From NCBI GenBank assembly GCA_036555845.1, contig DATBKN010000539.1:1-44122 (forward strand): 44,122 nt of DNA, in the 5' to 3' direction. The DNA is from Gemmatimonadaceae bacterium. GTDB lineage: Bacteria > Gemmatimonadota > Gemmatimonadetes > Gemmatimonadales > Gemmatimonadaceae. Positions 1-44,122 of this stretch are shown here, piece by piece (position 1 is the first letter of the stretch; each line of letters opens with the position of its first letter). The notes under the pieces are model-generated. The model did not search any database and was not told the origin of the DNA. It was given only the letters and a program-made list of their open reading frames with translations. A program made the position numbers and the translations under genes.

Positions 1-322
1 ACTCGCCGGTTGTGTCGGCACGCGTGACTCCTCCGTCTCGCGCCACGCGTCCGCTCACGACCTCGAACTTCAGTCTGTCGCCGGTCATGCGGTCATACAC
101 GGCTTCGTCTGTCGCGACGCTTCCCTTGCGGATCGGATTGAAGTAGCGCCTCGCACCGGCCGCCGTTGCCGTCACTTCATATATGATGCGGAACTTGGCC
201 GAGCCGGGCGCGAGCAGCTCGTAACGGGTGTAATGGTCCGCGTCGGTTTGTGGCGTGCGCTGCGCGGCGCCGAGCGCTGGAGCGCCGAATAGCAATAAGC
301 TCGTTAGGACGCGGCGCTTCAT
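1..322 (-). CDS. secreted hypothetical protein, N-terminal part only (3' end lies beyond the window edge)
   Basis: Absent from the ORF track because it runs off the window. Manual minus-strand translation from ATG 322..320 gives MKRRVLTSLLLFGAPALGAAQRTPQTDADHYTRYELLAPGSAKFRIIYEV..., which is signal-peptide-like and open to position 1. Its ATG overlaps the TGA of the upstream gene (ATGA). Confidence 0.55.
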   Translation of the reverse strand, partial: MKRRVLTSLLLFGAPALGAAQRTPQTDADHYTRYELLAPGSAKFRIIYEVTATAAGARRYFNPIRKGSVATDEAVYDRMTGDRLKFEVVSGRVARDGGVTRADTTGE

Positions 323-2262
323 GGGAGCGCGAATGCTTGCAGTTTGGCGCCCGGCCCCGGGCCGCCGGTCGCGATCAGCACGAACTGCTTGCCGGCCTTC
401 GTGCGATATGTCATGGGGTTCGCATAGCCGCGCTGGCCGAGGTCAGTCTGCCAGCGCACATGTCCGTCGTTGCTGTCGATCGCGTACAGCGTGTGGCCAC
501 CGCCAGTGATGAACACGAGACCGCCCTTCGTCGCCAGACCGCCAGGTGCGCCGCTGACGCCTAACGCCGGAGGCAGCTGCACACCGGCGAGAGCTGGATT
601 CCTACGCACGTCCGGCGTGTCACCGATGGGGATGTGCCACTTGTGCTCCCCGGTGTTAAGGTCGATCGCCGTGAGCGTGCCGTACGGCGGTTTGTTCAAC
701 GGCAGCGGAGTCGCGTTGGAATCGCGCTCCGTTCCCTCCGGTCCACCGCTGAGACGCACGCCTAACGAGGAGTTGCGGAGGTCCGCCATGTACGTGTCGT
801 CCACCGTGTCCGACTTCGTGGCCTGCTTGACGAGACGCCACAGACTCGGCGAATTCGACGCCTTTACGAAGAGCGTGTTCGTCTCCGGATCGAACGCCGC
901 TCCGCCCCAGCCCACACCACCGATCGAGCCTGGCATCGTCACAGTGCCCATTTCGCTCGGCGGCGAATACATCGGCCCGGCGACGTATTTGTTCAGCTCA
1001 GCCAACGCCGCGGCTTTGATCTCCGGCGTGTAGTCGAGCACGTCGTCAGGTCCGAATCCCTGCACGGCAACCGGCGCCGGGAGCGACGGGAACGGCTGCG
1101 TCGGCCAGGCGCGCTCGCCAGGCACATCGCTCGCGGGAACGGGACGCTCCTCGATCGGCCAGACGGGTCGCCCGGTTTGCCGATCGAAGACGAAGATCCA
1201 TCCCTGTTTCGTCGGGACGACGACTGCGTCGATGCTGCTGCCGCCGACATTGATCGTCACCAGGTTAGGCGGCGCGGGAAGATCGTAATCCCAGAGCCCG
1301 TGATGCGTGATCTGGTAATGCCAGACTCGCTGCCCGCTGCGCGCGTCCAGGCAAACGATCGACTCGGCGTACAAGTTCGCGCCTAACCGGCGGCCGCCAT
1401 ACCAGTCGTTGCTCGGCGTTCCAACCGGCAGATACAAATAACCGCGCGCGGTATCCACGGTGAACGGCGCCCAAACGTTCGTGTGACCGACGTAGCGCCA
1501 CGACTCTTTTTCCCACGTGGCGTTACCGGAGTCTCCCGGCTCGGGGACCGTCCTGAAGCGCCACATGCGCTTCCCTGTGCGCACGTCGAACGCCTGCACG
1601 TCACCGGGTGGATCGCCCTTGTACACGAGGCGATCTCCAACGCCGTTCCCCACGATCACGAGGTCGTGCCACACGACCGGCGGCGACGTGTTCGTGTAGT
1701 GCCGTTTTTCGACGGGACGCGAGAGATCGCTCGTTAGGTCCACCTCACCGCTGCTGCCGAACGTGGAGATGGGCTGGCCGGTCGCCGCGTTGAGCGCGAT
1801 GAGCCGCCATCTGCTGTTGATGAAGATCCGGCGTTCGGTACCGTCGCTCCACATGGCGACACCGCGATGCACGAAGCCAGTGCCATTGGATGGCTGACCA
1901 GGACGATACGCCTCCGGATCGAACTCCCAGTATTTCGCACCTGTCGTGGGATCGAGCGCCACGACGCGATTGAACGGCGTGCTGAAATACAGCGTGTCGT
2001 TGACCATGATCGGTGTCGTCTGGAACATCCCCGGACGAGCGGCTTTCGTCGAATCGCTTTCCGCGATCGGCTGCTCGCCGGTCTCCCAGGCCCAGGCGCT
2101 CGTCAGGCGCACCACATTGCCGCGATTGATATCCGCGAGCGGCGAGTACTTCATCCCTCCGGGATCACCACCGTATGCCGGCCACTCGACCATTCCGCGC
2201 ACGCTCGGCTGACTACACGCTCCGATCGTGCCCAGCAACACTGCCGCGGCGAGACGCTTCAC
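319..2262 (-). CDS. PQQ-dependent (quinoprotein) sugar/glucose dehydrogenase family, lipoprotein
   Basis: 647-aa ORF with a lipobox-type signal (LLGTIGAC). The EWPAYGGDPGGMKYSPL N-terminal motif and repeated Trp-docking propeller blades are typical of PQQ dehydrogenases. The GTG start overlaps the stop of the next gene (GTGA at 2259-2262). Confidence 0.85.
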   Translation of the reverse strand: MKRLAAAVLLGTIGACSQPSVRGMVEWPAYGGDPGGMKYSPLADINRGNVVRLTSAWAWETGEQPIAESDSTKAARPGMFQTTPIMVNDTLYFSTPFNRVVALDPTTGAKYWEFDPEAYRPGQPSNGTGFVHRGVAMWSDGTERRIFINSRWRLIALNAATGQPISTFGSSGEVDLTSDLSRPVEKRHYTNTSPPVVWHDLVIVGNGVGDRLVYKGDPPGDVQAFDVRTGKRMWRFRTVPEPGDSGNATWEKESWRYVGHTNVWAPFTVDTARGYLYLPVGTPSNDWYGGRRLGANLYAESIVCLDARSGQRVWHYQITHHGLWDYDLPAPPNLVTINVGGSSIDAVVVPTKQGWIFVFDRQTGRPVWPIEERPVPASDVPGERAWPTQPFPSLPAPVAVQGFGPDDVLDYTPEIKAAALAELNKYVAGPMYSPPSEMGTVTMPGSIGGVGWGGAAFDPETNTLFVKASNSPSLWRLVKQATKSDTVDDTYMADLRNSSLGVRLSGGPEGTERDSNATPLPLNKPPYGTLTAIDLNTGEHKWHIPIGDTPDVRRNPALAGVQLPPALGVSGAPGGLATKGGLVFITGGGHTLYAIDSNDGHVRWQTDLGQRGYANPMTYRTKAGKQFVLIATGGPGPGAKLQAFALP

Positions 2263-3476
2263 GGAGTCACTCCGTCGTGTCGCACAACCGTGCCTCCCTT
2301 CATGACGAAGGACACGCGTTTGAGCGCCGTCATGTCAGTGAGCGGGTTGCCGCGCACGGCGATGATGTCGGCCTCGAGCCCAGGCGCGAGGGCGCCGATC
2401 TTCGCAGCCAGGCCTAACGACTCTGCGGCGCGCGATGTCGCCGAGACGAGCGCGTCCGCCGCCGGCTGCCCGCCTTCGTTCACGCGACAAATGAGATCGT
2501 CCACGTTGTGACCGTGTGCGCCGGCCACGGCATCTGTCCCCCACACGAGCTTGAGCCTCGGCGTGCGCGATGCCCGCTTGATGACGTCGACAGCCAGCGG
2601 GATCGCTTTCTCCATCGCGGCGAAACCTTCGGCGTTGTAGTTCCCGATCCCCTCGAAGTAGCGCTTGTTGCCGAGGTAATTGCTGAAGACGAGACCGCAC
2701 TGTGGCGAGAAGTACGTACCGCGCTGCGCCATCAGCTCGAGCACGTCATTCGTCACAAAGACGCCGTGTTCGATCTGGTCACAGCCTGCGAGCACAGCGG
2801 CTTTCACCGCGTCGGCGGCGTGCGCATGCACGAGCACGCGCAACCCTTGCTTGTGCGCCTCGTCGCACGCGGCGTTGAGCTGCTCCGGCGTCATGGTGGC
2901 GCCGCCGCCGTCGCGAATGCTCTTGGATGCAAAAAGCTTCACGAGGTCCGCGCCGCGCGCCTTCATCTCGCGGATGCGAGTGCGCAACTCGTCGGGCGAG
3001 CTGCGTTCGTTGAAGGAGCCTAACGAGGTCAGGATGCGCGGCCCCGCGACGCGCCCGCGGGCGATCGCGTCGCGCAAGTCCGCGTCCTCGGGCGATCCGG
3101 GACTCTGCACCGTCGTAACGCCGCCGCGCAGCGTCGCCATCGCATTGCCGGCCCACGCGAGAGCTTGCACGGCCGGCGAGTCGCCGTCGTCGTTCGTGTG
3201 CAGGCGCTCTTTGCTATTGAGGTACCAGACGATGTGCGCATGCACATCCACGAGACCGGGGAGGAGGGTAACGTCGCCGAGGTCAAAACGCTGGCCGCGG
3301 AAGTCGCGCGGTGCTGCGCCGACCTGAGTGATGCGACCACCGTCGACGATGATGGCGACGTTTTGCTGCAGCTGACCGCGGCCGTCGAACAGGCGATTGG
3401 CAGTGATCAGGATTTGAGCACCGGTCACTGCCGGCAATCCGGCGCCTAACGCGATACCGAAGAGAAGACGGCGCAT
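2259..3476 (-). CDS. metal-dependent amidohydrolase family protein (secreted)
   Basis: 405-aa ORF with a signal peptide. It has the LLPGLVDVHAHI HxH metal-binding motif and later His/Asp ligands typical of the amidohydrolase superfamily. Confidence 0.85.
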   Translation of the reverse strand: MRRLLFGIALGAGLPAVTGAQILITANRLFDGRGQLQQNVAIIVDGGRITQVGAAPRDFRGQRFDLGDVTLLPGLVDVHAHIVWYLNSKERLHTNDDGDSPAVQALAWAGNAMATLRGGVTTVQSPGSPEDADLRDAIARGRVAGPRILTSLGSFNERSSPDELRTRIREMKARGADLVKLFASKSIRDGGGATMTPEQLNAACDEAHKQGLRVLVHAHAADAVKAAVLAGCDQIEHGVFVTNDVLELMAQRGTYFSPQCGLVFSNYLGNKRYFEGIGNYNAEGFAAMEKAIPLAVDVIKRASRTPRLKLVWGTDAVAGAHGHNVDDLICRVNEGGQPAADALVSATSRAAESLGLAAKIGALAPGLEADIIAVRGNPLTDMTALKRVSFVMKGGTVVRHDGVTP

Positions 3477-3477
3477 C

Positions 3478-3533
3478 GAGGTCAGAGGTCAGAGGTCAGA
3501 GGCTAAGGACGACGGACTAAGGACTACGGACTA
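3478..3533 (-). repeat. heptad array of stop triplets (TAGTCCN / TGACCTC units) between GMC oxidoreductase stop and amidohydrolase start
   Basis: The minus strand reads TAGTCCG TAGTCCT TAGTCCG TCGTCCT TAGCCTC TGACCTC TGACCTC TGACCTC, then G, then ATG. The second TAG is the real stop codon. Confidence 0.9.
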
Positions 3534-5143
3534 TTCGAAGCTGATGCCCGCCCCGGAAATACTTCCCCGATCTGTGACGCGCTGCGCAACGATAACGCGC
3601 AGAATGTTAGCGTAGCATTGGCACATCCCGCAGTCGGCATCGTCGGCGCGCCGACGACGAACAGATTCTCATGGTCGTGCGTACGTCCGTAGGAATCGAC
3701 GACGCTCTGGCCGGGATCAGCACCCATACGGCATCCGCCGGCTGGATGATCCTGAAAGTCGTCGACGCTTTTGCGCAGGATCCGCCCGTTGCCGGCGCGC
3801 GCGAGACGCTCGAAGAGCTTCGTGATTTCTTCTTCCTGATATGGCCGCAACGTCTTCGATTCTCCGCTGTCGCGCATCCTGACCGCGGGAAGCGGTGTCC
3901 CCCACGGCGTCTTGCGCGAGCTATCGAGCGCCAGCTCGCTCTCGCGCGCGGGGAGCACGTCGTAGTACGAGCGCACCCTCGTCGTCCCCTTCTTCACGCG
4001 CTCGCGCCAGTCGGCAAGAATGCCGTCGCCTAACAAAAGCTCGCCTGAATCGGAACGCAGCCGCGCCTCACGGGCGAAGCTCGATTCCCAGACGCGCAGG
4101 TCGTGACGCAGGTATCTGTCCGTCGACGGCGCTGGCCGCATGAAGGCTTTCGATACCAGCGAGTGCTGCTCGTTGATGCCGGGATAGAGCTCCATCGGCA
4201 GCTCGATGAACGCCTGCACATTGCGGTGCCCGCAGAGATACTTGCCAACGAGCCCTGACGAATTCGCCAGCCCGTCAGGGAAGCGTGAGTCGGCCGACGT
4301 GAGCAGTAAGTACGAGCTCCAAACATAACCGCACGCCACGACGAACGTCTTCGCGCGAATCTGCAGCGGTTCATTCGCCCGATCGCGCGATACAGCTTCA
4401 GCGACTTCGATCTGTTTGGAGCCCTGCTTGGCAGTCAAGCGCCTAACGTGTGTTCGAGAGTACAAACGTACGCGGCCGTTCGCGCGCAACGCGCGCCACG
4501 TCATATCCGGGTTGTACTTCGCTCCTACGGGGCAAATGGGGAAGCACGTGTCGTTGCGGCAGCACGCGCCGCGGCCTTCGCGCGCGACGGAGAGCTTGGC
4601 CGACGGCTGACTCCACATCGGGATGCCGGCGCTCGTCATCCAGTCGCGCAGCATCGTTAGGTTGTACGTCAGCGGCAAGGCGGGCAGCGGGAACGGCTTG
4701 GAGCGCGGGTCCAGCACGCTCGGCCCCTGTTCACCAGCCACGCCCATGCGCTCTTCGGCTTCCTGATAAAACGGATCCAGCTCGTCATATGTCAGCGCCC
4801 AGTCGCTGCCAACGCCATACAACGATCGCACGCGAAAATCTTCCGGAGAGAAGCGGGGGGTGACGCCACCCCAGTGCATCGCGAGCCCGCCCACCTGCAT
4901 CGAGCGGGACTGAATGCCCTCCACGTCGAGGCCATCGAGGTGATCGCGTGGCCACGGACTTTCACCATAGTCGAGGAAGCGCGAACGCAGCGCGTGCAGG
5001 TTCTGCGTCGGCGGCGCTTCATCACCTGTTTCCAGCACGACGATGTCGGCGCGCCGCGTCTCGGCCAGCTTCCACGCGACCATTGCCGCGCTGATGCCCG
5101 AGCCGACGATGCACACGTCGGTCTCGATCACGCGCGCCGTCAT
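3524..5143 (-). CDS. GMC family FAD-dependent oxidoreductase
   Basis: FAD-binding fold DVCIVGSGISAAMVAW at the N-terminus and a C-terminal GMC-type HPAGGCRMG region. The start is placed at the internal ATG 5143..5141, which overlaps the TGA of the upstream small-subunit gene (ATGA). The ORF-track start at 5215 would overlap that gene by 75 nt. Confidence 0.85.
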   Translation of the reverse strand: MTARVIETDVCIVGSGISAAMVAWKLAETRRADIVVLETGDEAPPTQNLHALRSRFLDYGESPWPRDHLDGLDVEGIQSRSMQVGGLAMHWGGVTPRFSPEDFRVRSLYGVGSDWALTYDELDPFYQEAEERMGVAGEQGPSVLDPRSKPFPLPALPLTYNLTMLRDWMTSAGIPMWSQPSAKLSVAREGRGACCRNDTCFPICPVGAKYNPDMTWRALRANGRVRLYSRTHVRRLTAKQGSKQIEVAEAVSRDRANEPLQIRAKTFVVACGYVWSSYLLLTSADSRFPDGLANSSGLVGKYLCGHRNVQAFIELPMELYPGINEQHSLVSKAFMRPAPSTDRYLRHDLRVWESSFAREARLRSDSGELLLGDGILADWRERVKKGTTRVRSYYDVLPARESELALDSSRKTPWGTPLPAVRMRDSGESKTLRPYQEEEITKLFERLARAGNGRILRKSVDDFQDHPAGGCRMGADPGQSVVDSYGRTHDHENLFVVGAPTMPTAGCANATLTFCALSLRSASQIGEVFPGRASASNSP

Positions 5144-5754
5144 GCTGGCCCCGTGGACGCGCGTGCTTCCGCGAGCGGAAGCGGCTTGCGGCCGTTGTGC
5201 GCGAGCGGCCGGCACTTGTTGCGTCCGATACGAGCGCGATAACAGAGATCTGTGGCGTCGCTCGAATCGTAGAAATGCGCGAGCAAACCTAACGCGACGT
5301 GCGGCGCCGAAACGACGTTCGGAAGGCGTTCGCCTTTGAAATCGCTCAGCGCGTCGCGCACGAGCGCCTGGCGCTCGTTCACGTCTAGCGCGGCGAATGT
5401 CTTCTGGTGCTTGCCGCGAGCGGCACGATCCAGCGCGTTGAGCTGTGTCGCCCAGTTTGGAACCGGCGACGGAGCGGCGTAGCCGATCTTTGGAGAGCCG
5501 TACGGATGCAGCAGCTCGGCGCCTTCGCGATAACCGTTCATCCAGCGCCAGAACGCGTCGCTCGCGATCTCGAGCCGCGCCTGTCCCATTTCGCTGGGGA
5601 GGATCGCGGCGCCTAACGCGCGGATCGCGGCTTGCGATGGAATGGCACGCTGTCGCGCACCGCCCAACGCCAGACGTCGGCCCAGAGCGCGGAGGCTCCC
5701 CGGCAATGCCGCGACTGCACTCAACACCCCGACGAATTGTCGCCTTGTGAACAT
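5140..5754 (-). CDS. gluconate 2-dehydrogenase subunit 3-like small subunit with a twin-arginine signal
   Basis: MFTRRQFVGVLSAVAALPG TAT signal. Small subunit genes of this kind typically precede a GMC flavoprotein gene. The start is chosen at the ATG of MFTRRQF, so it is somewhat uncertain. Confidence 0.65.
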   Translation of the reverse strand: MFTRRQFVGVLSAVAALPGSLRALGRRLALGGARQRAIPSQAAIRALGAAILPSEMGQARLEIASDAFWRWMNGYREGAELLHPYGSPKIGYAAPSPVPNWATQLNALDRAARGKHQKTFAALDVNERQALVRDALSDFKGERLPNVVSAPHVALGLLAHFYDSSDATDLCYRARIGRNKCRPLAHNGRKPLPLAEARASTGPA

Positions 5755-5869
5755 CGACGATCGCTCCAAAAGCAACTGCGGCTGACAGCTAACGCGCGTA
5801 AGAGCTACGACTTAATCACTTGCCTCACAAGACTTTCCCATCGAACACCATCACACTCAATTGGTGAAC

Positions 5870-6409
5870 ATGGAGATCGTGTTACCGAACTGCGTCGTGC
5901 GCGAATTCCGTCCCGGCGACGAGGAAAGTCTCGCCCGGCACGCGAACGACCGCCGGATCTGGCGCAACCTGAAGGACGCATTCCCGCATCCGTATACGCT
6001 GGACCACGCACGCGCCTGGGTTGCGCAGAACCAACACCAACAGCCGCCGCATCACTTCGCGATCGAGGTTGGCGGACAGGTCGTCGGCGGCATCGGGCTC
6101 GAGTTCAAGCCCGACATCTGGCGCTATTCGGCCGAATTCGGCTATTGGCTCTCCCCGGACTACTGGGGACGCGGGATCATGTCCGGCGTGTTGAACGCTG
6201 TCGTGGACTACGCGTTCGCGAGGTTCGACATCAACCGTCTCTGGGCCGGCGCTTTCGACTGGAATCCCGCGTCGGCGCGCGTGCTGGAGAAAGCGGGTTT
6301 CGTCCTGGAGGCGCGTCTAAAGGAGAGCGCCTACAAGGACGGCGTCTTCGTCGATGAGGTGATTTACGCGATTGTGCGGCCTATCGGCCAGGCACGGAAT
6401 CCGGCCTAA
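5870..6409 (+). CDS. GNAT family N-acetyltransferase (RimJ/RimL-like)
   Basis: About 180-aa ORF with typical RimJ/L-type GNAT features (FAIEVGGQVVGGIGL, GYWLSPDYWGRGIM, NPASARVLEKAGF). Its TAA stop lies inside a CCTAAC motif that is shared with the convergent gene. Confidence 0.85.
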   Translation: MEIVLPNCVVREFRPGDEESLARHANDRRIWRNLKDAFPHPYTLDHARAWVAQNQHQQPPHHFAIEVGGQVVGGIGLEFKPDIWRYSAEFGYWLSPDYWGRGIMSGVLNAVVDYAFARFDINRLWAGAFDWNPASARVLEKAGFVLEARLKESAYKDGVFVDEVIYAIVRPIGQARNPA

Positions 6410-7560
6410 CGAACACCGGCGCAGAGCACGGCCATCGCCGGATCCGTCGTCTGGCAGCGTCCTGTCGCACCCACCTTCTGAACCGCCGGAGCGCTCCACA
6501 CGGGGCGCCAGCGCTTGGTGCTGCCGCGGCTGGGGCTGTTCGTCCAGCGGGCGCGCTCTCCGCGCACGTCGATGTGAGCGAAGGACCCACTCGGACCAAC
6601 AGCGTGATAGACGCCGACGCCGCCCACGAGCTCGGGGTAGCGCAGCTCCACCTTCTCCACGGCGCGCTGGATCACGTTGGCGTCGCCGATGTCGACGCGC
6701 CCGTCGCGATTGAGGTCGTCCATCCGGCCGTTTTTGTCGTTGTCGATGATGATGTCAGCCGCGTCGCCGAACTGATGCCGGCTGTGCTGCGCCATCGACC
6801 CTTCCACGGCACCTAACGAATTGTAGTACGGGTGCCGGAAGCCGGAGAGGACTTCCACATGCCCCGCCGATACGCCCGACGCCTCCAGCGTCTGCAGGAC
6901 GAGCTCCAGCTTGTCGAGAAGCTCTTCGCGCAGGACCACATACTTGGGCCAGACGTCGCGTTGGTCGTGCGTGATGAAGTTGTAAAGCATGAAGTGCTCG
7001 GAGAGCTGCGTGAACTGATTCTCCGGCGTCACCTCGATGAACCCTTCGGGATTCTCGTAATTCCACGCCATCTTGCGATGCTCTGCCGGCCAAAAGCCGA
7101 CGTGGTAGCCTTTTACGTAACGCCCGACCTTCTCGCGCCACGGCAGCATCGTCACAAAGGAAAACGTGAACTCGGCATCCTCGGCGGAGGCATTCATCTC
7201 GCGCACTCCCGGACCAACGGCCTTATCGCCGAAGCGGTCGGCCAGGACCGGGTACGCCGCGACTTCGTCGGAGAGGAGCAGCCTAACGCGCACCGCCCCG
7301 CTGCGGCCGAAAAGCGAATCACCGCGGACGACCGAGCCGCCCGCTGTGCGATGATGGATATTGGGGATGTTGACCAACTCGGCGCGCGGAGCCGCTGGCG
7401 CGGGTTTGTCGCCAGCCAGCAACTCGCGGCCAAAGAGCAGGCTGCCCCCGCCCAACGGAGCGAGGACGCCGAATGCAATGAGTCCCTTCCGCAGCGCGGG
7501 AGGGAACGACCGGTTCAGGAGCCCCATCATTCGAGGGACGAACCGGTGCGGGCCTGGCAA
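6406..7560 (-). CDS. DUF882 / peptidase M15A-like protein with an acidic Ca-binding-like insertion
   Basis: C-terminal half SGFRHPYYNSLGAVEGSMAQHSRHQFGDAADI ... GGVGVY ... FAHIDVRGERARW matches the YcbK/DUF882 (M15) zinc D,D-peptidase pattern. It is interrupted by DNDKNGRMDDLNRDGRVDIGD. The N-terminal region has a hydrophobic anchor. Confidence 0.65.
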   Translation of the reverse strand: MPGPHRFVPRMMGLLNRSFPPALRKGLIAFGVLAPLGGGSLLFGRELLAGDKPAPAAPRAELVNIPNIHHRTAGGSVVRGDSLFGRSGAVRVRLLLSDEVAAYPVLADRFGDKAVGPGVREMNASAEDAEFTFSFVTMLPWREKVGRYVKGYHVGFWPAEHRKMAWNYENPEGFIEVTPENQFTQLSEHFMLYNFITHDQRDVWPKYVVLREELLDKLELVLQTLEASGVSAGHVEVLSGFRHPYYNSLGAVEGSMAQHSRHQFGDAADIIIDNDKNGRMDDLNRDGRVDIGDANVIQRAVEKVELRYPELVGGVGVYHAVGPSGSFAHIDVRGERARWTNSPSRGSTKRWRPVWSAPAVQKVGATGRCQTTDPAMAVLCAGVR

Positions 7561-7637
7561 CCCTGGAAACCGGAAGGTTGTGCCGTACCAACGCGTTAGT
7601 CGTCATTTCCCCGGACGCGGACGTCACACGCGCAACC

Positions 7638-7666
7638 ATCAAATGGGGGTCAGACCCCATTTGATT
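7638..7666. repeat. palindromic element, copy 1 (ATCAAATGGGGGTCAGACCCCATTTGATT)
   Basis: Core GGGGTC-A-GACCCC with palindromic A/T-rich flanks, in the divergent intergenic region. Confidence 0.85.
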
Positions 7667-7692
7667 CCTGGAACGACGGCGGGAGGAAAGTT

Positions 7693-7998
7693 TTGGCTCA
7701 CGTCGCATTCGCTGCATCCACACCTGCTGTGGCAAAGACAGTTCGACCGCGCGATCGCTTTTTGGACGCGTTGGCGGGCGTATGCATCATCTCCGGCGTG
7801 GCACTCTTTCTGTTTGCGCGCCGCACCCTGACGCACATTGCGACCGGCGGACTGACGCTCCCGGCCAGCGGTCTCACGCACGTCGCGTATACCGACTCCG
7901 TCGTCTTGCGTACGCGCGTCGGCCTCTGGCTTGTTGTCGTCGGCGCGACGCTGGCCGTCGCGTCAGCGATCAGCCACCGCTTTCGGCGCAGCGCCTAA
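7693..7998 (+). CDS. small membrane protein, hypothetical
   Basis: 101-aa ORF with two hydrophobic helices. The TTG start is preceded by GGAGG at 7682-7686, and the TAA stop lies inside a CCTAAC motif. Confidence 0.5.
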   Translation: MAHVAFAASTPAVAKTVRPRDRFLDALAGVCIISGVALFLFARRTLTHIATGGLTLPASGLTHVAYTDSVVLRTRVGLWLVVVGATLAVASAISHRFRRSA

Positions 7999-8363
7999 CG
8001 GCGCAGGTAGTCGTCGGTCTTGTTCAGCCAGTCCGCTCGCGGCGGATTGAAGACGTCGACGTCCAGCGTATTCTCGAGCGCTTCAGCCTTGTGCGGCACG
8101 TTGGACGGGATGTACAGCACGTCGCCCGCCATCACGTCGTACACTTCGCTCTGATCCGCACCCACCCATAAGCGCAGGCCGCCGCTCACCACGTACGTGA
8201 GCTGTTCGTTCTCGTGCTGATGCAGCGGCACGATGCATCCCTTCTTGAGAAAGACCTGCGCGATCATCATGCGCTCACCCGTGATGAGCTTGCGATCGAG
8301 CATCGGGGTCACGGTCTCGAGCGGGATCTGGTCCCAATGATGGAATTTCGCTCCAGTGGGCAT
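7995..8363 (-). CDS. cupin domain protein
   Basis: 122-aa ORF with cupin motifs PLHQHENEQLTYVVSG and IPSNVPHKAEAL. Confidence 0.85.
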   Translation of the reverse strand: MPTGAKFHHWDQIPLETVTPMLDRKLITGERMMIAQVFLKKGCIVPLHQHENEQLTYVVSGGLRLWVGADQSEVYDVMAGDVLYIPSNVPHKAEALENTLDVDVFNPPRADWLNKTDDYLRR

Positions 8364-8405
8364 TCTGGTTTCCCTTTAAGGTCAACAACAGCTGTCGGCT
8401 GCAGT

Positions 8406-8432
8406 CAGCTGTCGGCCGGCAGCCGACGGCTG
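8406..8432. other. GC-rich hairpin with adjacent direct repeat downstream of the M28 peptidase gene
   Basis: CAGCTGTCGGC (8406-8416) pairs with GCCGACGGCTG (8422-8432): 11 bp with one G-T pair and a 5-nt loop. A direct copy of CAGCTGTCGGC lies at 8389-8399. No clear U-tract follows. Confidence 0.6.
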
Positions 8433-8442
8433 TCAGCTTCAG

Positions 8443-9477
8443 TTAATGCTGCCCGACAATACGACGATAGCTCTCAGGATTCCACTTCGGTTTGTCGGCC
8501 GCATTCGCGATCTCGCTCCCGAAATAGAAAAGCAAGCGCACGATTCGCATCTCCTTCTCGAAATCGATCCTGTCGATCTCGTCATCCGGCCCATGATAGT
8601 CGGCGTGCGTGCCGCTGAAGAAGAAGAGCACCGGCACGCCGCGCCGCGCGAAATTATAGTGGTCGGACCTGTAATAGAAACTCTCGTTAGGCCAAGGATC
8701 ATCGATCGTGGCCATGCGCAATTCGGGATGCGCGGCGGCGACGCGAGCCACCGTCGGCCCCAGGTCCGAATGCTCTCGACCGATCGCCACGATCGTATCG
8801 CGCCAGTTGCGGCCGATCATGTCGATATTGAGATCAGCGACGATCGAATCGAGCGGCACGGGAGTGTGAGAGGCGAAGTACGCGCTCCCCCATAAACCCG
8901 CCTCTTCTCCACTTACTGTCAAGAAGATGACTGATCGGCGCGGACGCTCCTTCGCCCGCGCGAACGCCTCCGCCAGCGCCATCACCGCCGCCGTGCCCGA
9001 CGCATTGTCGTCCGCGCCGTTGTAGATCGAATCACCGCCCACGGGCTGACCGACGCCGACGTGGTCCATATGCGCCGAGAACACGAGATACTCACCTTTG
9101 AGCGCAGGGTCGCTCCCCTCCAGCAGTCCGACGACGTTAGGCGCCTGCCCGCGGCCGCCGCTGGGTATCGGGTAGTGCTGGATGAAAGTCCCGCTGTCGC
9201 CGAGGGGTCGCAGCCCAAAACGCGCGAACTGCGAGGCGATGTACGCCGCCGTGCGGTCCAGCCCGCGGCTCGGCGTCACCCGCCCGCGCATCGAATCGTG
9301 CGCGATGACTGACACATGATGCCGCAGCACGTCTTCCGTGATCATGCTCGCGTCGTCCGCTGGGCCCGCCGATGCCGCTTCTTGCTTGGCGTTGGAGTGA
9401 CGGTTCTCCTGCGCGCACATCGGCATCGCGGAGACAAGAACAACCGCCAGAGTCGTGAGATCGCGGGACCGCATCAT
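8443..9477 (-). CDS. M28 family zinc aminopeptidase (secreted)
   Basis: Metal-ligand motifs are SAHMDHVG, NGADDNASG, SGEEAGLWGS, DMIG and SDHYNF. The start is placed at MMRSRDLTTLAVVLVSAMPMCAQ (a signal peptide) rather than the upstream ORF-track start at 9573. Confidence 0.85.
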   Translation of the reverse strand: MMRSRDLTTLAVVLVSAMPMCAQENRHSNAKQEAASAGPADDASMITEDVLRHHVSVIAHDSMRGRVTPSRGLDRTAAYIASQFARFGLRPLGDSGTFIQHYPIPSGGRGQAPNVVGLLEGSDPALKGEYLVFSAHMDHVGVGQPVGGDSIYNGADDNASGTAAVMALAEAFARAKERPRRSVIFLTVSGEEAGLWGSAYFASHTPVPLDSIVADLNIDMIGRNWRDTIVAIGREHSDLGPTVARVAAAHPELRMATIDDPWPNESFYYRSDHYNFARRGVPVLFFFSGTHADYHGPDDEIDRIDFEKEMRIVRLLFYFGSEIANAADKPKWNPESYRRIVGQH

Positions 9478-9623
9478 CACGTTTCGCCGCGCTTGCAGTG
9501 TTCGAGATGCATCATTTCCGGATGATAGCCCAGGGGCGTGCCTCTCGCACACACCGATTGCCGCGCGCGACACCAGTCACCATCTTTGCCGTTAGTGTGA
9601 CATCCGGTCCCGCGGAGCATCCC

Positions 9624-10358
9624 ATGTTCAGCAGCAGGTCGGATGAAGACACCCAGGTCGAGAGCCCCACGCCGTCGCGCGTGTGGGGCGATCAGTGGCT
9701 TCGGGTGAGTGAAAAAGTCCTCACCGGCCTCAATCACCAACTCACGAATCGCTCCGCCGCACTGGATTCGCTCGTGGGCGTCATTGCTACCGAGCCGGAG
9801 CTGGACAAAGCGATGGTCGCGGCGCTGCAGGATGAAGTCGTTAGGTTGATCGACCTGCTCACGCTGTTTCGCATGCTGCCGGCCGAGGCGTCGCCGAACG
9901 CGCAGGCGATGCGCTTGCAGGATACGATGCCGCAGGTGCTGCGCCTGCACATGCATCACGCGGACCTCAAGGGTGTGACCGTCGCGCTGGACGGCGATCC
10001 GGACACGGATCCGGTGCTGATTCGTCCGTCCGCGCTGCTGCGTTCCTTGCTCGTCTTGCTGGAGAGCGGCGCCGGAAACGCGGCGCGTTCCGGCCGCCGC
10101 GCCCCGCTCACGTTAGGCTACGCCAACGACGGCCAATCGTACGTGCGCATCACGCTCGAAGCCTCCGCACCCACCGGTCACATGGTCTTCACAGGTCCGG
10201 GGAGTCTCGTGCACGCTGTGCGCACCGCGCTGACGCACGCTCACGGGACGATCGACGCGTCGATCGTGGACGGACCGGAAGGGCCCGTGCTGCGCTATGT
10301 GCTGAGGTTCCCGACGCTCACTGAAGCGCGGCGGCTCGAGGAAGACGCGGCCGCCTAA
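9624..10358 (+). CDS. hypothetical protein with a degenerate histidine-kinase-like core (DHp-like H-box, no clear G-boxes)
   Basis: About 244 aa from ATG 9624 (MFSSRSDEDT...). GLNHQLTNRSAAL resembles an H-box helix and LLESGAGNAARSG an N-box remnant. It has no TM segments and is convergent with the sigma factor gene, sharing a stop motif with it. Confidence 0.45.
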   Translation: MFSSRSDEDTQVESPTPSRVWGDQWLRVSEKVLTGLNHQLTNRSAALDSLVGVIATEPELDKAMVAALQDEVVRLIDLLTLFRMLPAEASPNAQAMRLQDTMPQVLRLHMHHADLKGVTVALDGDPDTDPVLIRPSALLRSLLVLLESGAGNAARSGRRAPLTLGYANDGQSYVRITLEASAPTGHMVFTGPGSLVHAVRTALTHAHGTIDASIVDGPEGPVLRYVLRFPTLTEARRLEEDAAA

Positions 10359-11161
10359 CTCCGAGCCGTCGCTGTGACTTCGCGCAGACTGACGAGCTGC
10401 TCGCGCAAACGCGCGATCGCGCGCGCACGGATCTGCGACACACGCGATTCCGTCACGCCCAAGACCTCGGCGATCTGGTGCAAGCGCAGCTCTTCGTAGT
10501 AGTACAAGGCCAGGACTGTCCGCTCGCGGCTACCTAACGCGCGAATGGCCGTCTGCAGCGCGACAAGCTCCTGCTCGCGCGTCAGTGCATCGTGCACGTC
10601 GCTGCGTAAGGACTCGAGGCCTTGCTCGGCGACATCGTTGCCGTCGGAGCCGTCCTGCGAGTGGTCGAAAGGCATCGCACGGGCGGCCTCGCCGTCATGC
10701 TGCCAGCGCCACAGCGTCTCGCGATCGATGCCAAGCCGCGAGGCGAGCTGGGAATCGTCAGGCGTCGCGCCAAGTTCGCTTGTCAGCGAATCTGTCGCGG
10801 CGGCCACGGCGCGCGCGCGCCGGCGAACGGAGCGCGGCACGTGGTCCAGCCGGCGTAATTCATCCAGCATCGCGCCGCGGATGCGCGGTGCGGCGAATGT
10901 GGTGAAAGCCAGTCCGCGCGACGCGTCGAAATTCGCCAGCGCCTCGATCAGACCCAGCGTACCGGCACTCACCAACTCGTCCAGCTCGATGGTGATGCCG
11001 CGCGACCGGATCAGCGAACGGGCGACGTGATAGACGAGCCCCAGGTGCTGCGACACCGCGTCTGGTGCGGTGCCGCCCTCGGCGAGCGTCGTCGGAATTG
11101 TCGCTGCGATGGCCGTTCCCATGGTGCGTTTTCTGCTCGTGGGTCCAAGGACTGAGCGCAC
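10355..11161 (-). CDS. sigma-70 family RNA polymerase sigma factor, FliA/WhiG-like
   Basis: Region 2 (GLIEALANFD, FTTFAAPRIRGAMLDELRR), region 3 and the region 4 HTH (LHQIAEVLGVTESRVSQIRARA) are present. The length and architecture fit group 3 sigma factors. The true start may be the internal ATG near 11122. Confidence 0.8.
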   Translation of the reverse strand: MRSVLGPTSRKRTMGTAIAATIPTTLAEGGTAPDAVSQHLGLVYHVARSLIRSRGITIELDELVSAGTLGLIEALANFDASRGLAFTTFAAPRIRGAMLDELRRLDHVPRSVRRRARAVAAATDSLTSELGATPDDSQLASRLGIDRETLWRWQHDGEAARAMPFDHSQDGSDGNDVAEQGLESLRSDVHDALTREQELVALQTAIRALGSRERTVLALYYYEELRLHQIAEVLGVTESRVSQIRARAIARLREQLVSLREVTATARS

Positions 11162-11429
11162 TCATAGGGCAACCGATGTTCCGTCGCGCACGCGACGCGT
11201 GGAGCGCCGCTCGACCAGCGCCTAACTGCAGAAGTGATCTAGGCTTAACGTGAGTGCGGCGACGTGGCTGATGGGCCGATGTTGGGCTAAACTCATCGAG
11301 CGGACTGGCAACTGCTGCCGCACCGGGAAGAAAGTGCCCGGTAGCAATTAGCTCTTGGTCCGTAGTCCTTAACCAACAAGCGACTGCGCCTCTGACGATC
11401 TGCTTTGCCGCGACGAATTAGCCAAGAGC

Positions 11430-11461
11430 TACGGACTAAGGACTAGGGACTAGCTTCTAAC
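11430..11461 (+). repeat. heptad array TACGGAC TAAGGAC TAGGGAC TAGCTTC TAAC abutting the ATG at 11462
   Basis: Stop triplets lie at 11437, 11444, 11451 and 11458, exactly 7 nt apart. It shares the 15-mer ACGGACTAAGGACTA with 3512-3526. An inverted partial copy lies at 11359-11372. Confidence 0.85.
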
Positions 11462-12076
11462 ATGCTTCGCAAAGCCGTCGCGCATCTCAAGAAATCCGAT
11501 CCCGTTATGGCGCGCCTCATTGCCGTCGTGGGACCTTGCCGCTTCGCCGTGCGCAGCGAAGGCACGCATTACCACGCGCTCTTCCGCGCCATCCAGTACC
11601 AGCAACTGGCGGGACCCGCCGCGCTGGCGATCCATCGCCGCGTCCAGGCGCTCTACGGCGGCCGCGACCCGACGCCTGAAGAATTGTTGGGGACGACGGA
11701 CGACGCGCTGCGCGGCGCCGGGCTCTCGCGTCAGAAGCTCGCCTACGTGCGGGACCTGTCCGCGCGTGTCACTTCCGGCGACGTCGACATGCTGGGCATC
11801 GAGGCGTTGCCTAACGAAGACATCGTCACGCGCCTGACTCGCGTCAAGGGAATCGGCCGCTGGACGGCCGAGATGTTTCTCATCTTCCGGCTGGGACGCC
11901 CCGACATCCTCCCTGACCTGGACCTCGGCGTGCGCAACGCGATCAAGCGAGCCTACCGTCTGCGCAAGCTGCCGTCATCGGAGCGCGTGCATAAGATCGG
12001 CGCCAAGTGGGCGCCGTATCGCAGCATCGCGACGTGGTATCTCTGGCGCAGCGTCGACGGCGACGCGGAGATCTAG
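11462..12076 (+). CDS. DNA-3-methyladenine glycosylase II family (AlkA-like, HhH-GPD)
   Basis: HhH-GPD signature LTRVKGIGRWTAEMFLIFRLGRPDILPDLDLGVRNA, including the catalytic Asp. Confidence 0.85.
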   Translation: MLRKAVAHLKKSDPVMARLIAVVGPCRFAVRSEGTHYHALFRAIQYQQLAGPAALAIHRRVQALYGGRDPTPEELLGTTDDALRGAGLSRQKLAYVRDLSARVTSGDVDMLGIEALPNEDIVTRLTRVKGIGRWTAEMFLIFRLGRPDILPDLDLGVRNAIKRAYRLRKLPSSERVHKIGAKWAPYRSIATWYLWRSVDGDAEI

Positions 12077-12082
12077 GACGGC

Positions 12083-12970
12083 ATGATCGTCGCGATTACG
12101 GGCGCGTCGGGTTTTCTCGGCTCCGCGCTCGCGCGCGCGTTACGCAGCGACGATGTCACTGTCCTCCGCATCGGCCGCGGTCCGGAGGCCGACGTGCGGT
12201 GGGATCCTAACGCGGGAACGATCGCCGCAGAGCGCCTGATGGGCGCAGATGCGGTCGTGCACCTCGCCGGAGAGAACGTCGGTAAGCGCTGGACGCGTGC
12301 GCGCAAGCGCGAGATTCGGGAGAGCCGCGTCCAGGGGACGTCACTGATCGCTCGTACCATCGCGGCGCTGCCCGTGAAGCCGAAGGTTCTGGTAAGCGCC
12401 TCGGCGAGCGGGATGTACGGGGCGCACCGCGGCGACGAGGTCCTCACAGAGTCCAGCGCGTTAGGCACAGATTTCATGGCTAGCGTTGGGAGAGAATGGG
12501 AACGCGCCGCAGATCCCGCGCGCGCCGCGGGAATCAGGGTGGTGCACCCCCGGACGGGAATGATCCTCAACCGCGAAGGGGGCGTGCTCCAGCGACTGGT
12601 GCCGATCTTCTTGTTAGCAGTCGGCGGTAGAATCGGAAACGGCCGGCAGTGGATGGCCTGGATCGCGCGCACCGACTGGGTGCGTGCCGTGCGCTTTCTC
12701 CTCGATGCCAACGTGGACGGCGCGTTCAATATCTCCGCGCCCAACCCCGTCACCAACGCCGAGTTCACGGAGACGTTAGGGCGTGTCCTCATGCGTCCCA
12801 CGCCCATGATTGTCCCAGAGTCCGCCGTCAAGCTCGTATTCGGCGAGATGGGTAAAGACACGGTCCTCGCCAGCCAGCGCATGATCCCCGAGCGCTTGCT
12901 CAGCGCCGGATTCCGCTTCGAGTACCCAGAGCTGGAGCCTGCCCTTCGGCACGAGTTGGACATTCGTTAG
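12083..12970 (+). CDS. TIGR01777-type epimerase family protein (YfcH-like, SDR fold plus DUF1731 tail)
   Basis: N-terminal ITGASGFLGSAL Rossmann motif and a C-terminal SQRMIPERLLSAGFRFEYPELEPAL tail. The TAG stop lies inside a GTTAGG motif. Confidence 0.85.
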   Translation: MIVAITGASGFLGSALARALRSDDVTVLRIGRGPEADVRWDPNAGTIAAERLMGADAVVHLAGENVGKRWTRARKREIRESRVQGTSLIARTIAALPVKPKVLVSASASGMYGAHRGDEVLTESSALGTDFMASVGREWERAADPARAAGIRVVHPRTGMILNREGGVLQRLVPIFLLAVGGRIGNGRQWMAWIARTDWVRAVRFLLDANVDGAFNISAPNPVTNAEFTETLGRVLMRPTPMIVPESAVKLVFGEMGKDTVLASQRMIPERLLSAGFRFEYPELEPALRHELDIR

Positions 12971-13089
12971 GCTGCACACGAAGCGTGACGACGGACTTGA
13001 GCAGCACGATTTTCTCGTGACGAGGCAACGCAGTAGACAGCCATTTCGCTCGAAAAGTGGGAACGGCCGCACCGACTGCGCGGATCGAC

Positions 13090-13644
13090 TCAGCTCTGGC
13101 GCAGCTTGTATATCCACTCGCCGAGTGCCTTGAGACGCTCGGCAATGAGCTGCTTCGCCAGTTCGTCGATCAATCGCCCTTCGTTGTCGAACTTCTCCGC
13201 GGCCTTTCCAAGCAGGATCTCTGGTGGAGGAAGAACCGTCGTCTTCGTGAAGACGAAGTTCTGCCGCAGTTGCTGCTGCGCACGCGCAGTACCGACAATC
13301 CCGGTCGCCGCTCCCATGAGGAGCGCAACCTTGCCTAACAATGGAGACGTGGCTGCCGGCCGCGACGCCCAGTCGATCGCGTTCTTGAGAACACCCGGAA
13401 TGCCGTAGTTGTATTCCGGAGTCACGACCAGGAGACCATCGCACGCCGCCAGCATCTGCTTGAGCGCGCGCACGGGCTCGGGACGTGGATCCATGTCGAG
13501 ATCCGCATTGTACGGCGGAATGTCCGCCAATCCATCGAACTGATGAATCATCATGCCGGGCGGAACGAGCTCCATCGCCGCGCGCAGCAGCTTCCTGTTG
13601 AAGGAGTCCCTGCGCAGCGAGCCGGCCACAGCGAACACGTGCAC
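13090..13644 (-). CDS. NADPH-dependent FMN reductase family protein
   Basis: FAVAGSLRRDSFNRKLL and TPEYNYGIPGVLKNAIDWASRP are typical of this family. The start is set at a GTG giving MHVFAVAGS. The ORF-track start at 13758 is almost certainly too far upstream, so the start is uncertain. Confidence 0.8.
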   Translation of the reverse strand: MHVFAVAGSLRRDSFNRKLLRAAMELVPPGMMIHQFDGLADIPPYNADLDMDPRPEPVRALKQMLAACDGLLVVTPEYNYGIPGVLKNAIDWASRPAATSPLLGKVALLMGAATGIVGTARAQQQLRQNFVFTKTTVLPPPEILLGKAAEKFDNEGRLIDELAKQLIAERLKALGEWIYKLRQS

Positions 13645-13746
13645 GGTATAGCTGATGGCGACGTCGCTCACGATGCCCTCGTTAGGTGCCCGGTCGTCCC
13701 TGCGCCGGATGGCGTCCGTTTGGCGCCTGTGATAACATGCATCCAT

Positions 13747-14691
13747 ATGCGTCCGCAACGCACCTTTGCCGCGCTTTCGCTCGCGCTACTCTCAGCTGTC
13801 GGTTGCACGTCAGCCCGCGACGCCGAGCACGGCCGGCTCATCGTGTACACGGCGGGAAGTCTGGCGCGTCCAATTCGCGCCGCGCTGGACTCCTTTGTGG
13901 CCACGGCAAACGTCGAAGTCGATCTTGAAAGCGCGGGAAGCCTGGAGACCGCACGCAAACTCACCGAGCTCGGCAAGATTCCGGATGTGATTGCGCTCGC
14001 CGACGAAGAGGTCTTCCCCAAGCTTCTCATGCCACAATTCACGACATGGTATGCGCGCTTCGCGCGCAACCGCATGGTCATCGCGTTTTCGGATCGCTCT
14101 CGTTATGCGAGTGAGCTCTCTGCACAAAACTGGCGCGACGTGCTCACGCGGCGCGACGTTGAGATCGGCCGCGCGAATCCAAATCTCGATCCGGCGGGCT
14201 ATCGCGCACTCTTGGTGATGCAACTCGCCGAACGCCATTATCGCGATCCAGGACTCGCCGCCCGCCTCGAGGCGAGTGCGACGAAGCGGAACATGCGGGC
14301 GAAAGAGGCGGAGCTCGTGGCGCTGGTGCAGGCAGGAGAGCAGGACTATTCGTGGCAGTACGAGTCCCTCGCTCGGGCTGTCGGACTGCGCTACCTGACG
14401 CTGCCGCCCGCGATCGACCTGAGCTCCGACGGCGACTCGGCGACATACGCGACGGCATCGGTACGTGTGGTAGGCGGTGCACCAGGCGACTCAATCACCA
14501 TGATCGGCCGTGCGATTCGTTATGCGGTCTCAATTCCCACCGACGCGCCGCACCACGAGCTGGCTCAGCAGTTTGTCGCGTGGCTGCTGAGCGCACCCGG
14601 CCGAGCGACGTTGCGAGCCGAGCACTTGGACGCGCTGGATGACGCGCAATTCACGGGAACTGGCGTACCGCACGCCGTTAGATTCCCCTGA
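13747..14691 (+). CDS. periplasmic oxyanion (molybdate/tungstate/sulfate-type) substrate-binding lipoprotein, orphan
   Basis: ATG 13747 gives MRPQRTFAALSLALLSAVGCTS (a lipobox). The IVYTAGSL ... ESAGSLETARK pattern resembles ModA/WtpA-type binding proteins. No cognate permease or ATPase gene lies adjacent. Confidence 0.6.
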   Translation: MRPQRTFAALSLALLSAVGCTSARDAEHGRLIVYTAGSLARPIRAALDSFVATANVEVDLESAGSLETARKLTELGKIPDVIALADEEVFPKLLMPQFTTWYARFARNRMVIAFSDRSRYASELSAQNWRDVLTRRDVEIGRANPNLDPAGYRALLVMQLAERHYRDPGLAARLEASATKRNMRAKEAELVALVQAGEQDYSWQYESLARAVGLRYLTLPPAIDLSSDGDSATYATASVRVVGGAPGDSITMIGRAIRYAVSIPTDAPHHELAQQFVAWLLSAPGRATLRAEHLDALDDAQFTGTGVPHAVRFP

Positions 14692-14693
14692 TG

Positions 14694-14721
14694 GATAAAG
14701 GGGGTCTGACCCCCTTTGATT
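14694..14721. repeat. palindromic element, copy 2 (GATAAAGGGGGTCTGACCCCCTTTGATT)
   Basis: Perfect 21-nt palindrome AAAGGGGGTC-T-GACCCCCTTT at 14697-14717, starting 3 nt after the stop of the binding-protein gene. It may also act as a terminator. Confidence 0.85.
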
Positions 14722-14731
14722 AACACGAGCG

Positions 14732-15238
14732 ATGGCAGCTATTTCGTTTCAAAATCTCCCAGGCGAAGCACGCGTCTGGGTCTTCGCGGCAAGCGACGCG
14801 CTGGTTGGTGACAAGGCGGACGCGCTGTTAGGTGCAGCGGATGAGTTCCTCGGCGGCTGGAAGGCGCACGATCTCCCGCTGACCTGTGCGCGCGACTGGC
14901 GCGAGGACCGCTTCCTGGCGATCGGCGTCGATCAGCGCGACGCGCATGCGTCCGGCTGTTCTATCGACGGTCTCTTCCGCGTGTTGCAGCGTTTGGAGTC
15001 TTCGTTAGGCACATCGCTCGTCGGCGGTGGGCGCGTCTTTTATCGCGACGGCGACGGCCGAATCACCTGCGTTTCGCGCGCAGAATTCGCAGCGCGAGCT
15101 GCTGCCGGCAGCGTCGCTGACAACACCCGCGTGCTCGACACGACAGTCACAACCGCATCGGCCTATCGCGATCGATTCGAGCAACCGGCGGCGGCCAGCT
15201 GGCACGCCGCGCTGTTTCCGACGAATCGCCAGCGATAG
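14732..15238 (+). CDS. hypothetical protein
   Basis: 168-aa ORF that fills the gap between flanking genes on the coding strand. I recognise no motif. Confidence 0.5.
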   Translation: MAAISFQNLPGEARVWVFAASDALVGDKADALLGAADEFLGGWKAHDLPLTCARDWREDRFLAIGVDQRDAHASGCSIDGLFRVLQRLESSLGTSLVGGGRVFYRDGDGRITCVSRAEFAARAAAGSVADNTRVLDTTVTTASAYRDRFEQPAAASWHAALFPTNRQR

Positions 15239-15250
15239 CCGGCGGCTCGC

Positions 15251-16285
15251 CTAACGCAGCCATTCTGCTCGGTGTCTGGCGACGAAATCGTCGTCGTTCA
15301 GCTCTGGATACGCGCGAATGATGCGATCGATCTCACTGCGCTGCCCAGCAGACAGCGTTTCCGTTCGGTCCAGACACCACGTTCCGGCGAGCAGACCCTG
15401 ACGCCGCAGGATCTCATGAATGCCGGGTATCGAACCGGCGAAGCTATTGCGCACGTCGAAGATCGCGCCGTTGGCATCCGTCAAGGCGGCGCCTAACGCC
15501 AGCGTGCGGACAGTCGTCGCTCCCTCACGAATACGAGCGTGCAGACGCACGGCTGCCTGAGTCCAGACGGCCCATTGCCCTAACAATCCTCCGACGATGC
15601 GCCGCTGCACGACGTGTCCGCGCCGGCGTACGCGGATTGGTGTGAGCAGATCCGCGACGATGTTGTCGTCGTTGCCTGTGTACAGCGCGATGTCGTCGCG
15701 GCCGGTCTCGATCGTGGCCCGGACGACGTCGATTGTCGCATAGCGATCAAACGGCGCGATCTTGATCGCGACCACGTTCTCGATCTCGCAGAAGCGACAC
15801 CAGAAATCGAAGTCCAGCACTCGGCCGCCAACGGCCGGCTGCAGGTAGAAGCCGAACAACGGCAGCACGTCGGCGACGGCGCGGCAATGCCTGACGAGGT
15901 CCCGATTGGAGACGTCCTCCATGGCGGCGAGCGACAGCAGAACGGCATCATAGCCGTTCTGCGCCGCCGTCAGCGTTTCGCGCAGCGCCTGACGCGTGTG
16001 GCCCACAGCGCCAGCAATCAGCGCGAAGCCTTTGCGGCCGCGACGCCTGCCTAACGCCTCATCGACCGTCTCGCGCGCCAGCATCAAGACCGGTTCCAGG
16101 AGTCCGTGGCGCCGGTCGCGGATCGCGAACTGCGTGGTGTGAACGCCGACCGCGATCCCGCCGGCGCCGGCAGCGACGTAGTAGCGCGTGAGGGCACGCT
16201 GCCTGCGTTCGTCGAGGCGTCGCGCCGCGGTGAGCGCGAGCGGATGTGCGGGGATCACGTGCCCGGCCCGAAGGTAGCGCCGCAA
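15251..16285 (-). CDS. dihydrodipicolinate synthase-like / class I aldolase family protein (weak call)
   Basis: 344-aa ORF. The assignment rests on general resemblance (TIM-barrel-like alternating pattern, ALTRYYVAAGAGGIAVGVHTTQF) and on pairing with an adjacent epimerase gene. The TAG stop lies inside the motif. Confidence 0.5.
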   Translation of the reverse strand: MRRYLRAGHVIPAHPLALTAARRLDERRQRALTRYYVAAGAGGIAVGVHTTQFAIRDRRHGLLEPVLMLARETVDEALGRRRGRKGFALIAGAVGHTRQALRETLTAAQNGYDAVLLSLAAMEDVSNRDLVRHCRAVADVLPLFGFYLQPAVGGRVLDFDFWCRFCEIENVVAIKIAPFDRYATIDVVRATIETGRDDIALYTGNDDNIVADLLTPIRVRRRGHVVQRRIVGGLLGQWAVWTQAAVRLHARIREGATTVRTLALGAALTDANGAIFDVRNSFAGSIPGIHEILRRQGLLAGTWCLDRTETLSAGQRSEIDRIIRAYPELNDDDFVARHRAEWLR

Positions 16286-16292
16286 TGCGTCG

Positions 16293-17351
16293 CTAATAGC
16301 GCCCTCCGCGTTCCTCGAAGTGCGTCGCCTTCCTCAGCGTGCGCCCGCCGCGCCGCACCCACTCGGCGACCCACTCGATGAGCGTCGCCGTCCCCACGCT
16401 CGGTGGTCCGAACAGTTCCTGCGCGCGTGTGGTCGAGCTAAGCAGCGCGTCGGGTGCTTCACGTCCTACGAGCTCAGGCTCGCGGTGCAGCAGACGGCCG
16501 AGCTCCAGCGCGGCGTCTCGCACGGAGAGCGTGTCGTTGCCCGTGATGTTGATGACGAATGGCGGCGAAGCGGCAAGCGGCAGCGTTTGAATCGCCTGCG
16601 CGTTCGCATCGCCCTGCCAGATCACATTCACGTAGCCCATGCTGACGTCGATGGGCTGGCCGTCAACGATGCGTTGCGCGATGTCGACGAGCACACCGTA
16701 TCGCAGATCGACGGCGTAATTGAGCCTAACGAGGCTCAGCTTTGTTCCCTGGGTCCGGCTCGCATTCTCGAGCACGCGCTCTCGAGCCACGCAGGCCCAG
16801 GCGTACTCGCCTTGCGGTGTGAGCGCGTCGCCTTCGCGCGAGCCGCCACGTTGCGCCGGACCGAGCGGATAGACGTTGCCCGTGGAGAATGCGACGATGC
16901 GCGCGTCACGGAAGCGCGCGGCCACAAACGCAGGCATGGCGGCGTTCGTCCCCCACGTGCGCCAGGGCTCGTCGCTCGTACCGAACTTGTACCCGGCCAT
17001 GAAGATGACGTTAGGCGCGTCCGGCAGCACTGCCAGCGCCGCGGGGTCGCCCAGGTTCGCGTGCTGCACCACGATGCCATCGGCGGCGAGCCCTTCGGCC
17101 ACGCGCGGATCGCTGAAGCGGGACACTGCGATGATCTGCCGCGTGCTCGAGGCCGCATCGGCAGCGCGGCGCAGCATGCGCGCGAGGGACGGGCCCATTT
17201 TCCCACCGGCGCCTAACACGAGGACGTCGCCGGGACACCCAGCTAGCGCCTGGATCACTCCGTCGCTGGGTGCCGAGAGCCGCTCCTCGAGGTCGGCTTC
17301 GTCAAGCGGTGCCCTGTCGTTCAGGGCCTGTCGAGTCGGACCGTTAGTCAC
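16293..17351 (-). CDS. NAD-dependent epimerase/dehydratase family protein
   Basis: Rossmann motif VLVLGAGGKMGPSLARML and an SDR-extended architecture. Confidence 0.75.
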   Translation of the reverse strand: MTNGPTRQALNDRAPLDEADLEERLSAPSDGVIQALAGCPGDVLVLGAGGKMGPSLARMLRRAADAASSTRQIIAVSRFSDPRVAEGLAADGIVVQHANLGDPAALAVLPDAPNVIFMAGYKFGTSDEPWRTWGTNAAMPAFVAARFRDARIVAFSTGNVYPLGPAQRGGSREGDALTPQGEYAWACVARERVLENASRTQGTKLSLVRLNYAVDLRYGVLVDIAQRIVDGQPIDVSMGYVNVIWQGDANAQAIQTLPLAASPPFVINITGNDTLSVRDAALELGRLLHREPELVGREAPDALLSSTTRAQELFGPPSVGTATLIEWVAEWVRRGGRTLRKATHFEERGGRY

Positions 17352-17372
17352 GAAGCTCGCCGTTCGTTCGTG

Positions 17373-17621
17373 CTATGGCGCAACAGCGGGCGGCGGCGGC
17401 GGTTCGGGAATGACCCAGGATCCATCGAAGCCGCACGTCTTGTGGGTACCGTCGCAGATCGGCTTGGTCAACGACTCGCCGCATCGACAGAGTGAGATGG
17501 CTTTGCCAGGGGCAATCTTCAGCTCGCGACCATTTACGTCGACGATGCGAACGTTAGGTGCATCTTCAACTGAAATCTTGTACGGCCCATTGTCGCGGAC
17601 CAGAATCGTTATGACGCTCAT
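17373..17621 (-). CDS. CDGSH iron-sulfur domain protein
   Basis: The CRCGESLTKPICDGTHK sequence matches the CDGSH 2Fe-2S signature. The start is set at ATG 17621 (MSVITILVRDNGPY). Confidence 0.85.
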   Translation of the reverse strand: MSVITILVRDNGPYKISVEDAPNVRIVDVNGRELKIAPGKAISLCRCGESLTKPICDGTHKTCGFDGSWVIPEPPPPPAVAP

Positions 17622-17717
17622 CGTTCCTCGAAAATGAATGACCTGGCGGAGCACGCGTTAGACCGGCGCGCCATGCAAGCTGAAGCAGTTCCAAACGGCA
17701 GAGAAAGATCAACTACA

Positions 17718-17847
17718 TCACCGCGGACTAACGCGGACCCAACGCGAACTAACGCGCGGATAAGACTCGTAATCAACAAACTGTCGGTTTGTGTTGTCCC
17801 GCTGTGGCCCGCGCTCGTTCGCGCTCGTTCGCGCTAGTCCGCGGTGA
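17718..17847. repeat. imperfect inverted repeat built from 10-11 bp phased CGCG-containing units, with a central small palindrome
   Basis: The left arm is TCACCGCGGACTAACGCGGACCCAACGCGAACTAACGCGCGG. The right arm is GCCCGCGCTCGTTCGCGCTCGTTCGCGCTAGTCCGCGGTGA. The outer 13 nt are perfectly complementary, and the centre holds CAACAAACTGTCGGTTTGTGTTG. Confidence 0.8.
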
Positions 17848-17860
17848 CGCGGTGCGTCTG

Positions 17861-17889
17861 TTGACGAGTCGTTAAATAAACGCTTAATT
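17861..17889 (+). promoter_or_regulatory. possible sigma-70-type promoter of tetR (would give a leaderless or near-leaderless mRNA)
   Basis: TTGACG (17861-17866), a 17-nt spacer, then TTAATT (17884-17889), with GTG at 17896. The -10 match is weak. Confidence 0.3.
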
Positions 17890-17895
17890 AGGAGC

Positions 17896-18546
17896 GTGAC
17901 TCTCTCAGTCTCCAAATCAGCGGAGCCGTCGCCTTCATCCGCCGAGGCAATCCTCGACGCCGCCGAACAGCTCTTTTCGGCGCATGGCTACAACGCGATA
18001 TCAATCAAGGAAATCGCTAGCAAAGCCGGCGTTAACGTGGCTCTGATCTACTACTATCACGACAGTAAGGAAGCACTATACCGTCATGTCATCGAGCGCT
18101 TCGTCGGTGAGCTGATCCGCAGAGTGAGCGCCAGGTTGGACGCCGCTCCGGACGCCGAACAAGCCATACGCGCGGTCACTCGGGCGCAGTTCGAAATGCT
18201 CAGCGCGAAGCCGCACTTCCCGAAGCTCATCGTCCGTGAGCTCGTGGATTATCAAGCGACGCACGCCGTGGGAGTGCTGCGCGAGCTTGGGGCCACGCTC
18301 TTTCGCAGGCTGGCCGCAATCATTCGCGAGGGGCAGGCGCGCGGGACCTTCCGCGGCGACCTGGATCCCAACTTCGCTGCGTTCTCCACAATTGCGCAGC
18401 TACCGTACTTCTATGTCGCTCGGCCGGCGCTCGGCGTCCTCGCGTTGGGCGACACCCAGCACTTCGACGACTCGACGGCAGCTGACTTCGCCCGCCACGC
18501 CGGCGACTTTGCCGTGGCGGCGTTGCGCCCGTCCCCAACCGGATAA
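17896..18546 (+). CDS. TetR/AcrR family transcriptional regulator
   Basis: N-terminal HTH YNAISIKEIASKAGVNVALIYYYHDSKEALY. The start codon is GTG, and the gene lies upstream of the efflux genes. Confidence 0.9.
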   Translation: MTLSVSKSAEPSPSSAEAILDAAEQLFSAHGYNAISIKEIASKAGVNVALIYYYHDSKEALYRHVIERFVGELIRRVSARLDAAPDAEQAIRAVTRAQFEMLSAKPHFPKLIVRELVDYQATHAVGVLRELGATLFRRLAAIIREGQARGTFRGDLDPNFAAFSTIAQLPYFYVARPALGVLALGDTQHFDDSTAADFARHAGDFAVAALRPSPTG

Positions 18547-18550
18547 CCCG

Positions 18551-19525
18551 ATGCTTACGACGCGCGGGATGCGGTATCTCCTTTGGGCCTCTCTCTTCGC
18601 GGCCTGCAATCGGGCAAGCAACGAGCTCCCGGAAGCGACGGGAACCGTCGAGTTGACAGAAACTGACGTCGCCGCTTCCGTCTCGGCACGCGTTAGGCGG
18701 ATCCTTGTCCAGGAAGGCGACGCCGTGAAACAGGGCGATACGCTCGCTGCGCTGGAGCTGACCACGCTTCCGGCTGACATCGAACAGCGTCGTGCGCGCC
18801 TCAACGCGGCCGAGGCCGAGCTGCGTGACCTGCAGGCCGGGTCGCGCAGTACCGAAATCATTCGCGCGGAATCCGAGCTGGCGGCCGCGGAAGCCGAAGC
18901 CAAGAGAACGGCCGACGAGGCGCGCCGATACGCCGAGCTGTTGAAGACCGGCTCAGTCAGCGAGTCGCAGGTCGAGGCCTATGAGACCGCGGCGCGCGTG
19001 GCCGCCGGGCAGCGCGACGCGGCGCGTGCCGCGCTGCAGCAGCTGCGCGAAGGGACACGACCGGAGCGGATTGCGGCGGCTCGAGCCAATGTCGTGGCGG
19101 CACGGGCGCAGGTGGAAGCTGCACGCGCCACAGCGACTGACCTGATCCTCGTCGCCCCGACTGCCGGCATTGTGCTCGGACGCTATGCCGAGCCGGGCGA
19201 GCTGCTGACCGCGGGCGTGCCTGTCGTCGCGTTAGGCGATCCCCAGCGCCTGTGGGTGCGTGTCTACGTCGGTCCCACGGTCCTCACAGGGTTGCGAGTG
19301 GGCCAACCGGTGCGTGCCACGATTGACGGCGTTCCCGGCACGGCGTTCAGCGGCACCATACTCCAAATCGCGACGCGCGCCGAGTTCACGCCGCGCGTCG
19401 CGCTCACCGAAGAAGAGCGCGCGGACCTCCTGTTCGGCGTGAAGATCGAGTTGAAAGACACCACGGGCGCGCTCAAGGCCGGTTTGCCGGTGCGCGTGCA
19501 TTTCGGCGCGGAGAACGGCCCATGA
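18551..19525 (+). CDS. HlyD family secretion / efflux adaptor protein
   Basis: ATG 18551 gives MLTTRGMRYLLWASLFAACN, followed by a long Ala/Glu/Arg coiled-coil and then beta-barrel motifs. The ORF-track N-terminal extension (from 18236) overlaps tetR in another frame and is discounted. Confidence 0.85.
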   Translation: MLTTRGMRYLLWASLFAACNRASNELPEATGTVELTETDVAASVSARVRRILVQEGDAVKQGDTLAALELTTLPADIEQRRARLNAAEAELRDLQAGSRSTEIIRAESELAAAEAEAKRTADEARRYAELLKTGSVSESQVEAYETAARVAAGQRDAARAALQQLREGTRPERIAAARANVVAARAQVEAARATATDLILVAPTAGIVLGRYAEPGELLTAGVPVVALGDPQRLWVRVYVGPTVLTGLRVGQPVRATIDGVPGTAFSGTILQIATRAEFTPRVALTEEERADLLFGVKIELKDTTGALKAGLPVRVHFGAENGP

Positions 19526-20265
19526 CCGAGAACGCCGTCGAAACTCGCGGGCTGCGAAAGGTCTTCGGCCCAATTGTCGCGCTCGAGGGATTGGACCTGT
19601 CGATCGCGCGTGGTGAGGTCTTCGGTCTCCTGGGGCCGAATGGCTCGGGAAAGACGACGACGATCCGCATATTGACCGGCCTCATGGCGCCGACAGCCGG
19701 CATCGCGACAGTCGTGGGCTACGACGTGGCGACCCAAGCCGAGCTTCTGCGTCGCCGCATCGGCTACATGTCGCAGAAGTACGGGCTGTACGACGATCTC
19801 ACGGTCCGGGAAAACGTGACGTTCTACGCCGGGCTGTACGGCCTAACGAACCCGGAACGCAAGGAGCGCGTGCGCGCGCAGCTGGCCGCGTTTCAACTCG
19901 ACGCGCGCGCCCGGCAGCTCGCCGGCACGCTGAGCGGCGGTTGGAAGCAACGCCTTGCTCTCGCCTGCGCGACGACGCACCGGCCGGACATGATCTTCCT
20001 CGATGAACCAACGGCCGGCGTCGATCCCGTCTCGCGCCGTCTGTTTTGGGAGCGCATCTACTCGCTCTCGGACAGCGGCACGACAATCCTCGTCACCACG
20101 CACTACATGGATGAGGCCGAACGCTGCGAACGATTGGCATTCCTCTCGCGTGGCCACCTCATTGCGTTAGGCACACCGGCGGACATCACCGCTCGTTTCG
20201 GCACGAAGTCGGTCGAGGACGTCTTCATCAAGTTGCAGGAGCAAGACGAGCCGGAGGCAGCATGA
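19522..20265 (+). CDS. ABC transporter ATP-binding protein
   Basis: Walker A GPNGSGKTT, signature LSGGWKQRL and Walker B IFLDEPTAGVD. It has an ATGA start/stop overlap with the upstream gene. Confidence 0.95.
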   Translation: MTENAVETRGLRKVFGPIVALEGLDLSIARGEVFGLLGPNGSGKTTTIRILTGLMAPTAGIATVVGYDVATQAELLRRRIGYMSQKYGLYDDLTVRENVTFYAGLYGLTNPERKERVRAQLAAFQLDARARQLAGTLSGGWKQRLALACATTHRPDMIFLDEPTAGVDPVSRRLFWERIYSLSDSGTTILVTTHYMDEAERCERLAFLSRGHLIALGTPADITARFGTKSVEDVFIKLQEQDEPEAA

Positions 20266-21386
20266 GCGTACTCACTCGCGTCCGCGGCTCTCTCGTATGG
20301 CCGATGCTCTGGAAGGAATTCATCCAGATGCGGCGCGATCGCCTAACGCTGGGGATGATGATCTTCATCCCGGCGATCCAGCTGATGCTCTTCGGCTTCG
20401 CAATCCGCACGGAAGTTCGCAACCTCCCAACAGTCGTCGTCGACGAAGCCAACACGCAGCAGAGCCGCGCGCTTGCGCAGCGCCTCTTCAATACGGGGAA
20501 TCTGAAGCTGGCTGGCACGGCGCCGGATCGTGCCGCCGCGACATTCGCGATTGAACGCGGCAGCGCACGCGCCGCCTTACTCATCCCGCCGGCGTTCACA
20601 GCGGATCTCAAGCGCCAGCGGACAGCAACCGCGCAGTTATTGATCGACGCAGCCGACCCGATGGCCTCGTCGGCGGCGATCTCCAGTGCTGTCATTGCAT
20701 CGCAGATCGGCAGCGACGCCGGTGCGTCACGCCTCGCCGTACGTCCGCTCGACGTGCGCGTTAGGCCGCTCTACAACCCAGCGCTGCGCAGCCCCATCTA
20801 CATCGTCCCAGGCATTATCGGCATACTCCTCACGCTCACCATGCAGATGATCACGAGCATGGCCATCGTGCGCGAGCGCGAACGCGGCACTCTCGAGCAG
20901 CTCGTTGTCACGCCGATTCCGCGAATCGGTTTGATGCTCGGCAAGGTCGTCCCCTTCGCGATCGTGGGGTACGTGCAGATGTCTGTTGTGCTCTTGTTAG
21001 GCCACTTCGTCTTCGATGTGCCGCTGCGCGGCAGTCTCGCGCTGCTGTATGGCGTCACGTCGTTCTTCATAATCGCGAGCCTCGGCTTGGGGCTTTTCGT
21101 ATCGACGCTCGTGCGCACGCAAGTGCAGGCCATGCAGATGTCGTTCTTTTTCATCATGCCGACGATTCTGCTGTCGGGCTTCATGTTTCCGCGTGACGCG
21201 ATGCCGGAATTCGCCAAGTGGCTCGGCGCCGCCTTCCCGATTACGTACTACCTCGAGGTTGTCCGCGGCATACTCCTCAAAGGGGTAGGTCTCGCAGCGA
21301 TCTGGCCAGAAGTGTTGATACTCGCCGCCTTCGCCGTCGCGCTCATATCTCTGAGCGCCGTGCGCTTCCACAAATCCGTCGAGTGA
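20262..21386 (+). CDS. ABC-2 type transporter permease
   Basis: 374-aa ORF with an N-terminal TM segment, a large periplasmic loop and a C-terminal block of about five TM segments. It has an ATGA overlap with the ATPase gene. Confidence 0.9.
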   Translation: MSVLTRVRGSLVWPMLWKEFIQMRRDRLTLGMMIFIPAIQLMLFGFAIRTEVRNLPTVVVDEANTQQSRALAQRLFNTGNLKLAGTAPDRAAATFAIERGSARAALLIPPAFTADLKRQRTATAQLLIDAADPMASSAAISSAVIASQIGSDAGASRLAVRPLDVRVRPLYNPALRSPIYIVPGIIGILLTLTMQMITSMAIVRERERGTLEQLVVTPIPRIGLMLGKVVPFAIVGYVQMSVVLLLGHFVFDVPLRGSLALLYGVTSFFIIASLGLGLFVSTLVRTQVQAMQMSFFFIMPTILLSGFMFPRDAMPEFAKWLGAAFPITYYLEVVRGILLKGVGLAAIWPEVLILAAFAVALISLSAVRFHKSVE

Positions 21387-21392
21387 TTGCCG

Positions 21393-22049
21393 CTAACCGC
21401 CTAACGGCTTAGCCAGGTCGCGCATCAGCCGCAGCAGTCCCAGGCTGATCGATACGCGGTTCATGTCGCGCACAGTCGTGCGGCGTAGCTCCAGCGCGAC
21501 TGCGCGATTGCCGTGGCGCCCAAGTCTGATGCGCAGACCGATTCCAGCGTGCGCTCCGAAGTTGTTCGTGTTGTAGCGACGGTCGAGGATCGTGCTGCCG
21601 AAACCGCTCGCCATCGCGTGCACTGAAAGTCCACCGGAGAGGAATGGGATCACCCGCCGCGAGGGCGGACGCAGCAGCTGCACGGCGACGACGGCGCCAG
21701 TCAGATCATAAATGTGGCCGGCGTATGTGGCGTCCTCGAGCTCAACGAACTCGGTCAAGTCGCCGCGCAGGAACGTCGATTCGAGCTGGAATCGCGTCAG
21801 TGGACTGGTTAAATGGCCGAGGTCGAGCTCGATCCCGACACCCTGGGCCCCGCCCGCGCGCTGTAACTCCGCGCCGACAACTTTGAACCCCAGCGCCGCG
21901 GATGCTCCGATGCCTCTTTCTGGTGTTGAGTCTGCCCCCGTCGCCTGCTGAGAAAGCAAGCGGGCGGGCAACGCCTGGCAGAGCAAGGCGAGTCCTATGA
22001 GCGGGGCGAGACGCTGTGGGCGGACGCGAACTGCGAAGGGCACGGCCAA
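21393..22049 (-). CDS. outer-membrane beta-barrel (porin-family-like) protein, hypothetical
   Basis: Signal peptide followed by an amphipathic beta-strand pattern with a Gly-rich, aromatic character. Confidence 0.5.
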   Translation of the reverse strand: MAVPFAVRVRPQRLAPLIGLALLCQALPARLLSQQATGADSTPERGIGASAALGFKVVGAELQRAGGAQGVGIELDLGHLTSPLTRFQLESTFLRGDLTEFVELEDATYAGHIYDLTGAVVAVQLLRPPSRRVIPFLSGGLSVHAMASGFGSTILDRRYNTNNFGAHAGIGLRIRLGRHGNRAVALELRRTTVRDMNRVSISLGLLRLMRDLAKPLGG

Positions 22050-22162
22050 AAATAGGCGTTAAGCAGTGTTGATAATGGGAAAGGGACTGAACATTGGCCC
22101 GGTTCGGCGTGTCAAATCATTAGGAACTAGCCGATGGGCCCGGGGGTTGCGTTTGAGTATGG

Positions 22163-24415
22163 GTGTCGGTCGTAAGTCCAATGGATAGGATCGCGATGCA
22201 GAGAACCGGCAGGATCTGGATACGGGACGTTGTCGCCGCCGCGGCGTTAGGCGTGGCGCTGGCGGCTGTGGCCGTTATTGGCCATGCTCCTCGTCCCGTT
22301 CCTCTCAGCCCAGCGGCAAGTGCATCGCTCTCGGTCGGCACGCAGTATCTCGCCGAGCTCCGGAGTCGCTTCCACCGCCCATTCGGCGAAGCCCGGTCGC
22401 CGGCCTCGCTTCGCGCGGATGCGCTGCAGGCGCTTTACCTGGCGCGCGTCGAGAGTGGTGTGGGAAGTCCGTTCTATGCTGTTGAAGCCGCGCTACGAGA
22501 TCCTTGGTTGCCGGATTCGATCCGGGCGAATCTGGCGAGCGCGATGCTCGCAGATGTGCTGACGATTTCGCCAGCTGCCGTCGGTGAATACGCGCTCGAC
22601 AAGTTCGACGCGGACCTGGTGGATAGCGTTGTCCGCTCGTACTCGGAGCCACGGCGCGGGGAAGAGGTTGTGCGGATCGCGTTCGAGCTCGCCGCAGCGT
22701 CAGGGGCCGTCTCGCGATCCGAGGCTGCGGCTGCCGCCGACATCGCCGCTATGACGCGCGACGCCGAGTATGCGCGCCGCGACGTCGCTCGCCTCGTGAC
22801 TGCTGCGCACAAAGGTGGATTGGCACCGCTGGAGCTGTTGCCGTTGTGGCGCGAAGAGCGGCGCTTCGACGTTGAGCGCCCGATCGTCTATCCGATCGAT
22901 TGGGCGGCGTCGCGCGAGCTCGTGGCGAACGCCTCGAGAGTCTTCGAGCTGCTCGACGCGCGAGCCGGCAAAGGTGATCGCGCGGACGATTCTACGGCGG
23001 CGCGGCGGGTGCTCGTCGCCGATTTCGCCGTGCGCCACAGCGCACGTCAGGTCGCGAGCGCTCGAAACGCACCGCCATCACCCGCGATCTCCCAGGTCAC
23101 GCCGACGCTCTCTTCCGCCCACCTCGCCTCGCCAGCGACGAACGAAGAAGAGCTGGCCGCAGTCTGGCTTGGCGTATCGAGCCTGCAGCCGAACGAGCGT
23201 ACCAGCTGGGCGCGGGCCGTCGCGGCTTCCGCCGTTAGGCTGCGCACCAACGCGCAGGCGCGCGTCTGGTTCGCCGGCGACCATGCGCCGAAGGCGACCG
23301 AAGTCCAGCAGCGGCACGGTCTCAGCGCGATCTCGTTCGCGGCATCGCTGCGACCTTCGTGGCGCGAATTCGCGCTGCTGTCACTCGATCGCGCGCTGGT
23401 CGACGCGCGACGAGTGCTGCCGGATCTCGATCTTCGCGGCCTGCGTATTCACATCGGCATGAAAGCGGAGTGGCCGGCGCGCGCCATGGCGCTGCACGAC
23501 CCGGAGTCGCGCACAATCTACTTCCCGTTAGGCACGGGCCCGGGCGTGCTGGCGCACGAGCTGGGTCACGATCTCGATTGGCAGGTGGCGCGAACTGTCT
23601 TTGGCGAACGGGGCATCTATGCCACCGACGGCACGGCGCGGCGCGCCTCGCCGATTCTGGCGGCGCCTGTCGAACGGCTGACGAGCGCGTCGGCGCTCTC
23701 TGCGCTGGCGCCGTCGCGCCACACGCTGAGCGCGCGCCCGACGGAGATTCTCGCGCGGCACGTCGACTGGATCATGGCGGCGGCGCTGGCCGACATGGGT
23801 CGCAGCAACGGCTTCCTCTCTACGGTGCAGGACGTGGGCGACGCGTTAGGCAACACATCGGCGCCCGAGCACAGCCAGATCGACGCGGCGGTGAGCGTTC
23901 TGGCGAGCGCCACGAAAGTCCCGCATCGCACCGTGGTTTCGGTGCACCGCGGAGCGGGGCGCGACCCACTCGTGCGCGACGTCGTCGCCAGAGCGCTGAC
24001 GGTGAATCTGCGCATGCCGTGGCATCGCTGGGCGACCTCCGCCCTCGATGTGTTAGGCAATGCCGCGGCGATGTTTCGTCAGGCGGCAGATCCCGGTTTC
24101 GCGCGTTCCTGCGTCGCCGCCTCCGCGCGGGCGGCTGGCGAACCGGAGTGGATTGCTGACGTGAACGCGCTCGTCGCCGAAGCGCGCACCCGCGATGTCA
24201 TCCGCCGTCTGCAGCAGTTCCCGCCACGGCGCCCGCTTGTACGTGATCCCGCTGGACGCGGCGGTCTCGCGACGGGCCCGGTCGATCCTGCCCAGCGTGC
24301 CCGCGCGACGGCGGTGCTCCGGCGCGAGATCGAGTGGCAGCTCGCGACCGACATGAGCGTGCCGCTGGTACAGGCTACCGAGGCCGGTGGCTCGATTCGC
24401 TGCGAACCTCGTTAG
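22163..24415 (+). CDS. large hypothetical protein with an HExxH zinc-metallopeptidase-like motif and an N-terminal membrane anchor
   Basis: 750-aa ORF with an N-terminal hydrophobic segment (VVAAAALGVALAAVAVIG) and GVLAHELGHDLDW near residue 470. I recognise no other family signature. An alternative ATG start lies at 22181, and the TAG stop is inside the motif. Confidence 0.6.
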   Translation: MSVVSPMDRIAMQRTGRIWIRDVVAAAALGVALAAVAVIGHAPRPVPLSPAASASLSVGTQYLAELRSRFHRPFGEARSPASLRADALQALYLARVESGVGSPFYAVEAALRDPWLPDSIRANLASAMLADVLTISPAAVGEYALDKFDADLVDSVVRSYSEPRRGEEVVRIAFELAAASGAVSRSEAAAAADIAAMTRDAEYARRDVARLVTAAHKGGLAPLELLPLWREERRFDVERPIVYPIDWAASRELVANASRVFELLDARAGKGDRADDSTAARRVLVADFAVRHSARQVASARNAPPSPAISQVTPTLSSAHLASPATNEEELAAVWLGVSSLQPNERTSWARAVAASAVRLRTNAQARVWFAGDHAPKATEVQQRHGLSAISFAASLRPSWREFALLSLDRALVDARRVLPDLDLRGLRIHIGMKAEWPARAMALHDPESRTIYFPLGTGPGVLAHELGHDLDWQVARTVFGERGIYATDGTARRASPILAAPVERLTSASALSALAPSRHTLSARPTEILARHVDWIMAAALADMGRSNGFLSTVQDVGDALGNTSAPEHSQIDAAVSVLASATKVPHRTVVSVHRGAGRDPLVRDVVARALTVNLRMPWHRWATSALDVLGNAAAMFRQAADPGFARSCVAASARAAGEPEWIADVNALVAEARTRDVIRRLQQFPPRRPLVRDPAGRGGLATGPVDPAQRARATAVLRREIEWQLATDMSVPLVQATEAGGSIRCEPR

Positions 24416-25478
24416 GATCGCTTGACTCGCGCGGGCGCTGGATGATGACCCGCGTCGGATACGCCAGGCTCACTCCCTCAGACTCGAAGCGGCGCAGCAG
24501 CGCCACATAGACGGCCTGCTTCAAATCCATGCCGACGTTGTAGTCCGGGTCGAGCGCGTAAAAGACGAATTCGTAGTCGAGCGATGATTCGGCGAACTTG
24601 GCGAGGTGCGCGCGGTCGAAGCGCACGTTAGGCTGCGCGAGGATTGCCTCGCGGATCATACCCGGGATGCGGGCCACCGTCGCAGGCGGCGTCTCGTACG
24701 TCACGCTGAGCGTCATCACCAGACGGCGCTCGCGCATGCGCGAGTAGTTGTGCAGTCGGGTTTTGAGCAGCTCGGCGTTGGAGTAGACGACCTCTTCGCC
24801 CTGTAGCGCGCGCACGCGAGTCGTTTTGAGACCGATGCGCTCGACCGTCCCCACCTGGCCCGCGACGTCTATAGTCTCACCCACGACAAACGGCTTGTCG
24901 ACGACGATCGATAGCGCCGCGAAGAGATCGCCCAGAATGTTCTGCACGGCGAGCGCGATCGCGACGCCGGTGATGCCGAGTCCCGCCACGAGCGCGGTGA
25001 CGTCGTAGCCGAAGGCGTTGAGCGTCGCGACGAGTACGAACGACCAGACAACAGCCTGTGCCAGGAATCCGACGGCGAAGACCGCGGTGCGACTCGCACT
25101 CTCCGTGTGGCGTCGCAGGTAGCCCGTCGTGAAGGCGCGAACGCCGGTGCCGCCCCAGAGCCCGAACTGGAGAGCGATTGCGACGATTGTCACCGCGCGC
25201 ATCGTCGTCACGGCGCCAGTCGGCAGCGTCAGCACGGATGTCGCCGCGTGCAGCGCGATGACGACGATGAACAGGACATTCGTCGCTCCGAACACGGCCA
25301 CGAATGCGTCGTCGACTTGGGTCGCGCTTCGCAGTGCGATCGTGGCGAGTCGCCGGCTCATCAGCGTCTTGAGCGCGAACAGTGCACCCGCGATCGCGAT
25401 GAGAATCGCTGCGGCGGTGATCCACGCCCTCGGCGAATTCGCGTTCACAATCGCAAGGATTCGGTCAAGGAAATCCAT
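24375..25478 (-). CDS. mechanosensitive ion channel (MscS family)
   Basis: Multi-TM N-terminus plus the conserved MscS core GDLFAALSIVVDKPFVVGETIDVAGQVGTVERIGLKTTRVR. Its 3' end overlaps the convergent gene by 41 nt. Confidence 0.9.
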   Translation of the reverse strand: MDFLDRILAIVNANSPRAWITAAAILIAIAGALFALKTLMSRRLATIALRSATQVDDAFVAVFGATNVLFIVVIALHAATSVLTLPTGAVTTMRAVTIVAIALQFGLWGGTGVRAFTTGYLRRHTESASRTAVFAVGFLAQAVVWSFVLVATLNAFGYDVTALVAGLGITGVAIALAVQNILGDLFAALSIVVDKPFVVGETIDVAGQVGTVERIGLKTTRVRALQGEEVVYSNAELLKTRLHNYSRMRERRLVMTLSVTYETPPATVARIPGMIREAILAQPNVRFDRAHLAKFAESSLDYEFVFYALDPDYNVGMDLKQAVYVALLRRFESEGVSLAYPTRVIIQRPRESSDPNEVRSESSHRPR

Positions 25479-25743
25479 AGAGCGCCAAGTACCCTAGAAA
25501 GTTGCTTGACAGGTAAGGGACTGTCCCGGACATTCTGTACACAATTCAACATCCAAAGTCGGAGCCTTCTTTCCTGGCGGCCGATAACAGCGGCTTTCAT
25601 TTCGCGCGGTGCGAGATAGATGTCCGCCGTACGACCCTGTGCGGAAGACCCTCGAGAAACGCGTTGCGCTGACGCTTGTGTCCAGGTTCGGATCCGGGCA
25701 GAAGTGTTCCGCCAACTGACTAGTTGCAAGTCTGAGGTTTGTT

Positions 25744-26478
25744 GTGAAGGATCGAATTCTTCGCGGGCTTACCGGGCCGCAAATAGGCCTTGTGAGCCGG
25801 CGTGGCTTTGTACGAGCGGTGAGCGCGGTCGCTGGATCAGCCGCGTTAGGTAGCTTTGCTGCTACGTGTGGGGGTGACGGCGCCTCGGGGCCAGAGGAGC
25901 CGCCGCCGGTGGCGCCGGGAGCCATTCGGGGGATCGTGACGGACCTGCAGGGTGCCCCGCAGTCCTCGTTAGGTCGACTCTACCTCATGCGCCAAACCGG
26001 GCAACAGACTGGCCGCATCGCCGACGTCAACGCCGAAGGCCGCTTCACGTTCGACAACCTCGAGCCGCGCGACTACAAGGTGCGCTTTCACGGCGCGGCG
26101 CGCGCCTTCGTCCCGGACGGCATCGTGCACCCCTACCCAGTGACCGTGGAGTCAGGGAAGACGGCCGAAATCCAGGTGAAAGTGCAACTTGGCGTCGAAA
26201 ACGAGATGGAAGTCGAGATCTACGCCGGCGACGACTTCTTCCAGCTGCAGCCTGACGGGCAAGAAAACGGCACGACGAGGGTGAAGGTGGGGACGACAGT
26301 CTGCTGGTACAACGTCGGCACCCAGCCGCACTCGATCACCGGCGGTCCGTGGCGCGATTCGGGCGACCTCAATCGTTCGCAGAATTTCATCTGGGTCGCG
26401 AATCAAGTCGGCGTTTTCCCCTATCGCTGCCGCTACCACACCCCGCATATGGCAGCGACTCTCGAGGTCATAGCGTAA
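25744..26478 (+). CDS. secreted cupredoxin-like protein with a carboxypeptidase-regulatory-like domain
   Basis: TAT-like signal SRRGFVRAVSAVAGSAALG. A central IRGIVTDLQG ... EGRFTFDNLEPRDYKV Ig-like domain is followed by a C-terminal YRCRYHTPHMAATLEV sequence that resembles type-1 copper ligands (C, H, M). The start is uncertain (GTG at 25744 or 25792). Confidence 0.6.
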   Translation: MKDRILRGLTGPQIGLVSRRGFVRAVSAVAGSAALGSFAATCGGDGASGPEEPPPVAPGAIRGIVTDLQGAPQSSLGRLYLMRQTGQQTGRIADVNAEGRFTFDNLEPRDYKVRFHGAARAFVPDGIVHPYPVTVESGKTAEIQVKVQLGVENEMEVEIYAGDDFFQLQPDGQENGTTRVKVGTTVCWYNVGTQPHSITGGPWRDSGDLNRSQNFIWVANQVGVFPYRCRYHTPHMAATLEVIA

Positions 26479-26550
26479 CTGCAGGGCTAGACACCTGAGC
26501 TCCTTCCCTCTTTCACAGACGTCGTTCCACTTCCCCATCTGTAACCCGCA

Positions 26551-26556
26551 AGGAGG
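26551..26556 (+). promoter_or_regulatory. Shine-Dalgarno sequence of the susC-like gene
   Basis: AGGAGG lies 4 nt upstream of ATG 26561. Confidence 0.6.
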
Positions 26557-26560
26557 CAGC

Positions 26561-29551
26561 ATGTACGCGATTCGTTCACCAGGGCAGCTCCGCCCGCGTG
26601 CTCGATCGGTTTTCGTCACCGCCGCGCTTTTGTTGTTAGGCGCTACGGCGCAGGCGCAATCCGGCGTGATCGCGGGAACCGTATCTGACGCGAGCGGTCG
26701 CGGACTTTCGGCAGTCCGCCTCCAGGTCGTCGGTAGTCAGTCGCTCGCGGCCGGGACCGATGATCGCGGCCGGTATGTACTGCGAAACGTGCCGCCGGGA
26801 GCGCAGGTCCTGCGCGCCACGCGCCTCGGCTACCGCCCGGCGACGCAGACAGTCACGGTCCAAAACAATGACACGGCCCGCGTCAACTTCACGTTAGGCG
26901 AGAGCGCCGTCGAGCTTTCCCAGGTCGTCGTCACTGGAACGGGCGGCGCTGTCGAGAAGCGGCAGGTCGGCGCCTCCATCGGTCAGGTGGATGCGGCGAA
27001 ACTGACCGAGTCGATGGCTGTCCCGAACGTTGGAAGCATGCTTTCATCCAAGGTCACGGGTCTGCGCGCGACGACAGTCGGTGGCGGCGTCGGAACAGGC
27101 CAGGACATTCGTATTCGCGGCACCGCGTCGCTCTCGCTGAGCCAGCGGCCGGCGGTGTACGTGGATGGCGTGCGCGTAGATACGCGCGCCACAGAATGGT
27201 TCAACAGCGGCGCGTGCTGCTCGTTTGGCGGTGGCGCGTCGACGGATCGTTTGGGTGACATCAACCCGAACGACATCGAGCGCGTCGAAGTGTTGAAGGG
27301 AGCCGCCGCGGCGACGCTGTACGGGTCGGAAGCGACCAACGGCGTCATCCAGATCTTCACCAAGCGTGGCCGCACGGGCGAGCGCGCGACGGAATGGAAT
27401 CTTGGTGTCTCGACGGGCTTCTCGGAGCTTCGACACAACCTCGAGACGACCCAGTTCCCGCGCTTCGTCGGGCTTCCCGCGTTCGGCGGCGATGGAACAC
27501 GCGCGCTTGACGCCAACGAGACGATGATCGAGAAGGGGCCATACTACGGCGTCGACCTGAGCGCCTCGGGCGGCACGCAGCGCAGCACCTACTTCGCCTC
27601 CTCGCAGTTCAGCAAGGAAGTCGGGTCGATTCAGCCGAACGATCAGGTAAAAGGAACCCTGCGACTGAACCTCTCATTTGCACCTAACGACAAGTGGACG
27701 ATCGAGTCGCGCTCGGCGTATGTGCGAGATCGCATCAACGAGATTCAGGCCGGGAATAACTGGACGGCGCTGCTCGGCAACGCCATCAACGGCAACCCGC
27801 GCTCGGCGACGAAGGTGCGACCGTACGGTGAAGCGTGGGTGCCGGTCGCCGACATCAAGGCGATGACCACGCAGTCCGACGTTGACCGCTGGACCGGCGG
27901 CGTAACGCTGAATTACGCGTTCCGTCCGAACTTCACGCACCGCTTCACTGTCGGCGTGGATGCCGTAAACGACCACAAGGATCGCTTCTTCCCGTACGCC
28001 GGCAACTACGGTCCGGCAGGCGTGACGTTAGGCCAAAAGAACCTCGGACTGCGCAATTACAAGACGTACACGGTGGACTACCTGGCGCAGTACAACTTCA
28101 AGCTGCTTGGCATCGATCACAGTCTCTCCGCGGGTGGCCAGGGTTTCTCAGAAGTTGAGAGCCTGCTGTACGGCATCGGCAATACGTTTGCCGGCCCGGG
28201 CGTGAACTCGATCAGCTCAGCCGCTACGACCTCGTCGCGCGAAGAGTACACGAAGACCGTCAACCTCGGCGTGCTGGCGCAGAATCGCATGTCCTGGAGA
28301 GATCAGCTCTTCATGACCGTTGGACTCCGCGTCGACGGCAACAGCGCGTTCGGAAAAGACTACGGCTACAAGAAGTATCCCAAGGTCGATCTGTCGTACG
28401 ACATGATGAAGGGCGGCTATCTACCCAACTGGGTCAGCGCAGCGCGTGTGCGCGCCGCTTACGGCGAAGCCGGGAAGATGCCGGGGCCGTTCGACTCGTT
28501 CACCAGCTATGCCTCGACGCCGGTCTTCGCGTCCGGCATCGGCATCGTGCCGCTGAACCCGGGCAACGCCGACCTGCGTCCGGAGAAGTCTGTCGAGAAA
28601 GAAGTCGGATTCGAGTTCGGCTTCCTCAACGACCGCCTAGGCGTCGAATGGTCTGTCTACAGACAGACGACGCTCGACGCGATCGTGCAGAAATCCAATC
28701 CACCGTCGGCTGGATTCAGCCAGGCCAAGCGCGTCAACGTGGGCGAGGTCCGGAACGACGGATGGGAAGGGTCGGTGAACTACCAGGTCTATGCAAGTGG
28801 CCGCACCGACTGGACCACAGGCGTTAGGCTCGACGGCAACACGAACAAGATCGTTGACCTTGGAGGCGTGAACCTCGGCAACAACTTCCGTTTGCCGCTC
28901 AAGAAAGACGGGAAGACGACCTACTATCCGATCGGCGGCGTCTGGGATCGTAAGCCGACAGGATTCAGCGTGCAACGCACCGGAACGGATCCCACGTTAG
29001 GCGACTGCACCAAGCTGTCGTACGGTTGCCCCGTGACGACGCGTAGCGATACGGTCATGTACTTTGGCCCCGGCCTGCCGAAATGGAACGCGTCGTGGTC
29101 CAACCAGGTGCGCTACAAGTCGTTGACGTTCTACGGCCTCCTGTCGATGGAGCGCGGCGCATGGTTCGGCAACGGCGATCGCGCCTATCGCATCCGTCAG
29201 GGTGGATCGGATGAATACCTGCAGCACCTCGGGCCCAACGGCGAGCGGACGTTCAAAGCCGACTCCGTTGCGCAATTCGCCAGCATCCTGAACTACAACG
29301 ACAAGCGCGACAACGTCCGGCTTCGCGAGCTCTCGCTGACATGGCAGATTCCCGAGCGCCTATCGAGCTCGTTCAAAGTCGGTCAGACATCTTTGACCCT
29401 AACGGGACAGAACGTGTGGTGGTGGGACGACTGCCACTGCGTCGATCCGAACATGAACTGGGCGGGCGCCAGCTCGTTCAATTTCAATAACGGCTTCTTG
29501 ATGCAGCCTGCTCCGAGAGTATTCCGGGTGCAAGTCCGGACCAGATTCTAG
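26561..29551 (+). CDS. SusC/RagA family TonB-dependent outer-membrane receptor
   Basis: 996-aa ORF with a signal peptide, a carboxypeptidase-regulatory-like N-domain (GTVSDASGRGL...RYVLRNVPPG), a plug domain (IERVEVLKGAAAATLYGSEATNGVIQIFTK) and a C-terminal aromatic residue. AGGAGG lies at 26551-26556, 4 nt upstream of the ATG. Confidence 0.9.
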   Translation: MYAIRSPGQLRPRARSVFVTAALLLLGATAQAQSGVIAGTVSDASGRGLSAVRLQVVGSQSLAAGTDDRGRYVLRNVPPGAQVLRATRLGYRPATQTVTVQNNDTARVNFTLGESAVELSQVVVTGTGGAVEKRQVGASIGQVDAAKLTESMAVPNVGSMLSSKVTGLRATTVGGGVGTGQDIRIRGTASLSLSQRPAVYVDGVRVDTRATEWFNSGACCSFGGGASTDRLGDINPNDIERVEVLKGAAAATLYGSEATNGVIQIFTKRGRTGERATEWNLGVSTGFSELRHNLETTQFPRFVGLPAFGGDGTRALDANETMIEKGPYYGVDLSASGGTQRSTYFASSQFSKEVGSIQPNDQVKGTLRLNLSFAPNDKWTIESRSAYVRDRINEIQAGNNWTALLGNAINGNPRSATKVRPYGEAWVPVADIKAMTTQSDVDRWTGGVTLNYAFRPNFTHRFTVGVDAVNDHKDRFFPYAGNYGPAGVTLGQKNLGLRNYKTYTVDYLAQYNFKLLGIDHSLSAGGQGFSEVESLLYGIGNTFAGPGVNSISSAATTSSREEYTKTVNLGVLAQNRMSWRDQLFMTVGLRVDGNSAFGKDYGYKKYPKVDLSYDMMKGGYLPNWVSAARVRAAYGEAGKMPGPFDSFTSYASTPVFASGIGIVPLNPGNADLRPEKSVEKEVGFEFGFLNDRLGVEWSVYRQTTLDAIVQKSNPPSAGFSQAKRVNVGEVRNDGWEGSVNYQVYASGRTDWTTGVRLDGNTNKIVDLGGVNLGNNFRLPLKKDGKTTYYPIGGVWDRKPTGFSVQRTGTDPTLGDCTKLSYGCPVTTRSDTVMYFGPGLPKWNASWSNQVRYKSLTFYGLLSMERGAWFGNGDRAYRIRQGGSDEYLQHLGPNGERTFKADSVAQFASILNYNDKRDNVRLRELSLTWQIPERLSSSFKVGQTSLTLTGQNVWWWDDCHCVDPNMNWAGASSFNFNNGFLMQPAPRVFRVQVRTRF

Positions 29552-29590
29552 CGATAGCCTAACGAAACCACATACTCGAGACTAATAGCC

Positions 29591-30937
29591 ATGAGTCTAC
29601 ATACTCTTACGTTGCGCGCGGGCCGCATCGCGCTGCATTCAGCCGCGGGAGCGCTGTTCCTCGCGGGAATGGCCTGCAGCGGCGCGCTGGACGTTCCCAA
29701 TCCGCAAGCCTTCGGCGACGACGCTCTCAACAACCCCATCATCCTCAAGACTGTCGCCGACGGCGCCGAGGGTTCGGTGCATCAGGCGTACGACGACATG
29801 ATTCAGATAACTGAGCTGAACAGCGACGACATGGAGTCGACGTCGACGTGGATCGATTGGGAGGATATTTCCGAAGGCCGCCTGCGTCACGACTGGCCAA
29901 CGCCGGGATCGTTCTCTTTCCCGCAAGACCTATTGCTACGCGCGCGCTTCGCGGCGCAGAGCGCCAAGGAGCGCGTTGACAACGTCCTCGGCACGGCTGC
30001 TGGAACGAGTCCGCTCCGTGCTCAAGTGATGCTGATGGACGCAATCGCCGACCTCCTGTTCGGCATGTCAGCCTGCGAGGGGCCGTTGACCGCGGATGCC
30101 GCGAGATCGCCCGACACGGAGTTCTTCAAGCAGGCAGTAACGAAGTTCACGGCGGCGTTGACCGCGGCTCAGGCCATTAGTGGTGACGCGGCGGCGAAGG
30201 CCAAGTGGACCGATGTTGCATATGCGGGACGAGCCCGCGCAAACCTCCTGGCGGGCAACTACGCGGCTGCCAAGACCGACGCGCAGGCAGTGTCGGCTGG
30301 CTTCGTGTACAACGCGCTCTATCAGGAGCTGGCACAGAGCGCGACTGGCAATCAGTTCCACCAGAACCGAAATCGGTCGGGTGGATTGCGGCGCATGTAC
30401 CACGCGCGCGTGCACGAAATTGATCCAGCTCCAACTGGCACAGGTGAGGCGTACCTGCGCGACTGGTTCGACAACACGAAGGACGACAAGCGCATGGCTG
30501 TCACGCGCAAGACAGGACAGCTCGGCGTGAACAACCGCTTCGCGTATTACGGCATCACCAAGTACAACGACCGCAACGCGCCGATCCGGATGTTCTCGAA
30601 GATCGAGATGACACTGATCGAGGCAGAAGCCGCGTTCCGCGTCAACGACTATGCGACAATGACAACCCTGCTCAATTCATTGCGCACGCGGGCGGGAGTT
30701 GCTTTGCCGGCGATTCCAGTCCCAGCATCGGCCGCGGAAGCGCAAGCCGCGCTGCTCAACGAGCGGCAGGCCGAGCTCTTCGTCGAAGGTCACCGCCAGC
30801 AGGATCTGCATCGCTTCAACATGGTCAATTCGTTGTTAGGGCCTGGGCACGCGACAAAGCTGCCACTGTCGCGCAACGAGATCCTGAACAACGCCAACAT
30901 GACGGACGGCGGCGGCGCTTGCCCGAGCGTTTCCTAG
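29591..30937 (+). CDS. RagB/SusD family nutrient-uptake outer-membrane lipoprotein
   Basis: 448-aa ORF immediately downstream of susC-like, with a lipobox (LFLAGMACS) and a C-terminal ERQAELFVEGHRQQDLHRFN SusD-type motif. Confidence 0.8.
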   Translation: MSLHTLTLRAGRIALHSAAGALFLAGMACSGALDVPNPQAFGDDALNNPIILKTVADGAEGSVHQAYDDMIQITELNSDDMESTSTWIDWEDISEGRLRHDWPTPGSFSFPQDLLLRARFAAQSAKERVDNVLGTAAGTSPLRAQVMLMDAIADLLFGMSACEGPLTADAARSPDTEFFKQAVTKFTAALTAAQAISGDAAAKAKWTDVAYAGRARANLLAGNYAAAKTDAQAVSAGFVYNALYQELAQSATGNQFHQNRNRSGGLRRMYHARVHEIDPAPTGTGEAYLRDWFDNTKDDKRMAVTRKTGQLGVNNRFAYYGITKYNDRNAPIRMFSKIEMTLIEAEAAFRVNDYATMTTLLNSLRTRAGVALPAIPVPASAAEAQAALLNERQAELFVEGHRQQDLHRFNMVNSLLGPGHATKLPLSRNEILNNANMTDGGGACPSVS

Positions 30938-30971
30938 CGACGGAGGAGCAGTAGACGGCAGAGTGCAAAGA

Positions 30972-31008
30972 GGGGGCGGCCGCCATTTCCGGACCGCCCC
31001 CTTGTTCT
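30972..31008 (+). terminator. putative intrinsic terminator after susD-like gene
   Basis: GGGGGCGG (30972-30979) pairs with CCGCCCCC (30994-31001) and is followed by TTGTTCT. Confidence 0.55.
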
Positions 31009-31010
31009 GA

Positions 31011-31037
31011 ATCAATGGGGGTCAGACCCCATTTATC
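31011..31037. repeat. palindromic element, copy 3 (ATCAATGGGGGTCAGACCCCATTTATC)
   Basis: Same core and flanks, located just after the susD-like terminator hairpin. Confidence 0.85.
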
Positions 31038-31117
31038 GTGACAGCGAGTCTTGAGGTCGTCGCGTAACTCCGTAGGCTACCAACAATCACTCTATCCCCT
31101 GGCACTAGGCGGACACT

Positions 31118-33562
31118 ATGATCGGCCGACACACACTCAAGTTCGCGAGCCTAACGCTGCTCGGCGCAGCGCTCGCGGCGCCCGCGTTCGCGCAAGCGAA
31201 CTACTCGCGAGCGGAACAGCTGCTCAGTTGGAACACGGACAAGCTCGTGTCAGGCGATCAGGTGAATCCGCAGTGGCTCAAGGACGGCAACCGCTTCTGG
31301 TATCGAAACAAAACGGCTGATGGCGCCGAATTTGTACTCATCGATCCAGTCGCGAATGCGCGGCGGCTGCTCTTCGATCACATGAGACTGGCAGTTGCGA
31401 TGTCGACGGCGGGGGACACCGCGTTTGACGGCAAGCGACTTCCATTCAATACGTTCAAGTTCACGAGCGACGGGGACAACGAAAATGAAATCGAATTCAA
31501 CACTGGGAAGCGGCGATTCGTGTGCAACATTACCAGCTATCGTTGCACCGTTGGGGACACGCTTAAAAGTGATCAGCCCTACGTCCTCTCGCCCGACAAA
31601 AAAAAGGAAGCCTTCATCCACAACTACAACCTCTACGTCCGCACGCGAGGGCAAGCGGACAGCACGCAGCTAACGACGGACGGAATTCAGTGGTTCTCGT
31701 ACGGCCTCGCTGAGCTGCGTCCCTTCCAGACGTTTCGGCCACAAGGGGCGCGACGGCCGTTGTTGCGCTGGTCGCCGGACGGCAAGAAGATCGTGGTCTA
31801 TCGAGTGGACGAGCGCAACGTCGGCCACATGCACTATCTGTCGATGACGTCGCAGCGCGTTAGGCACTTCTCGCAGCCGTACGCCCTCCCTGGCGATTCG
31901 GTGGTGCCGTTCCCGCACATCTATGTCGTTGACGTAGCGACAAAGCAGGTCGTTGAAGCCAAGATCAGTCCCCGGCCCAATCAGTTAGGCATCGGCGGAT
32001 CGGCAGTCGACTCGGCCTGGAGCGAAACGTCGGACAAGGTGCACGTCGCCTTCCAGACGCGCGGCTCGAAGAGCTCCTACCTCGGCGAGATCAACGCGGC
32101 GACAGGCGACTGGCGCGTGATCGCGCGCGACACGGGGAAGACATACACCGAAATCAGCAATCCTCAGGATCCCGCCTCGTGGTACGTGACCAAAGACGGC
32201 AAAGACGCTTTCTGGTGGTCAGAGCGCGATGGCTGGGGACACCTCTATCGCTTCGACGCGACCGGTGTCGCGAACATTACATCGACTGACGGCGACGGCA
32301 GCTTTTCGATGGCGCCGGAGCCCAAGGCGCAACTGACGACGGGCGCATGGCAGGTCGGCCGCATCTCGTACGTCGACGAGACGGCGAAGCAGATCTACTT
32401 CACAGCGCGAGGCCGCGAGGCGAACACGTTCCTCTACTATCCCAAGCTGTATCGCATGGGATACGACGGAAGCAACGTCACCGTCGTGACGCCGGAAGAA
32501 GGCTTCCATCAGATCTCCTTCAGTCCGAGCGGGAAGTATTTCGTCGACACGTATTCGAAGATCGAAACTCCGCCTGTATCAGTTTTGCGCTCGACTGCGA
32601 CAGGTGCTGTCGTTCGCAAGCTCGAGGAGGCGGACGTATCGCGGCTCAAGGCGATCGGGTGGCGGCCCGGCCAGGTGTTCAGCGTGAAGGCGCGCGATGG
32701 CGTCACGGACATCTACGGCGTGCTGTATCTGCCGCCTAACGTGGACTCGACAAAGAAGTATCCCATCATCACGCACATCTATCCCGGCCCGCAGGTCGGC
32801 AGTGTCGGCGCCTGGACCTTCAAGAACGGCGGCGAGCAGTTCTCGCTGGCGGAACTTGGCTTCGTGGTGATTCAGCTCGATCACCTTGGCACTCCGCTCC
32901 GCTCGAAGGCGTTCCACGACAACTACTACGGCTTCTTTGGCGACAACGGGTTGCCGGATCACATCACGGCGATCAAGCAGCTCGCGTCACGCTATCCGTT
33001 CATCGATGCGGATCGCGTAGGGATTTTCGGACACTCGGGCGGCGGCTTTGCGTCGACGGACGCGATCCTGCGCTATCCCGAGTTCTTCAAAGTCGCCGTG
33101 AGTGGCGCGGGAAATCACGACAACCGCAGTTACAACATCTATTGGGCCGAGAAGTATCAAGGACTCATGAACCGCGACACGGTGAAGAAGACAGACAACT
33201 TCGCAACGTCGGCCAACAAGACGATGGCGAAGAATCTGCGCGGTCACTTGCTGCTCATGCACGGCGACATGGATGACAACGTGCATCCGGCGAACACGAT
33301 TCAGGTCGTGGACGAGTTGATCAAGGCGAACCGCACATTCGATCTCATCGTCGCTCCGAACCGTGCACACGGACTCAATGAGCCGTACTTCATTCGCCGG
33401 CGCTGGGACTATTTCGTGCAACACTTGTTAGGCCAGACGCCGCCGGACAACTATCTCATCATCGAGCCCACGAACAATCCGCGGGCAGCGGTGCAGACGC
33501 CGGATGATGAGGACCAGCCGGCTGTCCTGCGGATCTGGCCGATAATGCCGATAAATCCATAG
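31118..33562 (+). CDS. S9 family serine peptidase, dipeptidyl-peptidase IV-like (paralog 1)
   Basis: DPP-IV N-terminal propeller plus a catalytic domain with the nucleophile elbow GHSGGGF, acid GDMDDNVHP and His NRAHG. A signal peptide is present. Confidence 0.9.
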   Translation: MIGRHTLKFASLTLLGAALAAPAFAQANYSRAEQLLSWNTDKLVSGDQVNPQWLKDGNRFWYRNKTADGAEFVLIDPVANARRLLFDHMRLAVAMSTAGDTAFDGKRLPFNTFKFTSDGDNENEIEFNTGKRRFVCNITSYRCTVGDTLKSDQPYVLSPDKKKEAFIHNYNLYVRTRGQADSTQLTTDGIQWFSYGLAELRPFQTFRPQGARRPLLRWSPDGKKIVVYRVDERNVGHMHYLSMTSQRVRHFSQPYALPGDSVVPFPHIYVVDVATKQVVEAKISPRPNQLGIGGSAVDSAWSETSDKVHVAFQTRGSKSSYLGEINAATGDWRVIARDTGKTYTEISNPQDPASWYVTKDGKDAFWWSERDGWGHLYRFDATGVANITSTDGDGSFSMAPEPKAQLTTGAWQVGRISYVDETAKQIYFTARGREANTFLYYPKLYRMGYDGSNVTVVTPEEGFHQISFSPSGKYFVDTYSKIETPPVSVLRSTATGAVVRKLEEADVSRLKAIGWRPGQVFSVKARDGVTDIYGVLYLPPNVDSTKKYPIITHIYPGPQVGSVGAWTFKNGGEQFSLAELGFVVIQLDHLGTPLRSKAFHDNYYGFFGDNGLPDHITAIKQLASRYPFIDADRVGIFGHSGGGFASTDAILRYPEFFKVAVSGAGNHDNRSYNIYWAEKYQGLMNRDTVKKTDNFATSANKTMAKNLRGHLLLMHGDMDDNVHPANTIQVVDELIKANRTFDLIVAPNRAHGLNEPYFIRRRWDYFVQHLLGQTPPDNYLIIEPTNNPRAAVQTPDDEDQPAVLRIWPIMPINP

Positions 33563-33607
33563 GGGCTAGGGGATAGGGGATAGGGCATAGAGCCTAACGC
33601 CATCTAA
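33560..33607 (+). repeat. heptad array of stop triplets starting at the true stop of the S9 peptidase gene
   Basis: TAG at 33560 (the real stop), 33567, 33574, 33581 and 33588, then TAA at 33595, all 7 nt apart, plus TAA at 33605. The units are TAGGGGC TAGGGGA TAGGGGA TAGGGCA TAGAGCC TAACGCC. Confidence 0.9.
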
Positions 33608-33608
33608 C

Positions 33609-33647
33609 GGCCCCGCGGCGAGTACCACACGCGGGGCCGTTCCTTTT
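33609..33647 (+). terminator. putative intrinsic terminator after S9 peptidase paralog 1
   Basis: A 9-bp stem GGCCCCGCG / CGCGGGGCC (33609-33617 / 33630-33638) with a 12-nt loop, followed by GTTCCTTTT. Confidence 0.65.
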
Positions 33648-33662
33648 CCGGGGAAACAGCTC

Positions 33663-36005
33663 ATGAAACGACTGCTGCCGCTCGTTCTGCTACCGAGTGC
33701 TGCTTTGGGCCAGGGGACGCGCACCGACTATGCGCGCGCCGAGCAGTTGTTAGGCTGGAATGCGCAGGAACTCGTGCTGCACGACGCGCCGCGCATCCGC
33801 TGGCTGTCCGGCGATCGCTTCTGGTACCGGGATCGTGCCGAGAAAGGGTACGAGTTTGTCATCGCCGACGCGGCGACAGGTGCCAAACGGCCGGTCTTCG
33901 ATCACGTGCGCCTCGCGGCACAGCTTTCGGAAGCGGCCGACACGACGTACGAACCATACAAGCTCCCGTTCCGGGATTTCACATTCGAGGATGGCGAGAA
34001 GGCAATCCGCTTCAGCGTGGCACGCTCGAAGTTCTGGAAGTGCGACCTAACGAGCTATGTCTGTACCGGACCGGACACGGTCGCGCACTACAAGACAAGC
34101 GACGTCAAATCACCGGACGGGAAGTGGCTCGCGTTCGAGCGCGGCGGCAACCTCTGGATGCGGGCGAACGACGCGAACGCGACGGACGGCGCCGGCGCCG
34201 AGGAGGTCCAGCTCACGACGGACGGAACGGCCGAGTACGGCTACGCCGTGGCGAACGTCGGCTGCTGCGGGCAGGTCACGAGCGTGCGCAACAAGGCGGA
34301 GCTGCGGCCCTACGTGCTCTGGTCTGCTGACTCCAAGCGTTTGGTCACGCACCGCTTCGACATGCGCGGCGTTAGGCAGATGTATCTGCTCGAAACGAAG
34401 AATCCGGGGCCGATTCTACATTCGTATCGCTACGCGCTGCCCGGTGATTCTGTGATCCCGAAGCTCGAGTTGTACGTATTTGACGTCGGGAGCCGGCGTG
34501 GGGTGAAGGTGGATCAATCGGCGGCGGACGTCATCAATACGAGCTGCTGCTGGTTCAGCACCGACACCGTCTGGAAGGACGTGCGCTGGACGCCGCAGGG
34601 TGACCAGGTCTTCTTCACGTTAGGCAAGCGCGGCTACAAGGAGCTGTCGCTGTACGTCGCCGATCCGGCGACCGGGTCGACGCGCAAGGTTCTGACTGAA
34701 ACGGGGAAAACCTACGTCGAGACGAACCAGAACTCGGGTGGTGTTCCCAATTGGCGTCCGGCGGCTGGCGCTCGCGAGATCGTCTGGTGGTCGGAGCGAG
34801 ACGGTTGGGGGCATCTCTACTTGATCGACGCGGCGACCGGTGCAGTGAAGAACCGGATCACAGCTGGCGACTGGATGGTGAGCGACCTCTTGTGGGTCGA
34901 CGACGCGCTGCGCACGGTCTACTTCACGGCGCGTGGTCGCGAGAAGGGCGATCCGTACTTCCGCTATCTCTATCGCGCGCGTCTCGATGGCAGCGGCCTC
35001 GAGCGCCTAACGTCCGAGGAAAGCGACCACGAGGTGCAAGTCTCGCCCAGTGGCAAGTATTTCGTCGACAGCTACTCCAAACCCGACGCACCGCCGGTCA
35101 CGGTGATCCGCCGAGCGGACGGGACCGTCGTTCGCGAGCTGCAGCGTGGCGACATCACTCGCCTCCTCGCGGCCGGCTGGACGATGCCGGAACCGCTCAT
35201 CGTGAAGGCGCGTGACGGTAACACGGAGCTGCGCGGATTGCTCTGGCGTCCGGCGCAGTTCGATTCGAGCAAACACTATCCAATCATCGATTACATCTAC
35301 CCGGGTCCGCAGATCGGTTCGATCGGATCGCGCCAGTTCCGGGCAAACCCGAGCGGGAATGCGCGAGCGCTCGCGGAGCTGGGCTTCTTCGTGCTTCAGG
35401 TCGACGCGTTAGGCACGCCCGGTCGCTCCAAGGCGTTCCACGACTTCTATTATGGGAACATGGGGGACAACGGGATTCCGGATCACATCACGGCAATCAA
35501 GCAGGTCGCGCTCAAGTACAGCCAAGTGGATCTGGATCGCGTCGGCATCTTCGGGCATTCTGGCGGCGGCTTCTCGTCCACGGATGCGATCCTGCGCTAT
35601 CCCGACTTCTTCAAGGTTGCCGTCTCGTCCGCGGGGAACCACGACAATCGCAGCTACGACTATACCTGGGGGGAGAAGTACCATGGTGTTCTCAAGAAGC
35701 TGAGCGATTCCACGGACTCGTTCGACAGCCAGTCGAACTGGCGGCTCGCGAAGAACCTGCGCGGCAAGTTGCTTCTGATGTATGGGACGCTGGATGACAA
35801 CGTGCACCCGAACGCCACGCTCTTGCTAGTCGACGAGCTCATCAAGGCGAACAAGGAGTTCGACATGCTGGTTATGCCGAATCGCAACCACGGCTTCGCG
35901 AACGAACCGTATGTGATCAAGCGGACGTGGGACTACTTTGTGCAGCACTTGTTAGGCAAGGCGCCGCCTGAGGGCTACGTGATTCGCCAACCGGTGACGC
36001 CATGA
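33663..36005 (+). CDS. S9 family serine peptidase, dipeptidyl-peptidase IV-like (paralog 2)
   Basis: Collinear with paralog 1 (GHSGGGF, GTLDDNVHP, NRNHG), with a signal peptide. This is a tandem duplication. Confidence 0.9.
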   Translation: MKRLLPLVLLPSAALGQGTRTDYARAEQLLGWNAQELVLHDAPRIRWLSGDRFWYRDRAEKGYEFVIADAATGAKRPVFDHVRLAAQLSEAADTTYEPYKLPFRDFTFEDGEKAIRFSVARSKFWKCDLTSYVCTGPDTVAHYKTSDVKSPDGKWLAFERGGNLWMRANDANATDGAGAEEVQLTTDGTAEYGYAVANVGCCGQVTSVRNKAELRPYVLWSADSKRLVTHRFDMRGVRQMYLLETKNPGPILHSYRYALPGDSVIPKLELYVFDVGSRRGVKVDQSAADVINTSCCWFSTDTVWKDVRWTPQGDQVFFTLGKRGYKELSLYVADPATGSTRKVLTETGKTYVETNQNSGGVPNWRPAAGAREIVWWSERDGWGHLYLIDAATGAVKNRITAGDWMVSDLLWVDDALRTVYFTARGREKGDPYFRYLYRARLDGSGLERLTSEESDHEVQVSPSGKYFVDSYSKPDAPPVTVIRRADGTVVRELQRGDITRLLAAGWTMPEPLIVKARDGNTELRGLLWRPAQFDSSKHYPIIDYIYPGPQIGSIGSRQFRANPSGNARALAELGFFVLQVDALGTPGRSKAFHDFYYGNMGDNGIPDHITAIKQVALKYSQVDLDRVGIFGHSGGGFSSTDAILRYPDFFKVAVSSAGNHDNRSYDYTWGEKYHGVLKKLSDSTDSFDSQSNWRLAKNLRGKLLLMYGTLDDNVHPNATLLLVDELIKANKEFDMLVMPNRNHGFANEPYVIKRTWDYFVQHLLGKAPPEGYVIRQPVTP

Positions 36006-37420
36006 AGGTCTTAGGGATAGGGGTAGGGGTAGGGGTATTCGTTGCTCTGACGGCGAGCGTCGCACAAGCGCAGCGGCCAGCCGTGGGGCCCGCGGTGCGG
36101 CAGTTTGTGCGCAGTGACGCGGCCGTCATCGCGCTCACGAACGCGCGCGTGATCGACGGCACCGGCGCCGCAGGGCGTGACGGGCAGACGATCCTCATTC
36201 AGGACGGCAAGATCGCGGCGTTAGGCGCGACGGGCAGTGTTACGATCCCACCAGGTGCCGAGACGATGGACCTTGCTGGTAAGTCGGTGCTGCCGGGGCT
36301 CGTCATGGTGCACGAGCATCTGTTCTATCCAACTGGTCCCGGGACGTACGGGCAGCTTGGCCTGAGTTTTTTGCGGTTGTATCTCGCTGGCGGCGTCACG
36401 ACGATGCGCACCGGCGGAAACATGAGTGGCTACGCCGACATCAGCTACAAACGCGGCATCGACTCCGGAGTCGTGGCAGGACCGGCGATGGACGCGACGG
36501 CGCCATATCTCAATGGCGGGCCGTTCCCGCTGCGGCAGGTGCGCGTCCTCAAAGGCCCGGAAGACGCCCGAAAGATGGTCGCATATTGGGCAGACGAAGG
36601 CGCGACGTCGTTCAAGGCGTACATGCAGATCACGCGCGCCGAGTTAGGCGCCGCGATCGAGGAAGCGCATAAGCGCGGGCTCAAGGTGACCGGGCACCTC
36701 TGTTCGGTCACCTTCGCCGAAGCGGCGAAGCTCGGCATCGACGATCTCGAGCACGGATTCATTGTCGCGACCGACTTCGCGCCTAACAAGCAAGCCGACG
36801 TCTGCACCAATTCGCGGGGGTTCGATGCAGTGGACCCGGCCGGACCAGCCGCGCGGGAGCTCATCCGCGAGCTTGTCGCGCGCAAAGTCGCAATAACATC
36901 CACCCTAACTGTGTTCGAGACCTCCGTCCCGGGACGACCCGTGCCGCCGGGCCTCGACGTTCTTGTTCCACAGCTGCGCGAGCAATTCGAACGGCAGCAC
37001 GCAGCGATTGCTCGGCAAACTGATACGACGCGACTCGCTGGGCTCAAGAAAGAGATGGCGATGGAGCTCGCATTTGCGAAGGCCGGCGGACTGCTCGTCG
37101 CTGGTACGGATCCAACTGGGTATGGCGGCGTTATTCCTGGCTACTCAAATCAGCGGCAACTGGAGCTTCTGGTTGAGGCTGGATTCACACCGCTCGAAGC
37201 GATCAGCATCGGGACGCTGAATGGCGCGAAGTACTTGGGGCGCGAGGCGCAGATCGGCACGATCGCTGTAGGGAAGCAGGCTGACCTCATGGTTGTAGCC
37301 GGGAATCCCGCCGCGCGAATAGGCGACGTGCGCAACGTGGAGATCGTCTTCCGGTTAGGCGTCGCCTATGATCCCAAGAAGCTGATCGAGTCCGTCAAGG
37401 GAAGCGTGGGGCTGTATTAG
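36002..37420 (+). CDS. metal-dependent amidohydrolase family protein (secreted)
   Basis: ATGA overlap with the preceding gene, a signal peptide, the VLPGLVMVHEHL HxH motif and a C-terminal GTDP...IAVGKQADL pattern typical of the family. Confidence 0.85.
   Translation: MKVLGIGVGVGVFVALTASVAQAQRPAVGPAVRQFVRSDAAVIALTNARVIDGTGAAGRDGQTILIQDGKIAALGATGSVTIPPGAETMDLAGKSVLPGLVMVHEHLFYPTGPGTYGQLGLSFLRLYLAGGVTTMRTGGNMSGYADISYKRGIDSGVVAGPAMDATAPYLNGGPFPLRQVRVLKGPEDARKMVAYWADEGATSFKAYMQITRAELGAAIEEAHKRGLKVTGHLCSVTFAEAAKLGIDDLEHGFIVATDFAPNKQADVCTNSRGFDAVDPAGPAARELIRELVARKVAITSTLTVFETSVPGRPVPPGLDVLVPQLREQFERQHAAIARQTDTTRLAGLKKEMAMELAFAKAGGLLVAGTDPTGYGGVIPGYSNQRQLELLVEAGFTPLEAISIGTLNGAKYLGREAQIGTIAVGKQADLMVVAGNPAARIGDVRNVEIVFRLGVAYDPKKLIESVKGSVGLY
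36011..36037 (+). repeat. in-frame GGGATA/GGGGTA hexamer repeat inside the signal-peptide coding region
   Basis: TTAGGGATAGGGGTAGGGGTAGGGGTA encodes LGIGVGVGV. The unit sequence resembles the 33560 heptads. Confidence 0.8.
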
Positions 37421-37564
37421 GTCAGAGGCCCGAGATGAAACGTTCGATGAAACATCCATGTGCTCGTAAGAGCCGTAATTACAGGGTCCCGCAGAGTCAT
37501 CAGCAAAAGTGGGAACTTCGATCATCTGCGTGGCACTATTACGGAAGCCACCTCGAGTAACCCA

Positions 37565-38494
37565 ATGATTATTCGTTCCAAGTCCAAGAACGACATCGTC
37601 AGCTCCGAAATCACGTCGGAGTCTGCCTACGTCAACCGACGCCAGTTCCTGAAGGACACCGGGCTTATCAGCTTGACCGCCGGGGGGATTCTGGCTGCCT
37701 GCCGTGAAGAGGCGTCGGCGGCGCATACACAGGACCTCAAGGCGGAGCAGACGCCGTACGAGGACGTCACGAGCTACAACAATTTCTACGAGTTCGGGAC
37801 CGACAAAGAGGATCCCAAAGCCAACGCTCAGCAATTCAAGACGAAGCCGTGGAGCGTGAAGGTCGAAGGGCTCGTGAGCAAGCCGGCCACATACCAGCTG
37901 GAAGATTTCATCAAGCCGTACAAGCTCGAAGAGCGGATCTATCGACACCGCTGCGTCGAAGCGTGGTCCATGGTGATTCCGTGGCTGGGCTTCCCGATGT
38001 CCGATTTGATCAAGCGCGTGGAGCCATTAGGGTCGGCCAAGTACATCGAGTTCACCACGCTGCTGGATCCGAAACAGATGCCGGGTCAGCGGCTGCCGTA
38101 TCTCGAGTGGCCGTACGTGGAAGGTCTGCGTCTCGACGAGGCGATGCATCCGCTCGCGATATTTGCCGTGGGGTTATACGGCAAGACGCTGCCTAACCAG
38201 AACGGCGCGCCTCTCCGGCACATCGTACCGTGGAAGTATGGCTTCAAGGGCTGCAAGTCGATCGTGCGCATTCGATTCACGGACAAGGAACCGCGCACGG
38301 CGTGGAATATCGCGGCGCCGCAGGAGTACGGTTTCTATGCGAATGTGAATCCCGAGGTGGATCATCCGCGCTGGAGCCAGGCGACTGAGCGGCGCGTGGG
38401 CGAATTCCGCAGACGTAAGACGTTGATGTTCAACGGGTACGCCGATCAGGTGGCGAGCCTGTACTCGGGAATGGACCTGCGGAAGCTCTACTAG
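37565..38494 (+). CDS. msrP: protein-methionine-sulfoxide reductase catalytic subunit MsrP (YedY)
   Basis: The start [10 protein letters not shown]...[13 protein letters not shown] carries a TAT signal. The YNNFYEFG and [16 protein letters not shown] molybdopterin-domain motifs are characteristic of MsrP. Confidence 0.9.
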
Positions 38495-39234
38495 TGGGGG
38501 TTGGGGCGCGGGGCGCGACGGACCAAGCGGGAGTTCAAGAGTCCGAACGACAGCGGGGGGCCCCCCCCGCTGTTCAATCTGCGGCAACTTCGCCGCCACG
38601 CGTTAACCGAAAACGCGCCAGCATTCCCAAAGAGCCGCCTTACCTTCACGCGGTCATCATCGTGCTGTGCTGCCTCCCATTCATCTGGGGAGGTTTGGCC
38701 CTCTATTCCGACGCCTTCCGTGGCACTAGCTACCTCACTGCGGAACCTGTCAAAGAGATCGAACATTACACCGGGAAGTGGATACTCCGCTTCCTCGCGC
38801 TTACTCTAGCGATCACGCCCGCCATCGCCATCACGCGATTGGGATGGCTCGTCCGCTATCGGCGCACCTTCGGTCTCTTCGCGTTCGGCTACGCGTGCAC
38901 CCACTTCCTGCTGTACCTGACGCTCGATCTGCAGCTCGCCTTCTCGGACATCTGGGAAGACATCAGCAAGCGCATTTACATCACCATTGGATTCACTGCG
39001 TTGCTGTTGCTGGTACCCCTCGCGCTAACATCAACCAAGGCCTCGATCAGACGGCTCGGCGGCAAACGCTGGAACGCGTTGCATCGCCTGATCTACGTCA
39101 CCTGCGTGTTGGGTGTCATTCATTTTTGGATGTCGGTCAAGCGCGACGTCACGTCGCCGATTCTCTTTTCGCTGCTCTTCGCCACGTTGCTCGGCTGGCG
39201 CCTCTTTCGCGCCAGACGTTCGCGCGCTGCCTAA
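38494..39234 (+). CDS. msrQ: protein-methionine-sulfoxide reductase heme-binding membrane subunit MsrQ (YedZ)
   Basis: PFIWGGLALY...PVKEIEHYTGKWILRFLALTLAITP aligns with the MsrQ N-terminal region, and multiple TM helices carry conserved His. The start is uncertain. The only upstream in-frame start is GTG 38494, which adds about 45 non-membrane residues and spans a GC hairpin. GTG near 38662 is an alternative. Confidence 0.8.
   Translation: MGVGARGATDQAGVQESERQRGAPPAVQSAATSPPRVNRKRASIPKEPPYLHAVIIVLCCLPFIWGGLALYSDAFRGTSYLTAEPVKEIEHYTGKWILRFLALTLAITPAIAITRLGWLVRYRRTFGLFAFGYACTHFLLYLTLDLQLAFSDIWEDISKRIYITIGFTALLLLVPLALTSTKASIRRLGGKRWNALHRLIYVTCVLGVIHFWMSVKRDVTSPILFSLLFATLLGWRLFRARRSRAA
38550..38573 (+). 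other. GC-rich palindrome between msrP and the membrane core of msrQ
   Basis: ACAGCGGGGGG CC CCCCCCGCTGT, a 10-11 bp stem with no U-tract. Confidence 0.6.
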
Positions 39235-40595
39235 CGCCACTTCTCGCGGCGAGCATCGCCTGCGCCGATTCCACGGCGACGACGCTCGCGCCGGCTGTAC
39301 CTGAAACCGAGCTCTCCGCCGGCACGGCAACTGTATTAGACGCATCCGGCCGCGCCTTCCAGCTGCCGATCCCCACGCTCGTCGGCACGCGGCTCGAGCG
39401 TCACACGCTCGGCGACTCGCTCTTCAGTCTGGGATTCCTCGACGGCCTCACGGCATCGCCGACTGCGCCTAACGTGGGATTGGGTCCCCTGTTCAACAAT
39501 ACGTCCTGCTTCGCGTGTCACGAGCAGAACGGCCGCGGGCAGCCGCCGCTAGCGCCGCGCGCCTATCGCGGGATGCTCTTCCGTCTGAGCGTCCCGCCGA
39601 TCTTCGGCGACGACCCTCCGCGGCCGGTGCCGAGCTTCGGCGGCCAGCTGCAAAACCGCGCCGTCGCCGGCTTTGCCGCCGAAGGGACCGTCGACATCAC
39701 ACTGGAACGGGTGACGGGTCAGTTCCAGGACGGCACGACCTACGAGCTGCAGCGTCCCACGTATCGCATCGCCTCGCCGTACGTCGAAATGCCGCCTAAC
39801 GTGCAGCTCTCGCCGCGCATCGCGCCGCAAATCGTGGGGCTCGGCCTCCTCGAAGCGGTGCCCGACCCGGAGATCCTCATGCGCGCGGATCCCAACGATC
39901 GCGACGGCGACGGCATCTCAGGAAAGCCGAACGTTGTATTCGGCGGCATCACTGGAGAACGAAAGCTCGGTCGCTTCGGACACAAGGCCAGCACTGCCTC
40001 GCTGCTGATTCAGACGGCCACGGCATATAACGAGGATGTCGGAGTCACGTCGCCCCTTCTACCCACAGAGAATTGTGCGCTACAGCATCCCATTTGCGGC
40101 CCGCACGCTCCCGACATCACGCTCGACCACGTCCAGATCGTTGCCTTCTACACACGCACACTGGCGGTTCCCGCGCGGCGCAACGTGCGCGACACCGACG
40201 TCAAACGCGGCGCCGAGCTTTTCACCCGCGCGGGATGCTCGGCGTGCCACACGCCGACGCTTCATACCGACGCGACAAATGTGGAGCCTGAGCTGGCACA
40301 CCTAACGATCCACCCGTACAGCGATCTTCTGCTGCACGATATGGGACCGGACCTCTCCGACGGGCGTCCCGACTTCCGCGCGTCCGGAAGCGAATGGCGC
40401 ACGCCGCCGCTCTGGGGAATCGGACTTTCCGGCTTCGTCACCGGCCACACGCGCTTCCTCCATGACGGGCGAGCCCGCAATCTGGAGGAAGCGGTGTTAT
40501 GGCACGGCGGTGAAGCGCAGCGAGCGCGCGATTTCTACCGCAGTCTCAGCAAGAACGAACGCGACGCGCTGCTGAAGTTTCTGAGCTCGCTCTGA
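39126..40595 (+). CDS. di-heme c-type oxidoreductase, DUF1111 family (thiol-oxidoreductase/peroxidase-like) lipoprotein
   Basis: Two CxxCH motifs (CFACH and CSACH) and a conserved C-terminal WRTPPLWG...FLHDGRARNLEEAVLWHGGEA. A lipobox LLAASIAC lies just after the msrQ stop. The true start is unclear (TTG 39126 or CTG 39195). The ORF-track start at 38778 overlaps msrQ for over 450 nt and is discounted. Confidence 0.75.
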   Translation: MDVGQARRHVADSLFAALRHVARLAPLSRQTFARCLTPLLAASIACADSTATTLAPAVPETELSAGTATVLDASGRAFQLPIPTLVGTRLERHTLGDSLFSLGFLDGLTASPTAPNVGLGPLFNNTSCFACHEQNGRGQPPLAPRAYRGMLFRLSVPPIFGDDPPRPVPSFGGQLQNRAVAGFAAEGTVDITLERVTGQFQDGTTYELQRPTYRIASPYVEMPPNVQLSPRIAPQIVGLGLLEAVPDPEILMRADPNDRDGDGISGKPNVVFGGITGERKLGRFGHKASTASLLIQTATAYNEDVGVTSPLLPTENCALQHPICGPHAPDITLDHVQIVAFYTRTLAVPARRNVRDTDVKRGAELFTRAGCSACHTPTLHTDATNVEPELAHLTIHPYSDLLLHDMGPDLSDGRPDFRASGSEWRTPPLWGIGLSGFVTGHTRFLHDGRARNLEEAVLWHGGEAQRARDFYRSLSKNERDALLKFLSSL

Positions 40596-40607
40596 CGCGA
40601 CCGGAGC

Positions 40608-41093
40608 CTAACGCGGCTGACCGACCACGAAAACCTGCTGGCTCACATTCGCGAGAGCAGCAGGCATGTCGACGCCGTCGAGCCAGCGAACCGTGCGGCG
40701 TAACCCGTTCGCGCGAACCATGATGCGGTGATCGCGCCGATCGCAGCACGTGTTACTTGGGACATACTCCGCGTCGAGTGACGCGAATTCCTTGCTTGCT
40801 GCGGCCGTGAAAAGTGCATCCACTTCCGCGGCGGTCATCGTGCGGATCACACGCGCCGGAAAGACGCACTCCTCTTTCAGTTGCTCACAGAGCTCGGGTG
40901 CGCCAGCGGAAACGACGCCGGTGGCGCTATCGACACTGTGCGCGAACTTCATGTACGCAATCCCACCCACGCCGAAGTACTCGATCCGCGCCGCCCTGGT
41001 ATCCGGCTCCAAAAGATTGTTCGACGTTGCACATGCTAGGGCGGCGCCTGCTGCACTCAGTGCTAGGATTTTCGAAACGAATCTGAACGACAT
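40608..41093 (-). CDS. hypothetical lipoprotein
   Basis: 161-aa ORF with MSFRFVSKILALSAAGAALAC (a lipobox). The TAG stop lies inside the motif. Confidence 0.55.
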   Translation of the reverse strand: MSFRFVSKILALSAAGAALACATSNNLLEPDTRAARIEYFGVGGIAYMKFAHSVDSATGVVSAGAPELCEQLKEECVFPARVIRTMTAAEVDALFTAAASKEFASLDAEYVPSNTCCDRRDHRIMVRANGLRRTVRWLDGVDMPAALANVSQQVFVVGQPR

Positions 41094-41127
41094 CTTTCAC
41101 CACACCTCATGAGGTACTGTCTGTAGC

Positions 41128-42315
41128 GTGTTGCCACGCACCGACTACGACACACTCGTTGTCACATCCCCCGGACTCGAAGACGTAACGCAGCGCGAAC
41201 TCGCCGCGCTAGGCGTCACGCCGAGCGCACGAGCGGAGCCTGGCATCATCCCCGTGTGCGTTCCCCAGAGGACGTTATACACCATGAACTTGCACCTGCG
41301 CACCGCGAGTCGCATAACGGTGCTGGGGGCCAACTTCCGCGCGCGCACGTTCGCCGAACTGGAGCGCCGAGCCAAGGCCGTACCCTGGGATGAGTGGCTC
41401 CGGAATGACACGCGAGTGCGACTGCGCGTTACGTGTCGTAAGTCACGCCTATATCACTCGGACGCCGTTGCGGAACGCGTGGCCGGCGCCATCGCCGCAC
41501 GCACGCGAGCCCTGGTCTCTGCCGACAATTCGGCGGATGACGATGACCCGTCGGCACAACAGCTGATTCTCGTTAGGCTTCTGCGCGATGACTGCACGAT
41601 TCGCATCGATACGTCAGGCGCGCACCTGCATCGCCGTGGCTATCGTCAGGCAGTGGCCAAAGCTCCGCTGCGCGAAACGCTCGCCGCCGCGATGCTACTC
41701 GCCGCGAAGTGGAATATCGGCGCTCCTCTGATCGACCCGTTCTGTGGTTCAGGCAGCATCGCCATCGAAGCAGCGCTCCTCGCACGCAACATCGCGCCCG
41801 GCATCCGACGCGAGTTCGCTTTCATGAACTGGCCGACGTTCGATAGCTCCGCATGGAGCGCGACGCTCGAGCACGCGCGAACACACGAACGCAATGCCGC
41901 GCCCGCTCCGATCATCGCCGCAGACCGTGACGAAGGAGCGATCGAGGCAACTCGCGCAAACGCGCAAAGGGCCGGCGTGCTCGCTGACATCGACGCACGT
42001 TGTCAGCCGCTCTCCGCACTCGAGCCCCCGGCAACGCCAGGCTGGCTCGTCAGCAATCCACCGTACGGAGTGCGAGTCGGTGAGCGGCACCGTCTGCGCG
42101 ATCTTTATGCAGTGATAGGCCGGTTGAGCCGCGAGCGCCTGCGCGATTGGCACATCGCGCTGCTGAGCGCACACCCGGAACTGGACGCCCAACTGGCACT
42201 GCCGCTGGTGGAGACCTTCAGAACGACCAACGGAGGACTCAACGTGCGGCTAGTCTCGCGTGTACCTTTGGAACCGCCAGCTGGCGGCGCGACGGCAGCA
42301 ACGATATCGCGTTAG
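41128..42315 (+). CDS. THUMP-domain class I SAM-dependent RNA methyltransferase (RlmL/RlmK-like, COG0116 type)
   Basis: SAM motif I DPFCGSGSIAIEAA and motif IV SNPPYG, with an N-terminal THUMP-like region. The TAG stop lies inside the motif. Confidence 0.8.
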   Translation: MLPRTDYDTLVVTSPGLEDVTQRELAALGVTPSARAEPGIIPVCVPQRTLYTMNLHLRTASRITVLGANFRARTFAELERRAKAVPWDEWLRNDTRVRLRVTCRKSRLYHSDAVAERVAGAIAARTRALVSADNSADDDDPSAQQLILVRLLRDDCTIRIDTSGAHLHRRGYRQAVAKAPLRETLAAAMLLAAKWNIGAPLIDPFCGSGSIAIEAALLARNIAPGIRREFAFMNWPTFDSSAWSATLEHARTHERNAAPAPIIAADRDEGAIEATRANAQRAGVLADIDARCQPLSALEPPATPGWLVSNPPYGVRVGERHRLRDLYAVIGRLSRERLRDWHIALLSAHPELDAQLALPLVETFRTTNGGLNVRLVSRVPLEPPAGGATAATISR

Positions 42316-42337
42316 GCGACGCCGGCAGCAGCTTGCG

Positions 42338-43603
42338 ATGACTTTTAGTCCCCCGCGAAGACCAGTATCCGGCGAATCAGTCTCTACCGTCCTCACACAA
42401 CCGTGGACGCAAGAGATGGAGTTCGTGCACGCGCTCACGCGCAAGCTCGCGGCCGTGCACGACACGCAGGCGCTGCTCACCGAGCTTTGCGACTCGGTCC
42501 TTTATCTCGCGCATGCCGACGGGAGCGCTGTCGTTAGTCCCGCGGACAATGATGAAGTGTGCGTGGAGGCTGTGGCGGGAGCGGGGACGCTTCGAGTGGG
42601 TGCTACTTATCCGCTCGCGGGCTCGATCACGCTGAGCGCCATCAGCAAGCGTCGGCTCGTCATCGAGCGCGACTATGCGAGCCGAGCAACGGCGCAACCG
42701 CTGAGAACTTCGCGCGGGCCGATTGGCGAGATGCTCGCGGCTCCGCTCATCGCCGCGAAGAATGACGTTCTTGGCGTTCTGCTCGCTTGGCGCGCACGCG
42801 AGGCCGGCAGTTTCATTCCTGCAGACATCGATCGCGTGCAGCTCTTCGCGGACTTTGCGTCGATCGTGCTCGACAAGTCGCAACTAGCCGAGCGCGCCTC
42901 AGCAGCGAACCAGGCCAAGAGCGCATTTCTGGCGACGCTGTCGCACGAGTTACGCACGCCGGTCGCCGCGCTTGTCGGCTATGGCGAGCTGCTGGCAGAC
43001 AACGTCGCTGGAGAACTGAGTGCCCCGCAGCGCGATCTCGTCGAGCGCATGCGCAGCGTGACCGAACACCTTTCGGCGATCATCGATCAGCTGCTCAGCT
43101 TCTCAGCGATCGAAGGCGGACGCGAAGTCGTGCGGCCGGGAACGATCGTTGTCGGTGACATGCTCGCCGCGATCGCGATCGCGATCGAGCCGCAGGCGCG
43201 TCGCAAGGGATTGCAGGTGCTTCTCGATCTATCCGCTGCTCCCGAAACGATCGAGTCGGACGCTGACAAGGTCCGGCGGATTCTCGTGAGTCTGGCCGAA
43301 AATGCGGTCAAGTTCACGGATGTCGGTCAGATCACGCTGTCCTCGACTGAAGTTGCCGGGATGGTGCGCTTTGACATTTGCGATACGGGGCCGGGCATAC
43401 CGCGCGAGGCGCATCGCAAGATCTTCGAGCCATTCGCTCAACTAGAGCCTGGTCTCACGCGCCGACATGGGGGGACGGGTTTGGGGCTGTTCATCGCGCA
43501 GCGGCTCGCGGGGCTGCTCGGCGGCTGCGTTCAGGTAATCTCAGAACCTGGTGAAGGATCGACATTTACACTGCTGATCCCGACGCAGCTCGAGGTGGAA
43601 TAG
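42338..43603 (+). CDS. GAF-domain sensor histidine kinase (cytoplasmic)
   Basis: ATG 42338 (MTFSPPRR...), a GAF-like N-terminal region, H-box LSHELRTPVAAL, and N/G boxes ENAVKFT, DTGPGIP and GGTGLGL. Confidence 0.9.
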   Translation: MTFSPPRRPVSGESVSTVLTQPWTQEMEFVHALTRKLAAVHDTQALLTELCDSVLYLAHADGSAVVSPADNDEVCVEAVAGAGTLRVGATYPLAGSITLSAISKRRLVIERDYASRATAQPLRTSRGPIGEMLAAPLIAAKNDVLGVLLAWRAREAGSFIPADIDRVQLFADFASIVLDKSQLAERASAANQAKSAFLATLSHELRTPVAALVGYGELLADNVAGELSAPQRDLVERMRSVTEHLSAIIDQLLSFSAIEGGREVVRPGTIVVGDMLAAIAIAIEPQARRKGLQVLLDLSAAPETIESDADKVRRILVSLAENAVKFTDVGQITLSSTEVAGMVRFDICDTGPGIPREAHRKIFEPFAQLEPGLTRRHGGTGLGLFIAQRLAGLLGGCVQVISEPGEGSTFTLLIPTQLEVE

Positions 43604-43655
43604 GCAGGACACTCATTCGATAGCTCGGCTATGAGCGCGGGTTAGATTCCGCCAC

Positions 43656-44122
43656 ATGAGTGCTTCGTCCTCCAGCGTCTTCAACGACGCGTACATCGCC
43701 GAGCTTTTCGAGAATTACCAGCGCGACCCCAATTCGGTCGACGCGTCCTGGCGCCAGCTCTTTCGTCTGGCACAGGCGCTCGGCGCGGGGATGGCGCCAC
43801 GCCAGGGCGGCGGGGAGACGACGGTCTCCGCCGAGCCGGCCTATTTGCGGAAGGTGGCCGGAGCGGCCGCGTTGATCGATGGCATCCGGCATTACGGCCA
43901 TCTGGCCGCGCAGCTCGACCCGTTAGGCGCCAGGCCGCCGGGTGCTGCCGAGCTGACTCCCGAGTTCTATGGCATCACCACGGAGGACTTGGCGCACGTA
44001 CCGGCAATCGCGTTAGGCTTCGATCTCGGTTCCGCGGCCGACGTCGCCGACCGCCTGCGTCAGATCTATTCGGGAACGATCGGCTACGAGTTCATGCACC
44101 TGGAAGAAGAAGCCGAGCGCTT
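43656..44122 (+). CDS. sucA: 2-oxoglutarate dehydrogenase E1 component, N-terminal part (continues beyond the window)
   Basis: Absent from the ORF track because it is open at the window end. Manual translation from ATG 43656 gives MSASSSSVFNDAYIAELFENYQRDPNSVDASWRQLF ... IRHYGHLAAQLDPLG ... TIGYEFMHLEEEAER, the classic SucA N-terminus. Confidence 0.9.
   Translation, partial: MSASSSSVFNDAYIAELFENYQRDPNSVDASWRQLFRLAQALGAGMAPRQGGGETTVSAEPAYLRKVAGAAALIDGIRHYGHLAAQLDPLGARPPGAAELTPEFYGITTEDLAHVPAIALGFDLGSAADVADRLRQIYSGTIGYEFMHLEEEAER

Follow-up and report, generated by a model that had tools for sequence, protein, structure and literature searches.

The locus raises the question of whether a short non-palindromic word recurring along it is a genuine feature of the DNA and, if so, what it might be for. 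Throughout, the window is the whole 44,122-nucleotide stretch of Gemmatimonadaceae DNA that was analysed.

Abundance and form of the motif

The hexamer GTTAGG/CCTAAC is present 96 times in the 44-kb window (51 GTTAGG and 45 CCTAAC on the plus strand), and 56 copies are full octamers, 29 as CGTTAGGC and 27 as GCCTAACG, exactly as the preliminary description had counted by hand (Table 1). Its coordinates also hold, except that the copy placed at 35005 starts at 35006. No other octamer in the window is as common as CGTTAGGC, which has 56 copies where the second-ranked one has 36. The reported flank bias was found again: C (74) or less often T (13) precedes the 96 hexamers and C (74) or T (14) follows them, which defines the motif as YGTTAGGY with a strict 6-bp core.

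At the window's G+C content of 63.5%, the zero-order expectation is about 17 hexamers and 1.8 octamers. Both kinds of shuffled control proposed earlier give far lower counts than those observed. Dinucleotide-preserving shuffles (n = 200) yielded 6.3 ± 2.4 hexamers (maximum 14) versus 96 observed, and 1.06 ± 1.05 octamers (maximum 5) versus 56, while synonymous-codon shuffles of the CDS (n = 500) yielded 7.9 ± 2.7 hexamers where the CDS hold 87, and 1.75 octamers where they hold 49. The hexamer is therefore enriched about 15-fold and the octamer about 50-fold; the earlier figures of 6- and 30-fold had the right direction and were too low. GTTAGG/CGTTAGGC is a genuine hyper-abundant non-palindromic word.

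Table 1. Motif copies in the window. Positions are those of the hexamer. CGTTAGGC is the full octamer; other octamers share only the core GTTAGG. Sense and antisense refer to the CDS, and slashes mark codon boundaries.
Octamer	Position	Strand	Context	Relatives' loci
CGTTAGGA	303..308	+	antisense C/CTA/AC Leu-Thr	
CGTTAGGC	560..565	-	sense G/TTA/GG Leu-Gly	
CGTTAGGC	761..766	-	sense G/TTA/GG Leu-Gly	
GGTTAGGC	1264..1269	+	antisense CCT/AAC Pro-Asn	
GGTTAGGC	1382..1387	-	sense G/TTA/GG Leu-Gly	
CGTTAGGT	1733..1738	+	antisense C/CTA/AC Leu-Thr	
CGTTAGGC	2413..2418	-	sense G/TTA/GG Leu-Gly	
CGTTAGGC	3019..3024	-	sense G/TTA/GG Leu-Gly	
CGTTAGGC	3445..3450	-	sense G/TTA/GG Leu-Gly	
TGTTAGGC	4029..4034	-	sense G/TTA/GG Leu-Gly	
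CGTTAGGC	4442..4447	-	sense GTT/AGG Val-Arg	
CGTTAGGT	4656..4661	+	antisense C/CTA/AC Leu-Thr	
CGTTAGGT	5288..5293	-	sense G/TTA/GG Leu-Gly	
CGTTAGGC	5612..5617	-	sense G/TTA/GG Leu-Gly	
CGTTAGGC	6405..6410	-	TAA stop of CDS 5861-6409(+), TAG stop of CDS 6406-7560(-)	
CGTTAGGT	6812..6817	-	sense G/TTA/GG Leu-Gly	
CGTTAGGC	7282..7287	-	sense GTT/AGG Val-Arg	
CGTTAGGC	7994..7999	-	TAG stop of CDS 7995-8363(-)	
CGTTAGGC	8686..8691	+	antisense CCT/AAC Pro-Asn	
CGTTAGGC	9136..9141	+	antisense CCT/AAC Pro-Asn	
CGTTAGGT	9840..9845	+	sense GTT/AGG Val-Arg	
CGTTAGGC	10112..10117	+	sense G/TTA/GG Leu-Gly	
AGTTAGGC	10354..10359	-	TAA stop of CDS 9498-10358(+), TAG stop of CDS 10355-11161(-)	
CGTTAGGT	10533..10538	-	sense G/TTA/GG Leu-Gly	
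AGTTAGGC	11221..11226	-	intergenic	
CGTTAGGC	11810..11815	-	antisense CCT/AAC Pro-Asn	
CGTTAGGA	12206..12211	-	antisense CCT/AAC Pro-Asn	
CGTTAGGC	12460..12465	+	sense G/TTA/GG Leu-Gly	
CGTTAGGG	12775..12780	+	sense G/TTA/GG Leu-Gly	
CGTTAGGC	12966..12971	+	TAG stop of CDS 12083-12970(+)	
TGTTAGGC	13334..13339	-	sense G/TTA/GG Leu-Gly	
CGTTAGGT	13681..13686	+	two called CDS overlap: 13090-13758(-), 13543-14691(+)	
TGTTAGGT	14827..14832	+	sense G/TTA/GG Leu-Gly	
CGTTAGGC	15004..15009	+	sense G/TTA/GG Leu-Gly	
CGTTAGGC	15250..15255	-	TAG stop of CDS 15251-16285(-)	
CGTTAGGC	15492..15497	-	sense G/TTA/GG Leu-Gly	
TGTTAGGG	15579..15584	-	sense G/TTA/GG Leu-Gly; in window's closest pair, 87 bp	
CGTTAGGC	16050..16055	-	sense G/TTA/GG Leu-Gly	
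CGTTAGGC	16725..16730	-	sense GTT/AGG Val-Arg	
CGTTAGGC	17010..17015	+	antisense CCT/AAC Pro-Asn	position also occupied in L055
TGTTAGGC	17212..17217	-	sense G/TTA/GG Leu-Gly	
CGTTAGGT	17553..17558	+	intergenic	
CGTTAGGC	18692..18697	+	sense GTT/AGG Val-Arg	
CGTTAGGC	19231..19236	+	sense G/TTA/GG Leu-Gly	
CGTTAGGC	19842..19847	-	antisense C/CTA/AC Leu-Thr	
CGTTAGGC	20166..20171	+	sense G/TTA/GG Leu-Gly	
CGTTAGGC	20342..20347	-	antisense C/CTA/AC Leu-Thr	
CGTTAGGC	20760..20765	+	sense GTT/AGG Val-Arg	
TGTTAGGC	20996..21001	+	sense G/TTA/GG Leu-Gly	
CGTTAGGC	21400..21405	-	sense G/TTA/GG Leu-Gly	
CGTTAGGC	22246..22251	+	sense G/TTA/GG Leu-Gly	
CGTTAGGC	23234..23239	+	sense GTT/AGG Val-Arg	
CGTTAGGC	23527..23532	+	sense G/TTA/GG Leu-Gly	
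CGTTAGGC	23845..23850	+	sense G/TTA/GG Leu-Gly	
TGTTAGGC	24052..24057	+	sense G/TTA/GG Leu-Gly	
CGTTAGGA	24411..24416	+	TAG stop of CDS 22163-24415(+); antisense in CDS 24375-25478(-)	
CGTTAGGC	24627..24632	+	antisense CCT/AAC Pro-Asn	
CGTTAGGT	25845..25850	+	sense G/TTA/GG Leu-Gly	
CGTTAGGT	25968..25973	+	sense G/TTA/GG Leu-Gly	
TGTTAGGC	26635..26640	+	sense G/TTA/GG Leu-Gly	
CGTTAGGC	26893..26898	+	sense G/TTA/GG Leu-Gly	
CGTTAGGT	27683..27688	-	antisense CCT/AAC Pro-Asn	
CGTTAGGC	28027..28032	+	sense G/TTA/GG Leu-Gly	
CGTTAGGC	28823..28828	+	sense GTT/AGG Val-Arg	
CGTTAGGC	28996..29001	+	sense G/TTA/GG Leu-Gly	
CGTTAGGG	29398..29403	-	antisense C/CTA/AC Leu-Thr	
CGTTAGGC	29558..29563	-	intergenic	
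TGTTAGGG	30835..30840	+	sense G/TTA/GG Leu-Gly	
CGTTAGGC	31150..31155	-	antisense C/CTA/AC Leu-Thr	
CGTTAGGC	31859..31864	+	sense GTT/AGG Val-Arg	
AGTTAGGC	31984..31989	+	sense G/TTA/GG Leu-Gly	
CGTTAGGC	32735..32740	-	antisense CCT/AAC Pro-Asn	
TGTTAGGC	33427..33432	+	sense Leu-Gly	L003 conserved
CGTTAGGC	33593..33598	-	intergenic	L003 conserved
TGTTAGGC	33749..33754	+	sense Leu-Gly	L003 absent
CGTTAGGT	34046..34051	-	antisense Leu-Thr	L003 absent
CGTTAGGC	34371..34376	+	sense Val-Arg	L003 conserved
CGTTAGGC	34619..34624	+	sense Leu-Gly	L003 absent
CGTTAGGC	35006..35011	-	antisense Leu-Thr	L003 conserved
CGTTAGGC	35408..35413	+	sense Leu-Gly	L003 conserved
TGTTAGGC	35951..35956	+	sense Leu-Gly	L003 conserved
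CGTTAGGC	36220..36225	+	sense Leu-Gly	L003 conserved
AGTTAGGC	36643..36648	+	sense Leu-Gly	L003 absent
TGTTAGGC	36782..36787	-	antisense Pro-Asn	L003 conserved
AGTTAGGG	36904..36909	-	antisense Leu-Thr	L003 absent
GGTTAGGC	37354..37359	+	sense Leu-Gly	L003 absent
GGTTAGGC	38192..38197	-	antisense Pro-Asn	L002, L003 conserved
CGTTAGGC	39230..39235	-	antisense	L002 conserved, L003 absent
CGTTAGGC	39468..39473	-	antisense Pro-Asn	L002, L003 conserved
CGTTAGGC	39795..39800	-	antisense Pro-Asn	L002 conserved, L003 absent
CGTTAGGT	40301..40306	-	antisense Leu-Thr	L002, L003 conserved
CGTTAGGC	40607..40612	-	TAG stop of CDS 40608-41093(-)	L002 conserved
CGTTAGGC	41572..41577	+	sense Val-Arg	L002, L003 conserved
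CGTTAGGC	42311..42316	+	TAG stop of CDS 41128-42315(+)	L002, L003 conserved
CGTTAGGC	43922..43927	+	sense Leu-Gly	L002, L003 conserved
CGTTAGGC	44012..44017	+	sense Leu-Gly	L002 conserved, L003 absent

Coding context and spacing

Most copies sit in coding DNA, where they run counter to codon preference, in line with the earlier remark that the motif forces rare codons: 47 of 70 TTA codons lie inside copies. Amino-acid-compatible octamer sites are 30–47% occupied across the four frame and orientation combinations, and, with peptide availability corrected for, the copies favour neither DNA strand and show no preference for the sense strand. Together, these three results establish the motif as a DNA-level feature. 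Copies also supply gene stop codons (10 of the 35 scored). Only four are strictly intergenic, the number first reported, and a REP-type element, which the preliminary description had dismissed, is likewise rejected here.

The spacing, previously called irregular with a range of 118 to about 1000 bp, is in fact even, with gaps of 87 to 1611 bp between neighbouring copies and none shorter. The coefficient of variation of the gaps is 0.646, compared with 0.987 for random placement (0.1 percentile, 0.739), and a minimum gap of at least 87 bp arose in none of 5000 simulations. Motif-compatible sites are hardly ever occupied when a copy lies within 100 bp. The copies are thus over-dispersed: they lie significantly more evenly than under random placement and keep an exclusion zone of about 100 bp around them.

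Occurrence in other genomes

CGTTAGGC occurs about once per 500 bases in the Gemmatimonadaceae soil bacterium, its close relatives and some phages, several tailed-phage contigs carrying the motif at host-like density. The suggested comparison with related genomes found enrichment in relatives and absence from most others; roughly 60 other Gemmatimonadota and Chloroflexi loci do not have the motif. Among related Gemmatimonadaceae MAGs, 10 of 10 sites are kept at 83% identity and 14 of 23 at 75%, and sites turn over at larger evolutionary distance.

Possible functions

The preliminary description had offered three roles without ranking them, namely a self-DNA tag for transformation, a product of methylation- or repair-linked sequence drive, and a protein-binding site. 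Naturally transformable Neisseria and Haemophilus recognise their own DNA by "self-tags" (DUS/USS), and all computed properties of the Gemmatimonadaceae motif match these elements. Among the candidate roles, a putative self-DNA uptake tag fits best. Methylation- or repair-linked drive may have made the motif; however, neighbouring sites interfere with one another, and drive acting site by site is for this reason disfavoured. An intracellular binding site may hold, as may a Chi-like or a HIP1-like reading. As originally proposed, the density and distribution of the motif are similar to those of HIP1 as well as of DUS/USS.

In agreement with the initial impression, no earlier account of CGTTAGGC/GTTAGG was found. 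As a separate observation, its 7-mer equals the integron core-site consensus GTTRRRY, a match that is probably a coincidence.

Abundance and form of the word

By its encoded genes the window is ordinary chromosomal DNA. It carries a PQQ dehydrogenase and amidohydrolases, and a SusC/SusD pair with two DPP-IV-type peptidases behind it; further genes encode an ABC-2 exporter, a sigma-70 family factor, an RlmL-type methyltransferase and a histidine kinase, and sucA begins in the window. Within these 44,122 bp (G+C 63.5%), the hexamer GTTAGG is found 51 times and its complement CCTAAC 45 times on the plus strand, which corresponds to one copy per 460 bp, while the full octamer CGTTAGGC is present in 56 copies, or one per 790 bp. 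The count and coordinates of the hexamer reported in the preliminary description were reproduced with a single exception, a start displaced by one base (see the table). C precedes the hexamer in 74 copies and T in 13, and C follows it in 74 and T in 14, giving the consensus YGTTAGGY. Beyond these ±1 positions only weak, codon-related preferences were noted, with no conserved flanks, and one-mismatch variants of the core are rare in the window and mildly enriched. The word is not palindromic, the reverse complement of CGTTAGGC being GCCTAACG, and its copies are spread all along the window at 1-6 per 2 kb, with no obvious island present.

When the octamers of the window are ranked by abundance, CGTTAGGC comes first, the next commonest having 36 copies. 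Shuffles that preserve dinucleotides yield 6.3±2.4 hexamers and 1.06±1.05 octamers, against 96 and 56 observed, and shuffles of synonymous codons within the coding sequences yield 7.9±2.7 hexamers and 1.75 octamers, against 87 and 49 observed there. The latter control is conservative, because the shuffled pool holds the motif's own TTA codons. The enrichment had been estimated earlier at about 6-fold for the hexamer and 30-fold for the octamer; both types of control lie far below the observed counts, and the octamer is enriched about 50-fold in the window. The opinion that the word is not a REP-type element also holds. REP, BIME and MITE repeats are longer, structured (palindromic) and lie between genes, whereas the word is a unit of 8 bp with no conserved flanks beyond ±1, and about 90% of its copies lie in coding DNA, a share equal to the coding fraction of the window. 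In the full-text literature searched, no description of the word was found; the octamer, its reverse complement and the 7-mers appear there only in primers and unrelated uses.

Coordinates of individual features in the window and in two viral contigs from IMG/VR
Sequence	Positions	Feature	Remark
Window	6405-6410	Copy of the word shared by a convergent gene pair overlapping by 4 bases	Forms both stop codons, TAA on one strand and TAG on the other
Window	10354-10359	Copy of the word shared by a second convergent gene pair overlapping by 4 bases	Forms both stop codons, TAA on one strand and TAG on the other
Window	26561-37420	SusC-like TonB-dependent receptor, SusD-like protein, two DPP-IV/S9 peptidases and an amidohydrolase together; the peptidases are tandem paralogues with 68% nucleotide identity over ~950 bp	By its encoded proteins, resembles a Bacteroidota-type PUL for peptide utilisation, here in a Gemmatimonadaceae genome
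Window	35006	Start of a hexamer copy	Listed in the preliminary description as 35005
L149	1-4484	Pairs of GCCTAAC and GTTAGGC that are attC ends (GCCTAACCCGCC.TTCAAGCGGAC ... GCCGCTTAA..GGCGTTAGGC)	Integron cassette array in a viral collection
L166	2899-3598	700-nt permuted 'tmRNA*' called by ARAGORN, overlapping ORFs, in a motif-rich viral contig	Most likely a false positive

Distribution and conservation among relatives

By using the RlmL-type methyltransferase as anchor, 80 genome loci of relatives were fetched. The homologues of this protein and their contigs place the lineage in Gemmatimonadaceae, where it is represented by soil and sediment MAGs and metagenomes only. The word was found to be enriched in several of these loci. 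It is abundant in L002 (83% protein identity; 16 copies in 8.5 kb), in L003 (70% protein identity; 43 copies in 19.8 kb) and in L037, which is more distant and has 28 hexamers in 21 kb (22 as the full octamer), while a weak but clear enrichment was seen in L055, L057, L007 and L011. About 60 other loci, from Gemmatimonadota, Chloroflexi and Myxococcota, are at background, and these include all loci outside Gemmatimonadota. In L003 the density of the window continues past the window's end, with 20 copies in 8.2 kb, and L037 is as dense. In a single-gene neighbour-joining tree, motif-rich and motif-poor genomes are interleaved, so that the word is patchily distributed in Gemmatimonadaceae. An assembly artefact is ruled out, because the motif is genome-wide, lineage-specific, patchy and present in independent assemblies.

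The individual sites are conserved beyond the background of other words. Between the window and L002 (83% nucleotide identity), 10 of 10 copies are exactly kept, against a background of 0.34 for all hexamers, and between the window and L003 (75% nucleotide identity) 14 of 23 are kept, against a background of 0.20, with P ~2e-5 in each comparison; only 0.6-3% of control k-mers are equally conserved. In the comparison with L003, 9 copies are found only in the window and 8 only in L003. Where a copy is not shared, 1-5 of its 8 positions are changed relative to the homologous sequence, typically by a CTG or CTC codon becoming TTA or by an amino-acid replacement. L037, distant and motif-rich, has none of the 5 window copies that can be aligned with it. 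The sites are thus kept for a long time, yet are gained and lost independently in different lineages.

Codon frames, strands and stop codons

Inside genes, the raw counts appear to favour the sense strand, with 59 sense and 26 antisense copies, and one frame, nnG-TTA-GGn, accounts for 47 copies. The word overrides codon preference: 47 of the 70 TTA codons of the window sit in G|TTA|GG, and 49 of its 135 Leu-Gly pairs are encoded TTA-GGN, while outside the motif TTA makes up less than 2% of leucine codons. The occupancy was therefore calculated as the fraction of positions whose amino-acid sequence permits the octamer (or the hexamer) that actually carry the motif. At the octamer level, it amounts to 25/53 (47%) for sense xCG-TTA-GGC, 11/35 (31%) for sense C-GTT-AGG-C, 8/18 (44%) for antisense G-CCT-AAC-G and 5/17 (29%) for antisense xGC-CTA-ACG. 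At the hexamer level, sense and antisense sites are occupied at 26% and 24%, respectively (P=0.60), and the two absolute strands, taken regardless of the direction of replication, at 27% and 24% (P=0.62). The raw sense excess only mirrors the commonness of Ala/Ser/Thr/Pro-Leu-Gly, because the occupancy-corrected values for sense and antisense do not differ significantly.

Copies are accommodated at the codon pairs Leu-Gly, Val-Arg, Pro-Asn and Leu-Thr, and also at stop codons, the third frame of the motif containing TAG or TAA. Among the 35 complete genes scored, 10 have their stop codon inside a motif copy. The encoded dipeptides are mildly inflated relative to the expectation from composition, by 1.22x for Leu-Gly, 1.23x for Val-Arg and 1.76x for Pro-Asn. 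The word is a DNA-level signal in the double strand, and not a peptide, codon or RNA signal.

The opposite view, that the word reflects a protein, codon-pair or RNA-level signal, or else an assembly or synthetic artefact, could draw on the 59:26 sense excess and on the dominant Leu-Gly frame. The excess vanishes once peptide availability is counted, and the antisense classes are occupied as heavily; a signal linked to transcription or RNA, which this excess had prompted, was rejected after the same normalisation by compatible peptide sites. Copies are also found in intergenic DNA and at stop codons. A structured RNA as the origin was rejected as well, as the window, searched for Rfam families at the gathering threshold and for tRNAs, contains neither. 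Against an artefact, assemblies made independently in different projects carry these copies at orthologous positions. By site occupancy, strand correction and orthologous copies, all of these readings are effectively refuted.

The use of stop codons in the 35 complete genes is itself unusual for DNA of 63.5% G+C, with 20 TAG, 10 TGA and 5 TAA, TAG being the first choice. The motif-borne stops comprise 8 TAG and 2 TAA; without those, TAG (12) still exceeds TGA (10).

Spacing of neighbouring copies

The spacing of the copies had been called irregular in the preliminary description; it is in fact significantly more even than random, the gaps having a coefficient of variation of 0.646, against 0.987 for random placement (0.1 percentile of random, 0.739). 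No two copies are closer than 87 bp, whereas random placement gives a median smallest gap of 3 bp, and a minimum that large was obtained in 0 of 5000 simulations. The same tendency can be followed through the occupancy of compatible sites, which rises with the distance to the nearest other copy from 3% (4/121) within 100 bp through 23% at 100-200 bp to about 50% farther than 200 bp (Mann-Whitney P=4e-15).

Gaps were also pooled from six loci, namely the window, the part of L003 non-homologous to it, L037, and the viral contigs L126, L166 and L099, of which L126 and L099 encode phage proteins and L166 has a weak match to a terminase small subunit only. In this set, 3 gaps are shorter than 50 bp against 23.4 expected, 8 fall between 50 and 100 bp against 20.6 expected, and 79 fall between 200 and 400 bp against 48 expected. 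The process that maintains the word works on segments of a few hundred bp, in which one copy is enough, and not site by site.

Viral contigs and the integron core site

IMG/VR was scanned for two octamers 240-270 bp apart, a search whose results include chance matches, and viral contigs with dispersed copies at host-like density were found. The contig L126, which encodes virion structural proteins, has 29 copies, none closer than 95 bp to the next, in 7.8 kb; its density is 3.7 copies/kb, in comparison with 2.2 in the window. Its close relative L202 is 90% identical, and 11 of 12 copies are common to both, while in 78 more distant relatives of L126 (42-44% protein identity, G+C 0.40-0.58) the motif was found in none. 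Another motif-rich contig, L157, encodes a tape-measure and a minor tail protein. The contig L099 (IMGVR_UViG_3300036819_000104), encoding a terminase, a portal and a major head protein, has 11-14 octamers in 12 kb with the extended consensus TTCGTTAGGC; its related phage contigs (L281, L283-L285) show no motif enrichment. L099 is identical to L282 (DATAVH010000167.1, GCA_036267855.1), a contig in a MAG bin of Chthoniobacterales (Verrucomicrobiota). The terminase of L099 is identical to a protein on that MAG contig, and its relatives are annotated as Chthoniobacteraceae or Verrucomicrobiota. Either this bin is wrong, or the word also occurs outside Gemmatimonadota.

A different pattern was met in eight further IMG/VR contigs (L149, L141, L105, L115, L190, L155, L111 and L100), in which GCCTAAC and GTTAGGC alternate strictly, 50-120 bp apart. 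Arrays of tRNA genes were considered as the source of these pairs and rejected, since ARAGORN found none and the pairs of L149 are attC sites instead; the alternating pattern suggests that the other seven contigs are attC arrays too. Integron core sites have the consensus R'' = RYYYAAC and R' = GTTRRRY (PMC12901181), and GTTAGGC/GCCTAAC agrees with GTTRRRY throughout, also in the Y at position 7 (C 74, T 14). The real attC sites of L149 end in exactly GCCTAAC / GTTAGGC. However, integron attC sites are imperfect hairpins of 57-141 nt that bound cassettes beside an integrase, whereas the window copies are isolated boxes in ordinary genes, and an attC-like geometry (CCTAAC...GTTAGG within 40-160 bp) is seen in 1 of 95 adjacent window pairs, one that spans a gene start. 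Full-text searches found no literature linking GTTAGGC, the core site and the integron. The identity of the word with the integron core site is probably a coincidence.

Comparison with DNA uptake sequences

Judged by its in-silico phenotype, the word is an addition to the hyper-abundant genomic words, with the uptake sequences DUS and USS as its nearest counterparts, and it is located in a new phylum. Like the DUS of Neisseriaceae (GCCGTCTGAA core) and the USS of Pasteurellaceae (AAGTGCGGT core), it is short, non-palindromic and present in both orientations, at tens of fold above expectation. Uptake sequences occur in thousands of copies with no orientation bias, again as the word does, and only one is bound per fragment (PMC1939737). 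Even spacing is common to the word and to USS, for which it was described by Karlin et al., as cited in PMC1939737. Many copies are intragenic, in few tolerated frames and with inflated encoded peptides, and uptake sequences are likewise known to inflate encoded peptides and to show reading-frame preferences (PMC2817400). Both are stringently conserved at their sites among related genomes with turnover at depth, and their new copies are too divergent for single point mutations; Treangen and others described that DUS are stringently conserved and that new DUS differ at several positions, indicating a multi-nucleotide birth, and more copies are found where conversion tracts are shorter (PMC2397512). 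Finally, both are limited to particular lineages, and the word may accumulate in host-associated phages in the manner of USS, which temperate Pasteurellaceae phages carry up to the host level, while large lytic phages do not (PMC6776037).

There are also differences. The word has another sequence and belongs to another phylum, Gemmatimonadota. With its strict 6-bp core and Y flanks it is the shorter one, and its density is 2-3 times higher. Neither intergenic DNA nor terminator-like inverted pairs are enriched in the word, whereas close inverted pairs are frequent among DUS, and two copies are almost never closer than about 90 bp. To our knowledge, such a near-absolute exclusion below ~90 bp is no described property of uptake-enhancing sequences. 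Phage contigs hold at least as many copies of the word per kb as the host. As for density, USS and DUS occur about once per 1.1-1.2 kb (1471 and 1965 copies) (PMC1939737). The literature consulted describes sequence-specific uptake tags from two proteobacterial families only, Neisseriaceae and Pasteurellaceae.

Mechanisms that could maintain the word

A DNA-uptake-type self-tag is ranked first as the most likely mechanism, a tentative choice that rests on the comparative pattern. Under this proposal, YGTTAGGY, with CGTTAGGC as its optimum, would be a lineage-specific 'self' word in the DNA of one group of Gemmatimonadaceae. In presumably naturally transformable hosts, a component of the uptake machinery would bind the word, and word-bearing fragments from relatives would be preferentially taken up and recombined. 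Variants that create or improve a copy would then be over-transmitted and existing copies would be kept. One copy per fragment would suffice and a nearby second copy would gain nothing, leading to the even spacing of 200-400 bp; an uptake drive of this kind predicts the interference between neighbours. Coding constraints would set where copies can sit (Leu-Gly, Val-Arg, Pro-Asn, Leu-Thr and stops), and phages that spend time integrated in these genomes would gain the word in the same way. The uptake bias, the competence and any reader protein are what we infer from this pattern. No genes for a type IV pilus or pseudopilus, ComEA, ComEC, DprA or a DNA receptor are found in the window, and no report of natural transformation or uptake sequences in Gemmatimonadota was found in the literature searched. 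Several observations speak against the uptake reading: the density, the hard 90-bp exclusion and the phage densities exceed the descriptions of DUS/USS; the placing of L099 in a Verrucomicrobiota bin does not fit a family-specific dialect, unless the bin is wrong; the distribution within Gemmatimonadaceae is patchy in the single-gene tree; and conservation, hyper-abundance and coding location are equally properties of HIP1, whose function is not uptake.

HIP1 (GCGATCGC) of cyanobacteria is, like the word, a hyper-abundant octamer with at least about one copy per gene, mostly intragenic and conserved. By this analogy the word could be a candidate site of an abundant intracellular DNA-binding protein, with a role in nucleoid structure, repair, segregation or replication. 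Ordinary selection would act on each site, each complex would cover ~100-400 bp and thereby set the spacing, and phages would use the same factor; on balance this is rather unlikely. The ~50-fold enrichment lies inside the 15-300-fold over-representation of HIP1, and site conservation beyond background, as HIP1 sites show above controls, was the argument of Xu et al. for selection on HIP1. A footprint would explain both the exclusion below 90-100 bp and the preferred 200-400 bp, the motif is strand-neutral, and phage structural-gene contigs stand at or above host density. On the other hand, HIP1 is a palindrome linked to methyltransferase targets (GATC, CGATCG), whereas the word is asymmetric and has no known candidate protein. 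Selection would have to act visibly on every one of about 10,000 sites per genome, and the lack of positions common to two motif-rich clades fits an ongoing drive better than fixed sites. Patchiness among close relatives would also require the repeated gain or loss of a core chromosomal function. For HIP1 a periodicity of 10-90 kb was reported, which is beyond the scale of a 44-kb window; short-range even spacing and interference, measured here for the word, are not known to us for HIP1. It is unlikely, too, that the word acts as a Chi-like self mark, which would tame or stop a RecBCD/AddAB-type or translocating defence nuclease or helicase. In such a case, word-rich DNA would be repaired and not degraded, copy-bearing alleles would escape resection and produce a conversion bias, and phages would copy the word. 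Chi (GCTGGTGG in E. coli) and KOPS are, like the word, asymmetric, over-represented sequences, possible self marks worth copying for phages, and 8 nt is the typical length of Chi. Enrichment is seen in phage contigs with at least three unrelated structural-gene sets and is missing from the relatives of these contigs, as mimicry of a protective signal predicts, and the diminishing returns of a nearby second site could give the interference; accumulation in temperate phages is also explained by the uptake model. Known Chi sites are strand-polar and skewed to the leading strand, whereas neither absolute strand is favoured by the word over 44 kb after coding correction. Chi and KOPS occur once per several kb with modest enrichment; the word is about 10 times denser, and its enrichment and density are far above those of any known Chi.

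A biased repair system could write the word without any function, through a methyltransferase with a very-short-patch-type mismatch endonuclease or through other biased repair, which would convert near-cognates and repair mutations away from the word in any DNA replicating in the cell. This would act on host and phages alike, would maintain sites and so produce apparent conservation, would override codon preference, and would suit the patchiness if the methyltransferase/repair gene pair were mobile. Such a site-by-site repair or methylation drive is nevertheless very unlikely and hard to reconcile with the data, because neighbouring sites interfere: it cannot explain an occupancy of 3% near and about 50% far from another copy, nor the even spacing. 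Moreover, one-mismatch variants are no more than mildly enriched, new copies differ at several positions at once, and the effects of known VSP-type repair are small beside the enrichment of the word. The match of YGTTAGGY to GTTRRRY throughout, and the retrieval of genuine cassette arrays (L149) by the octamer scan of viral contigs, raise the idea that the copies are recognition boxes for an integron-type or other tyrosine recombinase. Integrases can insert cassettes outside attC/attI, at genomic attG sites (Loot et al. 2024, as cited in PMC12901181). Even so, this idea is highly improbable, as the window copies are single, intragenic and without an attC hairpin partner, the window has neither cassette arrays nor an integrase, insertion at thousands of intragenic boxes would be harmful, and a match by chance to one of many well-known short consensuses is possible. 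More broadly, a machine that processes DNA inside the cell could recognise the word or stop at it, for which an end-resection nuclease, a translocating defence nuclease and a GTTRRRY-box recombinase are candidates; the word would then form a chromosome-wide 'self' mark that phages must copy, with a mobile reader gene. A mobile reader gene would explain both the patchiness in Gemmatimonadaceae and the motif-rich phage contig in a Verrucomicrobiota bin, but this broader proposal, too, is improbable.

Significance

The word stands as a third case beside DUS/USS and HIP1, the other comparable hyper-abundant word, which has gone unexplained for decades, and its density is the highest among the three. 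It comes from an uncultivated soil lineage of a poorly studied phylum, and with a clean signature: the word fills about half of the codon-compatible sites, neighbouring copies interfere with each other, and phages have it as well. Should the word serve in uptake, it would point to natural transformation with self-preference in Gemmatimonadaceae, furnish a handle to link phages and MAG contigs to their hosts, and guide the design of DNA for the genetic manipulation of these bacteria. Otherwise, its interference pattern and its copying by phages would offer a tractable system for the role of such words.

Other repeated words in relatives and viral contigs

Octamers over-represented in other Gemmatimonadota loci were considered as "dialects" of the word and rejected, since they proved to stem either from tandem repeats or from conserved paralogous coding segments that have long flanks in common. 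Tandem repeats were met in L061 and L049, both with (GAAGCGA)n, in L011, with (GCACCCTGA)n, and in L070; the paralogous segments were found in L023, L035, L036, L062 and L075. The heptamer array of L061 (JACKDA010000005.1, Gemmatimonadales) produces ~25-30 octamer matches in 21 kb, and L070 holds TACGACC and purine-rich tandem repeats. Long tandem arrays of this kind, in all four loci, mimic hyper-abundant words in k-mer statistics.

Among the viral contigs, L090 (IMGVR_UViG_3300023212_000464, G+C 0.41, 118 kb) carries 11 copies of CCGTTAGGCGA in the same orientation, 112-419 bp apart, and in L195 the 13 copies of CCGTTAGGTCC are separated by multiples of 9, which probably marks a repetitive coding region. 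Both repeats seem unrelated to the Gemmatimonadaceae word. In the 21-kb locus L025 (JANNSD010000030.1), the palindromic 10-mer GCACATGTGC occurs 10 times with CG-rich, partly conserved flanks, possibly as a REP- or HIP-like element belonging to another lineage of Gemmatimonadota.

Follow-up and report, generated by a model that had tools for sequence, protein, structure and literature searches.

Architecture of the Heptamer Array

The window, by which we mean the whole 44-kb stretch of DNA analyzed here (63.5% GC), carries a tandem heptamer array in the gap between two genes of its minus strand, and most of the units open with a stop triplet. The question that this locus raises is whether such an array was built to act on translation or is a repeat that slippage produced in a place where the sequence is unconstrained. 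The closest named homologs of two of the window's proteins belong to Gemmatimonadaceae MAGs (92%, 83%, and 82% identity).

The array spans 56 nt at 3533..3478 on the minus strand and comprises eight 7-nt units, which read TAGTCCG, TAGTCCT, TAGTCCG, TCGTCCT, TAGCCTC and then TGACCTC three times. These eight units had been delimited in a first-pass annotation of the same DNA, and both the sequence and Tandem Repeats Finder support them, the latter returning period 7 over 3478-3502 (3.6 copies, 100% matches) and over 3503-3533 (4.4 copies). The array is a composite of two blocks, namely five TAGTCCN-type units at 3499..3533 (minus strand) and a perfect TGACCTC triplet, GAGGTCA on the plus strand, at 3478..3498 (minus strand; period 7, 100% matches). 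As had also been claimed, the last TGACCTC unit is separated by a single nucleotide (G, 3477) from the ATG of the downstream amidohydrolase gene (3474..3476, minus strand), a start that is conserved as ATGC.. in the orthologs. The second TAG of the array (3524..3526, minus strand) is, in agreement with the initial proposal, the true stop of the upstream gene, which encodes a GMC-family oxidoreductase, and this holds both for the ORF and for the contig gene calls. The first TAGTCCG unit runs over the last codons of that gene (…S N S P *), so that the array covers the whole 47-nt spacer and the end of the GMC gene, and the array also encodes part of the variable C-terminal tail that follows a conserved F-P-x-R in the protein.

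The GMC oxidoreductase gene occupies 3524..5143 on the minus strand (539 aa; Pfam GMC_oxred_C, 5e-19) according to the gene call on identical contigs, and its longest ORF extends over 3524..5215 of that strand. The amidohydrolase gene (2259..3476, minus strand; Pfam Amidohydro_1, 1.5e-34) begins with the signal-peptide-like N-terminus MRRLLFGIALGAGLPAVTGAQ and is followed by a PQQ dehydrogenase gene (319..2262, minus strand). The 4-nt overlap between these two genes indicates a GMC oxidoreductase–amidohydrolase–PQQ dehydrogenase operon. Gene calls on four identical metagenome contigs place the same GMC stop and the same amidohydrolase start around the same 47-nt gap.

Seven of the eight units begin with TAG or TGA, as first described, and their starts (3533, 3526, 3519, 3505, 3498, 3491, and 3484) fall on all three residues modulo 3, which includes an in-frame TAG seven codons past the true GMC stop. 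These seven stops derive from about three related units by copying and are, therefore, not seven independent events. The plus strand carries the TAA triplets that had been noted, at 3504-3506 and 3518-3520. With 21 C and 10 G in 56 nt the array is pyrimidine-rich and G-poor, and the 47-nt spacer, when read directly, contains no ATG, GTG, or TTG. The reported lack of a Shine–Dalgarno (SD) sequence before the ATG also stands, given that none of the cores GGAG, GAGG, and AGGA occurs in those 47 nt.

Persistence and Remodeling at Orthologous Junctions

Exact-protein look-ups provided eight syntenic loci in which the amidohydrolase is 79–94% identical to that of the window, and a scan of metagenomes for orthologs returned relatives of up to 63% identity, mostly without synteny. 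All eight syntenic relatives have units of the TGACCTY, TAGACCT, or TAGTCCT family 0–8 nt before the ATG, in a stop-to-start gap of 14–139 nt (47 nt in the window, taken as 100%, with five TAGTCCN and three TGACCTC units before G-ATG). Four TTGACCT/CTGACCT units are found in L204 (94% identity, 50-nt gap), L205 (92%, 51 nt), and L211 (82%, 61 nt), and four to five TAGTCCT/TAGACCT units in L207 (92%, 32 nt) and L208 (89%, 33 nt). L209 (88%; 45-nt gap as called, 33 nt to the orthologous ATGCGA) has three TAGTCCT units, TAGCCTC and two CGACCYC units followed by G-ATG. The two CGACCTC units of L210 (84%, 14 nt) code for the last GMC residues, and the two TGACCTC units of L212 (79%, 139 nt) run into TG-ATG. 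The TAGTCCT/TAGACCT variant takes the place of the window's 3499..3533 block in L207, L208, and L209, and the window and L209 share an entire architecture, with a first TAG out of frame, a second TAG as the stop, and a G before the ATG. At the distant locus L124 (63%), the same junction holds three copies of an unrelated heptamer, GATGGGA.

A comparison of copy number between relatives had been suggested as a way to detect slipped-strand variation, and such variation is present: relatives differ in copy number, and the spacers of the window and L209 (47 and 33 nt) are 14 nt apart, that is, exactly two units. The array arises and is remodeled through gain and loss of whole units together with point changes, and it has persisted at the GMC/amidohydrolase junction from the ancestor shared by relatives with 79–100% identity in the downstream protein. 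This persistence could reflect selection or a long microsatellite lifetime.

Length changes of this kind would also be expected of a tuning knob or phase-variable spacer, in which unit gain and loss shift the stop-to-start distance and, with it, translational coupling at the population level. The 14–139 nt spread of spacers and the two-unit step toward L209 are in line with that, as is the proneness of heptamers to slippage (Mrazek et al. 2007, as summarized in PMC4679880). Against it, the array of the window recurs unchanged in four contigs assembled from other metagenome samples (L001–L004), the genes involved are metabolic rather than surface or virulence genes, and the array is intercistronic, outside ORFs and promoter elements and with no promoter-like site, unlike a phase-variable contingency locus. 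We regard a tuning role as highly improbable.

Heptamer Arrays at Other Junctions of the Window and Its Relatives

Besides 3478-3533, the window contains three more short tandem arrays. At 11429..11453 (plus strand), CTACGGA, CTAAGGA, CTAGGGA, and a final CTAG form three GGACTAN copies, that is, the TAGTCCN unit in the opposite orientation, ending 8 nt before the ATG of an HhH-GPD gene and having an inverted partner 58 nt upstream (11342-11371); the TAGTCCN/GGACTAN unit accordingly lies at two sites in 44 kb. At 33560..33590 (plus strand), five TAGGGGN units occupy the space from the stop of the first DPP-IV gene, of which the first TAG is the true stop, to a terminator-like hairpin (~33604-33640). 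The third array, a period-6 TAGGGG repeat at 36012..36037 (plus strand), is coding and specifies LGIGVGVGV in the signal peptide of a second amidohydrolase, at whose stop a single TAG-GTCAGAGG unit is found (37418..37430, plus strand).

The relatives show which of these sites are recurrently occupied and by what. Upstream of the HhH-GPD gene, the GGACTAN of the window is replaced by CAGACCT in L207, GACCGAR in L210, four AGCTCGG plus four TTGACCT units in L211, and three CTCCTYG units in L212, and L208 and L209 have no heptamer array in this position. Before the operon's first gene, a Tat-signal gene, TAGCTCT is present as a single copy in five relatives and in three to four copies in L209 and L211; in L212, four CTGACCT units, a G, and the ATG reproduce the layout of 3478-3533 before this different gene. 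Sense-oriented TGACCTY units stand 0–8 nt before the starts of three different genes in the relatives.

The DPP-IV region was compared between the window and three further relatives (L213, L214, and L215). An array lies between the DPP-IV stop and the terminator in all four genomes, and the units differ (TAGGGGN, GGGGATA, AGAGGTC, and GGGGTTR). At or right after the stop of the second amidohydrolase, where the window has one unit, the relatives have arrays of four to at least nine units: nine TGAGGTC in L213 with the real TGA as the first triplet, four TAGTCYT in L215 with the real TAG as the first triplet, and a stop-free GYCASAG array immediately after the TAG in L214. The observation that an array begins at a true stop codon, made initially for the GMC gene, consequently recurs at other junctions of the lineage. 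Relatives also carry translated arrays of the complementary unit AGGTCAG in the signal-peptide N-region of the second amidohydrolase, of which the one in L214 has about nine units and encodes RSEVRGQ-type repeats. Across the orthologous sites of this region, unrelated heptamers have been substituted for one another among relatives that are 83–93% identical.

Abundance and Boundary Anchoring of Period-7 Arrays

Period 7 dominates short tandem arrays in every set that was surveyed. It accounts for 17 of 26 such arrays in 187 kb of Gemmatimonadaceae sequence (0.3 in shuffles), it is the most frequent period in 606 kb of soil metagenome loci that were not chosen for repeats (14 arrays), and in 869 kb taken from array-rich genomes it yields 267 arrays, where no other period exceeds 23. 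Since a lag-7 detector finds 0–0.3 arrays in the block-shuffled 187 kb against 8–17 observed, the array at 3478-3533 is more than a product of chance.

A scan with the query TAGTCCNTAGTCCNTAGTCC, using one genome per species, recovered at least 119 loci. TAGTCCN arrays are present in at least 119 genomes, and among the matches listed are Acidobacteriota, Cyanobacteria, Bacteroidota, Planctomycetota, and Gemmatimonadota as well as Acidimicrobiia, Verrucomicrobiota, and some Proteobacteria. They pass gradually into similar heptamers (TAATCCC, TAGCCCC, and TGTTCCC, for example), and at many of the loci an inverted second array 20–40 nt away would form a hairpin. By crude gene calls (longest ORF plus a GC3 filter in the large survey), 30 of 31 arrays in the unbiased sets and 116 of 124 TAGTCCN arrays are intergenic. 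With such calls the start-side distances may be biased toward stop-rich arrays, and for this reason stop-side distances and supplied gene calls were mainly used.

Within intergenic regions the arrays lie near one end, the normalized position u averaging 0.29 where 0.5 is expected (KS p = 5e-11, n = 75), and the Gemmatimonadaceae subset is anchored likewise (p = 6e-5, n = 24). Stops lie closest to the array in 49 cases and starts in 26, and gaps of 3 nt or less make up 20 of 82 on the stop side and 7 of 68 on the start side, a pattern in agreement with Rehm et al. (2015). The association with gene boundaries put forward in the first-pass annotation is hence real and general, and the lack of positional association that it had set against its own proposal is not what is observed, as the anchoring of the arrays attests. 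The class as a whole sits against gene boundaries, mostly stops, and does so in either orientation. Relative to the flanking genes the 124 TAGTCCN arrays have no orientation bias, neither in 5' contexts (37 sense, 37 antisense) nor in 3' contexts (49 sense, 55 antisense); a strand-specific RNA signal was rejected for them on this ground. Such neutrality across phyla is more readily reconciled with a neutral origin, or one at the DNA level, than with a role at the RNA level.

Stop Triplets and the Origin of the Array

The stops that the array carries in every frame led to the initial suggestion of a dedicated all-frame barrier, which would halt read-through or frameshifted ribosomes in whatever frame before they reach the next cistron. 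Several observations go along with it. The stops do cover three frames and a second in-frame TAG follows seven codons behind the real one; arrays often touch or overlap stops, and at several junctions they start at the true stop; furthermore, stop-bearing units make up 11 of the 13 distinct Gemmatimonadaceae units compared with 6.8 expected, although these units are mutually related. When the comparison is widened, the excess becomes weak: a permutation test found a stop on either strand in 61 of 99 independent heptamer arrays against 54.2 expected from composition, the distinct units give 44 of 76 against 38.8, and about 40% of heptamer units are free of stops on both strands. Given this weak excess, stops were rejected as a defining property of the units. 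Moreover, any stop-containing 7-mer that is repeated three times covers all frames automatically, and no selection for fail-safe stop codons emerged from a published survey of bacteria (PMC6764699). The comparative material points the same way, in that L214 has a stop-free array right after an orthologous stop, units turn over between orthologous sites, TAGTCCN is found in either orientation, and arrays are found ahead of divergent promoters as well as within coding sequence, including the translated AGGTCAG arrays of coding N-termini. Stop-free units, unit turnover, indifferent orientation, and coding arrays together argue against a dedicated translational barrier, to which we assign a very small probability.

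We infer that the stops are the effect of a filter rather than a purpose-built barrier. Arrays would settle wherever the sequence is unconstrained, be it from stop to start, from stop to terminator, or in the N-regions of signal peptides, and at the 3' boundary of a gene only units that bear a stop, or arrays that begin after the stop, would be tolerated. Stop-bearing units can be tolerated there because, whatever the register, three units suffice to close the ORF. Such a filter would explain both the arrays that begin at the real stop and the variable tail of the GMC protein. The reading that we favor, and that we hold to be probable, is that the TAGTCCN plus TGACCTY composite is a slippage-driven heptamer microsatellite of the STRR/long-SSR type located in unconstrained boundary space. 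Its copies are arranged head to tail beyond chance expectation, it changes by whole units, and the class is mostly non-coding, as is characteristic of heptamer long SSRs.

A stricter version would have slippage generate heptamer arrays in any unconstrained spacer without the least effect on expression. Much of the above is compatible with a purely neutral microsatellite, since units and orientation differ between orthologous sites, TAGTCCN arrays are free of orientation bias, an array was born from a single-copy seed (TAGCTCT), arrays have entered tolerant coding N-termini, the junction has no structure signal, and the published heptamer studies report no function (PMC4692102). Three observations make it rather unlikely: one unit family was retained at the GMC/amidohydrolase junction in nine of nine lineages, down to 79% protein identity; the TGACCTY unit recurs just before other start codons; and arrays are anchored at boundaries instead of being spread through intergenic regions. 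The sense-oriented TGACCTY before three starts also weighs on the reading that we favor, as it is not explained by pure local slippage and hints at selection on, or recognition of, this specific unit.

Relationship to Known Heptamer Repeats

Heptamer repeats have been known in cyanobacteria since 1990 and were later found in Xanthomonas, Burkholderia, Beggiatoaceae, and Bacteroidetes. The array in the window is not a new kind of element, and its boundary pattern has already been described in other phyla; the present case extends the heptamer class to Gemmatimonadaceae, with TAGTCCN occurring in many soil and aquatic phyla. What the orthologous junctions contribute is a view of how an array persists while its units turn over, changes in length by whole units, and is born from single-copy seeds, and of how arrays are anchored at gene ends, at stops more than at starts, and enter tolerant coding N-termini. 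The same comparisons speak against a barrier made of stop codons and, for most sites, against strict recognition of sequence.

The STRR heptamers of heterocystous cyanobacteria, reportedly described by Mazel and colleagues in 1990, had been named in the first-pass annotation as the closest analogy, and the analogy proves apt. In Nostoc, Anabaena, and other cyanobacteria the TAGTCCN arrays directly adjoin units of the CAGTCCC, TTGGTCA, and CAACAGT types, which we take to be the classical STRR units; the canonical three are presumably CCCCAGT, TTGGTCA, and CAACAGT. Both classes consist of tandem heptamers in intergenic regions, through which they are apparently dispersed. CAGTCCC is a rotation of CCCCAGT, TAGTCCC is one base away from the rotated STRR1 unit, and GAGGTCA, the complement of TGACCTC, shares GGTCA with TTGGTCA. 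Nevertheless, the window array belongs to a soil Gemmatimonadaceae bacterium (63.5% GC) rather than to a cyanobacterium, and its units are not the canonical three but differ by one or two bases from these in rotated or complemented form.

The layout has its nearest parallel in the TAACTGA heptamers of marine Beggiatoaceae, some Cyanobacteria, and Bacteroidetes (MacGregor 2015, PMC4679880). Like the class to which the window array belongs, they are stop-containing tandem 7-nt units located almost entirely in intergenic regions; in their largest class a single nucleotide separates the array from the start codon, an SD is absent from most of the genes downstream, some arrays reach back into the end of the preceding ORF, and related 7-mers interrupt the arrays, all of which is seen here too (PMC4679880). 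The window array accordingly has the TAACTGA-type layout, being a sense array that ends 1 nt from an ATG lacking an SD core, but its units are TAGTCCN/TGACCTY and its phylum is another. TAACTGA is also strongly oriented toward starts, whereas the sampled TAGTCCN arrays have no orientation bias and abut stops more often. Strict membership in either the STRR or the TAACTGA family therefore fails, as both units and taxon differ.

Two other groups of repeats share more general features. The G-quadruplex (G4)-forming GGGAATC and GGGGA(C/T)T heptamers of Xanthomonas and Nostoc (Rehm et al. 2015, PMC4692102), the GGGNATC/GGGGAYT repeats, are abundant and strongly non-coding heptamer SSRs, located within 50 bp of a stop or start and sometimes overlapping the stop, variable in length and sequence at one junction between close relatives, and, like the window class, not linked to phase-variable genes (PMC4692102). 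The array at 3478-3533 differs from them in having only GG runs on its plus strand where a G4 requires at least four tracts of three or more G with short loops; the window's 33560-33590 array (GGGG-CTA-GGGG-ATA-GGGG-ATA-GGG) does fit the G-quadruplex pattern. Among the long SSRs of prokaryotes, surveyed before Gemmatimonadota genomes were available, heptanucleotides are the most abundant, their phyletic distribution is scattered, polymerase slippage was proposed as their source, and coding regions exclude units whose length is not divisible by three (Mrazek, Guo and Shah 2007, summarized in PMC4679880). Finally, Nostoc PCC 7120 has eight GACYAAT and three TTTTGAA heptamers near or overlapping starts (Pradhan et al. 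2022, bioRxiv 10.1101/2022.06.06.494920). At its recO/recF heptamers the SD is weak or distant and a role in translation is suspected, and deletions had modest effects on promoter activity and regulator binding, in another organism and with other units (bioRxiv 10.1101/2022.06.06.494920).

The Array as a Possible Leader of the Amidohydrolase Start

The absence of an SD before the amidohydrolase gene is normal for this lineage, since a 4-mer SD core at −18..−4 is found in 36 of 143 called genes (~25%), compared with 15 of 143 in a control window. The orthologous junctions have no start-proximal SD core either, and neither does 7645-7674 of L212, with sense arrays in these places. Enrichment of 4-mers and base-composition profiles before starts were uninformative as to a pre-start motif of the lineage, and no internal promoter or terminator was found at the GMC/amidohydrolase junction.

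Starts that carry an array fold weakly over −40..+20 (mean −9.1 kcal/mol; 144 other genes average −15.8; p = 1e-4), although the comparison is not an independent one, as one orthologous junction contributes 7 of the 12 starts with an array, and the difference is partly explained by their lower GC (0.54 vs. 0.59). The GMC/amidohydrolase junction itself folds at −17.6 kcal/mol and is neither more nor less structured than its dinucleotide shuffles (z = −0.27). This value led us to reject both a stable and an unusually absent RNA structure at the junction, and it implies that any effect on the leader would come from composition and not from the order of the repeats. A known RNA family was likewise rejected, since a search of the whole window against Rfam at the gathering score gave zero matches and a search of 3300-3700 at E ≤ 1 gave only one of chance level (E = 0.5).

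The most likely physiological effect, which we put forward tentatively, is that in this SD-poor lineage the pyrimidine-rich, G-poor array would provide the amidohydrolase start with a weakly folding leader free of start codons, which would permit SD-independent initiation or re-initiation, the latter following termination at the GMC stop. A further step, which strikes us as doubtful, would make TGACCTY/TAGTCCN arrays a selected leader for SD-independent initiation or re-initiation in the SD-poor Gemmatimonadaceae, that is, a pyrimidine-rich, anti-SD-like, and unstructured landing pad. Such arrays might be read by ribosomal protein S1 or another binder of single-stranded RNA, and they would have been copied or re-evolved in sense orientation before starts and long conserved at the GMC/amidohydrolase junction. 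If this were true, a common role in translation would extend to the STRR-like heptamers found in several SD-poor phyla, and the junctions defined here allow a possible SD-independent leader role to be tested.

Recognition could also be more specific, with UGACCUC/UAGUCCN in the mRNA or TGACCT in the DNA bound cooperatively so as to regulate translation or stability of the downstream cistron, for instance by an S1-, Csp-, or KH-type RNA-binding protein or by a small RNA. The sense TGACCTY units 0–8 nt before the ATG of three genes and the conservation of the unit family at the GMC/amidohydrolase junction are consistent with such a platform. In layout the arrays resemble those TAACTGA repeats that stop 1 nt short of a start codon, for which a bound regulator of the downstream cistron was proposed (PMC4679880), and also the heptamers of Nostoc, which overlap the start of recO (bioRxiv 10.1101/2022.06.06.494920). 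On the other hand, the supporting independent junctions number only three to four, unrelated heptamers replace the unit at other orthologous sites among 83–93% relatives, TAGTCCN arrays are neutral in orientation, and neither a candidate binder nor covariation or structure was identified, which leaves a binding platform improbable both for the protein and for the small-RNA candidates. As for the remaining arrays of the window, the region around 11429 is as unremarkable in its fold as the junction (z = −0.38), and 33550-33665 is structured (z = −2.25), which is owed to the terminator hairpin.

Other heptamer arrays and putative hairpin-forming elements

The window harbors a TAGGGGN heptamer array, located after the DPP-IV stop codon (33560-33590, plus strand), whose coding strand conforms to the canonical G-quadruplex pattern with four G3-4 tracts separated by 3-nt loops. 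A strong terminator hairpin was found just downstream, and the placement of this array agrees with that of the G-rich heptamers described by Rehm et al. (PMC4692102). Before the HhH-GPD start, a GGACTAN array (11424-11459, plus strand), which is the TAGTCCN unit in opposite orientation, is accompanied by an inverted partner, TAGCTCTTGGTCCGTAGTCCTTA (11342-11371, plus strand), located 53-65 nt upstream. These two elements could pair across the 5' leader of the HhH-GPD gene. Such inverted array pairs were common in the Planctomycetota and Gemmatimonadota loci, as exemplified by L021, L044, L087, and L107 from the scan for TAGTCCN arrays.

The REP-like palindrome ATGGGGGTCAGACCCCAT was observed at 7643-7660 and 31015-31032 on the plus strand, and a variant of it at 14699-14716 on the minus strand; these three sites in the window are all intergenic, against none expected by chance, and the palindrome probably represents a small hairpin element dispersed in this genome. 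Between two co-directional genes, heptamers of the GCTGTCA/GCTGACA type (8388-8437, plus strand) combine direct and inverted arrangement into a near-palindromic block. Heptamers of the same type were also present upstream of the Tat-signal gene in three relatives syntenic at the main junction, L205, L207, and L208, as well as at 5051-5075 in L208, and comprise a further recurrent unit family, which builds hairpins rather than unstructured spacers. Additionally, a gene-free region of 884 nt (17352-18235) contains two period-10 arrays on the plus strand, of the CGCGGACTAA type (17718-17756) and the CGCGCTCGTT type (17810-17847), which flank approximately 55-90 nt and are mutually inverted, with 90% complementarity over 21 nt. 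This inverted pair could represent a long hairpin, or else an unannotated RNA or regulatory region.

Repeats and genes in the coding context

In the second amidohydrolase, a TAGGGG hexamer repeat (36012-36037, plus strand) lies within the coding N-terminus and encodes the LGIGVGVGV of the signal peptide. The same gene start carries AGGTCAG heptamer arrays in the DPP-IV region relatives L213, L214 (approximately nine units, 12340-12450), and L215, where their translation yields RSEVRGQ-type repeats in the signal-peptide N-region. Hence, a signal peptide is being reshaped by microsatellite turnover.

The GMC oxidoreductase operon is headed by a small gene (5140-5775, minus strand) with orthologues, a twin-arginine-like N-terminus (MFTRRQF...), and a 4-nt overlap with the GMC oxidoreductase gene. 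No Pfam match is on record for it, and its product may serve as the small subunit in a complex resembling gluconate dehydrogenase.

Regarding translation initiation, a 4-mer Shine-Dalgarno core, searched at -18 to -4, was detected in approximately 25% of the genes called in the window and the relatives' loci (L204-L215), versus 10% in a control window. Judging from this proportion, Gemmatimonadaceae looks SD-poor, resembling Bacteroidota and Cyanobacteria, which are likewise rich in heptamer arrays.
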